Below are positions 1 to 64,000 of a stretch of DNA of 64,000 bases, one piece after another. Source of the DNA: an uncultured virus (IMG/VR IMGVR_UViG_3300033073_001410) (lineage: Duplodnaviria > Heunggongvirae > Uroviricota > Caudoviricetes); IMG/VR virus record IMGVR_UViG_3300033073_001410, positions 1 to 64,000 of that record; one strand, 5' to 3'. How positions within the stretch are numbered: position 1 is the stretch's first letter; the number at the start of each line of letters is the position of its first letter. A model generated the notes under the pieces. That model was given only the letters and a program-made list of their open reading frames with translations, ran no database searches and was not told where the DNA came from. The position numbers and the translations under genes were made by a program.

Positions 1-3000
1 CCAACCGCTGGGTTAAATGAAGTTGCGGTGTTTTATGTTAATTCAAACGACGTTTATGAAGGTGAGAGATGGAATTTTTCTGATCTTGGAACATTTACCG
101 AGCCTCAAGAGATCTCACACATCTACGCTTGTCCTTTTGGAGATGATATTTTAGCTTTCTCTACTCCTTTAAATGGAATAGGTGGAACCGGAGCCTCCGG
201 TTATGTTTCTAGTGAAATTAATGGAGTTACCGGGGGAAGACTTTTTTATTATCTAAAAGAAACCGATGAATGGAAAGAGACAGTTCCAGATTATACTTGG
301 CCTCACATATATGACATAAGAGCCAAAGGATACGACGGTAAGGACTATTTTTATTATGTCGGTACATCTGAGGGATTATTCACTATACCTCAGGGAACTT
401 TAGAGTATAATTCCCTAATTGGCGGGGAAAAATATATTGAACAAGCCACAGTCTATAATACAAAAACCAGCGGGATCATTTCGGATTATATTTACAGTTT
501 AGATCTAGACGAGAATGGTAATCTTTGGATAGGAACAGATTTGGGACTTTCATTTTTCGACGGCTACCAATTCTGGAATTATCCGATTTCTACAGGTCCT
601 ATAACTAAGGTGGTTTCTAGACCTAATGGCCATGTTTTCTATTCATCCGGTGATGGTGAAAAGTCGGAGGGTACTGGTATTTGGCATTTTAACGGAACAA
701 CCCATACGCAATTCAATTTATCTAACTCTAGCTTACCTGATAATAATGTGTTGGATATCAAATTGGTCAATAGAAACATAACTCAAAACGGCCTGACTGT
801 TTATGAGAATTCTCTATGGGTTTTAAGTGTGAATGAGATTTCTGCATTTAATTACGATATTCCGCATGTCTACGGATCATCTAAATATGAAGGTGCAACC
901 GGATGGAATTTTACATACTTCACAGGAACAGGAGGAACTAGTGCTCCTCTACCAAAAGTTGACAAATATACTTGGCTTTATCCTGATTGGAGGACTTACC
1001 AGGACGATTATCTTGCTCTTAAATTTCCTGGATTAGATCCTAGAAATCTATTTCTAACAACAGAACTTGAAGCCATAGCGGATGGAAGAGCTGGAGAGCA
1101 AGCTTACTGGGACAATTGGCCGGTTGCTTCTTATGAGCAATCATTAATTGTTGAATCTATAACCGGACCGAATTGGAATTCTGTTATACAAGTGGTACAA
1201 CAGTCCAGTGCGGGAGTAACTGGATATGTGAATATTACATCGTCAACATCGATCACTACCAAAGACGGTACTAAGTATTATGTTGGTGGGTACATCACTG
1301 GGGATTTGGTAGTTGACTTTGGTTATTATAATGATTCTTCATTAGCTACACTTTCACAATTAAATCCAACTATAGGAGGATCTACGAATGTATCTGTAGA
1401 CGATTACAGCTCCTTAGATAATGGAAAGATGGGATTCATAGTTTCTTATAATGAAAAGGGAAATGTTGATTCGATACTTCCTTTCAGAGGATACAGTACG
1501 GAAATCCAAGATTTGGCTCCTTCCCCAGACGGTGAATTTATAATTGCTACCGGAATATTCGATAGGTTTATGGAAAGTGGACCTTATGTTTGGGATTCTA
1601 AGGAGGGAGAGGTAGTTTTAAGAGGTGGACCAACCGGTGCTCCTTCCGGTGTAACTACGAGGAATGTTGCCGGTCTAACGTCAGGCTCTTATCCTTGGAT
1701 TTATCAGGACTCTTTTTTAATTAATGATGACTGGACATATCTCAACTCTGATTTTGGTCAAACATCTACGAGATTTGATTTAGGGTTTTCCGGATCTGCA
1801 ACTTGGGAAAACATAGATAGAATATACGTCAACTATGATTCAGTTGGTGGTAATTATTCTTCTGATATGAACTCTCTGACTACTGCGAATTCAATCAGAC
1901 TTAATTACGTACCGACCTTTGCTAGAGCTTATTACACAATAAAATCTATAGTTACCTTACCTAATAATCCTACTGGGCTATTATTTAATGTCGCATATTC
2001 GGAATTTCAGAATGTCGGAGCAACTTCCGGTACTTTTGCACAGACCAGCGGTGACACTTTCAATTTAGATTTTTGGGATTCCAGTCAATATTCATATCCA
2101 CTAGTAACTGATCTTTCTTCAAGATCCACAGTTTGGAATGCTAATGACTATACAGCCAATTCTATCTTTGTTGCAAAAATAGGATCAGATCTGGGTAATA
2201 CGTTTACTTTTAATGGCTTAGCTGCTACTGGGGATTATAACCGTAATTTAAGAAGTTCATATAGAGGACTTTCATTCAGAAATTTCCCTGGTAAATATTT
2301 CTTAGATTCAACTTTGGGTGACATTAAAGAATCTAAGGTTGATGTAACCAAATATTCTGTTAATCTAGGTTTAAGATCTACTCCATATTTTACTCCCACG
2401 TCTTATACAGCTGAGATTAGTACATTAAAAAACTCTTGGGTAAGAAGTAATGACTATACGTCAGCTCCTGATTATATTTTAGGCTCTACCACCGACATAT
2501 CTCAAAACTGGACATATGATTCAGTTTTATCATACGTTAGATTGTCAGTGGATGATCTAGCTCTTGTGTCTGGATCTACTTCGGAAAGCATTTATCCAGG
2601 AACTGGATCTACCTCTGCCGATCGAATGATTAAATCGGTTAAATCATCGGAAGATAATAATTCCACGTTAATATCCGGCGTTTCTAACAGGAACTTTAAT
2701 TTCGGTGGAATTGGTCTAACTGGGATATCTGATGTCTATACTCCTTTCTACGAGATATTGAATAATGATGGTATTGGAGTAACTGGATCTTTCCTAAATG
2801 GAACAACCGGATCTTCATCATATCCAGTAGCAGCTAAAGATGATTCATCTTACTACTTAACATCCGTTTTTGGAACAGCTGGATTCTATTTTGGTGATAA
2901 TTTTTCTTCTGGTATGACGGGAGGAACTAATTTGTTAACAGCAAGAATAACTGGACAGGGTACAACTCTAAGTACTTTTAATAATCACATAGATCTAGAT

Positions 3001-3867
3001 CCTGTTGGAATATCTTTGGAGAATGCTTGGATTTTACCTAACGATAATTATCTAATCGATTATAGAGAAACAACTGGAGCAACATCATATTCGGTAGGGC
3101 TACTAAAAACTAATAGGTTAAATAAAAACCTTGATAGTAAGGTTATCCAGATCTCGGAAAATAATACTTTTAATCAGAATATAAGTCTAACCTCCAACGT
3201 TGATTCATCCGGAAATATACTCTTATCCGGATACAACTACGGTGCAACTGGATCTGGATTCATAGATGTTGATCAAAATTCAGGATTTACTTTTTTAAGT
3301 AAACAATACGTACCTGATTTGGGCATAAATTTAGGAAACATAATATCCAGAGCAGGATCTGGAGCTTGGACGTGGTGCGACGTACACTCCACAGATAGAG
3401 GAATGCAGGTTCCTCTCCTCTCTACTGTTATTTTCAGCAATTATGCTTCCAATATCTACGGAAAGCAGAATAACACATGGATACTTTCAAATTCAATAAC
3501 CGGAGAAGAGATACTTAATGTGAAAAGTACACCTTACTTTATATTTACATTCTCTGAAGCTGGCAATTACACTATATTTAATCAGGTAGAAGATTCATTC
3601 GGAAACGTTTATGCAGTTACCAAGCCTGGATTTATAGAGGTTGTCAATCACAAAGTTAAAAAACCAGAAGATAAGAATCCTGATTATGTTGATTCATTCG
3701 ACTACGGTCAACCTGAACCTTTTGCAGGAAGAGACACTCAAGCTCTCAAATTATCCAAGGATTTAGCAGAGGAGCAAAGAAGAATTATGGAGCAAGCACC
3801 ACAACCACCAATAGGGACAGGATTAGTTATTCCAAATAACCCTGACGCTACATTTAGGGAAGATTAA
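1..3867 (+). CDS. Large virion-associated protein with beta-propeller (two-component-regulator-propeller-like) repeats and C-terminal PKD-like segment; 5'-truncated by window edge
   Basis: Frame is open from base 1; repeats such as SDYIYSLDLDENGNLWIGTDLGLSFFDG and LPDNNVLDI..LWV; C-terminal FTFSEAGNYTI..VEDSFGN PKD-like motif; S/T/G-rich. Confidence 0.6.
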   Translation, partial: PTAGLNEVAVFYVNSNDVYEGERWNFSDLGTFTEPQEISHIYACPFGDDILAFSTPLNGIGGTGASGYVSSEINGVTGGRLFYYLKETDEWKETVPDYTWPHIYDIRAKGYDGKDYFYYVGTSEGLFTIPQGTLEYNSLIGGEKYIEQATVYNTKTSGIISDYIYSLDLDENGNLWIGTDLGLSFFDGYQFWNYPISTGPITKVVSRPNGHVFYSSGDGEKSEGTGIWHFNGTTHTQFNLSNSSLPDNNVLDIKLVNRNITQNGLTVYENSLWVLSVNEISAFNYDIPHVYGSSKYEGATGWNFTYFTGTGGTSAPLPKVDKYTWLYPDWRTYQDDYLALKFPGLDPRNLFLTTELEAIADGRAGEQAYWDNWPVASYEQSLIVESITGPNWNSVIQVVQQSSAGVTGYVNITSSTSITTKDGTKYYVGGYITGDLVVDFGYYNDSSLATLSQLNPTIGGSTNVSVDDYSSLDNGKMGFIVSYNEKGNVDSILPFRGYSTEIQDLAPSPDGEFIIATGIFDRFMESGPYVWDSKEGEVVLRGGPTGAPSGVTTRNVAGLTSGSYPWIYQDSFLINDDWTYLNSDFGQTSTRFDLGFSGSATWENIDRIYVNYDSVGGNYSSDMNSLTTANSIRLNYVPTFARAYYTIKSIVTLPNNPTGLLFNVAYSEFQNVGATSGTFAQTSGDTFNLDFWDSSQYSYPLVTDLSSRSTVWNANDYTANSIFVAKIGSDLGNTFTFNGLAATGDYNRNLRSSYRGLSFRNFPGKYFLDSTLGDIKESKVDVTKYSVNLGLRSTPYFTPTSYTAEISTLKNSWVRSNDYTSAPDYILGSTTDISQNWTYDSVLSYVRLSVDDLALVSGSTSESIYPGTGSTSADRMIKSVKSSEDNNSTLISGVSNRNFNFGGIGLTGISDVYTPFYEILNNDGIGVTGSFLNGTTGSSSYPVAAKDDSSYYLTSVFGTAGFYFGDNFSSGMTGGTNLLTARITGQGTTLSTFNNHIDLDPVGISLENAWILPNDNYLIDYRETTGATSYSVGLLKTNRLNKNLDSKVIQISENNTFNQNISLTSNVDSSGNILLSGYNYGATGSGFIDVDQNSGFTFLSKQYVPDLGINLGNIISRAGSGAWTWCDVHSTDRGMQVPLLSTVIFSNYASNIYGKQNNTWILSNSITGEEILNVKSTPYFIFTFSEAGNYTIFNQVEDSFGNVYAVTKPGFIEVVNHKVKKPEDKNPDYVDSFDYGQPEPFAGRDTQALKLSKDLAEEQRRIMEQAPQPPIGTGLVIPNNPDATFRED

Positions 3868-4613
3868 GGATTTTTTTCCTCCCAATCATCAAATGTTTCC
3901 TCTATAATTTTAACAATAGGATCTCTTACGATATCTGCAACCTCAAACTTCATTGTTCCTATATCTGGCTTGCTTTCAAACAGATTGACTACTAAATCTA
4001 GTGATGATAGCTTGGAGTTTTTCATGTCGATTTGTTTAGTGTCTCCTGTAATGATCATCTTTGTGTCTGTGCCTATCCTCGTCATAGTAGATCTCATGTT
4101 CTTGCGGGTAATGTTCTGAGCTTCGTCGACAATGATAATTGAATTATCGATGGATCTACCTCTAATGTATGCTAAAGGTAAAACTTCAATAAATCCTTGA
4201 TCTAGCATAATCTGCGTCATTGCTTCTCCTATTAACTTATGGAAGTTGTCTAGGAATGATATAGTAAATGGGTACATCTTTTCTTTAAGATCCCCTTTTA
4301 GGAATCCAACCTCCTCTCCTTCAAGTACAGTAACACTTTTAACTAGAATAATTTTTTTAAATCTAGGATCACTCTTTAGAAGCTTTAATGCCTGAGCACA
4401 CGCAACATATGTTTTACCAGTTCCTGCTGGTCCTGCGGCTATTGTTATTTTATTTTGATTTATCAGACCTATAAGTTTTTTCTGACTTTCGTTTTTATAC
4501 TTATATTCAACTTTAAGTCTTTGTACATCAAATTTGGATGAATTTGGTGGTTGATATCCGATAGGAAATGTTTCATAAAACTCATCATCGGTCATTCTTT
4601 TCTTTCTAGCCAT
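3864..4613 (-). CDS. phoH: PhoH-family ATPase
   Basis: GPAGTGKT Walker A, GFLKGDLKEK, YIRGRS, IIVDEAQN, TGDTKQID, DIVRDPIV motifs. Confidence 0.95.
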   Translation of the reverse strand: MARKKRMTDDEFYETFPIGYQPPNSSKFDVQRLKVEYKYKNESQKKLIGLINQNKITIAAGPAGTGKTYVACAQALKLLKSDPRFKKIILVKSVTVLEGEEVGFLKGDLKEKMYPFTISFLDNFHKLIGEAMTQIMLDQGFIEVLPLAYIRGRSIDNSIIIVDEAQNITRKNMRSTMTRIGTDTKMIITGDTKQIDMKNSKLSSLDLVVNLFESKPDIGTMKFEVADIVRDPIVKIIEETFDDWEEKNP

Positions 4614-4799
4614 TTAATATTTGTTTTTTTGTTTTGATTGGGTATGATTCACCCTTAAGGTAACCCTTAAAAATTAGAGATATTTTTCGTGATTTGGAGA
4701 AATAAAACATCTTTTTTGTAGTTAAAGAGATGTCTTTAAAATATTTTTTAAGGAGTTTGAATCTTTGTCCCTTCATATTTAAGTGTTGTCTGTGACATC

Positions 4800-4807
4800 G
4801 ATATATA
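4800..4807 (+). promoter_or_regulatory. Putative late promoter GATATATA
   Basis: Recurrent intergenic octamer; 30 nt upstream of the structural operon. Confidence 0.6.
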
Positions 4808-4837
4808 TTTCGCTTTTAAAACAAACAACTAACAAAA

Positions 4838-5743
4838 ATGGCAACTGTAAACATTAATGAAATTTTAGGTTCGGATTCAATATCTGGATCCAGAGTAACC
4901 ATTAACTCCAATTTCCTGACTCTTCAGAATTGGATTAATGGATATGTTAACGTATTTGGAATCGATACTGTTAACGGCATTTTAGATCTCACTGGTGCTT
5001 CAACCGGTAGAATCTCTGCTAAGATTGGTAAGTTTGATTCCATTTCACTTCCATCAACTGGTGCATCGACAGCATCTATTAATAATCTAGGTCAAGCTTC
5101 TTTTGCTAGTGTACAAACCACTACATTTACAGCTTCTGGAGCCGTTACAGCTTCTTCAACGATAACATTTGGTACATCCTCAGTTTTCACAGTAGGAGGT
5201 ACAGCAAGCTTCAATGGACCGTTAAGCGCTAATGCAGCTTTATACCTCGGAGTTCAAGGACATGTAATAAGCCAGAATACAACATATTCTTCAGGAGCTA
5301 CTGCAGGTACAGCATTTCCGGCTAATACAGCAGGAGGTGGTGGTAGATACACATCGGTGAATTCCCCTTATGCTGTAACAGGTTTGGAAGACGTTATTTA
5401 CGCTGAGTGTGGTCCAACTGGATTCTATATGAAAGTTGTTGACGGAACTTCTCCGGTAGGTGGAACTCTTCCTAACTTACCACAGGGAACTAGAATTACC
5501 ATAGTAAATACTACTGCAGCTACTGGATACATCCGTACAGGAGTAACTGGATCAACTAGTTACTACACTGGATTTAATACTGCTTCTGCTTATGGAGGAT
5601 TTTCTACGTCAGGAATTGTTATCCCTCAGAATAAAGCATACAGATCATCAGTTACTTTACAATGGGAACCTAGAGTTGGTCAGGGACAAGCTACACAAAA
5701 CGGATCTTGGATAGTTATCGGATCTTCTAATGTGACAGTTTAA
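4838..5743 (+). CDS. Virion structural protein (fibre-like N-terminal anchor motif)
   Basis: N-terminus INEILGSDSISGSRVTINSNF resembles the N-termini of the fibre paralogues at 17-22 kb; G/S/T-rich. Confidence 0.5.
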   Translation: MATVNINEILGSDSISGSRVTINSNFLTLQNWINGYVNVFGIDTVNGILDLTGASTGRISAKIGKFDSISLPSTGASTASINNLGQASFASVQTTTFTASGAVTASSTITFGTSSVFTVGGTASFNGPLSANAALYLGVQGHVISQNTTYSSGATAGTAFPANTAGGGGRYTSVNSPYAVTGLEDVIYAECGPTGFYMKVVDGTSPVGGTLPNLPQGTRITIVNTTAATGYIRTGVTGSTSYYTGFNTASAYGGFSTSGIVIPQNKAYRSSVTLQWEPRVGQGQATQNGSWIVIGSSNVTV

Positions 5744-5763
5744 TTATAAAATTAGAAAAATAA

Positions 5764-7962
5764 ATGGCAAAGACACCTTTCATAAGGCCTTTACAGATAC
5801 AGGGAGGAACTTTCTATACCTTTTCATCGTCAGCAGAAGATCTCTCTTTTACTTTCAATAATTCTGTAAATAAATTCAGATTTTCAAAGTTTGCTTTGTT
5901 AAATATCCCAGATATTGACAATAGCTCTAGTTCTTATGATAATATTATCAGATTGAATGGACCTGACAGCGCTTTTTTAGATTGGGCTAATAACACTCAA
6001 CAGATAATAACAGGTAATGCCAACATTGATTTCTCTCAGAGTTTTCAGAGTTATTGTTTGAATTTAGAAAGCACAGTAATTAGTACAGACGATTATAATT
6101 CCGATCTAAAGCAGAATGTTTCTGAGAGAATATTTTTTAAATGGTTAAGAGAAATCGGGGCCATAAGATTTAGAGCTGCGAATAGCTCGGAGGTAGTTTC
6201 CACGTTAGATCAGAATACGGTAACAACAGTAAGTGGACTTCCCGTTACTGAGAAAAGATATGTAGAAGGTGATGCTACAGCAGGAACTACTGGAGCATAT
6301 GGAATGACTGGAGCTTCTTATAATAGAGTAGTCCAATATATCGGTAACCTTGATATCGTCAACTCAGTTAAAAATTCTACCAACACGTATTCTGAGGTTT
6401 ACGTTATGGTTCCAACCAAAGACGGTAATACTCCTTCCGTACTTTTTAAAAATATAGTAGATCAGAATTATTATCCAGATTATCAATGGACGAACGATCC
6501 TAGTAATCCTTTGAATGATGAGTATCTTTTCGGAAGAAATTATGATGATGTCAACCCTAGCGGTTTGACAACTTTGGCTATTTTTGATGATGATGTTCTT
6601 GGATCTCCTACTGCTACTTATTTTGACACTGGAGTAAGTGGGGCAACCGCTTCAGGTAATTGGTATTCTCCGAGAGATACCGCTAATACCTATTTTACTG
6701 ATCCATCGTTTGTGGATCCCTCCAATTATATACTAACTAAGTCGGATAACTCACAATCATTAACTTATGTTAGAAGTAAGCTCGACTCTATAGGGATAGA
6801 CTTCGATCCAAATTCATACCAGCAAATAGTATCAGATCCGAATATATCAACATTAGAAGAATTTAATTCAACCGCAGCGGCAGCAGATTTTGAGTTTAAT
6901 GCAGTTTTAATCTATTATGATGTATATGATCCAGCTAACACTTCAGATGTTGCTACGAACTTATATGGGGTTCTTTTCTTAGATGATGTTAATATTACTA
7001 GTGGTGATGTATTCATTCCTAGATTACAAAAGAATAGACCAAATCCAGTAACAAAATTAAACGGTAACTCTTACGGATTTAAGATCAATCTTAAATTTGA
7101 TACCGACATAGATCAGACTGGAGTAGAACAGGCGATAAATGATTATTCACCATTCTCATTGTCCATGTTCATGGATGCGATGAACGTCCTACAAGATGCT
7201 AGTTCGACCTTAAATAATACTGTTGTTCAATTCATAGATGTATCGGAGAGGGTTTCTAATCTTGAAACTTTGGTTCTTTCCACTGAAACATCTCTGGATC
7301 TGAATGCAAGAATAACATCGCTGGAACAAACGATAGCTGCAAATCAGGCACTATTCAATAACACGCAAGCTGTTATGAACCTGATTAATCAGAACTATGA
7401 TTTGGTTAGAGCATTAATAAATAACGAGACTAGTGTAGAGGTTTCGTATAATTTGGATTTGTTGAAACAAGGAACTGGAATTCTTTTAGATAGAGCAGTT
7501 CCTAATGAGGTTACAGTTAAAAACAGTAATCAGGATTTCAATATTGGAGCCAATAATGGTAAGGGTACTTTAACCCAAACCGGGGCCAATGAGATAGTCC
7601 TATTGGAATTTTCCAACTATTTTAAACACGTAAATAACGGAAATCCAATTACTCTTACCCAAGACTTAACTATCCGTATTAAGGATACAAATAAATGGAA
7701 GAATGGACAAAGATTTAGATTCTCCTTTGGAGATCCGATATACCCAGGTAATTTCTTAGTAAAGATCTTAACTGATTCACAAGGTCTTTATCCTTTAACT
7801 AGTCCTAGTGGAGTTGCTTACTCGACTAACATTATAACATTGGATGAATCTATTTTCTCTAGTGAATCTTACAAACCTGTTTTTGAGATAGTTTGTATAG
7901 ATCAGCAAAATTTGAAATTCCAGGTTGATATAATAGGAAAAAGTTTGACCAACAATAATTAA
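5764..7962 (+). CDS. Putative virion structural (baseplate/tail) protein
   Basis: 732 aa in structural operon; coiled-coil segment near aa 480-550; no catalytic motifs seen. Confidence 0.5.
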   Translation: MAKTPFIRPLQIQGGTFYTFSSSAEDLSFTFNNSVNKFRFSKFALLNIPDIDNSSSSYDNIIRLNGPDSAFLDWANNTQQIITGNANIDFSQSFQSYCLNLESTVISTDDYNSDLKQNVSERIFFKWLREIGAIRFRAANSSEVVSTLDQNTVTTVSGLPVTEKRYVEGDATAGTTGAYGMTGASYNRVVQYIGNLDIVNSVKNSTNTYSEVYVMVPTKDGNTPSVLFKNIVDQNYYPDYQWTNDPSNPLNDEYLFGRNYDDVNPSGLTTLAIFDDDVLGSPTATYFDTGVSGATASGNWYSPRDTANTYFTDPSFVDPSNYILTKSDNSQSLTYVRSKLDSIGIDFDPNSYQQIVSDPNISTLEEFNSTAAAADFEFNAVLIYYDVYDPANTSDVATNLYGVLFLDDVNITSGDVFIPRLQKNRPNPVTKLNGNSYGFKINLKFDTDIDQTGVEQAINDYSPFSLSMFMDAMNVLQDASSTLNNTVVQFIDVSERVSNLETLVLSTETSLDLNARITSLEQTIAANQALFNNTQAVMNLINQNYDLVRALINNETSVEVSYNLDLLKQGTGILLDRAVPNEVTVKNSNQDFNIGANNGKGTLTQTGANEIVLLEFSNYFKHVNNGNPITLTQDLTIRIKDTNKWKNGQRFRFSFGDPIYPGNFLVKILTDSQGLYPLTSPSGVAYSTNIITLDESIFSSESYKPVFEIVCIDQQNLKFQVDIIGKSLTNNN

Positions 7963-7979
7963 AAACAAAGGTACCTAAA

Positions 7980-10900
7980 ATGGCAGGAACACAAAATAGT
8001 ATTAGCTCTTTATTAGCTCAATTTCTTAGATTACAGAAGAACTCTTTGGAGATAATGAATGGTCTCACGGAGGCAACAGTTTCTACTAACGAAACTGTTA
8101 GCATAGAAGTTCTTGACGAGCAGGGACTTCCTAAGAACGCTAACGTACCATCTTACGGATATCTGAAGAGTCAAATAGATCGCTTAGATAATAACGTAAA
8201 AGCACTAGCTGGAATTGGAGAAACCTCTGCTACTGTTAGAAACCCGGATGGCACATATTCGCAGATTTTTAAATATAGTACTTTAAGAGAACCTCCAAGA
8301 ATAACTAATTTGGAAGTTCCTAGCACGTTTAGTGTGAAGGATAACTGGTTCTTTGAAAGTTTTTTAAACCCGCTACTTTACATTAATATCAATGTAACTG
8401 GTCAGATCCAGGATTTAGCTGACAGAATAGTAGTAAAAAGAATTATAGCTAACACAGAAACAGATGAGCAAAAGCAGTATTTCGATCTTCAACTTAAAGG
8501 TAGAAATGATCTATCTTATGACCAATTTATTTCCCTATTGGGAGATAACGGTATTGGCTATTTCGTCGATGAGGATATAGTCCAGCTTCCCCTGAGAACC
8601 CTTCGATATATCGGAGGATTTTCTGTACTGGGGTATTATGACGATACGGTTACAACCACAGATCAATTTGGTAACCAGGTACAACAGTTAAGAAGAAATT
8701 ACAAACTAGATAAACTAACTTATACTGATACAGCATCGGGTGTTCCTGATGGTAAATCTCTTTCCCCTAAGGATACTATCACTACAGAGGACGGAAGCAG
8801 ATATCAGATAACATCTGTTAATTTAGATCAAACTTCAATACAGGTAAAAAGAATATCAGGATATCAACCTATACAGATAGGTGCTAATGTTCTAAATATC
8901 TCATCACCTGATTTTGGTTCTAGATATGCTCAAGTAAATGTTGGGTATAATGAAAGACAGGGTATTTTCTTCAAGAGTATTGATGATGATTTCAATATAG
9001 TAGCAGCAGTTTGGTCTACCGGTATTATATTTTGGAGCAATGAACTTAGAACAAAAAATTCTAACGGTGAAATTGTTACCTTGGAGAACTATTATTTGAA
9101 CGAGGTTTCTGATTTTGGTAAAATATTTCTAGGTGCAGCTAAAGAGAAGCCAATCCCTGCAATAGAGGGATTAACCCCCGATGCTCCTTTAGTTACTAAT
9201 AGTAGCTTTAAGGTTGTTCAGATCAACAAGCAGGTAACCCAATCAGTTTCTATAAAAACAATAGAAAGTAAGCTTAACGCAAAAACTGCTTTAAAGAGTG
9301 AGCTCGCTGCATTGGATTCTGCAATCAATGATGCACAAGCCCAATTAAATATAGGACTTAGCCAGACTACTTCATCTTCAAATACATCTGGATCTAATAC
9401 TAACAAATCTATTGCTGCTAGCGCAACTACATCACCTCCGGGTGTAAATAGCGACTCAGTTAAGGCTAATCTAAATAACCTTATCAATGAGAAGACTAAG
9501 AAGTCCCAACTATATTCTTCTTTAGTAGAGGAGGTTAGCACATTGACTAAGGACGTTCCTCAGATAGTAACTCCACCTAAGTATAGAGTTAGAGGATTTT
9601 GGCCAATTCCTGCTCCTAAAGAAGATCCAAACACAGGAACTCAGAGTGTAATCCAATTTGCAGTTAGATACCGATATCTAACAGATGGTGGATCAGCTCA
9701 ACCTTCAGAGCAAATAGAATTTGTAGATAACGATGGTCAGAAAAAAAATGCTGCATTTTCTAATTGGACTGAATATAAAACTGACATCAGAAAAAAAGTA
9801 TACGATACAAATAAAGGTATTTATGTCTGGGCAGATGAGATTACATCCGATTCTAATGTACAAAACATAAACCAATTAGATATTCCGATTACAAAAGGGG
9901 AAAGAGTTGAAATTCAAGTAGCTTCAATTTCTGAAGCAGGATGGCCAAGTAATCCATTAGCTTCTGGATATTCAGAATCTGTTATAATTTCATTCCCTGA
10001 CGATCTTAGCGTTAATGGAATATCTGATACACTGGTTAAAAATAATCAGGATGCTGCTGTAGTGGAAGTTCAGAAATCATTAACTTCTCAAGGTCTTCCT
10101 ATACACCTTTCGCAACAGTTTACTGAGAATGGTAAGACATATGTCCATGATTCTACTAGCATAGCTAGTGGATTCTATAATTCTAGCGGTTTAGTTGTGA
10201 GTCTTTTTGATAAGCTCCAAGAGATGCAGAATCAAATACTTATACTTACTGCTCAATTGAATAACGCTAAGGGCATTCTTGAAGTTTATGTTGTAGATTC
10301 AACCAACAATAAAATAAAGGTTTCTAAAGGATCTTTGGTTAAGATCAATGCTGGTTATTACAGTGACATTTTCACTAATCCATTGACAACCGATGCTGGT
10401 AAAGTAGCCTCATTTACATACAATGTTCAGCTTTATAACAGTCAAGCTTCTATGGTAGAGCTTGCTTCCTTGATCCCTGGAGGTCTTGGTGTTAAAGCTC
10501 CATCTACAGTTTCACCAAATACCTATCCAATAGGATATGATGATAATTTAAGATATGGCGATTGTCCAATATCAATAACGTCTCTTACATTGACAGACCC
10601 TGCTATTGAGGACAATACTTATTTTAGACAGGCTCCACCTTTTGCTTCAGCAAGTTCATATTCGCAATACATCTATCCTAGATTTAAAAGCGTCGGATAT
10701 GACCAGGATCTTTACAATGGAGGGGTAACTAACGCTTCTAGTTTTACTGCATTATACGATCCAAACTATGCTTATGATGGATCTATATCGGGAACTATAA
10801 ATTTTGGAATCAGCGGAACTTATCCTCAAAACGGAACGATCATGATACCTTATGATCCATCTAATACACCATCGGTAGTTTCAGGAGCCACAGCTTCTAA

Positions 10901-11588
10901 TATCTGGTTAGGTTCATTCAGTGGTACTACTGGAGGAACCCCTAATGGTGGTGGTGCTATTTCTGAGTTCTGTGTCGATATAAACCACCCATATCTAGTA
11001 TCAGTAGGTGAGAGTTATTCGTTTGTAAACTATGCTGATTTGGTTAAGCCTTATGCTGCTAGTACTAAAGTATATCCTCCTTTTAGACATACTCAGACAT
11101 TCTGGGGAGATACCACATTAGATTATTATTGGGCTCAACAGTCTTACCGTACACCAGTAACTTTTGCTACTGGAGCTACCGCTTCGAGAGACGATAGAAT
11201 GTATGCAGATAAATTAGGATTTACCTCAAATGATGAATATCTAATTGGTAAATTCTCATGCGGTGCCTATTTATATCTAGGACCGGCAACGGCATCTTCT
11301 GTTCAAGTAGACGGAAGCACCTCTCTATCTACTAGAATGCTAGCAGACGGTGAGACAAATGCTATAAACATTCCTTTAATCTTCCAATTTAGAGCTGTTG
11401 ATAAAGCAGGATTTATTGGAGGGTGGAGAAAATCCGGGACCTTATCGAATATTACATACACTAAAAAGCTTGGTGTTGACGTCCAAGTTAAAAACGAGGA
11501 TACCTTCTCATTTGATGTCCAAGTGAGTGGTTCTTATAAAAATGATACTCTAGTTGCTCCTAACTTTGACAGCGGAACTACTAGCTAA
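7980..11588 (+). CDS. Putative virion structural (baseplate/tail) protein
   Basis: 1202 aa; coiled coils and beta-rich regions; operon context. Confidence 0.5.
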   Translation: MAGTQNSISSLLAQFLRLQKNSLEIMNGLTEATVSTNETVSIEVLDEQGLPKNANVPSYGYLKSQIDRLDNNVKALAGIGETSATVRNPDGTYSQIFKYSTLREPPRITNLEVPSTFSVKDNWFFESFLNPLLYININVTGQIQDLADRIVVKRIIANTETDEQKQYFDLQLKGRNDLSYDQFISLLGDNGIGYFVDEDIVQLPLRTLRYIGGFSVLGYYDDTVTTTDQFGNQVQQLRRNYKLDKLTYTDTASGVPDGKSLSPKDTITTEDGSRYQITSVNLDQTSIQVKRISGYQPIQIGANVLNISSPDFGSRYAQVNVGYNERQGIFFKSIDDDFNIVAAVWSTGIIFWSNELRTKNSNGEIVTLENYYLNEVSDFGKIFLGAAKEKPIPAIEGLTPDAPLVTNSSFKVVQINKQVTQSVSIKTIESKLNAKTALKSELAALDSAINDAQAQLNIGLSQTTSSSNTSGSNTNKSIAASATTSPPGVNSDSVKANLNNLINEKTKKSQLYSSLVEEVSTLTKDVPQIVTPPKYRVRGFWPIPAPKEDPNTGTQSVIQFAVRYRYLTDGGSAQPSEQIEFVDNDGQKKNAAFSNWTEYKTDIRKKVYDTNKGIYVWADEITSDSNVQNINQLDIPITKGERVEIQVASISEAGWPSNPLASGYSESVIISFPDDLSVNGISDTLVKNNQDAAVVEVQKSLTSQGLPIHLSQQFTENGKTYVHDSTSIASGFYNSSGLVVSLFDKLQEMQNQILILTAQLNNAKGILEVYVVDSTNNKIKVSKGSLVKINAGYYSDIFTNPLTTDAGKVASFTYNVQLYNSQASMVELASLIPGGLGVKAPSTVSPNTYPIGYDDNLRYGDCPISITSLTLTDPAIEDNTYFRQAPPFASASSYSQYIYPRFKSVGYDQDLYNGGVTNASSFTALYDPNYAYDGSISGTINFGISGTYPQNGTIMIPYDPSNTPSVVSGATASNIWLGSFSGTTGGTPNGGGAISEFCVDINHPYLVSVGESYSFVNYADLVKPYAASTKVYPPFRHTQTFWGDTTLDYYWAQQSYRTPVTFATGATASRDDRMYADKLGFTSNDEYLIGKFSCGAYLYLGPATASSVQVDGSTSLSTRMLADGETNAINIPLIFQFRAVDKAGFIGGWRKSGTLSNITYTKKLGVDVQVKNEDTFSFDVQVSGSYKNDTLVAPNFDSGTTS

Positions 11589-11607
11589 ACAAACTAAAAA
11601 ATGATTT

Positions 11608-14600
11608 ATGTCCGGAGCTAAACTTTTTGATTTTAACTCTTCCTTTTCTGTAATTAGAACGAATCCGAGACTAACCGGTAACTTTAAGATTACCTTGGAT
11701 TCAGGCGGGAATATTGCGTTTAACTCTATGAACGTAAATAATATTCTAAGCAATGATCGCTATAAAAAATTCAACATTACGGGTGAAAATAGCTTTGCCC
11801 AGGACATTTATAACTACTTTAATGAAGGGAATCTTTCCAATGAAATAATATTCCAAATTGGTGCATTTACTAATGGCCAATTCCAAGCAGCTACTAAATT
11901 TGATGAGCAGTATGACTTCTTCTATGGTAGTGGAGCAGCATCTTTCCCTGATAAGAATTACCAGGAAAACTTTAGCTATTTTGCTCCCCTATGGGTAAAA
12001 AATGAAATACCTGATTATTTCGTAGTCCTAAAGGTCCCAAATCCTCTTAATTATCCATATTCTACCAATCAGACGGTAATATCACCAGGTACTAAATATA
12101 AGGTTGTCCAGAATTATACCAGTTCGGGAAATTTTGTAGTATCTTATGGGGTTAACCAATCAGGTAACCCGGTTCAATATTCTGACGGTGACATATTTAC
12201 TGGTAATAATCAAGCTACAACTTATACCGTTATTAGCGGGAGCGGATCTGTTGTTATTTTTGATGAATTGGCTAATCTTAGTTTAGTTAATGACGTAGAA
12301 AATACATTTAAGAACAAAATACTTCCTAATTGCTCAGTAGTTAAAACCTATGATTTAACAGAGAATAGCCGAATTGGTAAATATATTAGGAAGATATTTA
12401 ATGACGCAAATTTTTCAAATTCTCCATTAGAGATAAGCTGGGGTCCTAACTCATATAGCTATTATAGAGGAATCTCTGTTGCTGATGGCGTATTTACAAA
12501 AAAGGGAGAGATACTTTCATCATATCTTACTAAAGACGATTCAGATTCAATGATAGATTTTGAATCTTACATTACTAATGGATTCTACCGAAATAATATC
12601 ATTTGTCCAAATCTTCTAAATATGGAGTTTTTGTTCGATGATCCGGATTCTGATGATTATACCATCAATAGATACATGGGATTCTATGTCTCCAGAAATG
12701 ATATAGCAAATCTCCGACTAAATGGGGATTTCTTCTATGAGTATCGAGATTTGGACGGTAATAATGATCTACCTAAACCAACTAGAAATGAATTTGGATA
12801 TTATTACGATACAACACCCTACGGAGTAACCTCAGATAGTGGGATCAGACTTTTTTACGAAAATGCTTCTGGATATCTTCCAGGATCAGACGATGTCAAT
12901 TTATATGATCCGAATAAATTGTTTTATCTTACCGATAAGAATGGGAATTTCTATAGTCTTAAAAGAGATGAAGGATACACTTCACCAGGAGGTAATTCAC
13001 CAGATTATACGTATGGGCCATTCGATTACGTCACCGGATCTTTTTCTGCTACCGGATCAACAGGAGCTACCTCGGGATCTTTAGTTATTAGTAACACTGA
13101 GACCAATCTACTTAATTTTACTGGAATTAGCGATAAGATAGCTAGTATACCAGGAAGCACCCCATCGAGTGCGGGTAGATCTTATTTGGAGGTCGAATTT
13201 GCTAAATCTTACGATCTCTCCAGTCAGATAACTTTTAAGATATACTGGCCTAACGGGTCATATAAAGAAGGGTCTAGAAGATATGATTTAATCCAGTCTA
13301 ACGATCTTTCTTCTATTATCCAATGGATTGATGGATCTTACTACAGTAGCGGCAATACACACTTCTATAATCCAATTGCTTCTGACACCTCTTCGATTGC
13401 CTTGTCTTTTTCTAACTTAGCAGATGCTGTAAATTCAGCAACTTGGGACGCAGGAACTAATTTATCATCCGCTGTGATTAGACTTAAGGATTATGGAACA
13501 TACGGGAATGAATCTTATAGCATTAGTGTTTTTGATAACTATAGCTATTTCGAGAATAATTTCCAGAAGGAATGGAATAATTCATCAGCATATTCTTTGA
13601 ATAATATAGTTATTTATAACGGGTATTATTATAAAGCAAACACCGCTATATCTGTTCCAACCCCAGGTACATTTAATGATTCACCAGATACTTCCAGTGA
13701 CTGGAATTTATATTTCACATTTTCTAGCACCGGGTACATTAAAGTTAACGGAGTGGATGCTTCCAACTTAAGTGGAATAGTTTATTTCGAAGGAGGAACA
13801 AGGTTACCGAATAATCGAATTCTTTTCCCATCAAACTATGAAGGGTTTGTCAATGATGGAGATTTTATTCTTACTAAGACTGGAAAGACTAAAATTAAAT
13901 CTGTTGGTCGATATGTTGACGATCCCGTAATAGATAGTGATACCAAAAAAGTAACTGGATTTAATAACTTTACCTACTCTAGAGTAGCTGTCCTGGAGGA
14001 CGAGAATGCTGAAGTTGATTTTGGATCTGATAAATCATTTAACGTATATAAATCTGCTAGTTTATATCTAGGTGTATTCAGTTTCTTTGACACTAAAGAA
14101 TTTGATTTTGATTTCTTTAGTTCTAACTATGGGTACACTCCTACATCTGAAACATATAAGTACTTCCAGATTCAGCCCGGTGCTTCCGGATCTATTCTAC
14201 CGAATATACCTTACATTATAAAACAAGGGCAGGTATCATACAATGGTACTTTATATTCGCAGGGAAGTATATTTTACGGAGCTACTGGATTTGGATTTTA
14301 CGTTAACGCAAATCCTAATCAGAATGATCCGGTTGTTGTTTTTCCAGCTGAATATTCTAAAATAAATTATAGCTCAACCCCAACCAATTACTCTACTATT
14401 GACTATAATGACGATTTAAATGCCTTTAACGGATTCATCGGAATACAAGGACTTGATAGTAACCCTTTGTCTAGTACTGCAACTAAGCTCAATGTTTTCA
14501 ATAAAGGAAAATTAAATAACGAGTACGACTATCTGGAGGAGAATTATACACCGACAAGATCGAACGTTTCTAGAATAGTTCCATTTATAAATAAATGGGG

Positions 14601-17094
14601 ATATTCATCAGGAACTGATGCTAGAGGTAACTTATACCGATTAAATTCAAGTCCAGCTTTTACTCCAACTAACTTTTCTCCTAGCTTAGATAGAGATACA
14701 TCGGATCCTAGGTATATTACACATGAATGGCTTCTGTTGGAATCCCCACCTAGACAATTTCCTGTGGATGAAATGCAGGATCAAAATAGCTACCTGCCAG
14801 GAAAAGTCGATTTAAATAAAGCTAGAAGCGCAGATCCTGCCGACTATCTATATCTTTCATCGTTTTTTACTGTCGAGCCATCCGATTATAGCAGTCAGTA
14901 CGAGGATCTTTCTTCTTACACTAAGGAATTATTTACCCCATTTGTTTATAATGAATCTACAGGTTTTTATGAAACCCTTTTCCGAGGAATTAAAATAGTT
15001 CTTAAAAAAAGATCCGGATTAACCGACACCGAATCCGATTCATTAGATAGGTACATTCCATCGTATAGAGGATATGAAAAATATAAATTTTCTGCAGTAA
15101 TTAGAGTTGTAGAAGAGGATGATTCAATAATACAAGAGCCAGTAACATACGAGATTATTGAGAATACCCAACAACAGTTTATCTTATTTGTCTGCTATGT
15201 ATTAATGGGTGACTATAAATCTATGACACTCGGTCACACTGGATCTACCGGCGGTGATCCTATTCTAGATTACACTCTTCTATATTCTCTCAGCAACAAA
15301 GAAAAATTGACATATCCGCTTAATAACGGGGATAGGTATTATTCGGTTGATGATATAAAATTAAGCTGTGGCTTGGATTTATCTCTTGCTTCTGGAAGTA
15401 TAGTTAACCAAACATTATATCCAGGGATAATTTATTCTATAGAGAATCCTTTGTATGATACAGATTTAAGGGAAGAAATTAGGGTTTATTATAATCCTAA
15501 TTCACCAGGTGCTACTTCAGGTCCTTCCCCTACTGGTAAGGGTAGTTTTTACGTTACTGATTTGGCAACTACATATCCTTGGCCTACTGGAGTTGCTAAG
15601 GACTTTCTTGAATTTGGAAAGGTTGCTACAGGATCTGCCCCTTATACTTTCACGGTTCCTTTTTCTACTTCTTCACCGGTAACTGTTCCTGTTGGACCTT
15701 CTTCGGTATATAAGGGAGAACCAGTATTTCAAGTAGAAGGAGGTGAAGGATATTATGATTTTATTTTAAAGAGAACATCGGCAGCAGATATAGCTAAGAG
15801 AGTTAATGAGGGATCACCATATATTACCTATAAGACTTACACTTGGAATACCTCTACTTTAACTACTGATATTTCGGATAACTCTTTTGAACTTTATTTG
15901 CAAAAACCGACTAGAGTGATAAAAGATAGAGGATCAAGAGCGGTTAAGTTTTTCGGAGGACCTATGACGGTGGGTGATTATAATCCAACATCGTACATCA
16001 TAGAAAAGAATCAAAATCTTCCATCGACTCTTCTAAGATATTCAGGAGGATATTCTCCTTTATTTAGAAAAATCTTACATTTTGATAGAGATAAAACTGA
16101 CACTTTATACGGTGACAATTCTATAGATCTATCATTCAGAAATTGTAATTTTGCTCCAAATAAGAAGTACTTTGGTATTTCTAGAAATCTACCTTTCACT
16201 AAAGTATCACTGACTAATAATATTCTGAATCCGGTTGAAAAATTACCAGAGGGTGCAGTTTATCCTCTAGTTGGACAGAGCCCTATATCTATAAAGGACT
16301 TCAATATATTTTCATCATCTTGGGATCCTGGATATTATCAGAGATTTTTAAATCCATCAAATTTTGTTTATGTAGCTGGTACTAGATCAATGAAGGAATA
16401 TAAGACATTCCTGGGATCTAAAATCATGAAAACCCCTGATGTCCTTTCTTTTGGTAATTACATAACGCTTCAGATATCCAGAGATAATGGAAATGTCAAT
16501 TCGAATGCGATAAATCAGAGCATATCTAGCTATATTAAATCAGTACAGGAGATCACACCAGCTAATTCCACACAGGAGATTGGATCCGTTGGACCTTATC
16601 TATCGGGGGTAGATTACGATAAGTTAGATCCTAGTATATTCAAGGACGCAGAGATTATTTGGCAATACTTTCCGCTTTCTAATCAAGTAAGAGGTACAAT
16701 AAGATTGGACAGAATTCTGAGAAGATATCTTTTAAACTCTGGTATAAAACAAGTTTTTATTGACAATATAATTTCAGAATTTGGTGTGGGAGACCCTGAT
16801 TCAATAAATGATGACGTTAATAACTATATAGATCTGAATGTTCTCCCTCTATATCAGGGTAATTCTTTAGATCTTTTTGTTAGCAAAAGCACCGAGAATA
16901 ATAATGGATTTTATAGCGACAATCTCTTAGTTAGAGGAGACATCTCAGCTTCTAATAGGTTCCAGCTTGGATTTTTTCCCGACCCCAATTACAAACTAAC
17001 TAAGCAAACAAATTTAATTTATAACTTCGAATACAATCTGGAAGGAAACTATAACTATTCTATGTTGTTTAATCTTGGAGTAAATAAAATATAA
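11608..17094 (+). CDS. Very large putative virion structural (baseplate/tail) protein
   Basis: 1828 aa; contains a short carbohydrate-binding-like motif WNNSSAYSLNNIVIYNGYYYKA; operon context. Confidence 0.5.
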   Translation: MSGAKLFDFNSSFSVIRTNPRLTGNFKITLDSGGNIAFNSMNVNNILSNDRYKKFNITGENSFAQDIYNYFNEGNLSNEIIFQIGAFTNGQFQAATKFDEQYDFFYGSGAASFPDKNYQENFSYFAPLWVKNEIPDYFVVLKVPNPLNYPYSTNQTVISPGTKYKVVQNYTSSGNFVVSYGVNQSGNPVQYSDGDIFTGNNQATTYTVISGSGSVVIFDELANLSLVNDVENTFKNKILPNCSVVKTYDLTENSRIGKYIRKIFNDANFSNSPLEISWGPNSYSYYRGISVADGVFTKKGEILSSYLTKDDSDSMIDFESYITNGFYRNNIICPNLLNMEFLFDDPDSDDYTINRYMGFYVSRNDIANLRLNGDFFYEYRDLDGNNDLPKPTRNEFGYYYDTTPYGVTSDSGIRLFYENASGYLPGSDDVNLYDPNKLFYLTDKNGNFYSLKRDEGYTSPGGNSPDYTYGPFDYVTGSFSATGSTGATSGSLVISNTETNLLNFTGISDKIASIPGSTPSSAGRSYLEVEFAKSYDLSSQITFKIYWPNGSYKEGSRRYDLIQSNDLSSIIQWIDGSYYSSGNTHFYNPIASDTSSIALSFSNLADAVNSATWDAGTNLSSAVIRLKDYGTYGNESYSISVFDNYSYFENNFQKEWNNSSAYSLNNIVIYNGYYYKANTAISVPTPGTFNDSPDTSSDWNLYFTFSSTGYIKVNGVDASNLSGIVYFEGGTRLPNNRILFPSNYEGFVNDGDFILTKTGKTKIKSVGRYVDDPVIDSDTKKVTGFNNFTYSRVAVLEDENAEVDFGSDKSFNVYKSASLYLGVFSFFDTKEFDFDFFSSNYGYTPTSETYKYFQIQPGASGSILPNIPYIIKQGQVSYNGTLYSQGSIFYGATGFGFYVNANPNQNDPVVVFPAEYSKINYSSTPTNYSTIDYNDDLNAFNGFIGIQGLDSNPLSSTATKLNVFNKGKLNNEYDYLEENYTPTRSNVSRIVPFINKWGYSSGTDARGNLYRLNSSPAFTPTNFSPSLDRDTSDPRYITHEWLLLESPPRQFPVDEMQDQNSYLPGKVDLNKARSADPADYLYLSSFFTVEPSDYSSQYEDLSSYTKELFTPFVYNESTGFYETLFRGIKIVLKKRSGLTDTESDSLDRYIPSYRGYEKYKFSAVIRVVEEDDSIIQEPVTYEIIENTQQQFILFVCYVLMGDYKSMTLGHTGSTGGDPILDYTLLYSLSNKEKLTYPLNNGDRYYSVDDIKLSCGLDLSLASGSIVNQTLYPGIIYSIENPLYDTDLREEIRVYYNPNSPGATSGPSPTGKGSFYVTDLATTYPWPTGVAKDFLEFGKVATGSAPYTFTVPFSTSSPVTVPVGPSSVYKGEPVFQVEGGEGYYDFILKRTSAADIAKRVNEGSPYITYKTYTWNTSTLTTDISDNSFELYLQKPTRVIKDRGSRAVKFFGGPMTVGDYNPTSYIIEKNQNLPSTLLRYSGGYSPLFRKILHFDRDKTDTLYGDNSIDLSFRNCNFAPNKKYFGISRNLPFTKVSLTNNILNPVEKLPEGAVYPLVGQSPISIKDFNIFSSSWDPGYYQRFLNPSNFVYVAGTRSMKEYKTFLGSKIMKTPDVLSFGNYITLQISRDNGNVNSNAINQSISSYIKSVQEITPANSTQEIGSVGPYLSGVDYDKLDPSIFKDAEIIWQYFPLSNQVRGTIRLDRILRRYLLNSGIKQVFIDNIISEFGVGDPDSINDDVNNYIDLNVLPLYQGNSLDLFVSKSTENNNGFYSDNLLVRGDISASNRFQLGFFPDPNYKLTKQTNLIYNFEYNLEGNYNYSMLFNLGVNKI

Positions 17095-17097
17095 GGC

Positions 17098-18654
17098 ATG
17101 CCAATAACTAATATTCAGTACATAAATAACGGTGATGATGAATCGGAATTTATCGATAAGGTAAATCATAACTTCGATGAAATAATAGAAGCACATGGCG
17201 GATCACAGGGACTTGTTGGTCCAACTGGATCTATAGGTGCTATTGGTGATACTGGTATCGTTGGTCATACTGGAGTATCAGGTCCAAGAGGGACTAGATG
17301 GTTTGCTCAGTCTACACAGCCATTCGGAACTGGTAATACAGTAATGGAGGGAGATTTTTGGGTTGATACATTAACCGGAGAAATATATGAATTCACGGAT
17401 TCAGGATGGACAGATACTGGCTATTCGCTGAATTCGGGTTCTTCTATTTTCACGACAGTACAGTCATCGTTAATCAGTGGGGGTACGGGAAGTTCGGTAT
17501 TATTAAATCAGGTTTTACCTGTCGACTATGTTTTTGTTTTAGCCGATGCAACTAATTCATCCGGTATTTTGAATGAAAATTTATCTAAGTTCGTAATTTC
17601 TACAGATACCACAGTTAATGATTCTCCTATTTTAGAATTCTCTAGAACTGATTTAGAGGACGGGACAATATCTGATTATTCTTTGCATCCGACATTTGAG
17701 TGGTTGAATTTTTCTTCTGCAGACACTGGTATTTTATTACAGATACCCGGTGGGGCTTTTTATGTAGGAGCCTCAGGTGGATTTGAATCAATTTCGAATT
17801 CATTAACTGTAACTTCATCGACTAGCTCATTCAATGTTAACTACGGAACTACTTCAGGATCTGGAATTTATGGGACTGGAGGTATTAATTTTAACTCTCC
17901 GAGTGGATCTTTCCATATTATTAGTCCATATTTTAATGTTACTGGTCCTTCTGGGTCTTTGAATAGCCCAGTCGTTACCACCATGAGTGCTTCACCCACT
18001 ATACCTTATTCAATTTACTCGTTATCTTCTGGTACTGGAGATGCTCTCGTTACTACTAGATCGGGTGATTCTTTCAGCAATCTTTCCCATACAGTTTATC
18101 ACGTATCTCTAGAAACTTCCTCTGGAAAGGAATTTTATATTGATACCAAGGGTAAAATAATGACTAAAAAAGTCTATTCACCTATAACCTATTCTAATCC
18201 ATCATCTGCCTCTGCAACTGGAACAATAGGATCAAATCTCGTAAGTTGGTACAATATAACTGCTCATTCTGCTAATACCGGAAATAGATTACTTCTCGGA
18301 AATACTATGGCTTTAACCCCATCGGGTATAACAACGAGTAGCTATATAGGAATAGGTTTATCTAATGTGAATTTAGTCGGAATAGGAACTACTGGTGGTA
18401 TAGAAAATAACGAGTCGATAGATCTCAGCGTATACTTCTCCCCTAATTCTGTCCAAAGCGGGTATTCCGACGGAATAAAATATATTGGAAGATTTACTGG
18501 ATCAGCAGCAGTAACCAATCTAGTAACTCTGCCTTTCAATGCAACTTCTATAGATTTTACTATCTCTAGAGGAGTAACCGGATCCACAACTACGAGTGTT
18601 TATTACAAGGCATATGGATCAGCTGGTGGATCAGGAGGATCTTTTATCCTTTGA
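17098..18654 (+). CDS. Tail-fibre-like protein with collagen-like segment (paralogue 1)
   Basis: GD..E..DKVNHNF anchor, 11 Gly-X-Y triplets, RGTRW..QP..D.W motif. Confidence 0.65.
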   Translation: MPITNIQYINNGDDESEFIDKVNHNFDEIIEAHGGSQGLVGPTGSIGAIGDTGIVGHTGVSGPRGTRWFAQSTQPFGTGNTVMEGDFWVDTLTGEIYEFTDSGWTDTGYSLNSGSSIFTTVQSSLISGGTGSSVLLNQVLPVDYVFVLADATNSSGILNENLSKFVISTDTTVNDSPILEFSRTDLEDGTISDYSLHPTFEWLNFSSADTGILLQIPGGAFYVGASGGFESISNSLTVTSSTSSFNVNYGTTSGSGIYGTGGINFNSPSGSFHIISPYFNVTGPSGSLNSPVVTTMSASPTIPYSIYSLSSGTGDALVTTRSGDSFSNLSHTVYHVSLETSSGKEFYIDTKGKIMTKKVYSPITYSNPSSASATGTIGSNLVSWYNITAHSANTGNRLLLGNTMALTPSGITTSSYIGIGLSNVNLVGIGTTGGIENNESIDLSVYFSPNSVQSGYSDGIKYIGRFTGSAAVTNLVTLPFNATSIDFTISRGVTGSTTTSVYYKAYGSAGGSGGSFIL

Positions 18655-18660
18655 TATATA
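18653..18660 (+). promoter_or_regulatory. Putative late promoter GATATATA
   Basis: Recurrent octamer 18 nt upstream of 18679. Confidence 0.55.
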
Positions 18661-18678
18661 ATATAGTAAAATTAAAAG

Positions 18679-20352
18679 ATGTCTGAACTAAAGCTTCTAA
18701 GAATAGAGGACGGAGATTCTCAAAAGAATATAACCGATAAGGTCAATTATAACTTCCAAGAGCTATTAGCTTATGGTGGAGGTCCTTACGGCAGAATCGG
18801 AGAGGAAGGTCCACAAGGATTTAAGGGATCAATCGGTCCCACTGGATCTTATGGAGATCTTGGACAAAGAGGAACTATCTGGACAGTAGGTCCTTGTCAG
18901 CCTACAAATTCCACCTCTATCAGCAATGACTTCTGGATGAAAACAGATGAGAATAATGCAGTTTACATTTTCTCTAGTTCAGGTTGGTCTCTATATGGGG
19001 TTTATGTTTCAGCTAATGATCTTTTTGATGTTTTAGGACCGATTAGCACCTCTTCGGGGATTTCGTCTAAATATGGATACTTCCTATCATCAGGATCTCC
19101 TATATCTTACACAATGGTACTTAGTGATAGTACGATTGCCAGCGGAACATCAACTTCGCCTAATCCTATACCAAATCCGCAGTATTCTAAGATGGTTATT
19201 TCTATCTATGGGAATGATTCTTCTAAGAATATAATGGAATTTAATAAGAGCGATTATCAATCAACATTATCTTATAATTCAAGCACCCCTAAATTCTACT
19301 GGTTGCAAGGTGCGACATCGGATAGAGGATCATATGGTCTAGGATTCAAAAACGGAGGGAGAACATCAATCAGAACAACCTCCGATATCGTCTTACAGTC
19401 GACCAGTGGATCTGTAGATTTTACTTCAACTGGGATTAATATTAATTCTTCGTCGTTTGGAGATGCTGTTATTTTTAATCTTTCCAACGGAATAACTATA
19501 AATACAGGAACGGGAACAGCTTATTTTTCCACCTCCAATTTTAGTTACGATGGATCTAAATATACCACTTCAACACAAATAAGAACTTTTGGTAATTCAA
19601 ATCTTCCTTCACTTACTATAGTTTGTGATAGATTTTATGATAGCGGGATAAGATATTATTATGCAGGCCCAAGTACTTCTAGCGCTACTCTTATGAGCGT
19701 ATACCAAACCCAGGGAGCAAGAGATATATTTAAAGTCTTTGGTAATGGTGAGATCAGCATGTTTAGAAGAGTAAACACGATCCAAAACAACCAGAATTTA
19801 TCATCAACGGTTAACTCGACAGTTGGTGGTGTTAGTATAGATTGGGTAACTTTAATACCTACTATTGCTACCACGGTTGGAAGTGGTAGTTACATTTGGG
19901 TAAACAGAGGCACCGACATATCAATATCTAAATCTGTAGTTCCAGTTACACAGAGAGGTGTTTGTATATGGGCTCCTGCTACTGGAGGTACCTCGGGCAT
20001 TTATAATAGAGGATGGATGAATCTATTAGAAAATGGGGAGGCTATTACTATGAGGGTACATGCCAACAATCCAGGATCTACTGCTGATGTTTTTAGATAT
20101 GTTGGGTTAAACACATCAGAAAATCAAGGTCTAGCACCGAATAATACAACATCATCTAACTACTCTTATGCAGATCTCAGTGGATCCAGTTTTGTTGGTG
20201 CTTCTACCATAGATTTTACTATAGTTAATATCCAAGGAACGGGTGGAACATCCGGAAACAGAAGATGGTTTAATGTATATTATTCAGCCTGGGGAGGTGG
20301 ATTAACTGGTGCTAAATGTGGAGTACTTTCAACTTATAATGCTACAGCTTAA
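18679..20352 (+). CDS. Tail-fibre-like protein with collagen-like segment (paralogue 2)
   Basis: GDSQKNITDKVNYNF anchor, 11 Gly-X-Y triplets, RGTIW..QP..DFW. Confidence 0.65.
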   Translation: MSELKLLRIEDGDSQKNITDKVNYNFQELLAYGGGPYGRIGEEGPQGFKGSIGPTGSYGDLGQRGTIWTVGPCQPTNSTSISNDFWMKTDENNAVYIFSSSGWSLYGVYVSANDLFDVLGPISTSSGISSKYGYFLSSGSPISYTMVLSDSTIASGTSTSPNPIPNPQYSKMVISIYGNDSSKNIMEFNKSDYQSTLSYNSSTPKFYWLQGATSDRGSYGLGFKNGGRTSIRTTSDIVLQSTSGSVDFTSTGININSSSFGDAVIFNLSNGITINTGTGTAYFSTSNFSYDGSKYTTSTQIRTFGNSNLPSLTIVCDRFYDSGIRYYYAGPSTSSATLMSVYQTQGARDIFKVFGNGEISMFRRVNTIQNNQNLSSTVNSTVGGVSIDWVTLIPTIATTVGSGSYIWVNRGTDISISKSVVPVTQRGVCIWAPATGGTSGIYNRGWMNLLENGEAITMRVHANNPGSTADVFRYVGLNTSENQGLAPNNTTSSNYSYADLSGSSFVGASTIDFTIVNIQGTGGTSGNRRWFNVYYSAWGGGLTGAKCGVLSTYNATA

Positions 20353-20354
20353 AT

Positions 20355-22001
20355 ATGAAATTTAATACTAAATACGTATTCCAGGGAGATTCTAAAAAAG
20401 TTGTTGTAGATAAAATCAACTATAACTTTGATCAGGTACTTTCTTTTGGTGTTGGTCCGGATGGGCATCAAGGTCCTATGGGAGCAACAGGTATATTCGG
20501 ACCTGCTGGAAAAAAAGGAGCAACAGGAACTACTGGTGAAAGAGCCAGTAAATGGGATATTGGGACTAATCAACCATCAGGATCTAATCAGTACGATCTA
20601 TGGATAAAAGATGACGGGGATTTAGATTCTTATAGTGCGACAGGAGCATGGAATTTTACTGGATTTAATTTTTTTAACTCTCTATATTTTAAATCGTATA
20701 ATTGGATACAAGGACCTGCGGGAGTAACTGATAAGTATGTGATAGGATTTAAAGATACACTTAGCGCTTCTAGTTATTCTTTCGTTGTTGCAGACAGTAC
20801 TTTATCTGCAACTAATTCTAATCCAAATAAATCTAAGTTAGTTATTTCTACTGAAGATCAAATACAAAGGCCAATACTTTCTTTTAGTAAAAGTGGATCT
20901 TCTTCTCCTGGATTTCCTTCTTTTTATTGGTCTTCTCTCGGTTCTTCTACCGATTTAACATTTACGTCGAGCGGTAATATAAGTATTATCTCATATCTTC
21001 CACTTAAAGTTACTACAGCTACATCTGGAAGAATTCTATTAGATGCAAACAAGATAACGATTAATTCCCAGTCGAGAGCTAATTTTACCGGAGTTGGTGA
21101 TTTATTATTTAGCACGAATACTACTGTAGGTGGTGGATCATCTTTCAACATTAGTTCTACTTCTCTCGATATTACAACTAGTTCTTTTTACCATAAGTCA
21201 CCTCTTTATATTAGAACCTATAATTTTGGTTTAACTGGAGGATACGCATTAAATTCAGCTCCAACGACAACCTTAGCTAACGGGGGTATTAGACTGGAAG
21301 TATCTGCAGCCTCTGCTAGTAGAATATTTAGAATAAATGACCTGAGCGGATCTTCTGTTTTGTCGGCTAGACCATATTCAAGCACAGCAGGAAATATGGG
21401 ACAAACCTTATTTGGAGCTACTGGTTCGTCAGCAGGTGCAACCGCAGGTCCATACTCATACCATGTATCTAAAGCTAACTTATTGAGAAATTCTACCGTA
21501 AATAGAACCGCAAGAATAGCTAGTTCTAATTGTTCAGGAGCCACTTTTCAAAGAAGAAATGTTTTTGTACTTTCAGCTGATTCTTTCTCAAGTAACGCTA
21601 TTGTAGTAACCCCGACTTCATACACCACTGCCGATGCTGGTGTATATCTGGAGCTTCCGACCTCATATCTAAGTAATTTATCAGGTGTATATTCTTCATC
21701 TTTTAATTATACCTATAGAATAATGCTTAATGATGAAAGTTCGAATCCCCTTACTAGGTATCTTATAGGTATCGTTTATTATTTCTGGACAAGTGCATCA
21801 GCAGGTTGTTACCAGTTTAGAAATTTTAACACTGGATCTGATACGACATGCAGATACGTAGATATAACTTATCTACCCCCTGCAAATACATATAACCAGA
21901 ACCCTAGAATATTCTATAAAACATGTAATGGTACCAGTGGTTACGTGAATCTAGGAAGCGTATATAATATCCAAAGCCCTCCTCTAGAGGAAGAAAGATA
22001 G
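20355..22001 (+). CDS. Tail-fibre-like protein with collagen-like segment (paralogue 3)
   Basis: GDSKKVVVDKINYNF anchor, 10 Gly-X-Y triplets plus ASK, W..G.NQP..DLW. Confidence 0.65.
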   Translation: MKFNTKYVFQGDSKKVVVDKINYNFDQVLSFGVGPDGHQGPMGATGIFGPAGKKGATGTTGERASKWDIGTNQPSGSNQYDLWIKDDGDLDSYSATGAWNFTGFNFFNSLYFKSYNWIQGPAGVTDKYVIGFKDTLSASSYSFVVADSTLSATNSNPNKSKLVISTEDQIQRPILSFSKSGSSSPGFPSFYWSSLGSSTDLTFTSSGNISIISYLPLKVTTATSGRILLDANKITINSQSRANFTGVGDLLFSTNTTVGGGSSFNISSTSLDITTSSFYHKSPLYIRTYNFGLTGGYALNSAPTTTLANGGIRLEVSAASASRIFRINDLSGSSVLSARPYSSTAGNMGQTLFGATGSSAGATAGPYSYHVSKANLLRNSTVNRTARIASSNCSGATFQRRNVFVLSADSFSSNAIVVTPTSYTTADAGVYLELPTSYLSNLSGVYSSSFNYTYRIMLNDESSNPLTRYLIGIVYYFWTSASAGCYQFRNFNTGSDTTCRYVDITYLPPANTYNQNPRIFYKTCNGTSGYVNLGSVYNIQSPPLEEER

Positions 22002-22026
22002 TAAATAATAAAATAAAAAGTTTAAT

Positions 22027-22287
22027 ATGATAAATCTAACATCCCAGGAAAGAGAGAAGATAATGTCACTCTCTAAAGATTTTGTTGAAATTCACCAGGA
22101 GATTATGAAGGTGGAGGAAACTATTAAGGAGATGGAATCCAGAGCATCTTCGCTCGTATCAAAGTTGGATTCTTGTAGAAACGAGGAGTTTCGGTTTGTT
22201 TCTGAATTGTCTGATAAATACGGGGAGGGATCATTAAACCCATTCACTCTAACTTGGGAAATCAAGAAGGAAAAAGAAATTATTTAA
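22027..22287 (+). CDS. Small coiled-coil hypothetical protein
   Basis: 86 aa heptad pattern ending KYGEGSLNP; A-rich start context. Confidence 0.6.
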   Translation: MINLTSQEREKIMSLSKDFVEIHQEIMKVEETIKEMESRASSLVSKLDSCRNEEFRFVSELSDKYGEGSLNPFTLTWEIKKEKEII

Positions 22288-22288
22288 A

Positions 22289-23122
22289 ATGGAAAGAATT
22301 AAAAAAGCTTTAAATCTTATTACGTCTAGAGGATTTATGGTGGTCGTCATAGCTATCTTGATTATGCTATTTCTTAAGCAGTGTGGAGCTACGAGAAATG
22401 CAGAGGCGGAAGCAAAGAGAGAGCACAACAATTATTTAGCTTCAATAGATTCAGTGAGAACTATTAAAAAGGAAAGAGATCATGCAATATATGAAAAATC
22501 AGCTTTTCAATTGAGAGTTGATGAACTAACTGAGGAGCAGAAAGAGATTATAGAAAAATTGGATCTCAATACTAACGGTAGAGGTAATACGCCAAGAACT
22601 GTAATTCAATATGTTGTTCAATATAAAGAAGTAGTTAAAAATATACCATCTACCGTGGAGAAAGATCCTAACGGAGGTGAATCTATAGCTTTCACTCATA
22701 ACCCAGAATTAAAAGGTAAGAATAAATTTAAAATCTCGGGTAAAGTACCTTATACTGTAGAGATATTAAAGGATTCTACCGATTCTACCAAATATTTTGC
22801 TGAGATTACACCAGGAGGAACAACGTTGGACATTGAGCAAAATATAGATCTAGTTACTGGAATTTATATGGATCCTAAAAGCAAAAGGATAATGACCAGA
22901 GTGAGTACTACATTTCCTGGATTAACTTTTAGTGAAATAAATTCTTTTGACATCACAGACAGTCCGGAAACCAGATCTTTAATGAAAGCTGCTAGAAAGG
23001 AGTTTGGTCTGGGTATAAATCTGGGATATGGTTTAGGATTCGGCTCCAAGGGAATTAATCCAGGAGTTTATGTTGGTATAGGACTTCACTACTCCCCTAA
23101 ATTTTTACAATTCGGAAAATAA
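22289..23122 (+). CDS. Membrane-anchored coiled-coil protein, possible spanin-like lysis protein
   Basis: N-terminal TM helix (FMVVVIAILIMLFL), coiled coil, C-terminal amphipathic Gly/aromatic strands FGLGINLGYG..GVYVGIGLHY. Confidence 0.45.
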   Translation: MERIKKALNLITSRGFMVVVIAILIMLFLKQCGATRNAEAEAKREHNNYLASIDSVRTIKKERDHAIYEKSAFQLRVDELTEEQKEIIEKLDLNTNGRGNTPRTVIQYVVQYKEVVKNIPSTVEKDPNGGESIAFTHNPELKGKNKFKISGKVPYTVEILKDSTDSTKYFAEITPGGTTLDIEQNIDLVTGIYMDPKSKRIMTRVSTTFPGLTFSEINSFDITDSPETRSLMKAARKEFGLGINLGYGLGFGSKGINPGVYVGIGLHYSPKFLQFGK

Positions 23123-23130
23123 ATTAGAAA

Positions 23131-25449
23131 ATGGCATTTACTACGACGTCTAAATTTGTTCAGATTACTCCATATCTTTTAATGGAGTATATGTATGCCG
23201 ATGAGCCTACACCAGAATCATATTTTGTGAATACTGGTTCTACCACGGTGGGTTATGAAAAACTTGTGAATGGATATTTTAATAATGATGTACAGGTTTT
23301 TAATCCAGGGGTTGATTATTCTATCACAAAGAACACTGCGGATGACAGCGTGGTTAGAATAGGTGAAAGTTCTTTCGTAACACTAGATGCCAATTTAATA
23401 ATACCATTTAACGATTACAGCGACGAGTTAACAAACACTGTTGATCTGCCAATCACGTTTCCTTCGAATCTTTTAGTTGTATATGATTCAGTTAGATATC
23501 ACATCAGAGCTGGTTATAATCTGAATAATATTGATGGTCTTATCATGTCGATTGAATACCAGGATCAGGATAGATCTTACGTCACTGTTTCCCAAATCGT
23601 CATTAAAAAAGGAACTCAGCAATTCTATACTTTAAATCCTAGTCCTATAAATATTGGAGCTAATATCTATGACAAATATTTTGAGATAAAAATTCCAAAT
23701 CTAAAAGATATGGGAGATAAGTATTTGGCTGCATCTTCAACATTTAAACCGCAAACCCTTGCATCACTGATTAGTAAAAGTGGTAATGGATTTGTTTATG
23801 GAGCTCCTCTCAGAATTACCGCTTGGCAAATCCAAAATACCGTGGATTTTAATGGCTACGAAAGATACAATACTGCTAGAGTAGCTACTTTATCTTTAGA
23901 ACAGGAGGATCCATTCTCCAATATAGGAGCAACAATAAAGGAATCCGATCAGGGTCAGTTTTTTGAATATTATGCCACCGACAATGAAGGGTTTATCGAG
24001 GACTTTATTCTATTTCAAAACTCTATAGGGAATGGTTATTATATAAGTCACGAAATTGAGGTATTGGAACAGATAGGTGCTGCACTAATCCAGACTTCAC
24101 AGTTTCAATCAATTCAAACTACTGCATACGATACACCTAATTACTATAGACCAATCGTAAGGAATGCTGGTGTTGCTGTAAGCTTTATGCTCAGATATAC
24201 TATGTCTCTAGTAAATAGCGTGGATCAGTCAAGAGTAACAAGAATATCTACCTACACCTCAAATAATCCCTCGCAGTGGGGAACGACGATAACACCATTA
24301 CAGTTAAGCAATTTCCCACAGGTACAGAAAATATACAATAGAGTATATTCTCAGCCTCAGATCAATGTTTCAGGAGGTCAAGGTTCACCTAAAGCCAAGG
24401 AGATAGTTAAATACGTGAATATCTTTGTAGATCAAAATTTCGTTACAGCTAGTTTTAGTAATCTCAAGTTTGTTAATGCACAATTAAGCTCAGAGAAAGG
24501 AGCGGGAGAAACGATAGCATATGGAACTGGTAAATTGACAGTTGCAATATCCCCGTTTGATAACTTTTATAAATTCTCTTTCGTTAAAAGTGGACCATCA
24601 GGAGATCCGCTTCAAATAGATCTAAGTAACTCCGGGAAATTTAATATTTCATTTGTAAATGCTAAGGGAAATAAGATACAGGTTCCAGCTCTTGACGATA
24701 AGAATTTGGCTGATCCAGTTAAGGGTGAGCTTGCATTTAAAATCGACGAGTCTATTTCTACACAAATCCTACAGCTTACTGATAGAAGATTCTTTATTAC
24801 AAATGGAACTAGTGTAAGCCAAGAAACCACATCAGTGGTTGATAAGAATACTCTTAAGATAAGACCTGTTTCTAAGAATGCTTTAGAAAACACAATCCAA
24901 AGCGTAGTTGAATCTAGAAGAGCACAAGCTAATTCAATCAAAGGTTCAAATACATCGGTAACACCTTCTGCAAATAGCGTAATTGGGTCAGTCAACAACA
25001 CCAATTCAGTAATGTACTGGGGATATTGGAAAAAAGAGGGTGAGCAGGATTTTGCAACTGGAGCAACCGGGGCAACATCTATTGCTACAACTACATCCGG
25101 GACTAGTGGAATTGGATTTGTCGGAAGCCTGGAATCACCATCTACTCCTTCTGTTAGAAGTATAAAACCAGCTGCTGGAGTTACCGGATCTGCTCCTAGT
25201 GCATCTTCGTCATCGGGAGGGCAAACTAACCAAACTTTAACCGGATCTACTCTTATAGCAGCACTGAGCGCTGAAATGGCAGGTTATAAAGCTATTGGAT
25301 GGAGTGATACCAGCATAGTAGATTATTTCCTTACACCAGGTAAGCCGGGAAGAATTAAATATCCTAATATCACCACAGCCGATGTTATAAAAGCCGGTAA
25401 TGGTATATTGGCTCCTGGAACAATAGCTAATTTAAACTCTAGACCATAA
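23131..25449 (+). CDS. Putative virion structural protein
   Basis: 772 aa; beta-rich body with low-complexity S/T/G tail; operon context. Confidence 0.5.
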   Translation: MAFTTTSKFVQITPYLLMEYMYADEPTPESYFVNTGSTTVGYEKLVNGYFNNDVQVFNPGVDYSITKNTADDSVVRIGESSFVTLDANLIIPFNDYSDELTNTVDLPITFPSNLLVVYDSVRYHIRAGYNLNNIDGLIMSIEYQDQDRSYVTVSQIVIKKGTQQFYTLNPSPINIGANIYDKYFEIKIPNLKDMGDKYLAASSTFKPQTLASLISKSGNGFVYGAPLRITAWQIQNTVDFNGYERYNTARVATLSLEQEDPFSNIGATIKESDQGQFFEYYATDNEGFIEDFILFQNSIGNGYYISHEIEVLEQIGAALIQTSQFQSIQTTAYDTPNYYRPIVRNAGVAVSFMLRYTMSLVNSVDQSRVTRISTYTSNNPSQWGTTITPLQLSNFPQVQKIYNRVYSQPQINVSGGQGSPKAKEIVKYVNIFVDQNFVTASFSNLKFVNAQLSSEKGAGETIAYGTGKLTVAISPFDNFYKFSFVKSGPSGDPLQIDLSNSGKFNISFVNAKGNKIQVPALDDKNLADPVKGELAFKIDESISTQILQLTDRRFFITNGTSVSQETTSVVDKNTLKIRPVSKNALENTIQSVVESRRAQANSIKGSNTSVTPSANSVIGSVNNTNSVMYWGYWKKEGEQDFATGATGATSIATTTSGTSGIGFVGSLESPSTPSVRSIKPAAGVTGSAPSASSSSGGQTNQTLTGSTLIAALSAEMAGYKAIGWSDTSIVDYFLTPGKPGRIKYPNITTADVIKAGNGILAPGTIANLNSRP

Positions 25450-25450
25450 T

Positions 25451-25999
25451 ATGTTACTTAATCCGAAACAGAATAGTTTTTTCTTCCAATTTCCTAAAGG
25501 ATTCTTTCCTGAGATAGTTGTTGAAAAATATATGCCTTATCTTAAGAAGCAGCCTATTCCATTCGATTCATTATCATCTTATGTGAATAGCACAATTCAA
25601 ACTATAACATTTCCTGGATTACAGATAGATTCAGTAGAGCAGGTTAGACCATTAGGAAAAAAGATTACATATAGAGGATCCACTCCAATACAGGATCTCT
25701 TCAGTAAGGATTTGAACATCCAATTCCGATTAGTTGATGGATTCATTAATTACTTTATCTTATTGGATACACTACTCTGGTATATAAGTTTTGCACAGGA
25801 GCAAGTTTTTATACAGGATCTACCTCTTAGAATACTGGACAGTGAGGGAAATGTAGTTGTATCTGCAACTTTCCAGAAAGCTATTTTCACCTCTTTTTCT
25901 GAACTTCAGTTTGCATACACCTCTAACGCAGCTCAGGATGCTAATTTTAGCATGGGCTTTAAGTTCAACTACTTAGATATAAAATTAGAATCTAAGTAA
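25451..25999 (+). CDS. Tail tube / tail completion (T4 gp3/gp19-fold-like) protein
   Basis: IQTITFPGLQI..DLNIQFRL..FSELQF..FSMGFKF pattern and size typical of tail-tube-fold proteins. Confidence 0.5.
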   Translation: MLLNPKQNSFFFQFPKGFFPEIVVEKYMPYLKKQPIPFDSLSSYVNSTIQTITFPGLQIDSVEQVRPLGKKITYRGSTPIQDLFSKDLNIQFRLVDGFINYFILLDTLLWYISFAQEQVFIQDLPLRILDSEGNVVVSATFQKAIFTSFSELQFAYTSNAAQDANFSMGFKFNYLDIKLESK

Positions 26000-26007
26000 G
26001 ATATATA
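26000..26007 (+). promoter_or_regulatory. Putative late promoter GATATATA
   Basis: Recurrent octamer 18 nt upstream of 26026. Confidence 0.55.
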
Positions 26008-26025
26008 GATCAAATAAGGAAAGAA

Positions 26026-26265
26026 ATGAAAAAATATTCAGAAGCGCAGGAACTAAATGAGATGAAATACGGACAACCTCTTTTCACTGAGAAAGATCGT
26101 ATGAAAGATCTATTGGTAGCAGCATCAGGTAACGATCAAAGAGTTTTGAATGATATAGTTAACTGTTTAACCGACGAGCAAATGAAGAAATGCTACGATA
26201 AACTTTCTAAAGTTTATGGTTACACAGGTAGCACTGGTCAAAAAGTAGTTCCACCTAGCCTATAA
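26026..26265 (+). CDS. Small hypothetical protein with CTS-like leader
   Basis: MKKYSEAQELNE N-terminus; late-type promoter upstream. Confidence 0.6.
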   Translation: MKKYSEAQELNEMKYGQPLFTEKDRMKDLLVAASGNDQRVLNDIVNCLTDEQMKKCYDKLSKVYGYTGSTGQKVVPPSL

Positions 26266-26271
26266 TTTTTA

Positions 26272-26982
26272 ATGAACCTAGTAGGTATAGATTTTTCAAT
26301 CAATTCCCCGGCATTTTGTTGCTTTAAGAATGGTGTTTACACGTGGGGATCTGTAACCAGATCCGATCGGTCTAAAGAATCACTCTTAAAAAATACCAAG
26401 AAACCTTATCATTGGCTAGATGCTGATGATAATTTTATTTTGGACTTTATCGACAAGGAGGATCTCCCATCAGACTACAGTGAGAGAGAAAGAATGAAAA
26501 TAGTGTACTTTTTAAGCGTTGTAGACAGCCTTTGGGATTCTATCAAGGGTGTAATGGGTAATTCACATTTTAGTGTCGCTATGGAGGGTTTAAGCTTCTC
26601 CTCGAATGGTAATGCGCTCATAGACATATCTATGGCTACGGCTTTATTAAGAGAACGAATAATTAAAGAAATAGGGGTCGAATCATTTTATGTTTTCTCC
26701 CCAACCAGCATAAAAAAGTTTGCATTAAAAGGTAATGCAAAAAAAGATGAGCTTTATGAAGCTCTATGTAATTTTAAGGAAGACGAAACAAATTTAGGAG
26801 TATTTACTAGAATGTTAGTATCTAACAAAGAGGAATGGATAACAAAGGCCAAGCAGGTCAACAAACCCATTGATGATATTGTGGATGCAACTTGGATTAA
26901 TTTGTATTTAAAAAAGGAATTAGAGGGAATTTATGGAATTAAGGGAAATCTTGAAAGTGAAACAGCTACTACGCCGATCTGA
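26272..26982 (+). CDS. RuvC-like (RNase H fold) Holliday junction resolvase
   Basis: VGIDFS, AMEG, PTSIKKFA..GNAKKDEL, DDIVDA motifs. Confidence 0.75.
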   Translation: MNLVGIDFSINSPAFCCFKNGVYTWGSVTRSDRSKESLLKNTKKPYHWLDADDNFILDFIDKEDLPSDYSERERMKIVYFLSVVDSLWDSIKGVMGNSHFSVAMEGLSFSSNGNALIDISMATALLRERIIKEIGVESFYVFSPTSIKKFALKGNAKKDELYEALCNFKEDETNLGVFTRMLVSNKEEWITKAKQVNKPIDDIVDATWINLYLKKELEGIYGIKGNLESETATTPI

Positions 26983-27142
26983 TAGCAATTGGATCGCTCT
27001 CATAAATAAAAAATCACAAAACATAATCAACTTTAGGGCCGGACCATAAATCCGATCCAATTTTCTGTGGGTTATCCGATAGCCATAAAAATCGGAACAA
27101 AAAGAAAAATTTGAATAAAAACTAAAATTAATTTAAAAAACA

Positions 27143-28117
27143 ATGAGCAATTTAGACATTTTTAATTTGGACGCAGAGTCTTTCGTAACAAAGACCAACC
27201 AAGCAGGAGGATCAAAAGATCTTGAATTTTACAAACCTTATCCAGAGGATGGGAAGGATGGAGTTTATAAATCTCTAATCAGATTTGTACCTAACCCAGA
27301 AAATCCAGCTAAATCAAAGATCCACAAATACTATGTGTATTTGAATGATCCAGTAAGCGGAAACGGATTTGCAGTTGACTGTCCATCCACGGTGGGCAAG
27401 AAATCAATTCTTAAGGATCTTTTCTGGAAATTGAAGAATTCGCATTCTGCAGCAGATCAGGAATTGGCAAAAGCATTCTCGAGAAAAGAGGATTTTTATT
27501 CTCTAGTTCAGATCGTACAGGATAAAAATAATCCAGATTTAGAGGGTAAGATCATGATTTTCAAATTCGGTAAGAAAATCAATGAAATGATCGAAGCTCA
27601 GCTTCAGCCTGAGTATGGTGATGCTTGCAATCCTTTCGACTTATTTGAGGGAAGAGAATTTGCTATTAGCGTTAGAAAAGTTGGTGAGTGGAACAACTAC
27701 GATTTATGTTCATTCGTAGGTGAGAGAACACCAATTAAGATTGAGGGTACACCGATGAAGAAGTCACAAGAGGATATGAACAAAATTCTCGAGTATCTAA
27801 ACAGTGGACCTAGAAACTTATCATCTTTTGATTACAAAGATTGGGACGATGAGGTAAACGAGAAAGTAATGGCTGTAATCAGAAATACAGTTCCTGAGCA
27901 AAGAATCGTGAACGAGATAGTAGGTGGAGTATCATCTGCTCCTTCTAAGCCAAATCCGGTTCAACAACCTAGCTACTCTGCTCCTTCATCATCTTCTCAG
28001 ATGCTAGAGGAAGTATCTAATACTAAGGTAGGTGGACAGACTCCAAGAGAAACCCCAGTAGAAACTCCATCTTCTTCTGCTGGATCTTCATTAGATGATC
28101 TTTACGCAGATCTATAA
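27143..28117 (+). CDS. Single-stranded DNA-binding protein (T4 gp32-like)
   Basis: LIRFVP, DCPST, GKIMIFKFGKKI, NPFDLFEG, WNNYD; acidic tail SSLDDLYADL. Confidence 0.85.
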   Translation: MSNLDIFNLDAESFVTKTNQAGGSKDLEFYKPYPEDGKDGVYKSLIRFVPNPENPAKSKIHKYYVYLNDPVSGNGFAVDCPSTVGKKSILKDLFWKLKNSHSAADQELAKAFSRKEDFYSLVQIVQDKNNPDLEGKIMIFKFGKKINEMIEAQLQPEYGDACNPFDLFEGREFAISVRKVGEWNNYDLCSFVGERTPIKIEGTPMKKSQEDMNKILEYLNSGPRNLSSFDYKDWDDEVNEKVMAVIRNTVPEQRIVNEIVGGVSSAPSKPNPVQQPSYSAPSSSSQMLEEVSNTKVGGQTPRETPVETPSSSAGSSLDDLYADL

Positions 28118-28129
28118 TAAAAACATAAC

Positions 28130-28163
28130 ATGGGGACTATTCATAGACTAGTCCCCATTTTTT
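28130..28163 (+). terminator. Rho-independent terminator
   Basis: ATGGGGACTA/TAGTCCCCAT stem followed by T-run after SSB. Confidence 0.8.
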
Positions 28164-28170
28164 ATCCCCT

Positions 28171-29235
28171 ATGGACACTTTAAAAGTAGAATCATTAGTT
28201 AGGGAAGTACTGGTTAGACAATTTCCAGGAAATCCAGGAAAGCAGATAGTTTATCGAGGAGGAAATCGATTAAACATCTCGTGTCCATATTGTGGGGATT
28301 CTAATGATTCGAGAAAGAAAAGAGGAAATTTCTATCTAGATACATTAGCATATAAGTGCTATAATGGAGGATGTGGAATATTTAAGGATTCTATTAGTTT
28401 CTTTAAAGATTTTTCTGTTTATAACAAGCTATCAGGACAGGAAAGGACAGAAATAAAATCAATCCTGGACGAAAACAGAGGAAAAAGAAAGAGCATCTAC
28501 GGAAAAATAGATATCTCATTATTTTTCCAGAACGATATTAATGAGATCACGATCAGCAGATCTGATTTCATGGCAAAATTGGGTCTTCAGAACGTATTCG
28601 GCTCACCGATACAGAGATACATTCAGAGAAGACATCAGAAGATGGATAACAGGTTCGCTTGGGATCCAAAAAGAGAGAAGCTATATCTCTTTAATCTTAC
28701 CCCCGATGATAAGATATTGGGATTGCAGGTAAGAAATATGCAATCAGTTAAGGGAAGTTCTAAATATCTTACCTACAAGTTGAGTGGGATATACGAGAAA
28801 CTTCTGAGGGTAACTGACGAGGATACTTTAAATAAAGCCAGAGAGGTAGATCCAATATCTCATGTGTTTAATATAGGAACTCTGGATTTCAGTTTTCCTA
28901 TTACCGTTTTCGAAGGACCTATGGATTCTTGGTTTTGGAATAATTCGGTAGGATTATGCTCTATAGAAAACAAATTTCCATTTGAAGTAGATGGTATCAG
29001 ATATTGGTATGACTGGGATAAAGCTGGCATAGAAAAAAGTATGGATCTATTAAGTAAAGGCTTTATCGTTTTTAACTGGGGAAAATTCCTGGAAGAGAAT
29101 GACATAACTAAAAACAGAAAATGGGATCTGAATGATCTGGTTATTCATCTCAGATCTACTGGGAAGAAAATAAAGAGACTGGATGGATATTTTACTGATG
29201 ATGTATTAGATCTAAGATATTTTATCAATGAGTGA
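28171..29235 (+). CDS. DNA primase (T4 gp61-like)
   Basis: Zn finger CPYCGDS..YKCYNGGC; Toprim VFEGPMDS and YDWD; C-terminal DLNDL. Confidence 0.85.
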   Translation: MDTLKVESLVREVLVRQFPGNPGKQIVYRGGNRLNISCPYCGDSNDSRKKRGNFYLDTLAYKCYNGGCGIFKDSISFFKDFSVYNKLSGQERTEIKSILDENRGKRKSIYGKIDISLFFQNDINEITISRSDFMAKLGLQNVFGSPIQRYIQRRHQKMDNRFAWDPKREKLYLFNLTPDDKILGLQVRNMQSVKGSSKYLTYKLSGIYEKLLRVTDEDTLNKAREVDPISHVFNIGTLDFSFPITVFEGPMDSWFWNNSVGLCSIENKFPFEVDGIRYWYDWDKAGIEKSMDLLSKGFIVFNWGKFLEENDITKNRKWDLNDLVIHLRSTGKKIKRLDGYFTDDVLDLRYFINE

Positions 29236-29470
29236 GGAAGAAATAAATAGCAAAATAGAGGAATGGGAATCTGGATTAAGTGGAGCGCTTCAGCCTAAAC
29301 TAAAGTACCCGATTAAAATAGTGGGATCAGATCTCTTAAAAGTAAATACTGAATTTCTCGAACCGAACATAGATCCGCCCAAGGAAAAAATTAAAAAGCA
29401 ATCACCTCATTCAGCAAAAGTGGTGGATATATCAAATAGGAAAAAAAATAATAAGAAAAAACTATTCTAA
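29228..29470 (+). CDS. Hypothetical protein
   Basis: 80 aa; overlaps the primase stop and the next start. Confidence 0.55.
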   Translation: MSEEEINSKIEEWESGLSGALQPKLKYPIKIVGSDLLKVNTEFLEPNIDPPKEKIKKQSPHSAKVVDISNRKKNNKKKLF

Positions 29471-29916
29471 TGTCAAATACAGATAAAACTGATTTTAATA
29501 AGATATTCGAGCAAGAAAGATCTGAGTGGAAAGAGAGAATACAAGTTCTAGCTATAGAGATGAAGGACATTAAAACTTTGGCCAAAGCACAAGTTGATCT
29601 TTTTAGTCAAAGACAGGTATTATTGGAGTACAGCTATAAGCTAGCTTCAATCGTTTCCAAGCTAAATTCGAAATATAGGACTGAAAAATCAAGAAAACTG
29701 AAGGATTATTCGGAAAGAAGTGATGTCAGATACGGAGCGAACGAGAAAACTGTTTTGATCGAGGGAGACATTAGTGAAATAACAGAAAAAATAGAACTAG
29801 TGGAGGGTCACAGAAAGTTTATGGATCAAACTGTACAAACTATTGACCATATGCTTTATGGAATAAAATCGAGGATAGCTCTAGAAGAGTATCTGAGAGG
29901 ATCCACAGTGAAATAA
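29470..29916 (+). CDS. UvsY-like recombination mediator
   Basis: Helical 148 aa protein directly upstream of UvsW; pattern EKTVLIEGD..I..KIE...TIDHM.YGIK. Confidence 0.6.
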   Translation: MSNTDKTDFNKIFEQERSEWKERIQVLAIEMKDIKTLAKAQVDLFSQRQVLLEYSYKLASIVSKLNSKYRTEKSRKLKDYSERSDVRYGANEKTVLIEGDISEITEKIELVEGHRKFMDQTVQTIDHMLYGIKSRIALEEYLRGSTVK

Positions 29917-29925
29917 GATAACGAT

Positions 29926-31464
29926 ATGCTAAAATTTCAAGTTTCGGAGGATCATCAGTGGATGATATTAGTGGAAGCGCTTGATGAGGTAGAGAAGAAA
30001 CAAATAGACATTTCTCTAACACAGAAAATACACAACTTCTACTTCCATCCTCTGGTTAAGAAAAAAATATGGGACGGGAGCATCTGCTTTATAGAAAAAA
30101 AAGGAGGCTTATGGAAAGTTCCAATTGGACTCTGGAGAGAAGTTCTAGAGATAGGTGAAAAGTACCAGATAGAGATTACCATAAAAGGTCTAGAGGATAT
30201 TATAATAAACAGCATCACTCTGGAGGACTTTACTGAGTGGGTTAATAATTTTTTCAAGGACGGTGTAGGTGGAGATCCTAATAAAAAGCCAAGAGATTAT
30301 CAGATAGAGACCGCATGGAAAATAATAAGATACAGATATTCGGTTTCTGAGGTTGCTACCTCATCAGGTAAAACTCTAATATCTTTTATGATTTTTGCTT
30401 ATCTCAAATCAAAGGGATTAATCAGGAAGTTTTTGATGATTGTTCCTAACACCAATCTAGTATTCCAGGGAAGCGATGATTTTATTGATTATGGTCTAGA
30501 GAAGCTCGATGTTAGGATTCAGCAAATAGGAGGTGGTAGCAAAATAAGAGAGGGATGTGATTTAATTATAGGAACATTCCAATCTTTAGTTAAGCAGGAT
30601 TCTGATTTTTATGATGGTGTAGATGCTGTATTTGTTGACGAAGCACACCACACTAACAGTATGTCTATTAAAAAAATAGTTGCCCATTGTATGCAATCTA
30701 AATGGAGATTTGGACTAACTGGAACCCTAACAAAAAAAGGCACAGCTGACTATTTAACAATCCAGCAATTTTTGGGACCTTTGGTTGTTGAGATTCCACC
30801 GAGCTATCTTTTTGATAACAATTATGCTACGCCGGTATCAATTCGTGTCATTATTATGGATTGGCTGGAACCTGAGTACAAGCACAAATTAGCAGAATTA
30901 AAGACAAACTCTAACAACATAGAGGGAAATGAAATCTACAATATAGAAAGAAAGCTAGTTGTAGAGAGTAAAAAAAGACTAAATTATGTTGTTGATTTTA
31001 TTAGGAGAGGATCTAAAAATTCATTAGTTCTTTTTCAGTCAGTTAAAGATGAGTACGGGAAGCAAATATGGAATTTAATAAGGGAGAAAAGTAGCGATAA
31101 AGAGGTCTTTTATGTCGACGGAGACACCAGCGAAAATCTGAGGGAAGAATACAAAGCAAGAATGTCTTCGGGTGAAAATAAGGTCCTAGTTGCAACATAC
31201 GGTACTTTTTCCACCGGTATTTCAATTAACAACATACATAATATCTTTCTGGTAGAATCGTATAAGAGTGAGATTCTCATAAAGCAAAGCTTAGGTAGGG
31301 GGATGAGAAAAATGGACGGCAAGGACAAAGTTAATGTCATTGATTTCGTTGATGATTTTTCCACCGGAAAGTACCAAAACTACCTACTTAAGCACAGCAA
31401 AGAAAGGATAGAGATTTATAAGAAAGAATTCTTTGAATATAAAATATACAATGTAAAACTCTAA
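29926..31464 (+). CDS. uvsW: UvsW-like superfamily 2 DNA helicase
   Basis: WDG.I, PRDYQ, ATSSGKT, DEAH, GLTGT, STGISI, QSLGRGMR. Confidence 0.9.
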   Translation: MLKFQVSEDHQWMILVEALDEVEKKQIDISLTQKIHNFYFHPLVKKKIWDGSICFIEKKGGLWKVPIGLWREVLEIGEKYQIEITIKGLEDIIINSITLEDFTEWVNNFFKDGVGGDPNKKPRDYQIETAWKIIRYRYSVSEVATSSGKTLISFMIFAYLKSKGLIRKFLMIVPNTNLVFQGSDDFIDYGLEKLDVRIQQIGGGSKIREGCDLIIGTFQSLVKQDSDFYDGVDAVFVDEAHHTNSMSIKKIVAHCMQSKWRFGLTGTLTKKGTADYLTIQQFLGPLVVEIPPSYLFDNNYATPVSIRVIIMDWLEPEYKHKLAELKTNSNNIEGNEIYNIERKLVVESKKRLNYVVDFIRRGSKNSLVLFQSVKDEYGKQIWNLIREKSSDKEVFYVDGDTSENLREEYKARMSSGENKVLVATYGTFSTGISINNIHNIFLVESYKSEILIKQSLGRGMRKMDGKDKVNVIDFVDDFSTGKYQNYLLKHSKERIEIYKKEFFEYKIYNVKL

Positions 31465-31475
31465 TTTAGTTTGGG

Positions 31476-31483
31476 GATATATA
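31476..31483 (+). promoter_or_regulatory. Putative late promoter GATATATA
   Basis: Recurrent intergenic octamer. Confidence 0.55.
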
Positions 31484-31501
31484 CATAAAAAGTTTTTTGT
31501 G

Positions 31502-32047
31502 ATGAGAATTAAAAAGTTTGACACTTTTGTATCGGAGAATTTAAACGAGGATGTTTCCCAATATAAAGGAAAGACCACATTTAGTAAGTGGCTTAGAGCC
31601 ATAGATGACCGGATTAAAACCGATGTGAATGACGCATCTTTCTATTCACGATATTCTGATCCTAGGACCGATAAATACGTTTCTGCAAATAAAGCTGCGG
31701 CTCTAATTCCTGGAGCATTTAGGCTTATTGCTGGAGCAGGTGCAGCGGTGGCTGATTTCTTTTCCAAAGGTGACAATAAAGACACAGTTTCTAAATATTC
31801 TAAAGAGGATCTAGCATCTAAAAAAGACGAGATTGTGAAAAAATGGGAGGAAGAGAATATAAAATCCGATTCTACCGAGGCAGACGCTGAAAAGTTCTAC
31901 AAATCAGGTGTACTAAAGGGTAAAAAGTTCTTTGGCCCTGAATACGATCCAGTAAAACCTAAAAACAAAGAGGAAGAGATCTATACCGATTACATAAATG
32001 ATGTAATGGAAAGGTACTATAAAAGAACATCGAAGCATGCCAGATAA
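31502..32047 (+). CDS. Hypothetical protein with CTS-like leader
   Basis: MRIKKFDTFVSENLNE N-terminus (ATG at 31502). Confidence 0.6.
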   Translation: MRIKKFDTFVSENLNEDVSQYKGKTTFSKWLRAIDDRIKTDVNDASFYSRYSDPRTDKYVSANKAAALIPGAFRLIAGAGAAVADFFSKGDNKDTVSKYSKEDLASKKDEIVKKWEEENIKSDSTEADAEKFYKSGVLKGKKFFGPEYDPVKPKNKEEEIYTDYINDVMERYYKRTSKHAR

Positions 32048-32966
32048 TCTGATGAATTTTTCTATATTCTCCAAGCTTTTTGAAGGTGGTAATGCTATAA
32101 AAACAGCTAGAAGTATTAGAGAAGATGAGTTTCCTAAAACAATGGATAGTATAAAATCAATACTTTTCCCAGTTCTTGGTATAGATCCCACAAAGGAAGG
32201 ATCTGAATATTTGGTAATAGGAAGCATAGGAAAGAAAAAAAATCCGGATGATACTTCTGGTGATCTTGATATCGGATATGACAGCAGTTGGTTTGCAAGA
32301 AAACATGGGGTTACACCTAAAGAAACCTCTGCTGAAGTTTATAGATTGATCTCAGAGTCTCTCCCTGAAAAATTGGGATTTAATCCCGAGGTCAACTACA
32401 TGAAAGGACTAAATATTGTAAGTTTAGGTTGGCCAATTCAAGAGGATCCAAATAAAGGTATAGTTCAGTTAGATTTAATCCCCGTTTCAAGTATGGAATG
32501 GGCCAAATTCATATACTATTCACCAAATTATAAGATATCCGAGAGCAAATATAAATCTGCACATAGAAACTGGCTTCTTGCTGCTATATTAGCATCAAGA
32601 AGACAAACATTAAAATCAGATCCAAGCGGACAAATAATGGACTACGACTCCCCTGTTTTGATGCTTAGTGATGGTCTATTCTGGCACACAAAATCTTATG
32701 CTAGTAAAATTAAGGATAGACTTAAGAATCCCAAAAAAGTTGAGGGAAGCGAAAGATTTATTACTAGAGATCCCCAGGAGTTTATAGATTTTACATTAGG
32801 TCCGGGATATTCTCAGGATGAGGTAAAAACTTTCGAACAAGTTCTGAGCATTATTAATGATCCGGAATTCGAACTATACGATAACCTGGAAGAGATTAAG
32901 GATAGGTTTGTAGAATATCTAAAAAGAACAGGATTAGAAATACCAGCCGAAATAAATCAGATTTAA
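32037..32966 (+). CDS. Pol-beta-superfamily nucleotidyltransferase
   Basis: IGSIGKK..SGDLDI and VQLDLI catalytic pattern (GS..DxD..D). Confidence 0.7.
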   Translation: MPDNLMNFSIFSKLFEGGNAIKTARSIREDEFPKTMDSIKSILFPVLGIDPTKEGSEYLVIGSIGKKKNPDDTSGDLDIGYDSSWFARKHGVTPKETSAEVYRLISESLPEKLGFNPEVNYMKGLNIVSLGWPIQEDPNKGIVQLDLIPVSSMEWAKFIYYSPNYKISESKYKSAHRNWLLAAILASRRQTLKSDPSGQIMDYDSPVLMLSDGLFWHTKSYASKIKDRLKNPKKVEGSERFITRDPQEFIDFTLGPGYSQDEVKTFEQVLSIINDPEFELYDNLEEIKDRFVEYLKRTGLEIPAEINQI

Positions 32967-33002
32967 GGGATATAAAATATACATTATTAAAAGAAGATCG
33001 AT

Positions 33003-35003
33003 ATGTCAGGAATAAGTCATCTATACGACATTTATAACAAGAAAGGAAAGGACTTTGTAGAGAAGCTCTTTAGCTCCTATGTGACCGTTAATGAAAAAAT
33101 GGACGGATCTGCATTTGTATTCGAGAGAGATCCGGAAACTGGCAAGTTTATCTTCTACAAGAGAGACCAGAGAAATCCAATAACTATGGTCGATCGAACT
33201 CTGATGAAATATTATGAGAAGCCTATAATTTATATTGAGTCTTTACCAGCTCATGTTATTAAACAAATCCCGAGAGGATGGAAATTTGGTCTGGAATATT
33301 TCGCAAACAGTAACCCTGTTGAGATAGCTTATGATAGAGTACCTAAGAATAATTTAATACTTTCTTATATAAGGCCCAAAGGAGATTCCGAAATTGACCA
33401 GATTACAGATAAGGAAAAACTTGATTCGTGGGCTGATTTATTAGGGATAGAAAAACCGCCTATTATTTTTCAAGGGGTTTTATCCAAAGAACAAAAAGAA
33501 CAAATATTAGATTTTCTTAGAACTCCGTTCAATGATTTAGTTAGCGAATATAAAACTAAGAGCTTTGTCAGATTTATTTTAGGTGTTCTTAATCCAGAGG
33601 TTCAATCGAGTGCACTTAATGATGATTTAGATAAGCCCATCGAGGGGATAGTATTTAGATTTAGCGCTGATCCGGAGAAAGAAGGTGAAATATTCACATC
33701 TAAAATGGTAGATCCAGTTTTCACTGAAATGGCTAAATCAAAAGCATCAAGAAGATCTGAGCAAAAGCCTAGTGATTTTTTAGGCATAACCATTCTGGAC
33801 GTCATGAATTTCATTTTAGATAAGGGTGTAGATACATTCAGAGTAAATGGTGACAGTGAAGATGAGAGATATATTTCTTTCATTTCAGATGTGTTCTCTA
33901 AATTCCTGAGTGAGTATGGATACAAATATAAGGGATCTGATTTTCAGGAGCCAGATTATTTGAAAAAGGACGAATTCAGATTAAATCGCGAAATGATCAA
34001 GGATCCACGAGTTTTAAAATGGATCGAAGAAGATGATTCGTACGAGTCTCTATTTAAGTTAATTCTTAATTCATTCAGAAAAATCAAAAAGAGAGCTGGA
34101 GGAATAATAACACCAGGAATAATTGACCAGTTCAATTTATTGGTTTCTGATATAGATCAATTAGTTAGAAAAAAGAAGACCGCTAAAGTTGTTGAATCTG
34201 AAATACCATCTTTCCTCGATTTTAAAAGAAAGAATGCTCCGGATACTAATGTTGATTATTTAACATTGGAAGGAGAGGAAGCTGATGAAAATTTCGAGGA
34301 CCATTTCTATTCGTATAATGATTTTATTACGGCTTTAGAAACCATAGATTCACAGGATAAACCAAAGGTTGATACTAAGAAAATCGACGACGTTTCGGTA
34401 AAGGTAAATGACAAAAATAAGCCTGCACAACTACAGAAAGTAAATCTAATAGTTGGTAGATTTCAGCCATTTCATAATGGTCATTTGAAAATGGTCGATA
34501 CGCTAATGGATAAAAATGGTTTACCCACTATTATAGCTGTTGTTCATCCGGGACATAATAAATCAGGAAACACTCCATTCACTCCAGAATTAGTGAATAA
34601 ATATATGGAGGGATTAACTAGGGAATTTCCACAAAAGATTCAGGGATACTTTATGGTTAATAGAGGACTTCTTGGACCTATTTGTAGTAGAGCGAAGGAA
34701 CTTGGATATTCTCCGGTTTCAATAGGAAGTGGTGAGGATAGATCGGAAGACTATAGAAAGCAGTTTGATTTTCTGAAGAAAATGGGGGGTGATTTCCCTG
34801 AATCTATAGAATTGATCGAAACGACAAGAAAACACAGCGGATCGGACATCAGAAATTATTTGGACGGCGAGGATTTTCTAGCATTTAAAAAATCTGTTCC
34901 TCCATCAATTTCTTCTTTCTATCAGCAATTAGTCTCTTCTAAAAAAGGAAGAGCTATAGCGGAAAGTCTTTCTGAAGGATTGGAAAATGACAAAAATAAA
35001 TAA
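33003..35003 (+). CDS. Fusion of ATP-dependent RNA-ligase-like nucleotidyltransferase domain and C-terminal HxGH cytidylyl/adenylyltransferase domain
   Basis: EKMDGS (motif I), FGLEYF (III), EGIVF (IV), SKMV (V); C-terminal GRFQPFHNGH, GEDR, SGSDIR. Confidence 0.7.
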   Translation: MSGISHLYDIYNKKGKDFVEKLFSSYVTVNEKMDGSAFVFERDPETGKFIFYKRDQRNPITMVDRTLMKYYEKPIIYIESLPAHVIKQIPRGWKFGLEYFANSNPVEIAYDRVPKNNLILSYIRPKGDSEIDQITDKEKLDSWADLLGIEKPPIIFQGVLSKEQKEQILDFLRTPFNDLVSEYKTKSFVRFILGVLNPEVQSSALNDDLDKPIEGIVFRFSADPEKEGEIFTSKMVDPVFTEMAKSKASRRSEQKPSDFLGITILDVMNFILDKGVDTFRVNGDSEDERYISFISDVFSKFLSEYGYKYKGSDFQEPDYLKKDEFRLNREMIKDPRVLKWIEEDDSYESLFKLILNSFRKIKKRAGGIITPGIIDQFNLLVSDIDQLVRKKKTAKVVESEIPSFLDFKRKNAPDTNVDYLTLEGEEADENFEDHFYSYNDFITALETIDSQDKPKVDTKKIDDVSVKVNDKNKPAQLQKVNLIVGRFQPFHNGHLKMVDTLMDKNGLPTIIAVVHPGHNKSGNTPFTPELVNKYMEGLTREFPQKIQGYFMVNRGLLGPICSRAKELGYSPVSIGSGEDRSEDYRKQFDFLKKMGGDFPESIELIETTRKHSGSDIRNYLDGEDFLAFKKSVPPSISSFYQQLVSSKKGRAIAESLSEGLENDKNK

Positions 35004-35009
35004 ACAGTA

Positions 35010-35552
35010 ATGAATAGATTCATAACAAATTTTAATGATTTTAGATTCTCGGTTAACGAGAGCGATGGGTTTGGAACATCCTCCTTCCTATTAAAGAAAG
35101 AATCTGACATTTATCACTATTTCTTTAATCTAGACAAAGAAAACGGTGAAACCAATGCCTATCACCTAATCATCGGTAAATATTCAGACAGAGAGGTGAT
35201 CGAAGGACCTAAGAATTCTTATTGTGTGTTAACAATAAATGAGATATCACCCGAAATCGTTGAAGATATAGCTGTTGATAAAGAGGATATTCCTAGAATG
35301 AATTCTGAAAAATTCAAAATGGGATCCGACGAGTTATCCAGACTGATGAAATATGTTTATAAATGTGTAAACGATTATCTCCAGATCAACCCGAAGGTAA
35401 TAAGAATCTATGACGAACTTCAAGATAATCTAGTCTATGATGGAAAGGGAAGCTACCTAGAGTATACGAAATCCATATCCATATCTGAACTTGGATCAAA
35501 TTGGGCTGTACAGGAGGGATCATCAAAAATGACAGTAATTATCAGTAGATAA
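35010..35552 (+). CDS. Hypothetical protein with CTS-like leader
   Basis: MNRFITNFNDFRFSVNE N-terminus. Confidence 0.6.
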   Translation: MNRFITNFNDFRFSVNESDGFGTSSFLLKKESDIYHYFFNLDKENGETNAYHLIIGKYSDREVIEGPKNSYCVLTINEISPEIVEDIAVDKEDIPRMNSEKFKMGSDELSRLMKYVYKCVNDYLQINPKVIRIYDELQDNLVYDGKGSYLEYTKSISISELGSNWAVQEGSSKMTVIISR

Positions 35553-35580
35553 GAAACTTTTCAAGCCTAATCGGTATAAT
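35553..35580 (+). promoter_or_regulatory. Putative middle-type promoter GAAACT-N16-TATAAT
   Basis: Same bipartite pattern at 62081, 63562 and 42266. Confidence 0.5.
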
Positions 35581-35604
35581 ATTAAACTTAAAAAATAAAA
35601 AAAA

Positions 35605-35781
35605 ATGGAAAAATTCGAACAGATCAAAGCTCTTATCGAGCAGACACAGGGAGACGTTGAAAAATTTGCAGCTAAAGGTAATGCAACTGCAGGAACACGC
35701 GTAAGAAAAGCTATGCAGGAATTGAAAAACCTAGCACAAGAATTACGTGTTGAAATCCAAGAGGCAAAAAACAAAGCTTAA
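35605..35781 (+). CDS. Histone H1-like (Hc1 family) small DNA-binding protein; missing from the ORF track
   Basis: Hand translation MEKFEQIKALIEQTQGDVEKFAAKGNATAGTRVRKAMQELKNLAQELRVEIQEAKNKA; KGNxxAGTRxRK signature. Confidence 0.8.
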   Translation: MEKFEQIKALIEQTQGDVEKFAAKGNATAGTRVRKAMQELKNLAQELRVEIQEAKNKA

Positions 35782-35799
35782 TCTTTTAAATTTTATCAA

Positions 35800-36036
35800 A
35801 TGAGTTATTGGGTAGTTAAAACCAAATTCGAATCTGGAGAGGTAAAAAAGAATGGCGATCCAGTTTATAAAAAAGCAGAATTCTTAGTAGCTGGTGACTC
35901 TGTCATCGAGGTAGAAAAGAAAGTTGCTGAGTATATGGACGGCACCATAGGAGGCTACGAGTCTTTCCAGGTTACAAAAACCAAAATCGAAGCCGTTATA
36001 TACGACAAAGACAAATATGAAGAACAACTCCTCTAA
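35800..36036 (+). CDS. DUF4494-like small protein
   Basis: W..K.KF....NG...K..EFLV..DS..E.E pattern resembles the Bacteroidota DUF4494 family. Confidence 0.5.
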   Translation: MSYWVVKTKFESGEVKKNGDPVYKKAEFLVAGDSVIEVEKKVAEYMDGTIGGYESFQVTKTKIEAVIYDKDKYEEQLL

Positions 36037-36265
36037 TTCCACTGAAACCAGATTTTATGCTCCGCCACAATCGCCTATAGCAATCCAACCCGGTGATACA
36101 GGATTTAAAACTGTAGGGAAAGGATATAATCGATTTATATGGACATTTGCAGACTGGCAGAAAGGGAAGAAGAAGATTATAGATCCGGATAAAAACTGGG
36201 ATCTAGATTCAAAACCTATTACCCAGAAGGAATGGGATAAAAAACAAAAAGGCTTATATCTATAA
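36017..36265 (+). CDS. Hypothetical protein
   Basis: 82 aa; overlaps the previous gene and ends inside a terminator hairpin. Confidence 0.5.
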   Translation: MKNNSSNSTETRFYAPPQSPIAIQPGDTGFKTVGKGYNRFIWTFADWQKGKKKIIDPDKNWDLDSKPITQKEWDKKQKGLYL

Positions 36266-36274
36266 GCCTTTTTT
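36246..36274 (+). terminator. Rho-independent terminator
   Basis: AAAAAGGCTTATA-TC-TATAAGCCTTTTTT. Confidence 0.7.
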
Positions 36275-36277
36275 GTT

Positions 36278-36285
36278 GATATATA
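36278..36285 (+). promoter_or_regulatory. Putative late promoter GATATATA
   Basis: Recurrent octamer immediately after a terminator. Confidence 0.6.
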
Positions 36286-36309
36286 GATCGTATAAATAAA
36301 ATTTTAATC

Positions 36310-36924
36310 ATGAAGAAATTATTAATAGTTATTTTTTCTGCAGTAATCCTATTTGGATGTGCTCATCATAGAGAACAAGTACTGCAGATACACCAAGGAC
36401 CATATGCCTTCTGTGGAGCTTCAGGAGCAGTACCCACCGGAAGGACCATTATTGTAGAGGGAAGAGAGTTTAAAGAGGGTTGTGCTATATGTCCAGTAAT
36501 GGATGGACCTTCAATTAACAATCTAGCTATTACAGGTGGAAGTCCACAATCACCGGATGGAACAGATAGCACCGTATGGTCTTTATTTTGGTATTTCGAT
36601 CCAGCTACTGATACTGTTCCTCAGTTCAATCCAGCAACACAAGCATGGGAATGGATGACGCCAGTAAATAGAGCATTCACAGTAAATACAGATTCTGCAA
36701 GTACTAGTATGAGTAACATGTTCTGTATGCCTTGCAAAATTTGGAAAGTTGAGAATGGAATAACCCTAGCTAAATGTTACGGTCCTCTGAATGAGGCTGC
36801 AGTTCCTCTCCGTGTTGCAATACCAGTTAAATCTGGAATGAAATCAATAACGCAAGCTAAGGATGGAGTTCCATATCCGGTCGGAACACCTATTCCAGTT
36901 ACTGATATGATAAAAAACAATTAA
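36310..36924 (+). CDS. Cys-rich lipoprotein
   Basis: MKKLLIVIFSAVILFG-C lipobox; CAIC and CMPC motifs. Confidence 0.65.
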   Translation: MKKLLIVIFSAVILFGCAHHREQVLQIHQGPYAFCGASGAVPTGRTIIVEGREFKEGCAICPVMDGPSINNLAITGGSPQSPDGTDSTVWSLFWYFDPATDTVPQFNPATQAWEWMTPVNRAFTVNTDSASTSMSNMFCMPCKIWKVENGITLAKCYGPLNEAAVPLRVAIPVKSGMKSITQAKDGVPYPVGTPIPVTDMIKNN

Positions 36925-36928
36925 AGAT

Positions 36929-37318
36929 ATGCCAGCAAGAAGTACAGCACAGCAGAGATTAATGGGACAAGCCTATGCAATTAAGATAGGAGCTATGGAA
37001 CCGGATGATCTTAATCCGAAATACAGATCAGAGATATTAAATCTTTCTAAAAGAATGACTAAGGAAGAGTTAAAGAAATATGCTGAAACCCGATATAAGG
37101 GACTACCTCATTATGTGGACGAGGCTGAGTCTGCTGGAACTGGTGAAATCGGGGTTTCATTAGAACCCATACCTTCAGATGTTATGCCTAAGTTTAATCC
37201 TCATGGTCCTGGAAAAATTGTACCTTTCCTAGATCCAGATTCTAAGCAAAAGAAGAAGGGTAAAGGTAATTTACAAAATCTTAAAGATTATAGAGATTGG
37301 ATTAAGGAAGGAAAATAA
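36929..37318 (+). CDS. DUF3008-like protein
   Basis: MPARSTAQQRLMG.A.A.K.G and MTKEELKKYAET..KGLP motifs. Confidence 0.55.
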   Translation: MPARSTAQQRLMGQAYAIKIGAMEPDDLNPKYRSEILNLSKRMTKEELKKYAETRYKGLPHYVDEAESAGTGEIGVSLEPIPSDVMPKFNPHGPGKIVPFLDPDSKQKKKGKGNLQNLKDYRDWIKEGK

Positions 37319-37320
37319 TA

Positions 37321-37908
37321 ATGGCTCAATTTCCAAAAAATCCCACTGTAGGACAGACATTTTTACCTAATCAAACAAATCTATATGTTTGGAGTGGATA
37401 CCAATGGGTTCCTGGCACAGGTGTTTATGGCTCTTTTTATGATGTTTTAGATCAAACCGCCTCTGCTAATACTGCAACTCCGATGGTTCTTAGAACTACT
37501 GATTTTTCATATGGGGTTTCTATAAAAGCAGATGAGTCGGGTAATTTATCCAGAATATCACCAGAACATCCTGGAAGATATAATATCGCATTTTCTGCCC
37601 AGATGGATAGGGTTTCTGGATCCGGTATAGCCCAAATTGATATTTGGCTTAGAATGAATGGAATCGACCTCCCCTGGTCCGGCGGTAAAGTAACAATGTC
37701 CGGAAATGCTAACGCATCTAAAGTTGTTGCAGCTTGGAATTATTTTGTTAAATGTGAATATGACTCGGATTATTTCCAGCTAGTGTGGAGAACAACCGAT
37801 GCTAACATTAGCATCATAGCCGACTCTGCAAACTCAGCTCAACCTGATCCAGCTGCATATCCAGCTATACCGTCACTTATAGTGACGATCAATCAAGTCG
37901 GATTCTAA
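37321..37908 (+). CDS. Fibre/receptor-binding-like beta-sandwich (C1q/TNF-like) protein
   Basis: FP.NPTVGQTF..YVWSG..W linker, then YGSFYD..GRYNIAFSAQ..IWLR.NG..YFQLVW. Confidence 0.5.
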   Translation: MAQFPKNPTVGQTFLPNQTNLYVWSGYQWVPGTGVYGSFYDVLDQTASANTATPMVLRTTDFSYGVSIKADESGNLSRISPEHPGRYNIAFSAQMDRVSGSGIAQIDIWLRMNGIDLPWSGGKVTMSGNANASKVVAAWNYFVKCEYDSDYFQLVWRTTDANISIIADSANSAQPDPAAYPAIPSLIVTINQVGF

Positions 37909-37909
37909 A

Positions 37910-37917
37910 GATATATA
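37910..37917 (+). promoter_or_regulatory. Putative late promoter GATATATA
   Basis: Recurrent octamer only 5 nt upstream of a GTG start. Confidence 0.5.
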
Positions 37918-37922
37918 GTATT

Positions 37923-38336
37923 GTGAAACACGTTGTAGATTTCGAGGAATATGATCCATCTGACGAGTATAAATCCGATTCTCGTAGATCCATTAATTTG
38001 GACAGAATTAGAAAATCTGTAGAATATAAGAGGATCATAGAAATGGGCTTTGATGAGGATACGTCTCATCAACAAGAGCTAAATAACACCATGAAGTTTA
38101 TCCGAACCAAACACAAGAAAAGGGAGAAGGGTCACGGAGACGTCTTTTACACAATTCACCCGACCGGAACAGTTCGTAGATATAATCCTATAAGATCAAA
38201 GGAAACTCCAGAGGGGAGTGGAAACGATATTAAAAAATTCTTAGATCCATTTAAGACCACAGCAGACTATAAAAAGGGATTAAATTACCTATGGCAGTAT
38301 CTTAAAAGGAAAGAAGAAAAGGGAGATTATAGATAA
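37923..38336 (+). CDS. Hypothetical protein with CTS-like leader
   Basis: MKHVVDFEEY N-terminus. Confidence 0.6.
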   Translation: MKHVVDFEEYDPSDEYKSDSRRSINLDRIRKSVEYKRIIEMGFDEDTSHQQELNNTMKFIRTKHKKREKGHGDVFYTIHPTGTVRRYNPIRSKETPEGSGNDIKKFLDPFKTTADYKKGLNYLWQYLKRKEEKGDYR

Positions 38337-38340
38337 AATT

Positions 38341-38571
38341 ATGTGCGATTGCGGAGGATATAGCTCGGTTGAACATCACAGTTCTAATAAGGGAAGGAAA
38401 GAGACCAGCCAGATAGACAATAAATGGATCTTGGATAATCTAGATCGAAAGCTTTTGGTACAGAGCCCAATTTATGATATATACAATGATATTATAGGCT
38501 ACATAACAAAAAGCGAGAACGGAAATGTTATTCGAATATTCTCCCATAATATCAAACAAATATTAGATTAA
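38341..38571 (+). CDS. Hypothetical protein
   Basis: 76 aa in tight operon. Confidence 0.5.
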   Translation: MCDCGGYSSVEHHSSNKGRKETSQIDNKWILDNLDRKLLVQSPIYDIYNDIIGYITKSENGNVIRIFSHNIKQILD

Positions 38572-38575
38572 CTAT

Positions 38576-39046
38576 ATGTTTTATCCAACTGGAAATTCAA
38601 CACAAGGAAGATGCTTAGTCTGCATGAAGGACGAAGATAGCGAGATATCGGAGGCTTTAAAAGAATGTAACGAGTCTTGTGTTACTGAGTGCATGGGAAA
38701 ATGGCTCGATGAAAATAACTACTGTGTTGAAAAGTGGCAGCTTAAGGAATATCTTAAATCCAAAGGATGTAATGAAGATAAAATCATGGAAGATATGGGA
38801 GCAGCACCAGCTCCAACCGCAGCACCAGCTCCAGGATTAGCTACTTTGGGAAATGTTCCGGGTATGGGCAATCCGACACCTCCTTCGAATGATGGCACAA
38901 ATGCTGGATTCTATGATTCTTCTAGAACTGGAAGTGGTGATAAATTCACTACTTTAACAGCAGGTACACCAGCAGCTAAAAAGAAGGGCAAGAAAGGTAA
39001 AAACCTTATCTCCTACATGGATTTCATTAAGAACAGAAAGAAATAA
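38576..39046 (+). CDS. Hypothetical protein (Cys-rich N-terminus, low-complexity C-terminus)
   Basis: 156 aa; followed by a terminator. Confidence 0.55.
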   Translation: MFYPTGNSTQGRCLVCMKDEDSEISEALKECNESCVTECMGKWLDENNYCVEKWQLKEYLKSKGCNEDKIMEDMGAAPAPTAAPAPGLATLGNVPGMGNPTPPSNDGTNAGFYDSSRTGSGDKFTTLTAGTPAAKKKGKKGKNLISYMDFIKNRKK

Positions 39047-39091
39047 ATCAGAGGTGAATTTTTGACACCTTGTACTTTATAATACTTTGAG

Positions 39092-39117
39092 AAAAGAGAC
39101 TTTTTGTCTCTTTTTTT
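39092..39117 (+). terminator. Rho-independent terminator
   Basis: AAAAGAGAC-TTTTT-GTCTCTTTTTTT. Confidence 0.65.
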
Positions 39118-39127
39118 GTGTTGGAAT

Positions 39128-39135
39128 TATTTTTG
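39128..39135 (+). promoter_or_regulatory. Bacteroidota-type -7 promoter element TATTTTTG
   Basis: Matches TAnnTTTG upstream of Hsp20. Confidence 0.4.
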
Positions 39136-39164
39136 AATAGCATTGATTAAAAAAACAAACCAAT

Positions 39165-39545
39165 ATGAATACTAAAGAATTTAGAACAATGTTTCCAACA
39201 ATCTTATCATCAAGCCTAAAAGATTCTGTCCTCGACGGAATAATTAATCTAAAAACAGGCATTTCTAAAAACTCATATAGAAGTGAGGTTAGAGATGGAA
39301 ATTTACAACTGGAGTTTGCTCTTCCTGGTTTAAATAAGGAAGATATTTCTGTTACATCAGAATTAAATCGTCTTATCCTAGAGATCAAGAAATCTAGTAA
39401 TTGGACTCTGGAAGGAAAGAGTAGCTATATAGTTTCAGATACTTTTAATCTCGAAGAAACTTCAGCAGAGATGAAAAATGGGGTTCTTTTTGTTACTGTC
39501 CCAGAGAAATCTACTAAAGGATCAAAAAAGATATCAATCTCTTAA
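39165..39545 (+). CDS. Small heat-shock protein (Hsp20/alpha-crystallin)
   Basis: ALPGLNKEDISV, AEMKNGVLFVTVP, KKISI. Confidence 0.85.
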   Translation: MNTKEFRTMFPTILSSSLKDSVLDGIINLKTGISKNSYRSEVRDGNLQLEFALPGLNKEDISVTSELNRLILEIKKSSNWTLEGKSSYIVSDTFNLEETSAEMKNGVLFVTVPEKSTKGSKKISIS

Positions 39546-39572
39546 AAATCTGAAATTTTATGGTTTTTCTGT

Positions 39573-39580
39573 GATATATA
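39573..39580 (+). promoter_or_regulatory. Putative late promoter GATATATA
   Basis: Recurrent intergenic octamer. Confidence 0.6.
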
Positions 39581-39616
39581 AATGACAATTTAAAAACATA
39601 AATAAAATTAACTATC

Positions 39617-40867
39617 ATGGCAAGACCAGTATTAAATTTCGCAGATTTCTTAATCGAGTCTGCAAGAATGATCAACGAGGGGTATAGCTTTAGTCAGGCT
39701 AAAGAGATACTTTCTCAATATATTAAAAAAGCAACAAAAGCTCAAGAAGGAGATATAACTTCAATTAAAACGGTTACTCCTGAGCAAATAGCTTTAATCG
39801 AAAGAATCGCAGGAAGTGTTTCGGAAGAAGCTGTTAAAGCTTTAGGTGATGCACTAGGAAATATGTTAAATGTTTCTTTGGATAATAAGAAGATGGAATT
39901 GGATGTGGAAAACACTGAGATAGCTATTAATAATCTTAAAGTTAGTAATGTAGTAGCTGGACAAGTATTTTGTGACGAGATTCCTACTACTTCAGTTAAG
40001 ACAGCAACACTCGCAGAAAATAAGACATCTTTAGAGGCACTTATCACAGCTATAAACTTGTACAATACAGAAGCAAGAAAAGATCAAAAATACTGGTCTC
40101 AGAAAAAAGAAGGTGCTGAATTAAAATGGAATAAGAAAGACGGTAATGTTGCTAATTCAGTAGAGGATAACCAGATTTTCATAACTAATGCAGATTCTAA
40201 GGTTGAGTGGAAGAAGAATACTTTTGCCAATAATATTACCCCATTAGCCGGTGGGATTGATGCTGGTTCAAATCCAAGTTCTGATGGATTAAAAGTAAAC
40301 CTAGTTTTATATGGTATTAAAAACGTAGCAGAAGGAGCGGGAGGGAAAATTTCTGTAAATGAGATCGTTCCTGTTACTATTAAAAAAGGTGGAGGTACGA
40401 CAGAAAAATCTGTTGATATCCAAGACAACGGGACTTTATTCGCAAAAGCTAAATCTGAATTATTAGAGAACGGTAAAAGAAACATATTTAATGCTATCCA
40501 AACCAACTTTACTTCAGTTAGCAGTGTAGAAGTAATCGGAGGGGCATCTAAAGAGGGTGACGAATCTTTCAACAAGAAGCTTTGTTTAGATAGAGCAAAT
40601 TCAGTAGCTGAATTCCTTAAAGAACTTATCCCTGGTGCTACTATCACGGCTTCTAAAGAAACAAATATTCAGCCTCTAGAAAGTACTGAAGATCTAAAAA
40701 CTTGGAGAAAAGTTACATTGAAAATCACTGGTACTTTAAGTGCAGTTGAACCAGCTCAGGAAGTTATACAATACGTTGCACAGAATAAGCAGATATCTTC
40801 AGATAGATATGACTTATATCAGATTACTCTTTGCTTCTACGCAGCACTAGATCAAGAAAATAAATAA
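39617..40867 (+). CDS. Protein with OmpA C-terminal-like peptidoglycan-binding domain and CTS-like leader
   Basis: LFAKAKSEL..VEVIGGASKEG..FNKKLCLDRANSVAEFL..WRKV; no signal peptide. Confidence 0.7.
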   Translation: MARPVLNFADFLIESARMINEGYSFSQAKEILSQYIKKATKAQEGDITSIKTVTPEQIALIERIAGSVSEEAVKALGDALGNMLNVSLDNKKMELDVENTEIAINNLKVSNVVAGQVFCDEIPTTSVKTATLAENKTSLEALITAINLYNTEARKDQKYWSQKKEGAELKWNKKDGNVANSVEDNQIFITNADSKVEWKKNTFANNITPLAGGIDAGSNPSSDGLKVNLVLYGIKNVAEGAGGKISVNEIVPVTIKKGGGTTEKSVDIQDNGTLFAKAKSELLENGKRNIFNAIQTNFTSVSSVEVIGGASKEGDESFNKKLCLDRANSVAEFLKELIPGATITASKETNIQPLESTEDLKTWRKVTLKITGTLSAVEPAQEVIQYVAQNKQISSDRYDLYQITLCFYAALDQENK

Positions 40868-40879
40868 TAAACCTTATTA

Positions 40880-40917
40880 CACAAAAAAGGAAGCTCTTAA
40901 GAGCTTCCTTTTTTGTG
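40880..40917. terminator. Bidirectional terminator (perfect 38-bp palindrome)
   Basis: CACAAAAAAGGAAGCTCTTAAGAGCTTCCTTTTTTGTG between convergent genes. Confidence 0.85.
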
Positions 40918-40928
40918 GTCTTATTTTT

Positions 40929-41402
40929 TTAATCAAAAGAGATTACTACGTAGTATACCCCATTTGTTTCGATCTGTTCTACCCAGAATTTCTTAGGACT
41001 TCCGTAACGATTGAAGTATGATTTGAATGCTGAATCATTAAGAGTGCTTAACGCTCTTTCTACGAAGAATTCAGAACCATATGTTTCGATCAAGTCCACT
41101 CCTTTGATTGTTTTACCTGTAATATCAGAGGCATTCAATACCGTAGAGATGTGTCCTTGATTTTGTACAAATCCTTGATCTGTTCCCGTCTGGAATTCTT
41201 TTAAGTAGTTGTAGCAACCATTTTTTAGCGTTGCGTCCAATTTGATATCCGATCCGTAAGCTTTCTCGAATCCAGACTCGATGCTGTCTTGAACGGATTT
41301 TAATTTGTCACCGTTTCCGCCGTTTGCAAAAGCAGTGCTGAAGAAGAAAGTAAGAGCGATTACCAATCCTGTTACTTTGCCGAAGATGTTTTTTGTTTTC
41401 AT
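40929..41402 (-). CDS. Secreted hypothetical protein (probable start MKTKN at 41402)
   Basis: Signal peptide MKTKNIFGKVTGLVIALTFFFSTAFA; TATATTTG promoter upstream on minus strand. Confidence 0.65.
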   Translation of the reverse strand: MKTKNIFGKVTGLVIALTFFFSTAFANGGNGDKLKSVQDSIESGFEKAYGSDIKLDATLKNGCYNYLKEFQTGTDQGFVQNQGHISTVLNASDITGKTIKGVDLIETYGSEFFVERALSTLNDSAFKSYFNRYGSPKKFWVEQIETNGVYYVVISFD

Positions 41403-41432
41403 AATTTCTATTTTTTTAATTGATTTACATTT

Positions 41433-41440
41433 CAAATATA
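41433..41440 (-). promoter_or_regulatory. Bacteroidota-type -7 promoter element TATATTTG
   Basis: Reverse complement of CAAATATA, 30 nt upstream of the 41402 start. Confidence 0.5.
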
Positions 41441-41551
41441 GAACACTAATACGAGGGAAAAAAGAAAAACTGTAAAATTTTTTAAAAAAATCTCCTATAC
41501 GTGCGTGCGCTTTTATTTTTAATATACGCATCGGTTTATTATCTTTACAAT

Positions 41552-41953
41552 ATGAAAATTAAGGATAGAGAGATTTTAATACAAGAGGATTATCTGAACG
41601 ATCCCTGGAAAATGTTAGTCTGCTGTATACTACTAAATCAAACAAACAATAAGCAGGTTAGACCGATTTTAAGCTCCGTATTTGATCTTATTCCGAATCC
41701 CATGTCTGCATCTGGGGTTGATGTCAAAGTGTTAGCAGAGGTCATAAAAACCACCGGATTTCAGAATGTAAAAGCTTCAAGGATTAAAAAGCTGAGTCAA
41801 AAGTGGACGGAAGGATTTTCTTCCGTTTCAGATCTTCCTGGCATAGGAAAATATGGAAATGATTCCTGGGAGATATTTATAAATAAAAAAATTGATATTA
41901 CTCCAACGGATAAAAAGTTGGCTAAGTATTTAGAGGATATCTCTATTTCTTAG
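41552..41953 (+). CDS. MBD4-like HhH DNA glycosylase (catalytic domain only)
   Basis: PWKMLVCCILLNQT, LPGIGKYGNDSWEIF and PTDKKLAKY parallel the MBD4 glycosylase domain; ATG at 41552. Confidence 0.75.
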   Translation: MKIKDREILIQEDYLNDPWKMLVCCILLNQTNNKQVRPILSSVFDLIPNPMSASGVDVKVLAEVIKTTGFQNVKASRIKKLSQKWTEGFSSVSDLPGIGKYGNDSWEIFINKKIDITPTDKKLAKYLEDISIS

Positions 41954-42245
41954 GTTTAGCTTTTTCTCTAAATGCTCCTTTAATATAATCGGTTACCTCG
42001 GATCCAGATCTTTTTTTCTCCGATAGGAATTTATTAAAAGCTTCGGATTTCCCCTCCTTGTCTAGAAACATGTTAATCTCAGCTGATTCGTACATGGCAT
42101 CAATCACTTCAGGCATCTGTGGATTTGCCGAAGTGTAATTTCTAGAATTTACTCTAATCTCACTACTTTGACCAGGAACGTCCACGCTACCAGGTGAATC
42201 TATCCATTCAAACAGGAATTTGTCGAAATTTTTTAAATTTTTCAT
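41943..42245 (-). CDS. Hypothetical protein with CTS-like leader
   Basis: MKNLKNFDKFLFE N-terminus; AATATATA variant promoter on minus strand at 42253-42260. Confidence 0.6.
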   Translation of the reverse strand: MKNLKNFDKFLFEWIDSPGSVDVPGQSSEIRVNSRNYTSANPQMPEVIDAMYESAEINMFLDKEGKSEAFNKFLSEKKRSGSEVTDYIKGAFREKAKPKK

Positions 42246-42315
42246 CTAATAGTATATATTCACCCGGAACTTAAGAAAGTCAGATGGATAGAAAAGATAC
42301 AAAAATCTCAATTTA

Positions 42316-43722
42316 ATGATTATCGACATAGAAAATAAGGGGAGTTATCTCAAGGTATCACATTTTACAGAAGAAGGAGAATTAGCATTTTTAGAGGTTC
42401 CTATTAAAGAAGAGGATAGATTTGTTTGGGAAAGGTGCGGACCAAACGATCCTAAGAGAGATAAGGAGTGGACAAACTGGTTGGGCGAGCCAGTCAAGAA
42501 ACTTAAAACTGAGAGATATGATAAGTATCGGATGGCTCAGATTCTGATTGATTCTCCAGAGGAACTTACCAAACCCCTATGGGAATACCAAACTCCTCGA
42601 AAATACTTTGTCGATATTGAGGTTGAGATTACAGAAGATATGGCGGCAGCTCTTGACACTGAGAACGCTAGAAATAGAGTTCTTTCGATAGGGATTGCAA
42701 CAGACAAGAATAAATTGATAGTTCTGGGTCTAGATCCGCTTACACCTGAGCAGCAAGCAAGTATTTACAAGAAGGTCAATTCTTACTTCGAAAGAACTGG
42801 AGACGAATGGTCATTCAAATATAAGCAGTTTCCCTCCGAGTATGATATGCTCTACACTTTCTTTAGAGAGCTCGGACCTCGTATGCCTGTAATTACCGGA
42901 TGGAACTGGCTAGGATATGACTGGCCTTATTTGCTAAATAGAGCAAAGAGGATTGGAGTTGATCCTAAAATGATTTCCCCTGGGAATTATTTATTAGGTA
43001 AAGCTCAGCTTCCAGCTCACTTGTTAATGGTCGATTACCTGGAGATCTACAAAAAATGGGACAGAGTAATTAAGATTAAGGAGAGTAACAGATTAGACTA
43101 TGTTGCAGATAAGGCTGTTGGATTCAAAAAGATTGAGTACAACGGAACACTTCGTGATTTATATCAATCTAACTTTGAAGACTTCATTTACTATAACGCA
43201 GTTGACTGCGCTCTTGTTCATTATATTGACACCAAGCTTAAGACACTTCAGACTTTCTTTAAAATTGCAATGATATCTGGGGTTGAGATAAACAGAGCAT
43301 TATCACCAGTATGGTCTACCGAGATTATGATGCTTCGAAAATTCTTAGAAAGAAAACAGGTATTCACCGACGAGAGAAAGGAAGAAGTACATGTTAAATT
43401 TGCAGGAGGTTACGTTAAGGAACCGACTAAAGGATTACATGAATGGATAGCCTGCTATGACTTTGCCTCACTTTATCCGAATACCATGGTTCAATGGGGA
43501 ATTTCACCGGAAGTATACAAGGGAAAGAATCCATCAGCACCAAAAGAAACATGGTCGAAAACAGCATCGGGAGCATATTTTGGAGGAGAGGACGAGAGCC
43601 CAATTCTAAGGACAATCATTAAAGATCTGTACTCCAGAAGGAGAAAAACTAAAGATAGAATGTTAGAACTACAGATCGAAATTGACAAGTTAGAAAAATT
43701 ATTAGAAAAAGAGAAAAATTAA
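42316..43722 (+). CDS. Family B DNA polymerase, N-terminal half (3'-5' exonuclease plus motif A)
   Basis: ExoI VDIEVE, ExoII GWN..GYDWPYL, ExoIII YNAVD, GGYV, YDFASLYP; ends in fingers helix. Confidence 0.9.
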   Translation: MIIDIENKGSYLKVSHFTEEGELAFLEVPIKEEDRFVWERCGPNDPKRDKEWTNWLGEPVKKLKTERYDKYRMAQILIDSPEELTKPLWEYQTPRKYFVDIEVEITEDMAAALDTENARNRVLSIGIATDKNKLIVLGLDPLTPEQQASIYKKVNSYFERTGDEWSFKYKQFPSEYDMLYTFFRELGPRMPVITGWNWLGYDWPYLLNRAKRIGVDPKMISPGNYLLGKAQLPAHLLMVDYLEIYKKWDRVIKIKESNRLDYVADKAVGFKKIEYNGTLRDLYQSNFEDFIYYNAVDCALVHYIDTKLKTLQTFFKIAMISGVEINRALSPVWSTEIMMLRKFLERKQVFTDERKEEVHVKFAGGYVKEPTKGLHEWIACYDFASLYPNTMVQWGISPEVYKGKNPSAPKETWSKTASGAYFGGEDESPILRTIIKDLYSRRRKTKDRMLELQIEIDKLEKLLEKEKN

Positions 43723-43754
43723 CGTACTATGGCCGCCGATCCAGAGGGTCTTTT

Positions 43755-43762
43755 GATATATA
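43755..43762 (+). promoter_or_regulatory. Putative late promoter GATATATA within a hairpin
   Basis: Recurrent octamer flanked by GGGTCTTTT and AAAAAACCC. Confidence 0.5.
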
Positions 43763-43815
43763 AAAAACCCGGTGGGATTTAGGCCTAGACACAAACCTAG
43801 TCAAAAATCACAATT

Positions 43816-44295
43816 ATGGCAAATATAGACAACCAATGCAAAGATCTTCTCGTTGAGAATGACTACGTAACGTCCACACACCACCTGGAGAAATTGATGA
43901 CCCTTCAGAAAAACACTCAAGAGGGGGTTTATGGTTACAAGTTTGATAATCTAACCCTCGGAGAGATTAAAGACTTCTGGCTCTGGAATACTAGAGCAAT
44001 TGAGGATGAAATATCAGAGGCATACGATGCCTTAGGTGGAGTATCTAATAACGGGGAGACATCAATAGGCAATGCAGTATGGAAGCCATGGAAAAGCAAC
44101 CATAAGAAGGCTTATGAAATGAAAATATCAGATCTATCTGAAGATGATGTAAAAGAACTAAAGATGGAGCTAGTTGATATACAACATTTCATTTTCAATA
44201 TGATGGTTTCCGTTGGGATGACAGCTGAAGAGCTTTACAATTACTACCTCTCCAAGAATAAGGAGAATATTAGAAGACAAGAAAACAATTACTAA
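43816..44295 (+). CDS. Dimeric all-alpha dUTPase/dCTPase (T4 gp56-like)
   Basis: EDEISE, WKPWK, ELVDIQHF, YLSKNKENIRRQ..NY. Confidence 0.85.
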   Translation: MANIDNQCKDLLVENDYVTSTHHLEKLMTLQKNTQEGVYGYKFDNLTLGEIKDFWLWNTRAIEDEISEAYDALGGVSNNGETSIGNAVWKPWKSNHKKAYEMKISDLSEDDVKELKMELVDIQHFIFNMMVSVGMTAEELYNYYLSKNKENIRRQENNY

Positions 44296-44317
44296 TTAAA
44301 AAAAATTAAAGTTAACT

Positions 44318-45301
44318 ATGAAGGAATTATATTCTTTACCTGAGCCTATTTTACAGGAAAATAAAAATCGTTTCGTTTTATTTCCTATTGATCATCACGA
44401 CATTTGGGAAATGTACAAAAAACAACAGGCTTGCATCTGGACTGCAGAGGAGATAGATCTAGCTCAGGATTTGAATGACTGGAGAAATAAGTTAACTGAC
44501 GATGAAAGGTATTTTGTTAAAAATATTCTAGCTTTCTTTGCTGCTTCGGATGGTATTGTGAATGAAAATCTAGCCGAGAATTTTGTTTCTGAAGTTCAGT
44601 ACACAGAAGCTAAGTTTTTCTACGGATTTCAAATTATGATGGAGAACATCCATTCAGAAACATATTCGTTACTTATAGACACCTATATCAACGACACTGA
44701 AGAAAAGAATAGACTATTTAAAGCCATAGAAACTATTCCAGCTGTTAAGAAAAAAGCAGAGTGGGCACTAAAATGGGTAGAATCTCCTAACTTCCAGGAG
44801 AGATTGGTAGCTTTTGCGGCAGTAGAAGGTATATTCTTTAGCGGATCTTTCTGTTCAATATTTTGGCTTAAAAAGAGAGGTTTAATGCCGGGTCTTTCAT
44901 TTTCCAATGAATTGATATCAAGAGACGAAGGCATGCACTGCGATTTTGCAGTAATGCTACATAACAACCATCTTGTAAACAAGGTTAGTGAAACTAGAAT
45001 CAAAGAAATTATCATTAGTGCACTGGAAATAGAGAAGGAATTTATTACTGAATCCCTACCCGTTAGACTAATTGGTATGAACTCTGATTTAATGAAACAG
45101 TATCTAGAATTTGTAGCTGATAGATTACTGGTAGATCTTGGTTGTTCTAAGATTTATAACTCAGAAAATCCTTTCGACTTCATGATGAACATTTCTCTCC
45201 AAGGAAAAACTAATTTCTTTGAAAAGAGAGTAGGTGAATATCAAAAAGCTGGAGTAATAAATAAGGCAGAGGATGCTTTTGACTTCGATGCTGAATTTTA
45301 A
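44318..45301 (+). CDS. nrdB: Ribonucleotide reductase class Ia beta subunit
   Basis: [48 protein letters not shown]. Confidence 0.97.
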
Positions 45302-45320
45302 AAATAATAATCTAAATTAA

Positions 45321-47816
45321 ATGTTTGTAATAAAAAGAGACGGTTCTAAAGAACCAGTTAGGTTTGAAAAAGTTTCAAATAGAATCAAAAAGATGACTTA
45401 TGGGCTAAACCCAGATCATATTGATTCAATGGAGATAGCTCAGAAAGTTATAGCTGGTATTTATGACGGCATTTCGACGCAGGAGTTAGATAATCTTGCT
45501 GCAGAAACAGCAGCATCGCTTATACCTAAGCATCCGGACTACTCTATTCTGGCTTCTAGAATAGCAGTTTCTAGACTACATAAAACAACAAAAAAGAAGT
45601 TTTCTGAAACCATCCACGATCTTTATAGTTACGTTGATCCTGAAACTAATTTACCAGCTGGTCTAATCAACGACGAGACATACAAGACAGTAATGAAAAA
45701 CAAGCAGAAGCTTGATGGGGCAGTTATCCACGAGAGAGATTTTGATTTTGAGTACTTCGGATTTAAAACTTTGGAAAAAAGCTACCTATTAAAAACTTAC
45801 GGTCAGACAACAGAAACACCCCAGCACATGTATATGAGAGTTGCTGTTGGAATTTGGGGAGATGATATGAAGAATGTAATTAAAACATATGAGCTTCTAT
45901 CCAATCATCTTATGACTCATGCAACCCCAACATTATTTAATGCTGGAACTAAGAAACCTCAGCTCTCTTCTTGTTTTCTTTTGATGATGTCCGATGATTC
46001 AATTCCTGGAATTTATAAGACCTTGTCTGATGTTGCTGTCATTTCTCAAAATGCCGGTGGTATTGGACTTGCTATTCACAACGTAAGAAGTACTGGTTCT
46101 TATATCAAAGGAACAAACGGAACTTCAAATGGTATCGTACCTATGCTTAAGGTTTTCAACGAAACAGCAAGATATGTCGATCAGGGAGGGGGAAAAAGAA
46201 AAGGGTCTTTTGCTATCTACGTAGAACCATGGCATGCTGACATTGAAGATTTCTTGGACTTGAGAAAAAATACAGGAAAGGAAGAACTTCGTGCAAGAGA
46301 TCTTTTCTTGGCTTTGTGGACTCCTGACTTATTTATGAAAAGAGTTAAAGAAAATGGGGATTGGTCGCTATTTTCCCCTTCAGATGTTCCTGGATTATGG
46401 GAGCTTTACGGCGATGATTTTGAACTTGCATATGAGAAAGCTGAGCTATCTGGTAAAGCAAGAAAAACTATTAAAGCTAGAGATCTTTGGACTAAGATCA
46501 TAGATTCTCAAATAGAAACAGGAACTCCTTATATGCTTTATAAGGATGCTGCCAACAAGAAATCAAACCAGCAAAATCTAGGAACGATAAAGAGTTCAAA
46601 TCTATGTACTGAAATATTGGAGTATACGGATAAGGACGAGCAAGCAGTTTGTAACTTGGCTTCTATCCCGGTTAACAAGTTTTTGAAATCTACAGATAAT
46701 AGAACATCTAAAGTTGCAAGAGGAAAATGTGAAGTTGATCATAAATCTCTTTATGATGTTGCTTACCAGACAACACTTAACTTAAATAAGGTAATCGAGG
46801 TTAATTACTATCCTACTAAGGAGACAGAAAGATCTAACATGAAGCACCGTCCTATCGGAATTGGTATCCAAGGTTTAGCAGATCTTTTTGCTATTATGGG
46901 ACTTCCTTTTACCTCTCTTGAAGCTAAGAAGATTAACGAAGAGGTATTCGAGACAATCTACTTTGCATCCATGACCGCATCTGTAGATCTTGCTAAAAAG
47001 GAGGGTCATTATGAATCATTCCCTGGATCTCCACTATCTAAGGGTCAATTCCAATTTAATCTCTGGGGATTTGATGACACAACTCTTTCAGGAAGATGGG
47101 ACTGGGCTAAATTGAGAAAGGATGTAATGAAGCACGGTGCTAGAAACTCCCTTTTATTAGCTCCAATGCCGACTGCTTCTACTGCCCAGATTATGGGCAA
47201 CAACGAAGCATTCGAGCCTTTTACTTCTAACATCTACACTAGAAGAACACTAAGTGGTGAATTTATCATAGTAAACAAACACCTAGTTAGAGATTTGATA
47301 GCTATTGATCTTTGGGATGAGGATATGAAAAATATGATCATCTTAAATAAGGGATCTGTTCAGAATATCCAGCAAATACCTGAATCGATAAGAGAAACAT
47401 ATAAGACTGTCTGGGAGATAAAGCAAAAAGATCTAATTGACATGTCTGCAGGTAGAGGTAAATTTATTTGCCAATCTCAATCTTTAAATCTATTTATTGA
47501 GAATGTAAATGCAGCAAAATTAACATCCGCTCATTTCCATTCATGGGAGCTTGGTCTTAAAACCGGTATGTACTACCTAAGAACTAAATCTGCTGTTGAT
47601 GCAATTGCAGGTTTAGGTATGGATATGGAAAAAGCTAAGAAGTCTTTGAAAAATTCAGAAGAAAAAGTTACTTTACAACAAAAAGAAAATACTGAAGAGA
47701 AGATAGATAAGATGGGCATGACCAGCGAAGAACTAAGTAAGGCAGCAGAAAATATGATGTCTGATATAGTTTGTAGCTTGGATAATCCAGACGATTGTTT
47801 GGCTTGCGGATCATAA
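45321..47816 (+). CDS. nrdA: Ribonucleotide reductase class Ia alpha subunit with ATP cone
   Basis: VIKRDG ATP cone, TPTLFNAG, SSCF, SNLCTEI, CNLAS, APMPTAST, TGMYYLR, C-terminal C..C. Confidence 0.97.
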   Translation: MFVIKRDGSKEPVRFEKVSNRIKKMTYGLNPDHIDSMEIAQKVIAGIYDGISTQELDNLAAETAASLIPKHPDYSILASRIAVSRLHKTTKKKFSETIHDLYSYVDPETNLPAGLINDETYKTVMKNKQKLDGAVIHERDFDFEYFGFKTLEKSYLLKTYGQTTETPQHMYMRVAVGIWGDDMKNVIKTYELLSNHLMTHATPTLFNAGTKKPQLSSCFLLMMSDDSIPGIYKTLSDVAVISQNAGGIGLAIHNVRSTGSYIKGTNGTSNGIVPMLKVFNETARYVDQGGGKRKGSFAIYVEPWHADIEDFLDLRKNTGKEELRARDLFLALWTPDLFMKRVKENGDWSLFSPSDVPGLWELYGDDFELAYEKAELSGKARKTIKARDLWTKIIDSQIETGTPYMLYKDAANKKSNQQNLGTIKSSNLCTEILEYTDKDEQAVCNLASIPVNKFLKSTDNRTSKVARGKCEVDHKSLYDVAYQTTLNLNKVIEVNYYPTKETERSNMKHRPIGIGIQGLADLFAIMGLPFTSLEAKKINEEVFETIYFASMTASVDLAKKEGHYESFPGSPLSKGQFQFNLWGFDDTTLSGRWDWAKLRKDVMKHGARNSLLLAPMPTASTAQIMGNNEAFEPFTSNIYTRRTLSGEFIIVNKHLVRDLIAIDLWDEDMKNMIILNKGSVQNIQQIPESIRETYKTVWEIKQKDLIDMSAGRGKFICQSQSLNLFIENVNAAKLTSAHFHSWELGLKTGMYYLRTKSAVDAIAGLGMDMEKAKKSLKNSEEKVTLQQKENTEEKIDKMGMTSEELSKAAENMMSDIVCSLDNPDDCLACGS

Positions 47817-47831
47817 AGACTTTTAAACCAT

Positions 47832-48458
47832 ATGGAGACATTAAAATATTTTAACCAATTTTTAAATGAACGAGAACTTCCCGATAGCCAAGGGGAAGTT
47901 CTTGTTATTTTAGGGGCACCCGGATCAGGGAAGGGAACCTTATCTAAGGTACTTCAGGACGAATACGGAATCCACCACATTTCAACTGGGGATCTTATAA
48001 GAAAATCAGAAGATGAAGAACTTAAAAAGATTATCGAGGGTGGTAATCTAGTCCCAGATTCGATGATGGTAAAAATGCTTAATAAAGAGCTGGAAAAAAT
48101 AGACGTTGCAAAGGGTATTATTTTTGACGGATTTCCTAGAACAATTAAGCAAGCTAAAAAATTAGATTCCATTTTGGGTAAAATGGGATTGGGATTAAAT
48201 CATGCTATATTTTTAGATCTTGACGAAGAAACAGCTAAGGAAAGAATTAGAGAAAGAGCTAAAAAGGAAGATCGTAAGGATGATACCAGCGATGAAATTA
48301 TAGAGAATAGATTTAAAGAATATCACGATAAAACTTTTCCTCTTTTAGATTTCTATAAGAGAAGTAGGAAACTTTTAAAGATAGATGCAGAAGGTGGTAA
48401 GGATAAGGTTCTAGCATCAGTGGTAGAAAAGTTAGGTCTCAAGAAGAAAAAGAATTAA
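47832..48458 (+). CDS. adk: Adenylate kinase (short LID) with CTS-like leader
   Basis: GAPGSGKGT, HISTGDLIR, LVPD, DGFPRT, R.DD. Confidence 0.92.
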   Translation: METLKYFNQFLNERELPDSQGEVLVILGAPGSGKGTLSKVLQDEYGIHHISTGDLIRKSEDEELKKIIEGGNLVPDSMMVKMLNKELEKIDVAKGIIFDGFPRTIKQAKKLDSILGKMGLGLNHAIFLDLDEETAKERIRERAKKEDRKDDTSDEIIENRFKEYHDKTFPLLDFYKRSRKLLKIDAEGGKDKVLASVVEKLGLKKKKN

Positions 48459-48477
48459 ATTTTCTAAAATCAAGCAA

Positions 48478-49116
48478 ATGAACACTACTAGTGGAGATTT
48501 TGTAAACTCAGTAAGAGAGATTATAAACAAGAAAAAAAATGACGAGTCTCGGAGAAGATCAATTCTAAGGGAAATATTAGAAACGATATTAGAGACTCTT
48601 AAAAAATCGGATAAAGTCGAGATAAGAAGTACTAAAGACTTCGAAACTAATGACATTTCTTATTCAACCAATCTTTATTTAGATTCAGAGGACATCATCT
48701 CTGATTTTAAATCAATATTAGAAAAATCTGGTATTAATCTCATAGAAAATAAGATAGACAATAAAAATTTTGTTTATCTAGCAAATCTAGGTAGATCTAT
48801 ATTATCTAATTCCAATTCTGACAGCCTCTGCTTTATAGAGTTAAAAATTACCGGGAAGTATTTTTTTTCTTTAAGAATCATTTCAAAAAATGATCCCATT
48901 AGTTATAGAATATATGAGACTAATTACTTCTATCTGAAACTTTGGTTCTTTGATGGCTCAAATTTCACTAATCACGAGGTTCAAATTTTAACTCCCGATA
49001 GGTCTAAGAAAAAAATGAAGACCGATTTAAATGGAGCACACACTCTTAACATTAATTTTGATGATCTTGGAGAGATAGTGGATACAAATATTTCTAAAAA
49101 AAGAGGAGCAAAATAG
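48478..49116 (+). CDS. Hypothetical protein
   Basis: 212 aa; N-terminal segment weakly HU/IHF-like. Confidence 0.5.
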   Translation: MNTTSGDFVNSVREIINKKKNDESRRRSILREILETILETLKKSDKVEIRSTKDFETNDISYSTNLYLDSEDIISDFKSILEKSGINLIENKIDNKNFVYLANLGRSILSNSNSDSLCFIELKITGKYFFSLRIISKNDPISYRIYETNYFYLKLWFFDGSNFTNHEVQILTPDRSKKKMKTDLNGAHTLNINFDDLGEIVDTNISKKRGAK

Positions 49117-49156
49117 GATAACCAGGATATAATACAAAACAGATAAACCAATCACA

Positions 49157-50437
49157 ATGTCAAAAACCAAAATGCAAAAGAAAAAACCGGTACCGATGAA
49201 AAGTTTAATCTCTCCGGTTATTCCTAAGACTACATCTAATCCAGGAGAGCAAACTATTAGCTTATGTCTTGTCATGATTGTAAAAGACGAGGAAGACACG
49301 ATGGAAAGATGTCTTAGAGCAGTAGCTCCATATATAAAATACTGGGTAATAGTAGACACAGGGTCTAAGGATAAAACGAAGGAGGTAATCACTTCAACTA
49401 TGGAAGACTTAGGTATTCCGGGAGAACTTCACGAGAGACCATGGGTAAACTTCGAGGTTAACAGGACGGAAAGCTTAAACCTAGCTAAAGGTAAATGTGA
49501 TTACAGATGGATCATTGATGCGGATGATACTTTTTTCTCAGAAACATCCTCGATCAATCCTTTTGCTGGACTTGATACAACTCCTGATTGTTATCAGCTT
49601 CTTTATAAGTTAAATCAGTTACAATATCACAGAGCACAAATCGTTAAATCCAATCAGAATTGGATCTATAAGGGGGTTCTTCACGAATACTTATTCCTGG
49701 ATGAGGAAAAAGTAGAGGTAATTCAATCCCCGATTAAGGGATGCTACGTTATGGCAGATATCTCACCTCTAAAAAGAGCATCAAGTCTGGAAGAAAAATA
49801 CGCTAACGATGCTAAAATATTAGAGGACGCTTTGGTAAAGGAACCGGACAATGAGAGGTATATGTTCTATCTGGCTCAGAGTTACCGTGATTCAAACCAA
49901 TTAGAAAAAGCTATCGAGACATATCAGAAGAGAGTTGATATGAAAGGCTGGGAGGAAGAAGTCTATTATTCGATGTACATGATAGCAAAGATTAGCGAGA
50001 GAATGGGTAAGTCAGATTCTGAAGTAATCGATCTATATTCCAGAGCTTGGGAATATCGACCAGCAAGATTAGAGGCAGTTTTCCATACAATGAGAAAGCT
50101 TAGAGATCAGGGAAGACATTTAATTTCATTCGCTTATGGAGACATAGCAATTAAAACTAAAGGTACAGGTGATATCCTTTTCATCGAGCCAGAAATATGG
50201 CAATGGAGACTTTTGGATGAGTATTCCTTGGCTGCTTATTACATCGGAAATCCGGAGATAGCTCTAGAGAAAACAACCGCTATAGTTCAAGCTCCTTTCT
50301 TTAAGGATATTCTACCGGAAGAACAGAAAAGACTTCATAAGAATGTAGAGTTCTACAAGAAGGGTGCAGAAGAGAAAATGAAGAAAATTCGACATATGCA
50401 AGAACTCCAAAAACTCCAGAATTTAAAGAAGGTGTAG
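49157..50437 (+). CDS. GT2-family glycosyltransferase with TPR repeats
   Basis: MIVKDE..ERCL, VDTGSKD, DADD, GVLHE; TPR FYLAQSY. Confidence 0.85.
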   Translation: MSKTKMQKKKPVPMKSLISPVIPKTTSNPGEQTISLCLVMIVKDEEDTMERCLRAVAPYIKYWVIVDTGSKDKTKEVITSTMEDLGIPGELHERPWVNFEVNRTESLNLAKGKCDYRWIIDADDTFFSETSSINPFAGLDTTPDCYQLLYKLNQLQYHRAQIVKSNQNWIYKGVLHEYLFLDEEKVEVIQSPIKGCYVMADISPLKRASSLEEKYANDAKILEDALVKEPDNERYMFYLAQSYRDSNQLEKAIETYQKRVDMKGWEEEVYYSMYMIAKISERMGKSDSEVIDLYSRAWEYRPARLEAVFHTMRKLRDQGRHLISFAYGDIAIKTKGTGDILFIEPEIWQWRLLDEYSLAAYYIGNPEIALEKTTAIVQAPFFKDILPEEQKRLHKNVEFYKKGAEEKMKKIRHMQELQKLQNLKKV

Positions 50438-50439
50438 TG

Positions 50440-50447
50440 GATATATA
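50440..50447 (+). promoter_or_regulatory. Putative late promoter GATATATA
   Basis: Recurrent intergenic octamer. Confidence 0.6.
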
Positions 50448-50468
50448 CTATAAATAAAATAGTATACA

Positions 50469-51023
50469 ATGATACATCTTTTAGAATTTGAAGCATTCTC
50501 TGGTTTTTATCTTAATGAGAATGATATTAGAGGTGGTATTCCTATCTATAACGAAGACGTTTTCATGCAGAGCAATAACGCAAAGCCTGCCATGATGGTT
50601 AAGTCAACTGAACTTGTTTCCACTCTAACTAGATTATTGGAGGATCAAGAGAATGGAGATTTAGAAAGAATCATCGTTATCGCTGAAATCCCAACCCAAG
50701 GTAAAAATGCTCCTCAGTATGTAAGAGACGACGTTGCAGCAGAAAGAGATAGAATGGCTAAAAGAAAATACGCTCTATATGGGAGCAGAATAGAAAGAGC
50801 GGATAGACCTGAGGATGAGGAATACACTGACGCTATTAATATTTTCGTTGATTCCGAATTTATTGTTAAGGGTGTAATCAATAAATTAGGTAAAGACTAT
50901 ATTATAGCAATTCCTGACTCTAAGAAGAAGAAAGCTGAAGCTAGTGCTTCCGCTATGGAATACTACACAGTTTACATCGAGCCTAAACAGGTAGATGAGG
51001 TATTTTTTGTACCTTCAAAATAA
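50469..51023 (+). CDS. Hypothetical protein with CTS-like leader
   Basis: MIHLLEFEAFSGFYLNE N-terminus. Confidence 0.6.
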   Translation: MIHLLEFEAFSGFYLNENDIRGGIPIYNEDVFMQSNNAKPAMMVKSTELVSTLTRLLEDQENGDLERIIVIAEIPTQGKNAPQYVRDDVAAERDRMAKRKYALYGSRIERADRPEDEEYTDAINIFVDSEFIVKGVINKLGKDYIIAIPDSKKKKAEASASAMEYYTVYIEPKQVDEVFFVPSK

Positions 51024-51037
51024 ACTAAACGAAACAT

Positions 51038-51077
51038 AAATAAAAAGCCTCGATATTATTATCGGGGCTTTTTATTT
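51038..51077 (+). terminator. Rho-independent terminator
   Basis: AAATAAAAAGCCTCGATA / TATCGGGGCTTTTTATTT. Confidence 0.8.
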
Positions 51078-51083
51078 GACCGT

Positions 51084-51263
51084 ATGATAGAAATAAGATT
51101 TAGGGATATAGATCCGGACACAGGGTTAACATCACAAGATAAACAAATAGCATTGTGTGAATCGGAAACTTCAGCAGCATGGATTCTACAAGCTTTAAAT
51201 AAACTCCAATTAGATCTTCCCGATCCCAATAGAGAAATTTACACAATTCCAGAAATAAAATAA
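51084..51263 (+). CDS. Small hypothetical protein (59 aa) missing from the ORF track
   Basis: MIEIRFRDIDPDTG...YTIPEIK; stop overlaps the topoisomerase start (TAATG). Confidence 0.55.
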   Translation: MIEIRFRDIDPDTGLTSQDKQIALCESETSAAWILQALNKLQLDLPDPNREIYTIPEIK

Positions 51264-53056
51264 TGGCTACTAGTAAGGTAAACAAAACAATTGAGGTACT
51301 AACAGACTTCGAACACATTATCAAAAGACCAACAATGTACGTTGGATCTGTTAAGAGAAGCGAAGAGGTTGTTCCGATTATAGGCGATGGATTCATCAAG
51401 TCAGTAACCAAAGAGCATTCGGTTGGAATGTATAAACTCTTTGATGAGGTTTTCGCAAACTCCGTAGATGAAGCTAAAAGAATGCAAACCCCCATGAAAA
51501 AAATAATAGTGGAGGTTTCATCTAAGGAAAATTCAATTGCAATCACGGATACTGGAGATGGGTTTACTAATGGATCGGTCATAAATAAAAAGAGTGGGAT
51601 GAGCAATATCGAAACCGCTGTATCCATGTTGAGAGCGGGATCCAATTTTGATAATGATAACATCGACGAATCCATAGTTGGTACTAATGGTATGGGGGTA
51701 AGTCTTGTAAATGCACTCTCCTATAAATTTTCAATAGAGACAACAAACAGTAAGGAAACGTACTCTCAAGAGTGGGACAATTTCAAATCATCAAAGCCCA
51801 CCATAAAAAATAAAACAAAAAGTAAGTCTACTGGAACTACTGTAAGATTTACACCTAATTCTAGCGTTTTTGATAATTCTAAATGGGACTATGCAACAAT
51901 TAGAACTTATCTTTGTCTGAGAAAGAGAGTACTCGAAACAGAGGAAAAAACTTCACAACTTAAAATCGAATTTATCTGGGATGGAAAAAATGAGATGATC
52001 ACATCGGAGCTTAATCCGGATTGGTCTGCAAAAACATCTATAGGTGAATTGTTAATCTGGGAAAAGAAAACCGATTCAGGATCTTTCTCTTTTGTAAATA
52101 GTGCACTTTGCACAGGTATCCACCAGAAGATAGTTTACGATAAGATTAATGGAGAATTGGAGGATTCACTCGGACACCATTTTTATGACACCTTACTCAT
52201 TCTAAACCTATCCCCGAAGATAGTGAGATTCGGTGACCAGAATAAGACAAAGTTTGTTTCTAAGAGAGAGGAGGTAGAACCTACCATAATAAGGAATTTC
52301 GATAGTGCTCTAGGTAAGTTTTTCCGTAGTGAGGTCTATAAGAAAATCAGAAAATCCGTAGACGATCGAAAAAAAGAGACTGCCCTTAAAAAAATAAGAA
52401 AGGAGAAAAAATCGATCAGAATAAAACACTCCAATAAATACTTTCCACCAACAGCCGGTAGAGCAGAGAATCTTTTTATAGTAGAAGGACTCAGTGCGAT
52501 GGGTTCGATCCTTCAAAAAAGAGATCCTAAAAAAGATGGGGTTTATGCTCTAAAGGGTAAAATAAAAAATGCCAGAAGTTTATCCGATCTTTCTGATAAC
52601 AGAGAAATACTGGAGCTGATGCAGATTTTAAATTTGGATCCTGCAGATCGATCATTAAACTGTCCATTCGAAAGAGTAGTTATAGCAACGGATCAGGATC
52701 CCGATGGTGCACACATTACATCTCTTTTAATAAACCTATTCTATATGTGGTTCCCTTGGATGATCAAAGAGGGAAGAGTTAGCTTCCTTGAAACTCCACT
52801 GGTAACTGTCGGTGATAGAACTAAAAGATATTTTTATTCACTGGAAGAATTCAAAAAGGGTGTAACCAAAAGCGAACGCGGTGCTATTCGATACTTAAAA
52901 GGACTCGGTTCTTTGTCTCTAGAAGACTGGGATCATGTTATGAAAAATAAGAGGATAATAGCTATCAAGGACGACACTAAAGCCAAGATCCATCTAGATA
53001 TGGCTTTTGGTAAATCGTCAGCAGAAAGAAAGAAGTGGCTGAGCACTGGGATGTAA
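51263..53056 (+). CDS. Type II topoisomerase ATPase/Toprim subunit (gp39+60/GyrB-like)
   Basis: RPTMYVG, EVFANSVDE, GTNGMG, EGLSA, LKGKI, DQDPDG, RYLKGLGS. Confidence 0.92.
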   Translation: MATSKVNKTIEVLTDFEHIIKRPTMYVGSVKRSEEVVPIIGDGFIKSVTKEHSVGMYKLFDEVFANSVDEAKRMQTPMKKIIVEVSSKENSIAITDTGDGFTNGSVINKKSGMSNIETAVSMLRAGSNFDNDNIDESIVGTNGMGVSLVNALSYKFSIETTNSKETYSQEWDNFKSSKPTIKNKTKSKSTGTTVRFTPNSSVFDNSKWDYATIRTYLCLRKRVLETEEKTSQLKIEFIWDGKNEMITSELNPDWSAKTSIGELLIWEKKTDSGSFSFVNSALCTGIHQKIVYDKINGELEDSLGHHFYDTLLILNLSPKIVRFGDQNKTKFVSKREEVEPTIIRNFDSALGKFFRSEVYKKIRKSVDDRKKETALKKIRKEKKSIRIKHSNKYFPPTAGRAENLFIVEGLSAMGSILQKRDPKKDGVYALKGKIKNARSLSDLSDNREILELMQILNLDPADRSLNCPFERVVIATDQDPDGAHITSLLINLFYMWFPWMIKEGRVSFLETPLVTVGDRTKRYFYSLEEFKKGVTKSERGAIRYLKGLGSLSLEDWDHVMKNKRIIAIKDDTKAKIHLDMAFGKSSAERKKWLSTGM

Positions 53057-53092
53057 TTTTTAATCCTCGAATATCTACGTTACTTTTATACT

Positions 53093-53338
53093 ATGTCCGA
53101 AAAAAAATCAAGAATCCCAAGAAAAAAGAAAAAGCAAATTCCTGAAGGAATGTACTGCTATAAGCCAACCTCCGGATGGAAGAAGTTTCCGGATGGCCGA
53201 TACGGGTACAGTATTAAGCCCTGTCCATTTTATCATCATAAATCTGACGGAATATTTGGAGGATGGTGTAAACTTATCGAAGGAGAGATAATGGATCAAT
53301 GTAAATCATGTGGAGAAAAACTTGGAAAAATAAAATAG
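53093..53338 (+). CDS. Small Cys-rich hypothetical protein
   Basis: IPEGMYCY..CPFY..C..CKSCG. Confidence 0.6.
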   Translation: MSEKKSRIPRKKKKQIPEGMYCYKPTSGWKKFPDGRYGYSIKPCPFYHHKSDGIFGGWCKLIEGEIMDQCKSCGEKLGKIK

Positions 53339-53339
53339 T

Positions 53340-54269
53340 ATGGAAAGAAGATATGGGTATTGTTGTATAAATCTTAGTTTGGACAAGGTCTCAACTAACA
53401 GAGGTATGGTTAAACGGACCTTTGAGGAAAGAGGGATCACGTATGCTTCGGAGTTGGCTCTCAGAAATGTAATTGATCTAAGACAAATTCTAGAATGGAA
53501 CTTCGATAACGGGATAAGGATGTATAGAATGTCCAGTGATATATTTCCTTGGTGTTCAGAATACGAAATTAAGGATTTACCCGATTATGAAGCTATCCGG
53601 GACATTTTAAGGTCGTGTGGTAACTTTGCAAAAACAACGGGTCAGAGAATAACTTTCCATCCATCTCCTTACGGAGTTCTGGCTTCGGATAGACCAGAGG
53701 TAGTAAAAAAAGCTCTAAAAGAGATCGCACAGCACGCAGAGATCTTCGATATAATGGAATTAGATCAAAACCATTATTATCCGATTAACGTGCACGTAAA
53801 CACAACTAAACCATCAAAAGAAGAGGCTGCAGAAAGATTCTGTTTGCACTTTCAGCTTTTACCTGACTCAGCAAAGAAAAGATTGGTATTAGAAGTGGAT
53901 GATAAAAGATCACAGTTTCATTCCGTTGATCTATATGAAATGGTACACAAAAAAATTGGTATCCCAGTAACTTTTGATTACTTACATAATCAGTGCAATC
54001 CACCAGAGGGCTTAACGGAGGAGGAGTCTTTAGGACTATGTCTTTCTACCTGGCCAGAAGGAATAACCCCAATAACACATTATTCCGATTCCAGAAGAAT
54101 TTTCGAGGATTCCTCCGCAAAAGAGGTTGCTCATTCCGATTGGATTTGGAAATCCCCCGAAACTTATGGTCTTGACTTTGATATAGAGTTTGAGGTTAAA
54201 ATGAAAGATTTAGCTCTCATGAAATACATAAAAGAAAAAGAACTGCTATATGAGGTCAAAAAATTCTAA
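53340..54269 (+). CDS. uvsE: UV damage endonuclease
   Basis: GYCCIN, YRMSSDIFP, RITFHP, NVHV, LVLE.DD, FDYLH, HYS, AHSD, EVKMKD. Confidence 0.9.
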   Translation: MERRYGYCCINLSLDKVSTNRGMVKRTFEERGITYASELALRNVIDLRQILEWNFDNGIRMYRMSSDIFPWCSEYEIKDLPDYEAIRDILRSCGNFAKTTGQRITFHPSPYGVLASDRPEVVKKALKEIAQHAEIFDIMELDQNHYYPINVHVNTTKPSKEEAAERFCLHFQLLPDSAKKRLVLEVDDKRSQFHSVDLYEMVHKKIGIPVTFDYLHNQCNPPEGLTEEESLGLCLSTWPEGITPITHYSDSRRIFEDSSAKEVAHSDWIWKSPETYGLDFDIEFEVKMKDLALMKYIKEKELLYEVKKF

Positions 54270-54492
54270 AGAAATCGATGAGTTTGAGCAACAGATAAAC
54301 AATCAAGACGTAAACTCACAGATTAAATACAGAGTAGATCGTGCTCTAGAAGCTTCCATTAAATATGATTATCTAGTAGAGACATTCGGGGAAGAGAAGG
54401 TTAATTCCATAGTAAAGGATTCTATCGATCTGTTCGATGTTGACTTTTACAATGAGGTAAAAGAAAAATTAGAATCAGGTAGAGATGTTTGA
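54250..54492 (+). CDS. Hypothetical protein
   Basis: 80 aa in overlapping operon. Confidence 0.5.
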   Translation: MRSKNSKEIDEFEQQINNQDVNSQIKYRVDRALEASIKYDYLVETFGEEKVNSIVKDSIDLFDVDFYNEVKEKLESGRDV

Positions 54493-54841
54493 TGATAATG
54501 ACGAGGAATTCGAGATGGAGAGAACTAGAGAACCACTTAAGCATCCCCAATACGATATTCTAAGAAATCACATAGAAAGATCCGTTCAGGATATGTTTCT
54601 TACCTCATTAAGAAGTCAGCCAATAGAGCTCGTTTTCATATTTGAGACTGAAGAACAGATAGACGGGTTTACCAATAGAATTCTAAAGTATTGGGAGAAT
54701 CTGGAAAAATATGAGATCTGTTCCGAGGTAATTGAATTGAGCAAACAGCTGAAAGATAAGTGGAAGGATCGGGATAACTTAGAAAAAACTGAAGGACTTC
54801 TTAGAATAAGAGACATCTTCAGATCCACTTTTAATGCTTAA
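54485..54841 (+). CDS. Hypothetical protein
   Basis: 118 aa; EKYEICSEVIEL UVR-like helical motif. Confidence 0.55.
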   Translation: MFDDNDEEFEMERTREPLKHPQYDILRNHIERSVQDMFLTSLRSQPIELVFIFETEEQIDGFTNRILKYWENLEKYEICSEVIELSKQLKDKWKDRDNLEKTEGLLRIRDIFRSTFNA

Positions 54842-54844
54842 ATC

Positions 54845-55876
54845 ATGACCGGAAAGGACTATTATAAAATTCTGGAAGTTAGTAAAAATGCTACTCCCGA
54901 TGAGATAAAAAAAGCTTACAGAAAACTAGCACATAAGCATCACCCAGATAAGGCGGGTAATACTGATGGGGCCAAAGAGAAATTCCAGGAAATAGTGGAA
55001 GCATACGAGACTCTCTCTAACCCAGATAAGAAATCAGCTTATGATAATCCATTTGCCAGAGCTGGACAGAACTGGAACTGGCAGAACGCAAATCCATTCC
55101 AAACTGGAGATTTTTCTAGTTTCTTCACAGGAAGGTCTCAGCAAAGAGAAACGATGATAAACAAGGGAAGAAATCTTAGCTCCTATGTTTCAGTTACTCT
55201 AGAGGAGATGATGACCGGATGTATTAAAAAAATTAGGGTAAACAGGAGAGTTCAGTGTGATCCATGTAAAGGTACTGGAGCTGAAAATGGAGAAACTATA
55301 GGATGTCACCACTGTGGTGGAATCGGTAAGGTTAACCGAACAGTCCAACATACCTTCGGAGAAATAGTTATGCAGGAAGATTGCTACAGCTGTAAAGGGA
55401 GCGGAGTAATTTCTAAAACTAACTGTAATAACTGCAGCGGATCCGGTTTAATAAGAAAAGAGGAAGAACTTGAAACCTCTATTCCCAAGGGATCGATAAG
55501 CGGGGTATCATATTTGGTTGTAGGTAAAGGAGACTGGGCAAAATCTCCAGCTAATCCTGGTGACTTAATTATAAACGTAGAGGAATATGCTCACGCAACA
55601 TATAGAAGAGATGGAATAAATCTTATACACGATAAGTACCTTTCTTTTAAGGAGGCATGTTTGGGATCAACCCTAGACATTCCCGATCTTAAAGGTTCCA
55701 CACTAAGAATAAAAATCCCTCCTGGTACTTCATCAGAGAAGGTTTTTAGATTACAAGGAAAAGGAATACCTGAATTTAATGGTATCGGAAATGGAGACAT
55801 TTTGGTTAAGACCTATATAAGGATACCAAGCGATTTAAGTGAAGAACAAATAAAAGCTTTAGAATTATTCGAATGA
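54845..55876 (+). CDS. dnaJ: DnaJ chaperone
   Basis: J-domain with HPD, four CxxCxGxG repeats, C-terminal substrate-binding domain. Confidence 0.95.
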
Positions 55877-56187
55877 TTGAATTTATTATTATTATGCTAC
55901 TCTTTGGTTTTTCTGTTACAACCACAGTAGTCAACGGATCTATATTTGATAACCTGAGAAATTGGGCTCTTGTGAAATTGCCTTTCATTGGTAAGCTACT
56001 CACATGTATAATGTGCTTTGGTTTTTGGATTGGCGTTTTGATTTTCTATCCTCTTAACTTTATGGGATTCTTAGAACCTATTGGGGAAATGCCAATTTGG
56101 TTTAACTATATTTTCTACCCGTTCATACAGAGCTCAACTGGAATGGTTTTAGAATCAGTGATAATATTTTTTAGAAAATCTAAATAA
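55873..56187 (+). CDS. DUF1360-like membrane protein
   Basis: Hydrophobic helices with [11 protein letters not shown]. Confidence 0.55.
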
Positions 56188-56188
56188 A

Positions 56189-57586
56189 ATGAGTCAGCTT
56201 AATATATCAGAGCAAATAAACACCCAATATCGAACATACGCACTATATGTTTTACAAAGCAGAGGTATACCAAACTTCTATGACGCTCTAACACCAGTAC
56301 AGAGATTAATACTTGAAAACTCACCCTCTAGATTCAATAAGACCATAGGCTTGGTTGGAGAGGTAATTAAAACCGGACTATATCACCACGGGGATTCATC
56401 CCTGGCAGGAGCAATTTCTAAATTAGCCAGACCTTTTGGCTGTTCATATGGTGTATTAGAGGGAGACGGATTCTTCGGATCCCCGGTTAATCCAAGTCCA
56501 TCCGCACCAAGGTATACCTCAGTTAGAGTTAATCAAAAAATAAAGGATATCATCTTTAAGAACTATGATCTTAATGAGAAAAACCAGGAGGGAGGTCACG
56601 ATTGGATTCATGTAGAATTTCCAGTTGGTCTATTAACTCATGTTGTAGGAATAGCGGTTGGGTACAGAAGTAACATCTTACCCAGAAAAATGGAGGACGT
56701 TGCTGAGTATCTTCAAGGAACACCTAAACTTCTTAAACCCTACTTTAGAGATTTCTCTGGAAAGATCACGAAATGGATGAACGAGGATAGTTCTTGGCTC
56801 ATTGAAAGTGGATTTGAAGTAGATAAGAATAAGAAGTTAGTTAGAATCTTTGACTTACCTCCGGTAATGAGATACGATAGCTTTATCAGCAAGCTGGACG
56901 ATAAATTAGATAGATCTGGACATGATTATAGGATAGAGAATAGATCTCAGAGTAAATGTGATCTCATCGTTTCCTTTAGAGGTATGAATCCGGAGACATT
57001 TGATGAAGTGGTTGCGATGATTTCCAAATTGACCAAGATCATCGTGAAGGAGGATGTCATCTTCGTTAAGGACGGTAACGTGATGGAGTTTTCATCTGTC
57101 AAGGATTACTTGGATCACTTTAAAACCCACTTAGAGCTTGTCAGATTAAAAAGATTAATAAGGGACGAATATGACTTCTCCAGAGAATTAGCTTTTCTTG
57201 AGGCAAAATTAAAATTCTTGAATTTTATGATCGCTAAGAAGAGGAACAATAAAGAGATTACTGAGTTCGTTTCTCAATTTGAATCCTGGATTTCCTCTAG
57301 ACTACAGAAAATAGAAGCTGTAAAGCTTAGCGTCGAGCACATAAAGCAAACCGAGGAGGATATCAAAGAGATCAAGAAAAAAATAGCCCAATTGAAGAAA
57401 GATATAAAGGATCAAGAGAAAAACTACAAGAAGGTTTGTAAAGATCTGGAGAAAATATCTAAAACGAAGCAGACCAAAATAGTCAACAGCTTATTTGAAG
57501 AAACCCAAATTAACGGGATAGAAATATTCCAGGTTGAGGAGGAAGAAGAAAAAGTTGAGGAAATTGAGGAAGAAGATGAAATTTAA
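56189..57586 (+). CDS. Type II topoisomerase breakage-reunion subunit (gp52/GyrA-like)
   Basis: RGIP..YDALTPVQR, YHHGDSS, G.FGS, APRYT catalytic Tyr, GIAVGY. Confidence 0.92.
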   Translation: MSQLNISEQINTQYRTYALYVLQSRGIPNFYDALTPVQRLILENSPSRFNKTIGLVGEVIKTGLYHHGDSSLAGAISKLARPFGCSYGVLEGDGFFGSPVNPSPSAPRYTSVRVNQKIKDIIFKNYDLNEKNQEGGHDWIHVEFPVGLLTHVVGIAVGYRSNILPRKMEDVAEYLQGTPKLLKPYFRDFSGKITKWMNEDSSWLIESGFEVDKNKKLVRIFDLPPVMRYDSFISKLDDKLDRSGHDYRIENRSQSKCDLIVSFRGMNPETFDEVVAMISKLTKIIVKEDVIFVKDGNVMEFSSVKDYLDHFKTHLELVRLKRLIRDEYDFSRELAFLEAKLKFLNFMIAKKRNNKEITEFVSQFESWISSRLQKIEAVKLSVEHIKQTEEDIKEIKKKIAQLKKDIKDQEKNYKKVCKDLEKISKTKQTKIVNSLFEETQINGIEIFQVEEEEEKVEEIEEEDEI

Positions 57587-57623
57587 AAGTAAATCCACAG
57601 TAAGAACTATTAAAAGATAAAAT

Positions 57624-58388
57624 ATGAGACTGAGAATCACAAGCACAGGGAATCTGATCACTCTATTGAAAAGATTAAAATCAGTAGAGAAAAGCGTTAT
57701 CCTGGAATTAAGGGAGGATGGAATTTTTTCCAAGGTACACACACCAGACAAATCAGTAATGAAATATTCATCGGTTAAATTCGATGATGTTTTAGAAGGC
57801 GACATCGATTGGAAATCAATCAAATGTGACCGAATTAAAATAGGAATTATCGACGTTACAAGGCTAATTGACGCTTTTAAGCATTTCAGACCTGAGGAAG
57901 AGATCTTTATTGAAATCCCTACAGAAATGGTTGATGGATCATGTATATCTACGGAGATCAAATTAATCTCGGCTTCACTTAGTATTAAATTAAAATGTGC
58001 AGATCTTTCCTTACTTTCTTATGTTGAAGATTCTATCTTGGATCTGGTACATAGCAGAGAAGATGCTTTGATGAGATTTAAGATCTACCAATCAGACTTT
58101 ACTACCATAACATCTCTATGCGGACTAGAAACAAATTCTGAAGAGATCCTATGTTTTGATGTAAAGGAAAAGAATGTTTATGCTATTGGTGATTCCTTTA
58201 ACTATAAATTAAATATCGGATCCTCTGAAATCATTCTGGAGGACGGATCAAATTCTCCTAACATTTACAAAAAAGAACTATCATACATGGAGCCTGAAAC
58301 ATGCGAGGTATACGTACATGATAATAGAATGGTAATGGTTTCTGAACAATCGGCTACTTCAATAGCAATGGGATTAGTAGAAAAATAA
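57624..58388 (+). CDS. Putative DNA sliding clamp (PCNA/gp45-like)
   Basis: 254 aa; alpha/beta periodicity like a PCNA N-terminus; directly upstream of the polymerase C-half. Confidence 0.55.
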   Translation: MRLRITSTGNLITLLKRLKSVEKSVILELREDGIFSKVHTPDKSVMKYSSVKFDDVLEGDIDWKSIKCDRIKIGIIDVTRLIDAFKHFRPEEEIFIEIPTEMVDGSCISTEIKLISASLSIKLKCADLSLLSYVEDSILDLVHSREDALMRFKIYQSDFTTITSLCGLETNSEEILCFDVKEKNVYAIGDSFNYKLNIGSSEIILEDGSNSPNIYKKELSYMEPETCEVYVHDNRMVMVSEQSATSIAMGLVEK

Positions 58389-58392
58389 GAAT

Positions 58393-59541
58393 ATGACCCA
58401 GGAAGAAATACTAGAAATAAAAGAAAGGATAGAAAGTCTTACCTCGCTCAAGAATGAGCTTAAGAATGAGGAACAGGCAATTAAGTTAACGATGAACTCC
58501 ATCTACGGAGCGATCGGGAACAACTGGTTTGTTTGCTTCAATCCTGACGTAGCAGAATCGGTAACGCTTCAGGGACAAGATTTAATAAAATATTCTGAGA
58601 AGATTCTACATAAGTACTTTCATGAGCACTGGCATCTTGATAAGGAGTTACATGAAAAGCTTGGTGTTACTGATGTTAAAAGGGTGATTAAACCTCTGGT
58701 AGTTTATGGAGATACTGATTCTAATTATGTTACATTCCAGGAAGTAGTGGATTCATGTAACTATCAGGGAGACGATAAAGAGCTTATCCTAAAGATAAAC
58801 GAATATCGATTAAATGATTACTTAAAGAAATGCTTCGATATTTACTCTAAAAAATGGAATACCGATAACTATCAGGATTTTGAGCTTGAAACTCTTTCTT
58901 ATAATGGTATATTCCTAGGTAAGAAAAAATATGTGGTTAACCTTGCTTATGATTCAGGTATACACACTGACGCCCTTTCTCAATTGAAATTCACAGGGGT
59001 GGAGATGATTAAAGGGGGTACACCTCCTTTTGTTAGAGAGAAACTTGTATATCTGACAAAGTTCATATTCTCAAAAGGTAGAAATTTTGACATTCGTGAG
59101 TTTGTTAAGGAGCTTAAGAATATAAAGAAGGACTTTAAAGTTCAGGAGCCCAAGAGTATTTCAGCTTCAGTGAATATCAATAACTACGAGAAGTTTATAC
59201 TTAATGACACTACTGGATTCGAGGTGGCTAAGGCATGTCCAATCCACGTAAGAGCATCAGGATACCATAATTATTTGCTAAATAATTCTAAATATAAAAG
59301 CAAATACTCTTTGATCAGAAGCTCAGAGAAAGTCAACTACTATTTCGTTAAAACTAAATCGATCGCAGATAACAACGTATTTGCTTATCCACAGGGGACA
59401 TATCCATATGAGTTTGCCCCGCCGATTGATTATGACGAGCAGTTTACTAAAACTATTCTCGATCCCATTAATAGATTCATCGAAGTCATGGGATATAATA
59501 AGATAAGTCCGAATCTATTCATGATTAATGCTCTTTTTTGA
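58393..59541 (+). CDS. Family B DNA polymerase, C-terminal half (motifs B and C, thumb)
   Basis: KLTMNSIYG, VTLQGQ, YGDTDS, KKKY, TGVE, PIHVRA. Confidence 0.92.
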   Translation: MTQEEILEIKERIESLTSLKNELKNEEQAIKLTMNSIYGAIGNNWFVCFNPDVAESVTLQGQDLIKYSEKILHKYFHEHWHLDKELHEKLGVTDVKRVIKPLVVYGDTDSNYVTFQEVVDSCNYQGDDKELILKINEYRLNDYLKKCFDIYSKKWNTDNYQDFELETLSYNGIFLGKKKYVVNLAYDSGIHTDALSQLKFTGVEMIKGGTPPFVREKLVYLTKFIFSKGRNFDIREFVKELKNIKKDFKVQEPKSISASVNINNYEKFILNDTTGFEVAKACPIHVRASGYHNYLLNNSKYKSKYSLIRSSEKVNYYFVKTKSIADNNVFAYPQGTYPYEFAPPIDYDEQFTKTILDPINRFIEVMGYNKISPNLFMINALF

Positions 59542-59543
59542 TT

Positions 59544-59738
59544 ATGGGATTTCATAAGAGACACATACCTGAATTAGAGAAATTAAAAGAAATAAGAACC
59601 TCTTGCAACGATGATAAAGAATTTTTGGATAGGATCGTTGGTAGAGCGGATGCTTTCGTCGGTTCTAAAGAATCTATGCAGTATTTGGACCAAGTTTACG
59701 AAGAAATCAAAAAAAGAGAAGAAGGTCATGAGGAGTGA
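59544..59738 (+). CDS. Small hypothetical protein
   Basis: MGFHKRHI..; ATG at 59544. Confidence 0.5.
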   Translation: MGFHKRHIPELEKLKEIRTSCNDDKEFLDRIVGRADAFVGSKESMQYLDQVYEEIKKREEGHEE

Positions 59739-60021
59739 GGAAGAGATTAAAGAATATCTTATAGATTCCTTAAATGCTGTTGTTTTTACCGGCAGGGAAT
59801 ATGAGGAGTATAAATTACTTATGATAGAGGAGGCAAACGATATACTTTCTGATAAGAAAAGATACGTGATATCAAGTCCACTCCCTATACACTCAAAATT
59901 ATCCAGAATTAATGATCTTATAGACTTTTTTACTATCCAGGAGGAGAAAGAAATAGTCAAAGATTTGACTGCTCTAAGAGATTCGGTTAGACTTCGTTTC
60001 TATTTCGAAGAATTCGTATAA
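59728..60021 (+). CDS. Hypothetical protein (probable start MRSEEE)
   Basis: ATG at 59728 overlaps the end of the previous gene. Confidence 0.5.
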   Translation: MRSEEEIKEYLIDSLNAVVFTGREYEEYKLLMIEEANDILSDKKRYVISSPLPIHSKLSRINDLIDFFTIQEEKEIVKDLTALRDSVRLRFYFEEFV

Positions 60022-60036
60022 AATCCCTTCGATTGG

Positions 60037-60044
60037 GATATATA
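60037..60044 (+). promoter_or_regulatory. Putative late promoter GATATATA
   Basis: Recurrent octamer 21 nt upstream of ATG 60066. Confidence 0.6.
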
Positions 60045-60065
60045 AGAAGCAAAATAAATTACAAC

Positions 60066-61523
60066 ATGTCATCTAATAGAGTACTTGATTTTTTCTCCTA
60101 TATTAATGAATCTAAGGGGGAAACTACAAAAATAGTGGTTTTAACGGGGAACGTTAAAGGAAGTAAAACATCCAAATCCTTCGAAGAGGAATGTAAGAAG
60201 AGAAAAATTGAGTGTCATATAGTAGATGTTAATGATGTCATTTTAGAAAAGGCTTACAATGGTCACATCATTAAAACCGGAGAGGATCAGATTACGATAG
60301 ATCCTAATTCTACTGTGATAGTACCAAGAAGAGGGGTCTTAGAAAACTCATATACGAAGCAGGTGTTAACGTATTTAGAAGATGCTAGATACTTTACAGT
60401 TAATACTCTCGAATCTATGGAAGTGTGCGAGAATAAATACCTCACTTCTCAAGTTTTAGAGGAGAGCGGCTTACCAGTTCCTAGATGTGCATTAGTACCC
60501 AATGAGGATTTTTTAGACTCTGCATTGAAAGAAATAGGTGGTAAATTTCCGGTAGTTATGAAGCTTCTATCAGGTACTCAAGGTATTGGGGTTTCTATAG
60601 TTGATTCTTACTCTTCATTAAAATCGGTTTATCAAACGATTAGAAAGCTTGATGGAAATAATGAGATCCTGATTCAAGAGAAAATAGATTCGAATTTTGA
60701 CCTTAGAATCCAGGTAATAATTAAGAAATTTGATCCTTTGCAACCAGATCCAGATAACTGTATGATTCTGGGATCTATGAAGAGACAAGCTGTTAAAAAG
60801 GATTTTAGAACAAATTACTCTTTAGGTGGATCTGTTTCTAAATATAATATTTCTAAGGAAATAGAAGAAATAGCATGTAAGGCTGCAAATGCAGTTGGAT
60901 GTCACTGGTGTGGGGTTGATATAATGATAGACTCTAAAACTAAAAAACCTTACATCTTAGAGGTTAATTCATCTCCAGGAACCGAAGGTATATCACAGGC
61001 TATAGGTAAACCTATCGTGGATGATGTAATAGATTACCTGGTAGAGAAAAGCAATTGGTCTTATTCTAATCTGGAAGTTGGGTATTTAGAGACTTTAGAA
61101 ATTCCTGGATTAGGTTCAGTTGTAGCCAAATTCGATACTGGTAACGGAGCTAAATCATGCAGTATCCACTGTGATGAGGTAGAAGAAATAGACGGTAAAC
61201 TGAAATGGAAAATCGGTAAGAAAAACTTCGTAAGTGATATAGTTGGATATTCAGATGCTGAAGTAGGTAAAGATATCCACACCAGACCAATTATCGAGAT
61301 GGACATTTTATTCCACGGTGTATTGGTACCTGCAGTAAAAATATCTCCTGTCGACAGAACAGAGAAAAGCACACCATTCTTAGCAAATAGAGGATTTATG
61401 AGAAGACTTGGATTAATAGTTAATCCATATAAAGCCTTTGTAGTTTCGGAAGAGCCTAAGAAAGGATATGGTGCTGGTGCTTCAAAAGGAGAAGCCCACG
61501 CCGGAATTAAATTTGAAAAATAA
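60066..61523 (+). CDS. RimK-family ATP-grasp ligase fused to a C-terminal RimK-associated retropepsin-like (RimB-type) protease
   Basis: NKYLT, FPVVMK..GTQGIGV, LIQE, DFRTNYSLGG, GVDI, LEVNSSPG; then VGYLE..AKFDTGN..SIH..RP.I..DR..LANR. Confidence 0.85.
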   Translation: MSSNRVLDFFSYINESKGETTKIVVLTGNVKGSKTSKSFEEECKKRKIECHIVDVNDVILEKAYNGHIIKTGEDQITIDPNSTVIVPRRGVLENSYTKQVLTYLEDARYFTVNTLESMEVCENKYLTSQVLEESGLPVPRCALVPNEDFLDSALKEIGGKFPVVMKLLSGTQGIGVSIVDSYSSLKSVYQTIRKLDGNNEILIQEKIDSNFDLRIQVIIKKFDPLQPDPDNCMILGSMKRQAVKKDFRTNYSLGGSVSKYNISKEIEEIACKAANAVGCHWCGVDIMIDSKTKKPYILEVNSSPGTEGISQAIGKPIVDDVIDYLVEKSNWSYSNLEVGYLETLEIPGLGSVVAKFDTGNGAKSCSIHCDEVEEIDGKLKWKIGKKNFVSDIVGYSDAEVGKDIHTRPIIEMDILFHGVLVPAVKISPVDRTEKSTPFLANRGFMRRLGLIVNPYKAFVVSEEPKKGYGAGASKGEAHAGIKFEK

Positions 61524-61535
61524 CAAACAGATAAA

Positions 61536-61751
61536 ATGGAAAACCTAAAAGAGTTTGGTAGCATTAGCGAATCATCTAGCCAAGATGAAAAAACAGAAAA
61601 AATCCAAGTTCTTCTTTCCAAAGAAGATTTAACTGACTTGAGTAGAAAAATCTCCAAAGAAGCTCTTGCTAAAGGAGAAGCACCGGTTTCTATTTCTCAT
61701 TACGTGAGAAAATTGATTAGAAGAAACCTAGGGAAAACTACTGAGGATTAA
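61536..61751 (+). CDS. Ribbon-helix-helix-like DNA-binding protein
   Basis: KIQVLLSKEDL..L..SISHYVRKLI. Confidence 0.5.
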   Translation: MENLKEFGSISESSSQDEKTEKIQVLLSKEDLTDLSRKISKEALAKGEAPVSISHYVRKLIRRNLGKTTED

Positions 61752-61756
61752 TTTCT

Positions 61757-62077
61757 ATGCGACTGCTAATAGAATTTGACGATTACCTAGAAGATGATCT
61801 AGATCTGGGTGAGCCAGAAAAGGCAATGATTCGAAACTGGATACAGAAGTATGAAAAGTACTTCAATTTCCATAATAGTGGGGAATTCACTGATTCTATT
61901 GATCAGATAACAAAAGACTGTATAGAACAATTAGGAATCGATAAATCAAAAAGTGATGCAGTTCAAGATTACCTAGAAAGTCTATATACTCTTTCGGATG
62001 GACTATCAGTAGTGATGGCTCCTGGACCGGAATTACAATATACAAATATAGACCAAGTTCAGAGATTTCAATATTAA
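61757..62077 (+). CDS. Hypothetical protein with CTS-like leader
   Basis: MRLLIEFDDYLE N-terminus. Confidence 0.55.
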   Translation: MRLLIEFDDYLEDDLDLGEPEKAMIRNWIQKYEKYFNFHNSGEFTDSIDQITKDCIEQLGIDKSKSDAVQDYLESLYTLSDGLSVVMAPGPELQYTNIDQVQRFQY

Positions 62078-62080
62078 TGT

Positions 62081-62109
62081 GAAACCTTTTTATATTTCCT
62101 TTGTATAAA
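62081..62109 (+). promoter_or_regulatory. Putative middle-type promoter GAAACC-N17-TATAAA
   Basis: Bipartite motif shared with 35553 and 63562. Confidence 0.5.
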
Positions 62110-62125
62110 GGATAAAATATCTTTT

Positions 62126-63556
62126 ATGAATCTTGTTTCAGCTTTACAGCAATCCAATACTACCACTGAGAATGGAATGGTAACCAATTCAAGTTCACTC
62201 AACAATTGTGTTGATCTGTTCTTTAAGATTGGAGCTTTTAGAGCTGCTGATGATTCCGATATAATCAGAGCATTTTCTTTAGCTTTTAACGAGAATCCTG
62301 TTACTTCTATGAGAATACTTTTCTGGGCTAGAGATGTAAGGGGCGGAGCTGGCGAGAGAAGGGTATTTAGAATCTGTCTAGACCATTTAACTAAATCCAA
62401 TCCTGAATCTTTAAAAAGGAACTTGGAGCTTATATCAGAATATGGTAGATGGGATGATCTTCTGGTTTTATTTGGAACTCCATTGCAGGAGGATGCTTTC
62501 GGTTTAATTAAAACCGCACTAGAATCAGAAAATGGATTATGTGCAAAGTGGATGCCTAGAAAAGGTCCAATTGCGAACGAGTTAAGAAAGTTTATGAACA
62601 TGACTCCGAAGGAGTATAGAAAATTGCTTGTTTCTCTAACTAATGTGGTTGAGCAAAACATGTGTTTAAATAAATGGGAAGACATTAATTATTCAAATGT
62701 TCCATCGGTCGCTGCTGCAAGATACCAAAATGCTTTCTATAGAAAGGATCAGAAAAGATACGCTGAGTACATTCGTCTTTTAAGCATGCCTAGTGAAGAA
62801 AGACCAAATGAAATAAAAATCAATGCTCAAGCGGTTTATCCCTATGATGTTATTAAATCTCTAAACAGAGGTAATAAGGACGTTGCAACCGAACAATGGA
62901 AGGCTCTTCCTAATTATATGGAGGGAAATACTGAAATGATTCTACCTGTAGTTGATGTTTCAGGTTCTATGATGTCCTCAGTATCTGGTGGATCTTCCTT
63001 AACTTGTATGGACGTATCAGTGTCTTTAGGACTTTATATCTCGGAAAGAAATAACGGGCCTTTCCAGGATCACTTTATAACATTTAGTGAGAGCCCTAGT
63101 CTACAGAAATTATCGGGTAATCTTTATGATAGATATTGTCAATTATCCGAATCCGATTGGGGAATGTCAACTAATCTAGAATCTGTATTCAATTTGATTC
63201 TAAAGCAAGCTACTAAACACAACATCTCTGAATCTGAAATGCCATCTAAAATATTGATTCTTTCCGATATGGAGTTCGATGAATGTATAATGGACGGTGA
63301 AAGTACATCTGCGATGGAGATGATCAGAAAGAAGTACTCTGATGCTGGATATAAGCTTCCTTCGATTATATTCTGGAATATCCAGAGCAGAAGAGGTGGA
63401 AATAATATACCTGTTAGATTTGATGAGATGGGAACTGCTTTAGTTTCTGGATTTTCTCCTTCGATACTTAAATCAATATTAGCTGGTTCTGAAATAAGCC
63501 CGATGGAGATAATGAACCAGACGATAAATTCGGAAAGGTATCAAAAAGTATCATAA
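62126..63556 (+). CDS. DUF2828 / Ro60-TROVE-like helical-repeat plus vWA protein
   Basis: TENG..SS..VDLFF, RDVRGGAGER, YGRWDDL, AKWMPR, EYRK; vWA MIDAS DVSGSM, LSDMEFD, FWN, LVSGFSP. Confidence 0.8.
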   Translation: MNLVSALQQSNTTTENGMVTNSSSLNNCVDLFFKIGAFRAADDSDIIRAFSLAFNENPVTSMRILFWARDVRGGAGERRVFRICLDHLTKSNPESLKRNLELISEYGRWDDLLVLFGTPLQEDAFGLIKTALESENGLCAKWMPRKGPIANELRKFMNMTPKEYRKLLVSLTNVVEQNMCLNKWEDINYSNVPSVAAARYQNAFYRKDQKRYAEYIRLLSMPSEERPNEIKINAQAVYPYDVIKSLNRGNKDVATEQWKALPNYMEGNTEMILPVVDVSGSMMSSVSGGSSLTCMDVSVSLGLYISERNNGPFQDHFITFSESPSLQKLSGNLYDRYCQLSESDWGMSTNLESVFNLILKQATKHNISESEMPSKILILSDMEFDECIMDGESTSAMEMIRKKYSDAGYKLPSIIFWNIQSRRGGNNIPVRFDEMGTALVSGFSPSILKSILAGSEISPMEIMNQTINSERYQKVS

Positions 63557-63561
63557 ATAAT

Positions 63562-63590
63562 GAAACTTCTTCTGAATAGAAATATATAAA
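63562..63590 (+). promoter_or_regulatory. Putative promoter GAAACT-N17-TATAAA for the downstream non-coding unit
   Basis: Same bipartite motif; overlaps an AATATATA late-type variant; no ORF follows before the terminator. Confidence 0.5.
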
Positions 63591-63598
63591 TTAAAAAT

Positions 63599-63688
63599 AA
63601 GGAATCTTTTCAGCAAAAACAACTTACATTTAACTACGCAATAAGGATAGGACTCTTCGGAGCCTCCTATCAAAAAAAAGAGATTCCG
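63599..63688 (+). ncRNA. Candidate structured small RNA 1 (stem-closed, CAGCAA motif, cUUCGg hairpin)
   Basis: GGAATCTTTT (63601-10) pairs with AAGAGATTCC (63678-87); internal GATAGGA-CTC-TTCG-GAG-CC-TCCTATC hairpin. Confidence 0.6.
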
Positions 63689-63697
63689 CTATTATTA

Positions 63698-63752
63698 AAG
63701 GATTGTTACAGCAAATACAACTACAATTGAGATAACAGAAAAAACAATCCTG
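63698..63752 (+). ncRNA. Candidate structured small RNA 2 (stem-closed, CAGCAA motif)
   Basis: AGGATTGTT (63699-707) pairs perfectly with AACAATCCT (63743-51); shares CAGCAAAWACAACT with RNA 1. Confidence 0.6.
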
Positions 63753-63760
63753 ATACTATT

Positions 63761-63792
63761 AAAGTCCGAGTGAAAGCTCGGACTTTTTTTTT
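63761..63792 (+). terminator. Rho-independent terminator
   Basis: AAAGTCCGAGT-GAAA-GCTCGGACTTT followed by a long T-run. Confidence 0.85.
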
Positions 63793-63809
63793 CTTCCGGG
63801 ATTATTTTT

Positions 63810-63817
63810 TATCTTTG
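63810..63817 (+). promoter_or_regulatory. Bacteroidota-type -7 promoter element TATCTTTG
   Basis: TAnnTTTG upstream of ATG 63845. Confidence 0.5.
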
Positions 63818-63844
63818 TTTCATAAACCAATAAAAATCGAGATT

Positions 63845-64000
63845 ATGTTAACAAATGGAAAATTAGCAAACGAAGGATCGAATCTGGATAAACTCATTTC
63901 TAGATTTAGAAAACCAATTCTCCTAGCGGGACGTATCTTACTTGTTATTATAGCTCTTTCCTCAGGATATGCTATATCGGAGATTCAACATCGATACAAG
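63845..64000 (+). CDS. Hypothetical membrane protein, 3'-truncated by window edge
   Basis: MLTNGKLANEGSNLDKLISRFRKPILLAGRILLVIIALSSGYAISEIQHRYK; open to the end of the window. Confidence 0.55.
   Translation, partial: MLTNGKLANEGSNLDKLISRFRKPILLAGRILLVIIALSSGYAISEIQHRYK

What the first reader, a model, noticed from the sequence alone, without database searches (positions are those of the whole stretch)
26026..62077. About 12 unrelated proteins share a T4 capsid-targeting-like N-terminal leader: a putative packaged and injected enzyme cargo
Seen: N-termini MKKYSEAQELNE (26026), MRIKKFDTFVSENLNE (31502), MPDNLMNFSIFSKLFE (NTase 32037), MNRFITNFNDFRFSVNE (35010), MKHVVDFEEY (37923), MARPVLNFADFLIESARMINE (OmpA-like 39617), MKNLKNFDKFLFE (42245, minus), METLKYFNQFLNE (Adk 47832), MIHLLEFEAFSGFYLNE (50469), MSSNRVLDFFSYINE (RimK 60066), MENLKEFGSISE (61536) and MRLLIEFDDYLE (61757). 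The consensus is roughly M-x(1-4)-[ILV]-x-x-[FY]-x-x-[FY]-..-[ILV]-[NFS]-E. About half sit right behind the GATATATA motif, and the replication genes lack the leader. Known: T4 internal proteins carry a ~10-aa capsid-targeting sequence (MKTYQEFIAE) that the prohead protease cleaves after [IL]-x-E. Inference: this phage loads an adenylate kinase, a RimK ligase-protease, a nucleotidyltransferase, an RHH-like DNA binder and a peptidoglycan-binding protein into the head for delivery at infection.
Basis: partly seen in the sequence, partly recalled or inferred. Interest (0 to 1): 0.8.

Follow-up and report, generated by a model that had tools for sequence, protein, structure and literature searches.

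The report
Head-loading tag on many phage proteins
A giant phage of Bacteroidota puts the same short N-terminal tag, built like phage T4's capsid-targeting sequence, on about thirty unrelated proteins including several enzymes, which most likely marks them for loading into the phage head and trimming by the head protease.

Summary
The window is part of a ~250-kb jumbo myophage (a 99.94% identical 250,353-bp record exists). All 12 listed N-termini carry a leader of the form [LIV]xx[FY]xx[FY]..[LIV]-N/x-E. Genome-wide, 31 of 317 proteins match against about 5 expected. A matrix trained on the window finds N-terminal copies in the rest of the genome. Two related genomes show the same excess; T4 and phage PTm1 do not.

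The leader is kept in orthologues with synonymous codon change, and it is an extension on Adk and the RimK-like ligase. The mature parts are unrelated.

The register aromatic(i), aromatic(i+3), aliphatic(i+4), x, Glu(i+6) equals T4's MKTYQEFIAE. The phage encodes a T4 gp21-type (S77) protease and a gp23-type capsid protein with an LNE|S site. Its protease-scaffold protein carries a 14-residue tandem repeat, 13 copies of which show the same 7-mer. Leader genes share the GATATATA promoter with structural genes.

Best reading: a T4-type capsid-targeting propeptide, here on about 10% of genes and including enzymes. Packaging, cleavage and injection are inferred; no virion data exist. It is a new variant of a known kind.

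The parts
26026..26265 (+). 79-aa protein; leader MKKYSEAQELNE (nt 26026-26061); weakest member in this genome
   Evidence: GATATATA at 26000. Orthologues read MKTFSDLKELNE and MKKFTDLKQLNE, with aromatic at position 4, Leu at 7 and LNE at 10-12.
31502..32047 (+). 181-aa protein of no family; leader MRIKKFDTFVSENLNE (nt 31502-31549)
   Evidence: GATATATA at 31476. Orthologues keep the leader.
32037..32966 (+). 309-aa protein, possible Pol-beta-type nucleotidyltransferase; leader MPDNLMNFSIFSKLFE (nt 32037-32084)
   Evidence: GS-x12-DLD signature, Atlas lead, no Pfam or PDB match. Orthologues keep the leader.
35010..35552 (+). 180-aa protein of no family; leader MNRFITNFNDFRFSVNE (nt 35010-35060)
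37923..38336 (+). 137-aa protein, GTG start; leader MKHVVDFEEYDPSDE (nt 37923-37967); atypical end, with no aliphatic residue at P3
   Evidence: GATATATA at 37910, only 5 nt before the start. Orthologues read MKNILSFKDYEPSEE and ..MKHLLDFKSYSPE.
39617..40867 (+). 416-aa protein with a weak OmpA-like C-terminal region; leader MARPVLNFADFLIE (nt 39617-39658), second site MINE at residue 21
   Evidence: OmpA E=4.9e-4, 20.8 bits, below the cut-off of 27.2. GATATATA at 39573. No orthologue in G002 or G005.
41943..42245 (-). 100-aa protein; leader MKNLKNFDKFLFE (nt 42207-42245, minus strand); variant promoter GAATATATA at 42253-42261
47832..48458 (+). Adenylate kinase, 208 aa; leader METLKYFNQFLNE (nt 47832-47870), then a 7-residue linker before the Adk fold
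   Evidence: PF00406 E=6e-40. Query residues 21-24 align to residues 2-4 of solved bacterial Adks. All 4 orthologues keep F..FLNE|RELPD. No GATATATA; the gene follows nrdA.
50469..51023 (+). 184-aa protein of no family; leader MIHLLEFEAFSGFYLNE (nt 50469-50519)
   Evidence: GATATATA at 50440.
60066..61523 (+). RimK-type ATP-grasp ligase, 485 aa, with an unassigned C-terminal 156 aa; leader MSSNRVLDFFSYINE (nt 60066-60110)
   Evidence: PF08443 E=5e-35. About 24-residue offset against solved RimK. Leader present in 38 of 38 related loci. GATATATA at 60037. C-terminal region has no Pfam match.
61536..61751 (+). 71-aa protein; leader MENLKEFGSISE (nt 61536-61571)
   Evidence: Orthologues read MENLKEFGKVSSKISE and MENLKPFKQVNE.
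61757..62077 (+). 106-aa protein; leader MRLLIEFDDYLE (nt 61757-61792)
26000..26007 (+). GATATATA promoter-like motif. Further copies before leader genes start at 31476, 37910, 39573, 50440 and 60037. Copies before other genes start at 4800, 18653, 36278, 38476 and 43755.
   Evidence: 12 copies on the + strand and 0 on the - strand of the contig. In G001 it lies within 60 nt upstream of 35 genes, including portal, protease, tail fibre and a 123-aa gene in the tail/baseplate block (not family-scanned). Leader x motif odds ratio 10.5, P=5e-7.

Best explanation
The leader is a capsid-targeting propeptide of the T4 type.

The proposed sequence of events is as follows.
1. An amphipathic N-terminal stretch of 12-18 residues, with two aromatic residues three apart, takes the protein into the scaffolding core of the assembling prohead.
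2. The phage's gp21-type (S77) prohead protease then cuts after the Glu of the closing [LIV]-N/x-E. The same protease cuts the major capsid protein at SLNE|S and chops the scaffold at its repeated YLAE|N sites.
3. The mature protein stays inside the filled head and is probably expelled into the next host together with the DNA.

The cargo is about 25-30 proteins in this 250-kb genome, 12 of them in the window. It includes:
- an adenylate kinase;
- a RimK-type ATP-grasp ligase;
- a poly(A)-polymerase/CCA-family enzyme;
- one or two Pol-beta-type nucleotidyltransferases;
- a phosphoribosyltransferase-domain protein;
- a CHAP-like protein and an OmpA-like cell-wall protein;
- head-module proteins next to the capsid gene.

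Shown here:
- the tag, its position and its excess over chance;
- its conservation at protein level;
- that it is an extension on known enzymes;
- the presence of the protease, capsid and scaffold genes with matching sites;
- co-occurrence with the structural-gene promoter.

Inferred:
- binding to the core, possibly because the tag imitates one scaffold repeat;
- cleavage;
- retention in the head and injection.
For: 1. Excess and N-terminal specificity. Matches are 13 of 74 and 31 of 317 against about 5 expected. In the hold-out test, 6 of the top 8 hits are N-terminal. Related genomes give 44 of 678 against 9.5 expected and 33 of 359 against 4.3. The same pattern gives 3 of 280 in T4 and 8 of 315 against 5.3 expected in PTm1.

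2. Protein-level selection. The leader is present in 38 of 38 RimK-like loci at 58-100% identity. These give 23 distinct nucleotide versions, with six Leu codons and both Asn, Glu and Phe codons, and P1' is only Ser or Ala. It is present in 4 of 4 Adk orthologues. Eleven of the 12 window proteins have orthologues in both G002 and G005, all with a leader. Codons also differ between leaders of one genome.

3. Extension. The Adk fold starts at residue 21-24. The RimK alignment is offset by about 24 residues.

4. Same register as T4.
- The T4 CTS is MKTYQEFIAE (passage in PMC8442874).
- Residues 4 and 7 serve targeting, residues 8 and 10 serve processing, and gp21 cuts after L/I-X-E (passages in PMC9026906).
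- Here FNQFLNE, FDKFLFE, FADFLIE, FFSYINE and others follow the same spacing.
- T4 ipII and ipIII read MKTYQEFIAE, and gp23 has FGSFLTE at residues 59-65.

5. Machinery in the same phage.
- PF03420 scores above its cut-off in 5 of 5 related records, including the 99.94% identical G001.
- phrog_207 head maturation protease, E=2e-39.
- PF07068 Gp23, E=2e-41.
- Two PF07230 portals.
- The protease begins MPTTQRLNE9, matching the 'LIE-9' of T4 gp21.

6. Matching sites. The capsid protein has ..HYHSLNE|SAG. This aligns with ..ALME|NYQ of phage PAU, whose capsid protein is 585 residues as encoded and 520 when mature by N-terminal sequencing (Table 1 of PMC5646251). The scaffold half of the protease protein holds 13 copies of [FYW]xx[FYW][LIVM]xE at exact 14-residue spacing. 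It has 26 [LIVM]xE sites in residues 251-673. Across the proteome this 7-mer occurs 47 times: 10 at N-termini, 13 in the scaffold and 24 elsewhere.

7. Co-regulation and location. GATATATA precedes the portal, protease and tail-fibre genes and a 123-aa gene in the tail/baseplate block (that last one was not family-scanned). It also precedes 13 of 28 leader genes against 22 of 289 others. Four to six leader genes lie directly around the capsid gene, and they do so syntenically in four relatives.

8. A parallel in a cultured relative. Eighteen of 298 PAU proteins begin MK[TS][LIV]xx[LM][YF]E. They include the GenBank-annotated 'scaffolding' and 'internal capsid protein'. A phosphoribosyltransferase-domain protein is tagged in both lineages.
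Against: - No virion proteome, N-terminal sequence or injection assay exists for this phage or its close relatives. None was found in the papers searched.
- Fifteen of 28 leader genes lack GATATATA within 60 nt. Adk sits at the end of the nrdB-nrdA block, which is not a typical place for a late virion gene.
- The capsid cleavage site shares only L-N-E with the leader, not the aromatic pair.
- Some leaders end atypically, for example PSDE at 37923.
- PTm1 has the same protease-scaffold fusion but shows no excess of this leader. In the one 25-kb stretch examined from each of LR756500 and Lak-B1, I saw no obvious run of leaders.
- A motif alone is weak for any single protein. In T4, a register-based pattern hits 13 of 280 N-termini, of which only ipII, ipIII and gp24 are annotated gp21 substrates or internal proteins. 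About 5 of the 31 hits here are expected by chance.
- From recall, an adenylate kinase or CCA-family enzyme has not been reported as phage head cargo.
Confidence: 0.7

Rival explanations
1. The tag is cut by the prohead protease and does bring proteins into the prohead, but they are core or scaffold helpers, or enzymes acting during assembly. They are degraded or expelled at maturation, or stay in the capsid, and are not delivered to the next host.
For: Several tagged proteins flank the capsid gene and are rich in [LIV]xE sites. One example is the 386-aa protein at G001 46508, with FIE|S, TNE|S and VNE|G in its first 45 residues. In T4 most core proteins are degraded and leave the head (passages in PMC9026906).
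Against: Folded enzymes with a single N-terminal site (Adk, RimK-like, the PolyA_pol family enzyme) look like T4 internal proteins and Alt, which are cut once and retained. The CHAP-like and OmpA-like cargo fits a role at cell entry.
Confidence: 0.15
2. The tag is a docking peptide for a hub that is not the capsid. Candidates are a sliding clamp (PIP-box-like), a replication or nucleotide-synthesis complex, or the phage's own DnaJ/Hsp20 chaperones. The closing Glu would then be incidental.
For: The pattern hydrophobic-x-x-aromatic-x-x-aromatic resembles clamp-binding peptides (recalled, not tested). Adk lies in the nucleotide-metabolism block. The phage encodes DnaJ and Hsp20.
Against: - The polymerase, helicase, primase, gp32-like and topoisomerase proteins lack the tag.
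- There is no conserved Gln.
- The tag sits on head-module proteins and on CHAP-like and OmpA-like proteins.
- The [LIV]-N-E end and a Ser/Ala P1' are conserved.
- The tag is linked to the structural-gene promoter.
Confidence: 0.1
3. There is no peptide function. The similarity reflects a nucleotide-level signal at the start of genes (a translation-initiation region or a recombination cassette carried with the promoter), or chance.
For: Half of the window genes carry the same promoter motif just upstream. The genome is AT-rich.
Against: - Codons at the conserved positions vary freely, both between leaders and between orthologues.
- Shuffles and internal windows give about 5 hits against 31 observed.
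- The hold-out test succeeds.
- PTm1, with similar gene-start composition, shows no excess.
Confidence: 0.03

Closest known systems
Capsid targeting sequence (CTS) of phage T4 internal proteins IPI-III and Alt, processed by prohead protease gp21
   Same: - A short N-terminal leader is shared by otherwise unrelated proteins.
- Hydrophobic or aromatic residues three apart are followed by aliphatic-x-Glu: T4 Y4, F7, I8, E10; here F(i), F(i+3), L(i+4), E(i+6).
- Both have an S77 protease, a gp23 capsid and a gp20 portal.
   Different: - The leader here is 12-18 residues, with 3-5 residues before the first aromatic.
- There is often a 2-5 residue insert before the cleavage triplet.
- Asn is strongly preferred at P2.
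- About 25-40 tagged proteins per genome, against a handful in T4.
- The cargo includes recognisable enzymes.
- Nothing here is shown by experiment.
Sphingomonas (Sphingobacterium) phage PAU: proteins beginning MK[TS][LIV]xx[LM][YF]E, among them the GenBank-annotated 'scaffolding' gp152 and 'internal capsid protein' gp154
   Same: - Same phage lineage by structural proteins and the same head module.
- Eighteen of 298 proteins are tagged, clustered near the head genes.
- A phosphoribosyltransferase-domain protein is tagged in both.
- The PAU capsid protein is cut at about residue 65 (PMC5646251 Table 1).
   Different: - The PAU tag is nearly uniform and closer to T4's own (MKT...).
- Its cargo is mostly small proteins of no family.
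- I found no paper describing the PAU tag. The PAU genome paper itself was not in the library.
Propeptide-bearing ejection and inner-body proteins of phiKZ, 201phi2-1 and SPN3US
   Same: A gp21-related protease cuts after Glu in a three-residue motif. Many head proteins are processed and ejected (passages in PMC9026906 and PMC5694885).
   Different: Those propeptides are mostly over 100 residues. The motif is S/A-x-E. There is no common short leader.
PIP-box and other clamp-binding peptides
   Same: A short peptide with spaced hydrophobic and aromatic residues at a protein terminus (recalled).
   Different: There is no Gln. The tag is not on replication proteins. It ends in a conserved protease-type site and occurs on head-module and cell-wall proteins.

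Membership tests
T4-type capsid targeting sequence / gp21-processed head cargo | A short N-terminal leader shared by proteins that are otherwise unrelated | tested here: met
   31 of 317 against about 5 expected. No BLASTP similarity between 32 mature parts.
T4-type capsid targeting sequence / gp21-processed head cargo | The leader ends in the protease motif, aliphatic-x-Glu | tested here: met
   In 141 loose matches from three genomes, P3 is L, I or V in 105, P2 is Asn in 47, and P1' is mostly Ser, Ala or Asn. The site is invariant in the RimK-like orthologues. One window member (37923) ends PSDE.
T4-type capsid targeting sequence / gp21-processed head cargo | Targeting residues three apart, directly before the cleavage triplet (T4 positions 4 and 7) | tested here: met
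   [FYW]xx[FYW][LIVM]xE occurs at 10 N-termini against about 2 expected. Other leaders carry a 1-5 residue insert.
T4-type capsid targeting sequence / gp21-processed head cargo | The phage encodes a gp21/S77 prohead protease, with capsid and scaffold substrates bearing the same motif | tested here: met
   PF03420 scores above its cut-off in 5 of 5 records. The capsid protein has SLNE|S. The scaffold carries 13 YxxYLAE-type repeats. These genes are not on the window's own 73.5-kb fragment.
T4-type capsid targeting sequence / gp21-processed head cargo | The leader is sufficient to encapsidate a foreign protein | not testable with these tools
   This needs a leader-GFP packaging experiment.
T4-type capsid targeting sequence / gp21-processed head cargo | The proteins are present in virions with the leader removed, and are ejected on infection | not testable with these tools
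   No proteome was found. The only related data are the N-terminal sequence of the PAU capsid protein.
Clamp-binding (PIP-like) motif | Conserved Gln, and presence on polymerase, ligase or nuclease partners of the clamp | tested here: not met
   No Gln column. Replication proteins lack the tag. The definition of the motif is recalled.
Adenylate kinase (PF00406) | Family match over the whole domain, with a P-loop | tested here: met
   E=6e-40 over residues 26-178. GAPGSGKGT aligns to solved Adks.
RimK-type ATP-grasp ligase (PF08443) | Family match over the ATP-grasp domain | tested here: met
   E=5e-35 over residues 122-325. Solved RimK E=1e-26. The C-terminal 156 residues are unassigned.
Pol-beta-type nucleotidyltransferase (for the protein at 32037) | Family match, or the hG[GS]-x9-13-DxD signature | tested here: inconclusive
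   No Pfam or PDB match. The signature GS-x12-DLD is present. An Atlas cluster with PF01909 on 33% of members ranks 29th.

The most novel reading that the evidence does not exclude
A clade of jumbo Bacteroidota phages devotes about a tenth of its genes to tagged head cargo. It delivers a ready-made enzyme kit with its DNA: adenylate kinase, an ATP-grasp protein ligase, nucleotidyltransferases including a CCA/poly(A)-family enzyme, a phosphoribosyltransferase-domain protein and cell-wall enzymes.

The tag is a single copy of the scaffold's own 14-residue repeat unit. Cargo would therefore co-assemble with the scaffold and be freed by the same cut that dismantles it. That would make the tag a portable loading signal for any protein.
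Probability: 0.35. Interest if true: 0.8.

Novelty: new variant of a known kind. Interest (0 to 1): 0.62.

Why it matters
Protein delivery by phage heads is well studied only in T4 and in a few phiKZ-like phages. If this reading holds, the T4 loading signal works in a distant lineage of very large phages related to PAU and, more remotely, to the Lak megaphages, and on a far larger scale.

The cargo list then becomes a sequence-readable catalogue of what these phages need in the first seconds of infection, including metabolic and RNA- or protein-modifying enzymes not known as head cargo.

The reading also suggests how the signal works, namely by imitating a scaffold repeat. It offers a short tag that could be tested for loading foreign proteins into Bacteroidota phages.

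Tried and rejected
- **Complex prediction.** Nothing was folded.
- **Structure prediction.** A structure of Adk with its leader was requested, but the tool was not accepting jobs.
- **Own fragment.** It has no PF03420 match. The head genes had to be read from the near-identical record G001.
- **DNA search.** A search of the phage collection found only ribonucleotide reductase matches at 66-70% identity.
- **Earlier notes of this scan.** None for this genome.
- **Literature.** No virion proteome was found for PTm1, MA9V-1 or MaF61. The PTm1 paper is not in the library, and MA9V-1 has only an SDS gel. The hit for 'capsid targeting sequence' in PMC13326640 is only a reference-list entry.
- **Paralogy of 32037.** It is not a paralogue of the NTP_transf_2 protein at G001 39097 (BLASTP E=0.028).
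- **More distant relatives.** One 25-kb stretch around the capsid gene of LR756500 and of Lak-B1 (read with TAG as sense) showed no obvious run of leaders. Whole genomes were not examined.
- **tRNA genes.** None in the window.
- **DNA ligase.** The ligase at G001 31926 matched the loose pattern, but its family alignment starts at residue 2, so it was treated as a chance hit.

Full report
**What the window is.** The window is the first 64 kb of a 73.5-kb linear virus fragment with 35-37% G+C. CheckV rates the fragment 27% complete. It matches positions 79,990-153,509 of a 250,353-bp IMG/VR record, here called G001, at 99.94% identity. G001 is rated 92% complete.

The window's left 26 kb encodes tail proteins: a tail tube (phrog_45), collagen-like fibres and very large proteins of no family. 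The right part encodes T4-style replication and nucleotide genes. These are gp32-like, primase, helicase, a split family-B polymerase, type II topoisomerase and ribonucleotide reductase.

By structural proteins, the nearest named relatives are an uncultured 462-kb phage, Flavobacterium phage MaF61, Chryseobacterium MA9V-1/2, Tenacibaculum PTm1/PTm5/pT24, phage PAU and the Lak megaphages.

Within the contig, 13 of 74 proteins have [LIVM]xxFxx[FYILV] in the first 16 residues, against 2.2 expected from internal positions. Eleven of the 13 are listed proteins, and two are a lipoprotein signal and a membrane helix.

In G001, a composite pattern hits 31 of 317 N-termini. Internal windows give 5.4 expected, and 1000 shuffles give 5.1 +/- 2.2 with a maximum of 14. 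Because I wrote the patterns after seeing the data, I also ran a hold-out test. A matrix from the 11 window leaders was scanned over the 236 proteins outside the window. Six of the 8 best hits and 6 of the best 30 lie within the first 12 residues, where only 3.4% of positions lie. A seventh hit follows an internal Met that is probably the true start.

Counts with the same pattern in other genomes:

| Genome | Matches | Expected |
|---|---|---|
| G002 (related) | 44 of 678 | 9.5 |
| G005 (related) | 33 of 359 | 4.3 |
| T4 | 3 of 280 | not computed |
| PTm1 | 8 of 315 | 5.3 |

The mature parts of 32 tagged proteins share no BLASTP similarity.

**Selection acts on the peptide.** All 38 loci encoding the RimK-like protein (58-100% identity) keep [VIL]-L-[DN]-F-x-x-[FY]-[LI]-N-E-[AS]. 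Among 23 distinct nucleotide versions, Leu uses six codons, and Asn, Glu and Phe use both of theirs, while the two residues between the aromatics vary freely. All four Adk orthologues keep F-x-x-F-L-N-E|RELPD. Eleven of the 12 window proteins have orthologues in G002 and G005, each with a leader. The OmpA-like protein has none. The weakest listed case, 26026, reads MKTFSDLKELNE and MKKFTDLKQLNE in the relatives. Codons also differ between leaders within one genome.

**The leader is an add-on.** Residues 21-24 of the phage Adk align with residues 2-4 of solved bacterial adenylate kinases. The RimK-like protein is offset by about 24 residues against solved RimK. A cut after the Glu would leave 6-8 residues before the first strand of either fold.

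**The tag has the T4 register.**
- The T4 capsid targeting sequence is MKTYQEFIAE (passage in PMC8442874).
- Residues 4 and 7 matter for targeting and residues 8 and 10 for processing. gp21 cuts after L/I-X-E (passages in PMC9026906).
- I read ipII and ipIII from the T4 record, and both begin with that sequence.
- The T4 capsid protein has FGSFLTE at residues 59-65. I recall that position as its maturation site.
- The tight leaders here follow the same spacing: FNQFLNE, FDKFLFE, FADFLIE, FFSYINE, FCEFINE, FQRYLNE, YSDFVNE.
- Others insert 1-5 residues before the [LIV]-N-E.

**The matching machinery is in the same phage.** G001 and four relatives each have a PF03420 (gp21-type, S77) match above the curated cut-off. 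The G001 head module contains:
- two gp20-type portals;
- a 673-residue protease protein (phrog_207, E=2e-39);
- a gp23-type capsid protein (PF07068, E=2e-41).

The capsid protein reads ..HYHSLNE|SAGAY. This aligns with ..ALME|NYQ of PAU and ..IINE|SYG of PTm1. The PAU capsid protein is 585 residues as encoded and 520 when mature by N-terminal sequencing (Table 1 of PMC5646251). That is within one residue of the LME64 site, and I could not resolve the one-residue difference. The protease begins MPTTQRLNE9, invariant in five genomes. This parallels the 'LIE-9' noted for T4 gp21.

**The scaffold carries the same 7-mer.** Residues 297-485 of the protease protein are a tandem array of a 14-residue unit, Y-S-x-Y-L-A-E-N-L-D-x-x-I-x (42-nt period). 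Thirteen units match [FYW]xx[FYW][LIVM]xE at exact spacing, and one further unit is degenerate. Residues 251-673 hold 26 [LIVM]xE sites.

In the whole proteome that 7-mer occurs 47 times: 10 at N-termini, 13 in this array and 24 elsewhere. I infer that the leader imitates one scaffold unit, joins the core through it, and is removed by the cut that dismantles the scaffold. This step is not shown. T4 gp22 has no such 7-mer. PTm1 has a different repeat with LSE sites and no leader excess.

**Regulation and location.** GATATATA occurs 12 times on the coding strand of the contig and never on the other. In G001 the counts are 37 and 8, with about 18 expected per strand from base composition. It lies within 60 nt upstream of 35 genes. 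These include a portal, the protease, a tail fibre and several genes of the tail/baseplate block, which I did not family-scan. Thirteen of 28 leader genes have it, against 22 of 289 others (odds ratio 10.5, P=5e-7).

Tagged genes flank the capsid gene, at G001 46508, 47674, 48560, 53425 and 55738, with a nucleotidyltransferase at 39097. They do so syntenically in four relatives.

Outside the window, the tag also sits on:
- a PolyA_pol-family enzyme (E=5e-37);
- a CHAP-like protein (E=7e-5, below the cut-off);
- a phosphoribosyltransferase-domain protein.

**A cultured parallel.** In PAU, 18 of 298 predicted proteins begin MK[TS][LIV]xx[LM][YF]E, mostly near the head genes. They include the proteins annotated 'scaffolding' and 'internal capsid protein' in GenBank. 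One of them has a phosphoribosyltransferase domain, as here. The PAU protease ends ..KKLYES.., which is the leader's own triplet.

I found no paper describing either tag set. I searched 'capsid targeting sequence' (21 papers), 'capsid targeting' with 'jumbo' (5), and 'phage PAU' with 'internal' (11), and read only listings and selected passages.

**What speaks against the reading, or limits it.**
- There are no virion or injection data.
- Fifteen of 28 leader genes lack the promoter motif. Adk sits behind nrdA.
- The capsid site shares only L-N-E with the leader.
- 37923 ends PSDE, and its GTG start lies only 5 nt after the promoter motif.
- A register pattern applied to T4 hits 13 of 280 N-termini, of which only ipII, ipIII and gp24 are annotated as internal or gp21-cleaved. 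So the motif alone does not prove any single case. About 5 of the 31 hits are expected by chance.

**Verdict.** The leader is most likely a T4-type capsid-targeting propeptide (about 0.7). Delivery of the enzymes into the next host is plausible by analogy with T4 internal proteins and Alt, but it is untested.

The main rivals are cleavage without delivery, a docking peptide for another hub, and a nucleotide-level signal. The last is largely excluded.

The mechanism is of a known kind. The scale, the enzyme cargo and the likeness to the scaffold repeat are new.

Noticed in passing
L047:5559-6125 (G001 43559-44125; outside the window): The prohead protease is fused to a scaffold-like half. That half holds a tandem array of a 14-residue unit (YSxYLAENLDxxIx). 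Thirteen units match the [FYW]xx[FYW][LIVM]xE site and one further unit is degenerate. One relative has an extra unit and three have one fewer.
   Followed up: partly
L046:9572-11251 and L046:11273-12880 (G001): Two tandem T4 gp20-type portal genes (PF07230, E=6e-58 and 1e-67) with similar N-termini. Only the first has GATATATA upstream.
   Followed up: no
window 42316-43722 and 58393-59541: The family-B DNA polymerase is split into two genes 14.7 kb apart: exonuclease plus the start of the polymerase domain, and the rest of the polymerase domain.
   Followed up: no
window 33003-35003: A 666-aa protein with a weak RNA-ligase-like N-terminal part and a cytidylyltransferase-like C-terminal part (Pfam E about 1e-4 each; phrog_395 E=1e-9).
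   Followed up: no
window 62126-63556: A 476-aa DUF2828/DUF7788 protein (phrog_850 'RNA-binding protein', E=6e-153), directly after the last two leader genes.
   Followed up: no
window 37910-37925: The GATATATA motif ends only 5 nt before the GTG start of the 137-aa leader protein, against 18-36 nt for the other genes. That leaves little or no room for a 5' untranslated leader if the motif is a promoter.
   Followed up: no
L137:167-331 (T4 gene 61.1): The 54-aa hypothetical protein gp61.1 of T4 begins MKTFKEFIKE. That is close to the capsid targeting sequence of ipII and ipIII.
   Followed up: no
L124 and L123 (G005 262-270 kb): A run of eight or more small genes at the end of relative G005 all start with the leader (for example MENLKVYENFVNE and MKHIELYENFLNE). 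This recalls the variable internal-protein clusters of T-even phages.
   Followed up: no
L068:4281-5021 (PAU gp151): The PAU prohead protease has KLYES near its C-terminus. This is the same triplet that ends the PAU leader, suggesting C-terminal self-processing as described for T4 gp21 and phiKZ gp175.
   Followed up: no
window 36310-36924: A 204-aa protein with a lipoprotein-type signal (…LFGC) sits behind a GATATATA motif. It matched the loose leader pattern only through its hydrophobic signal.
   Followed up: no
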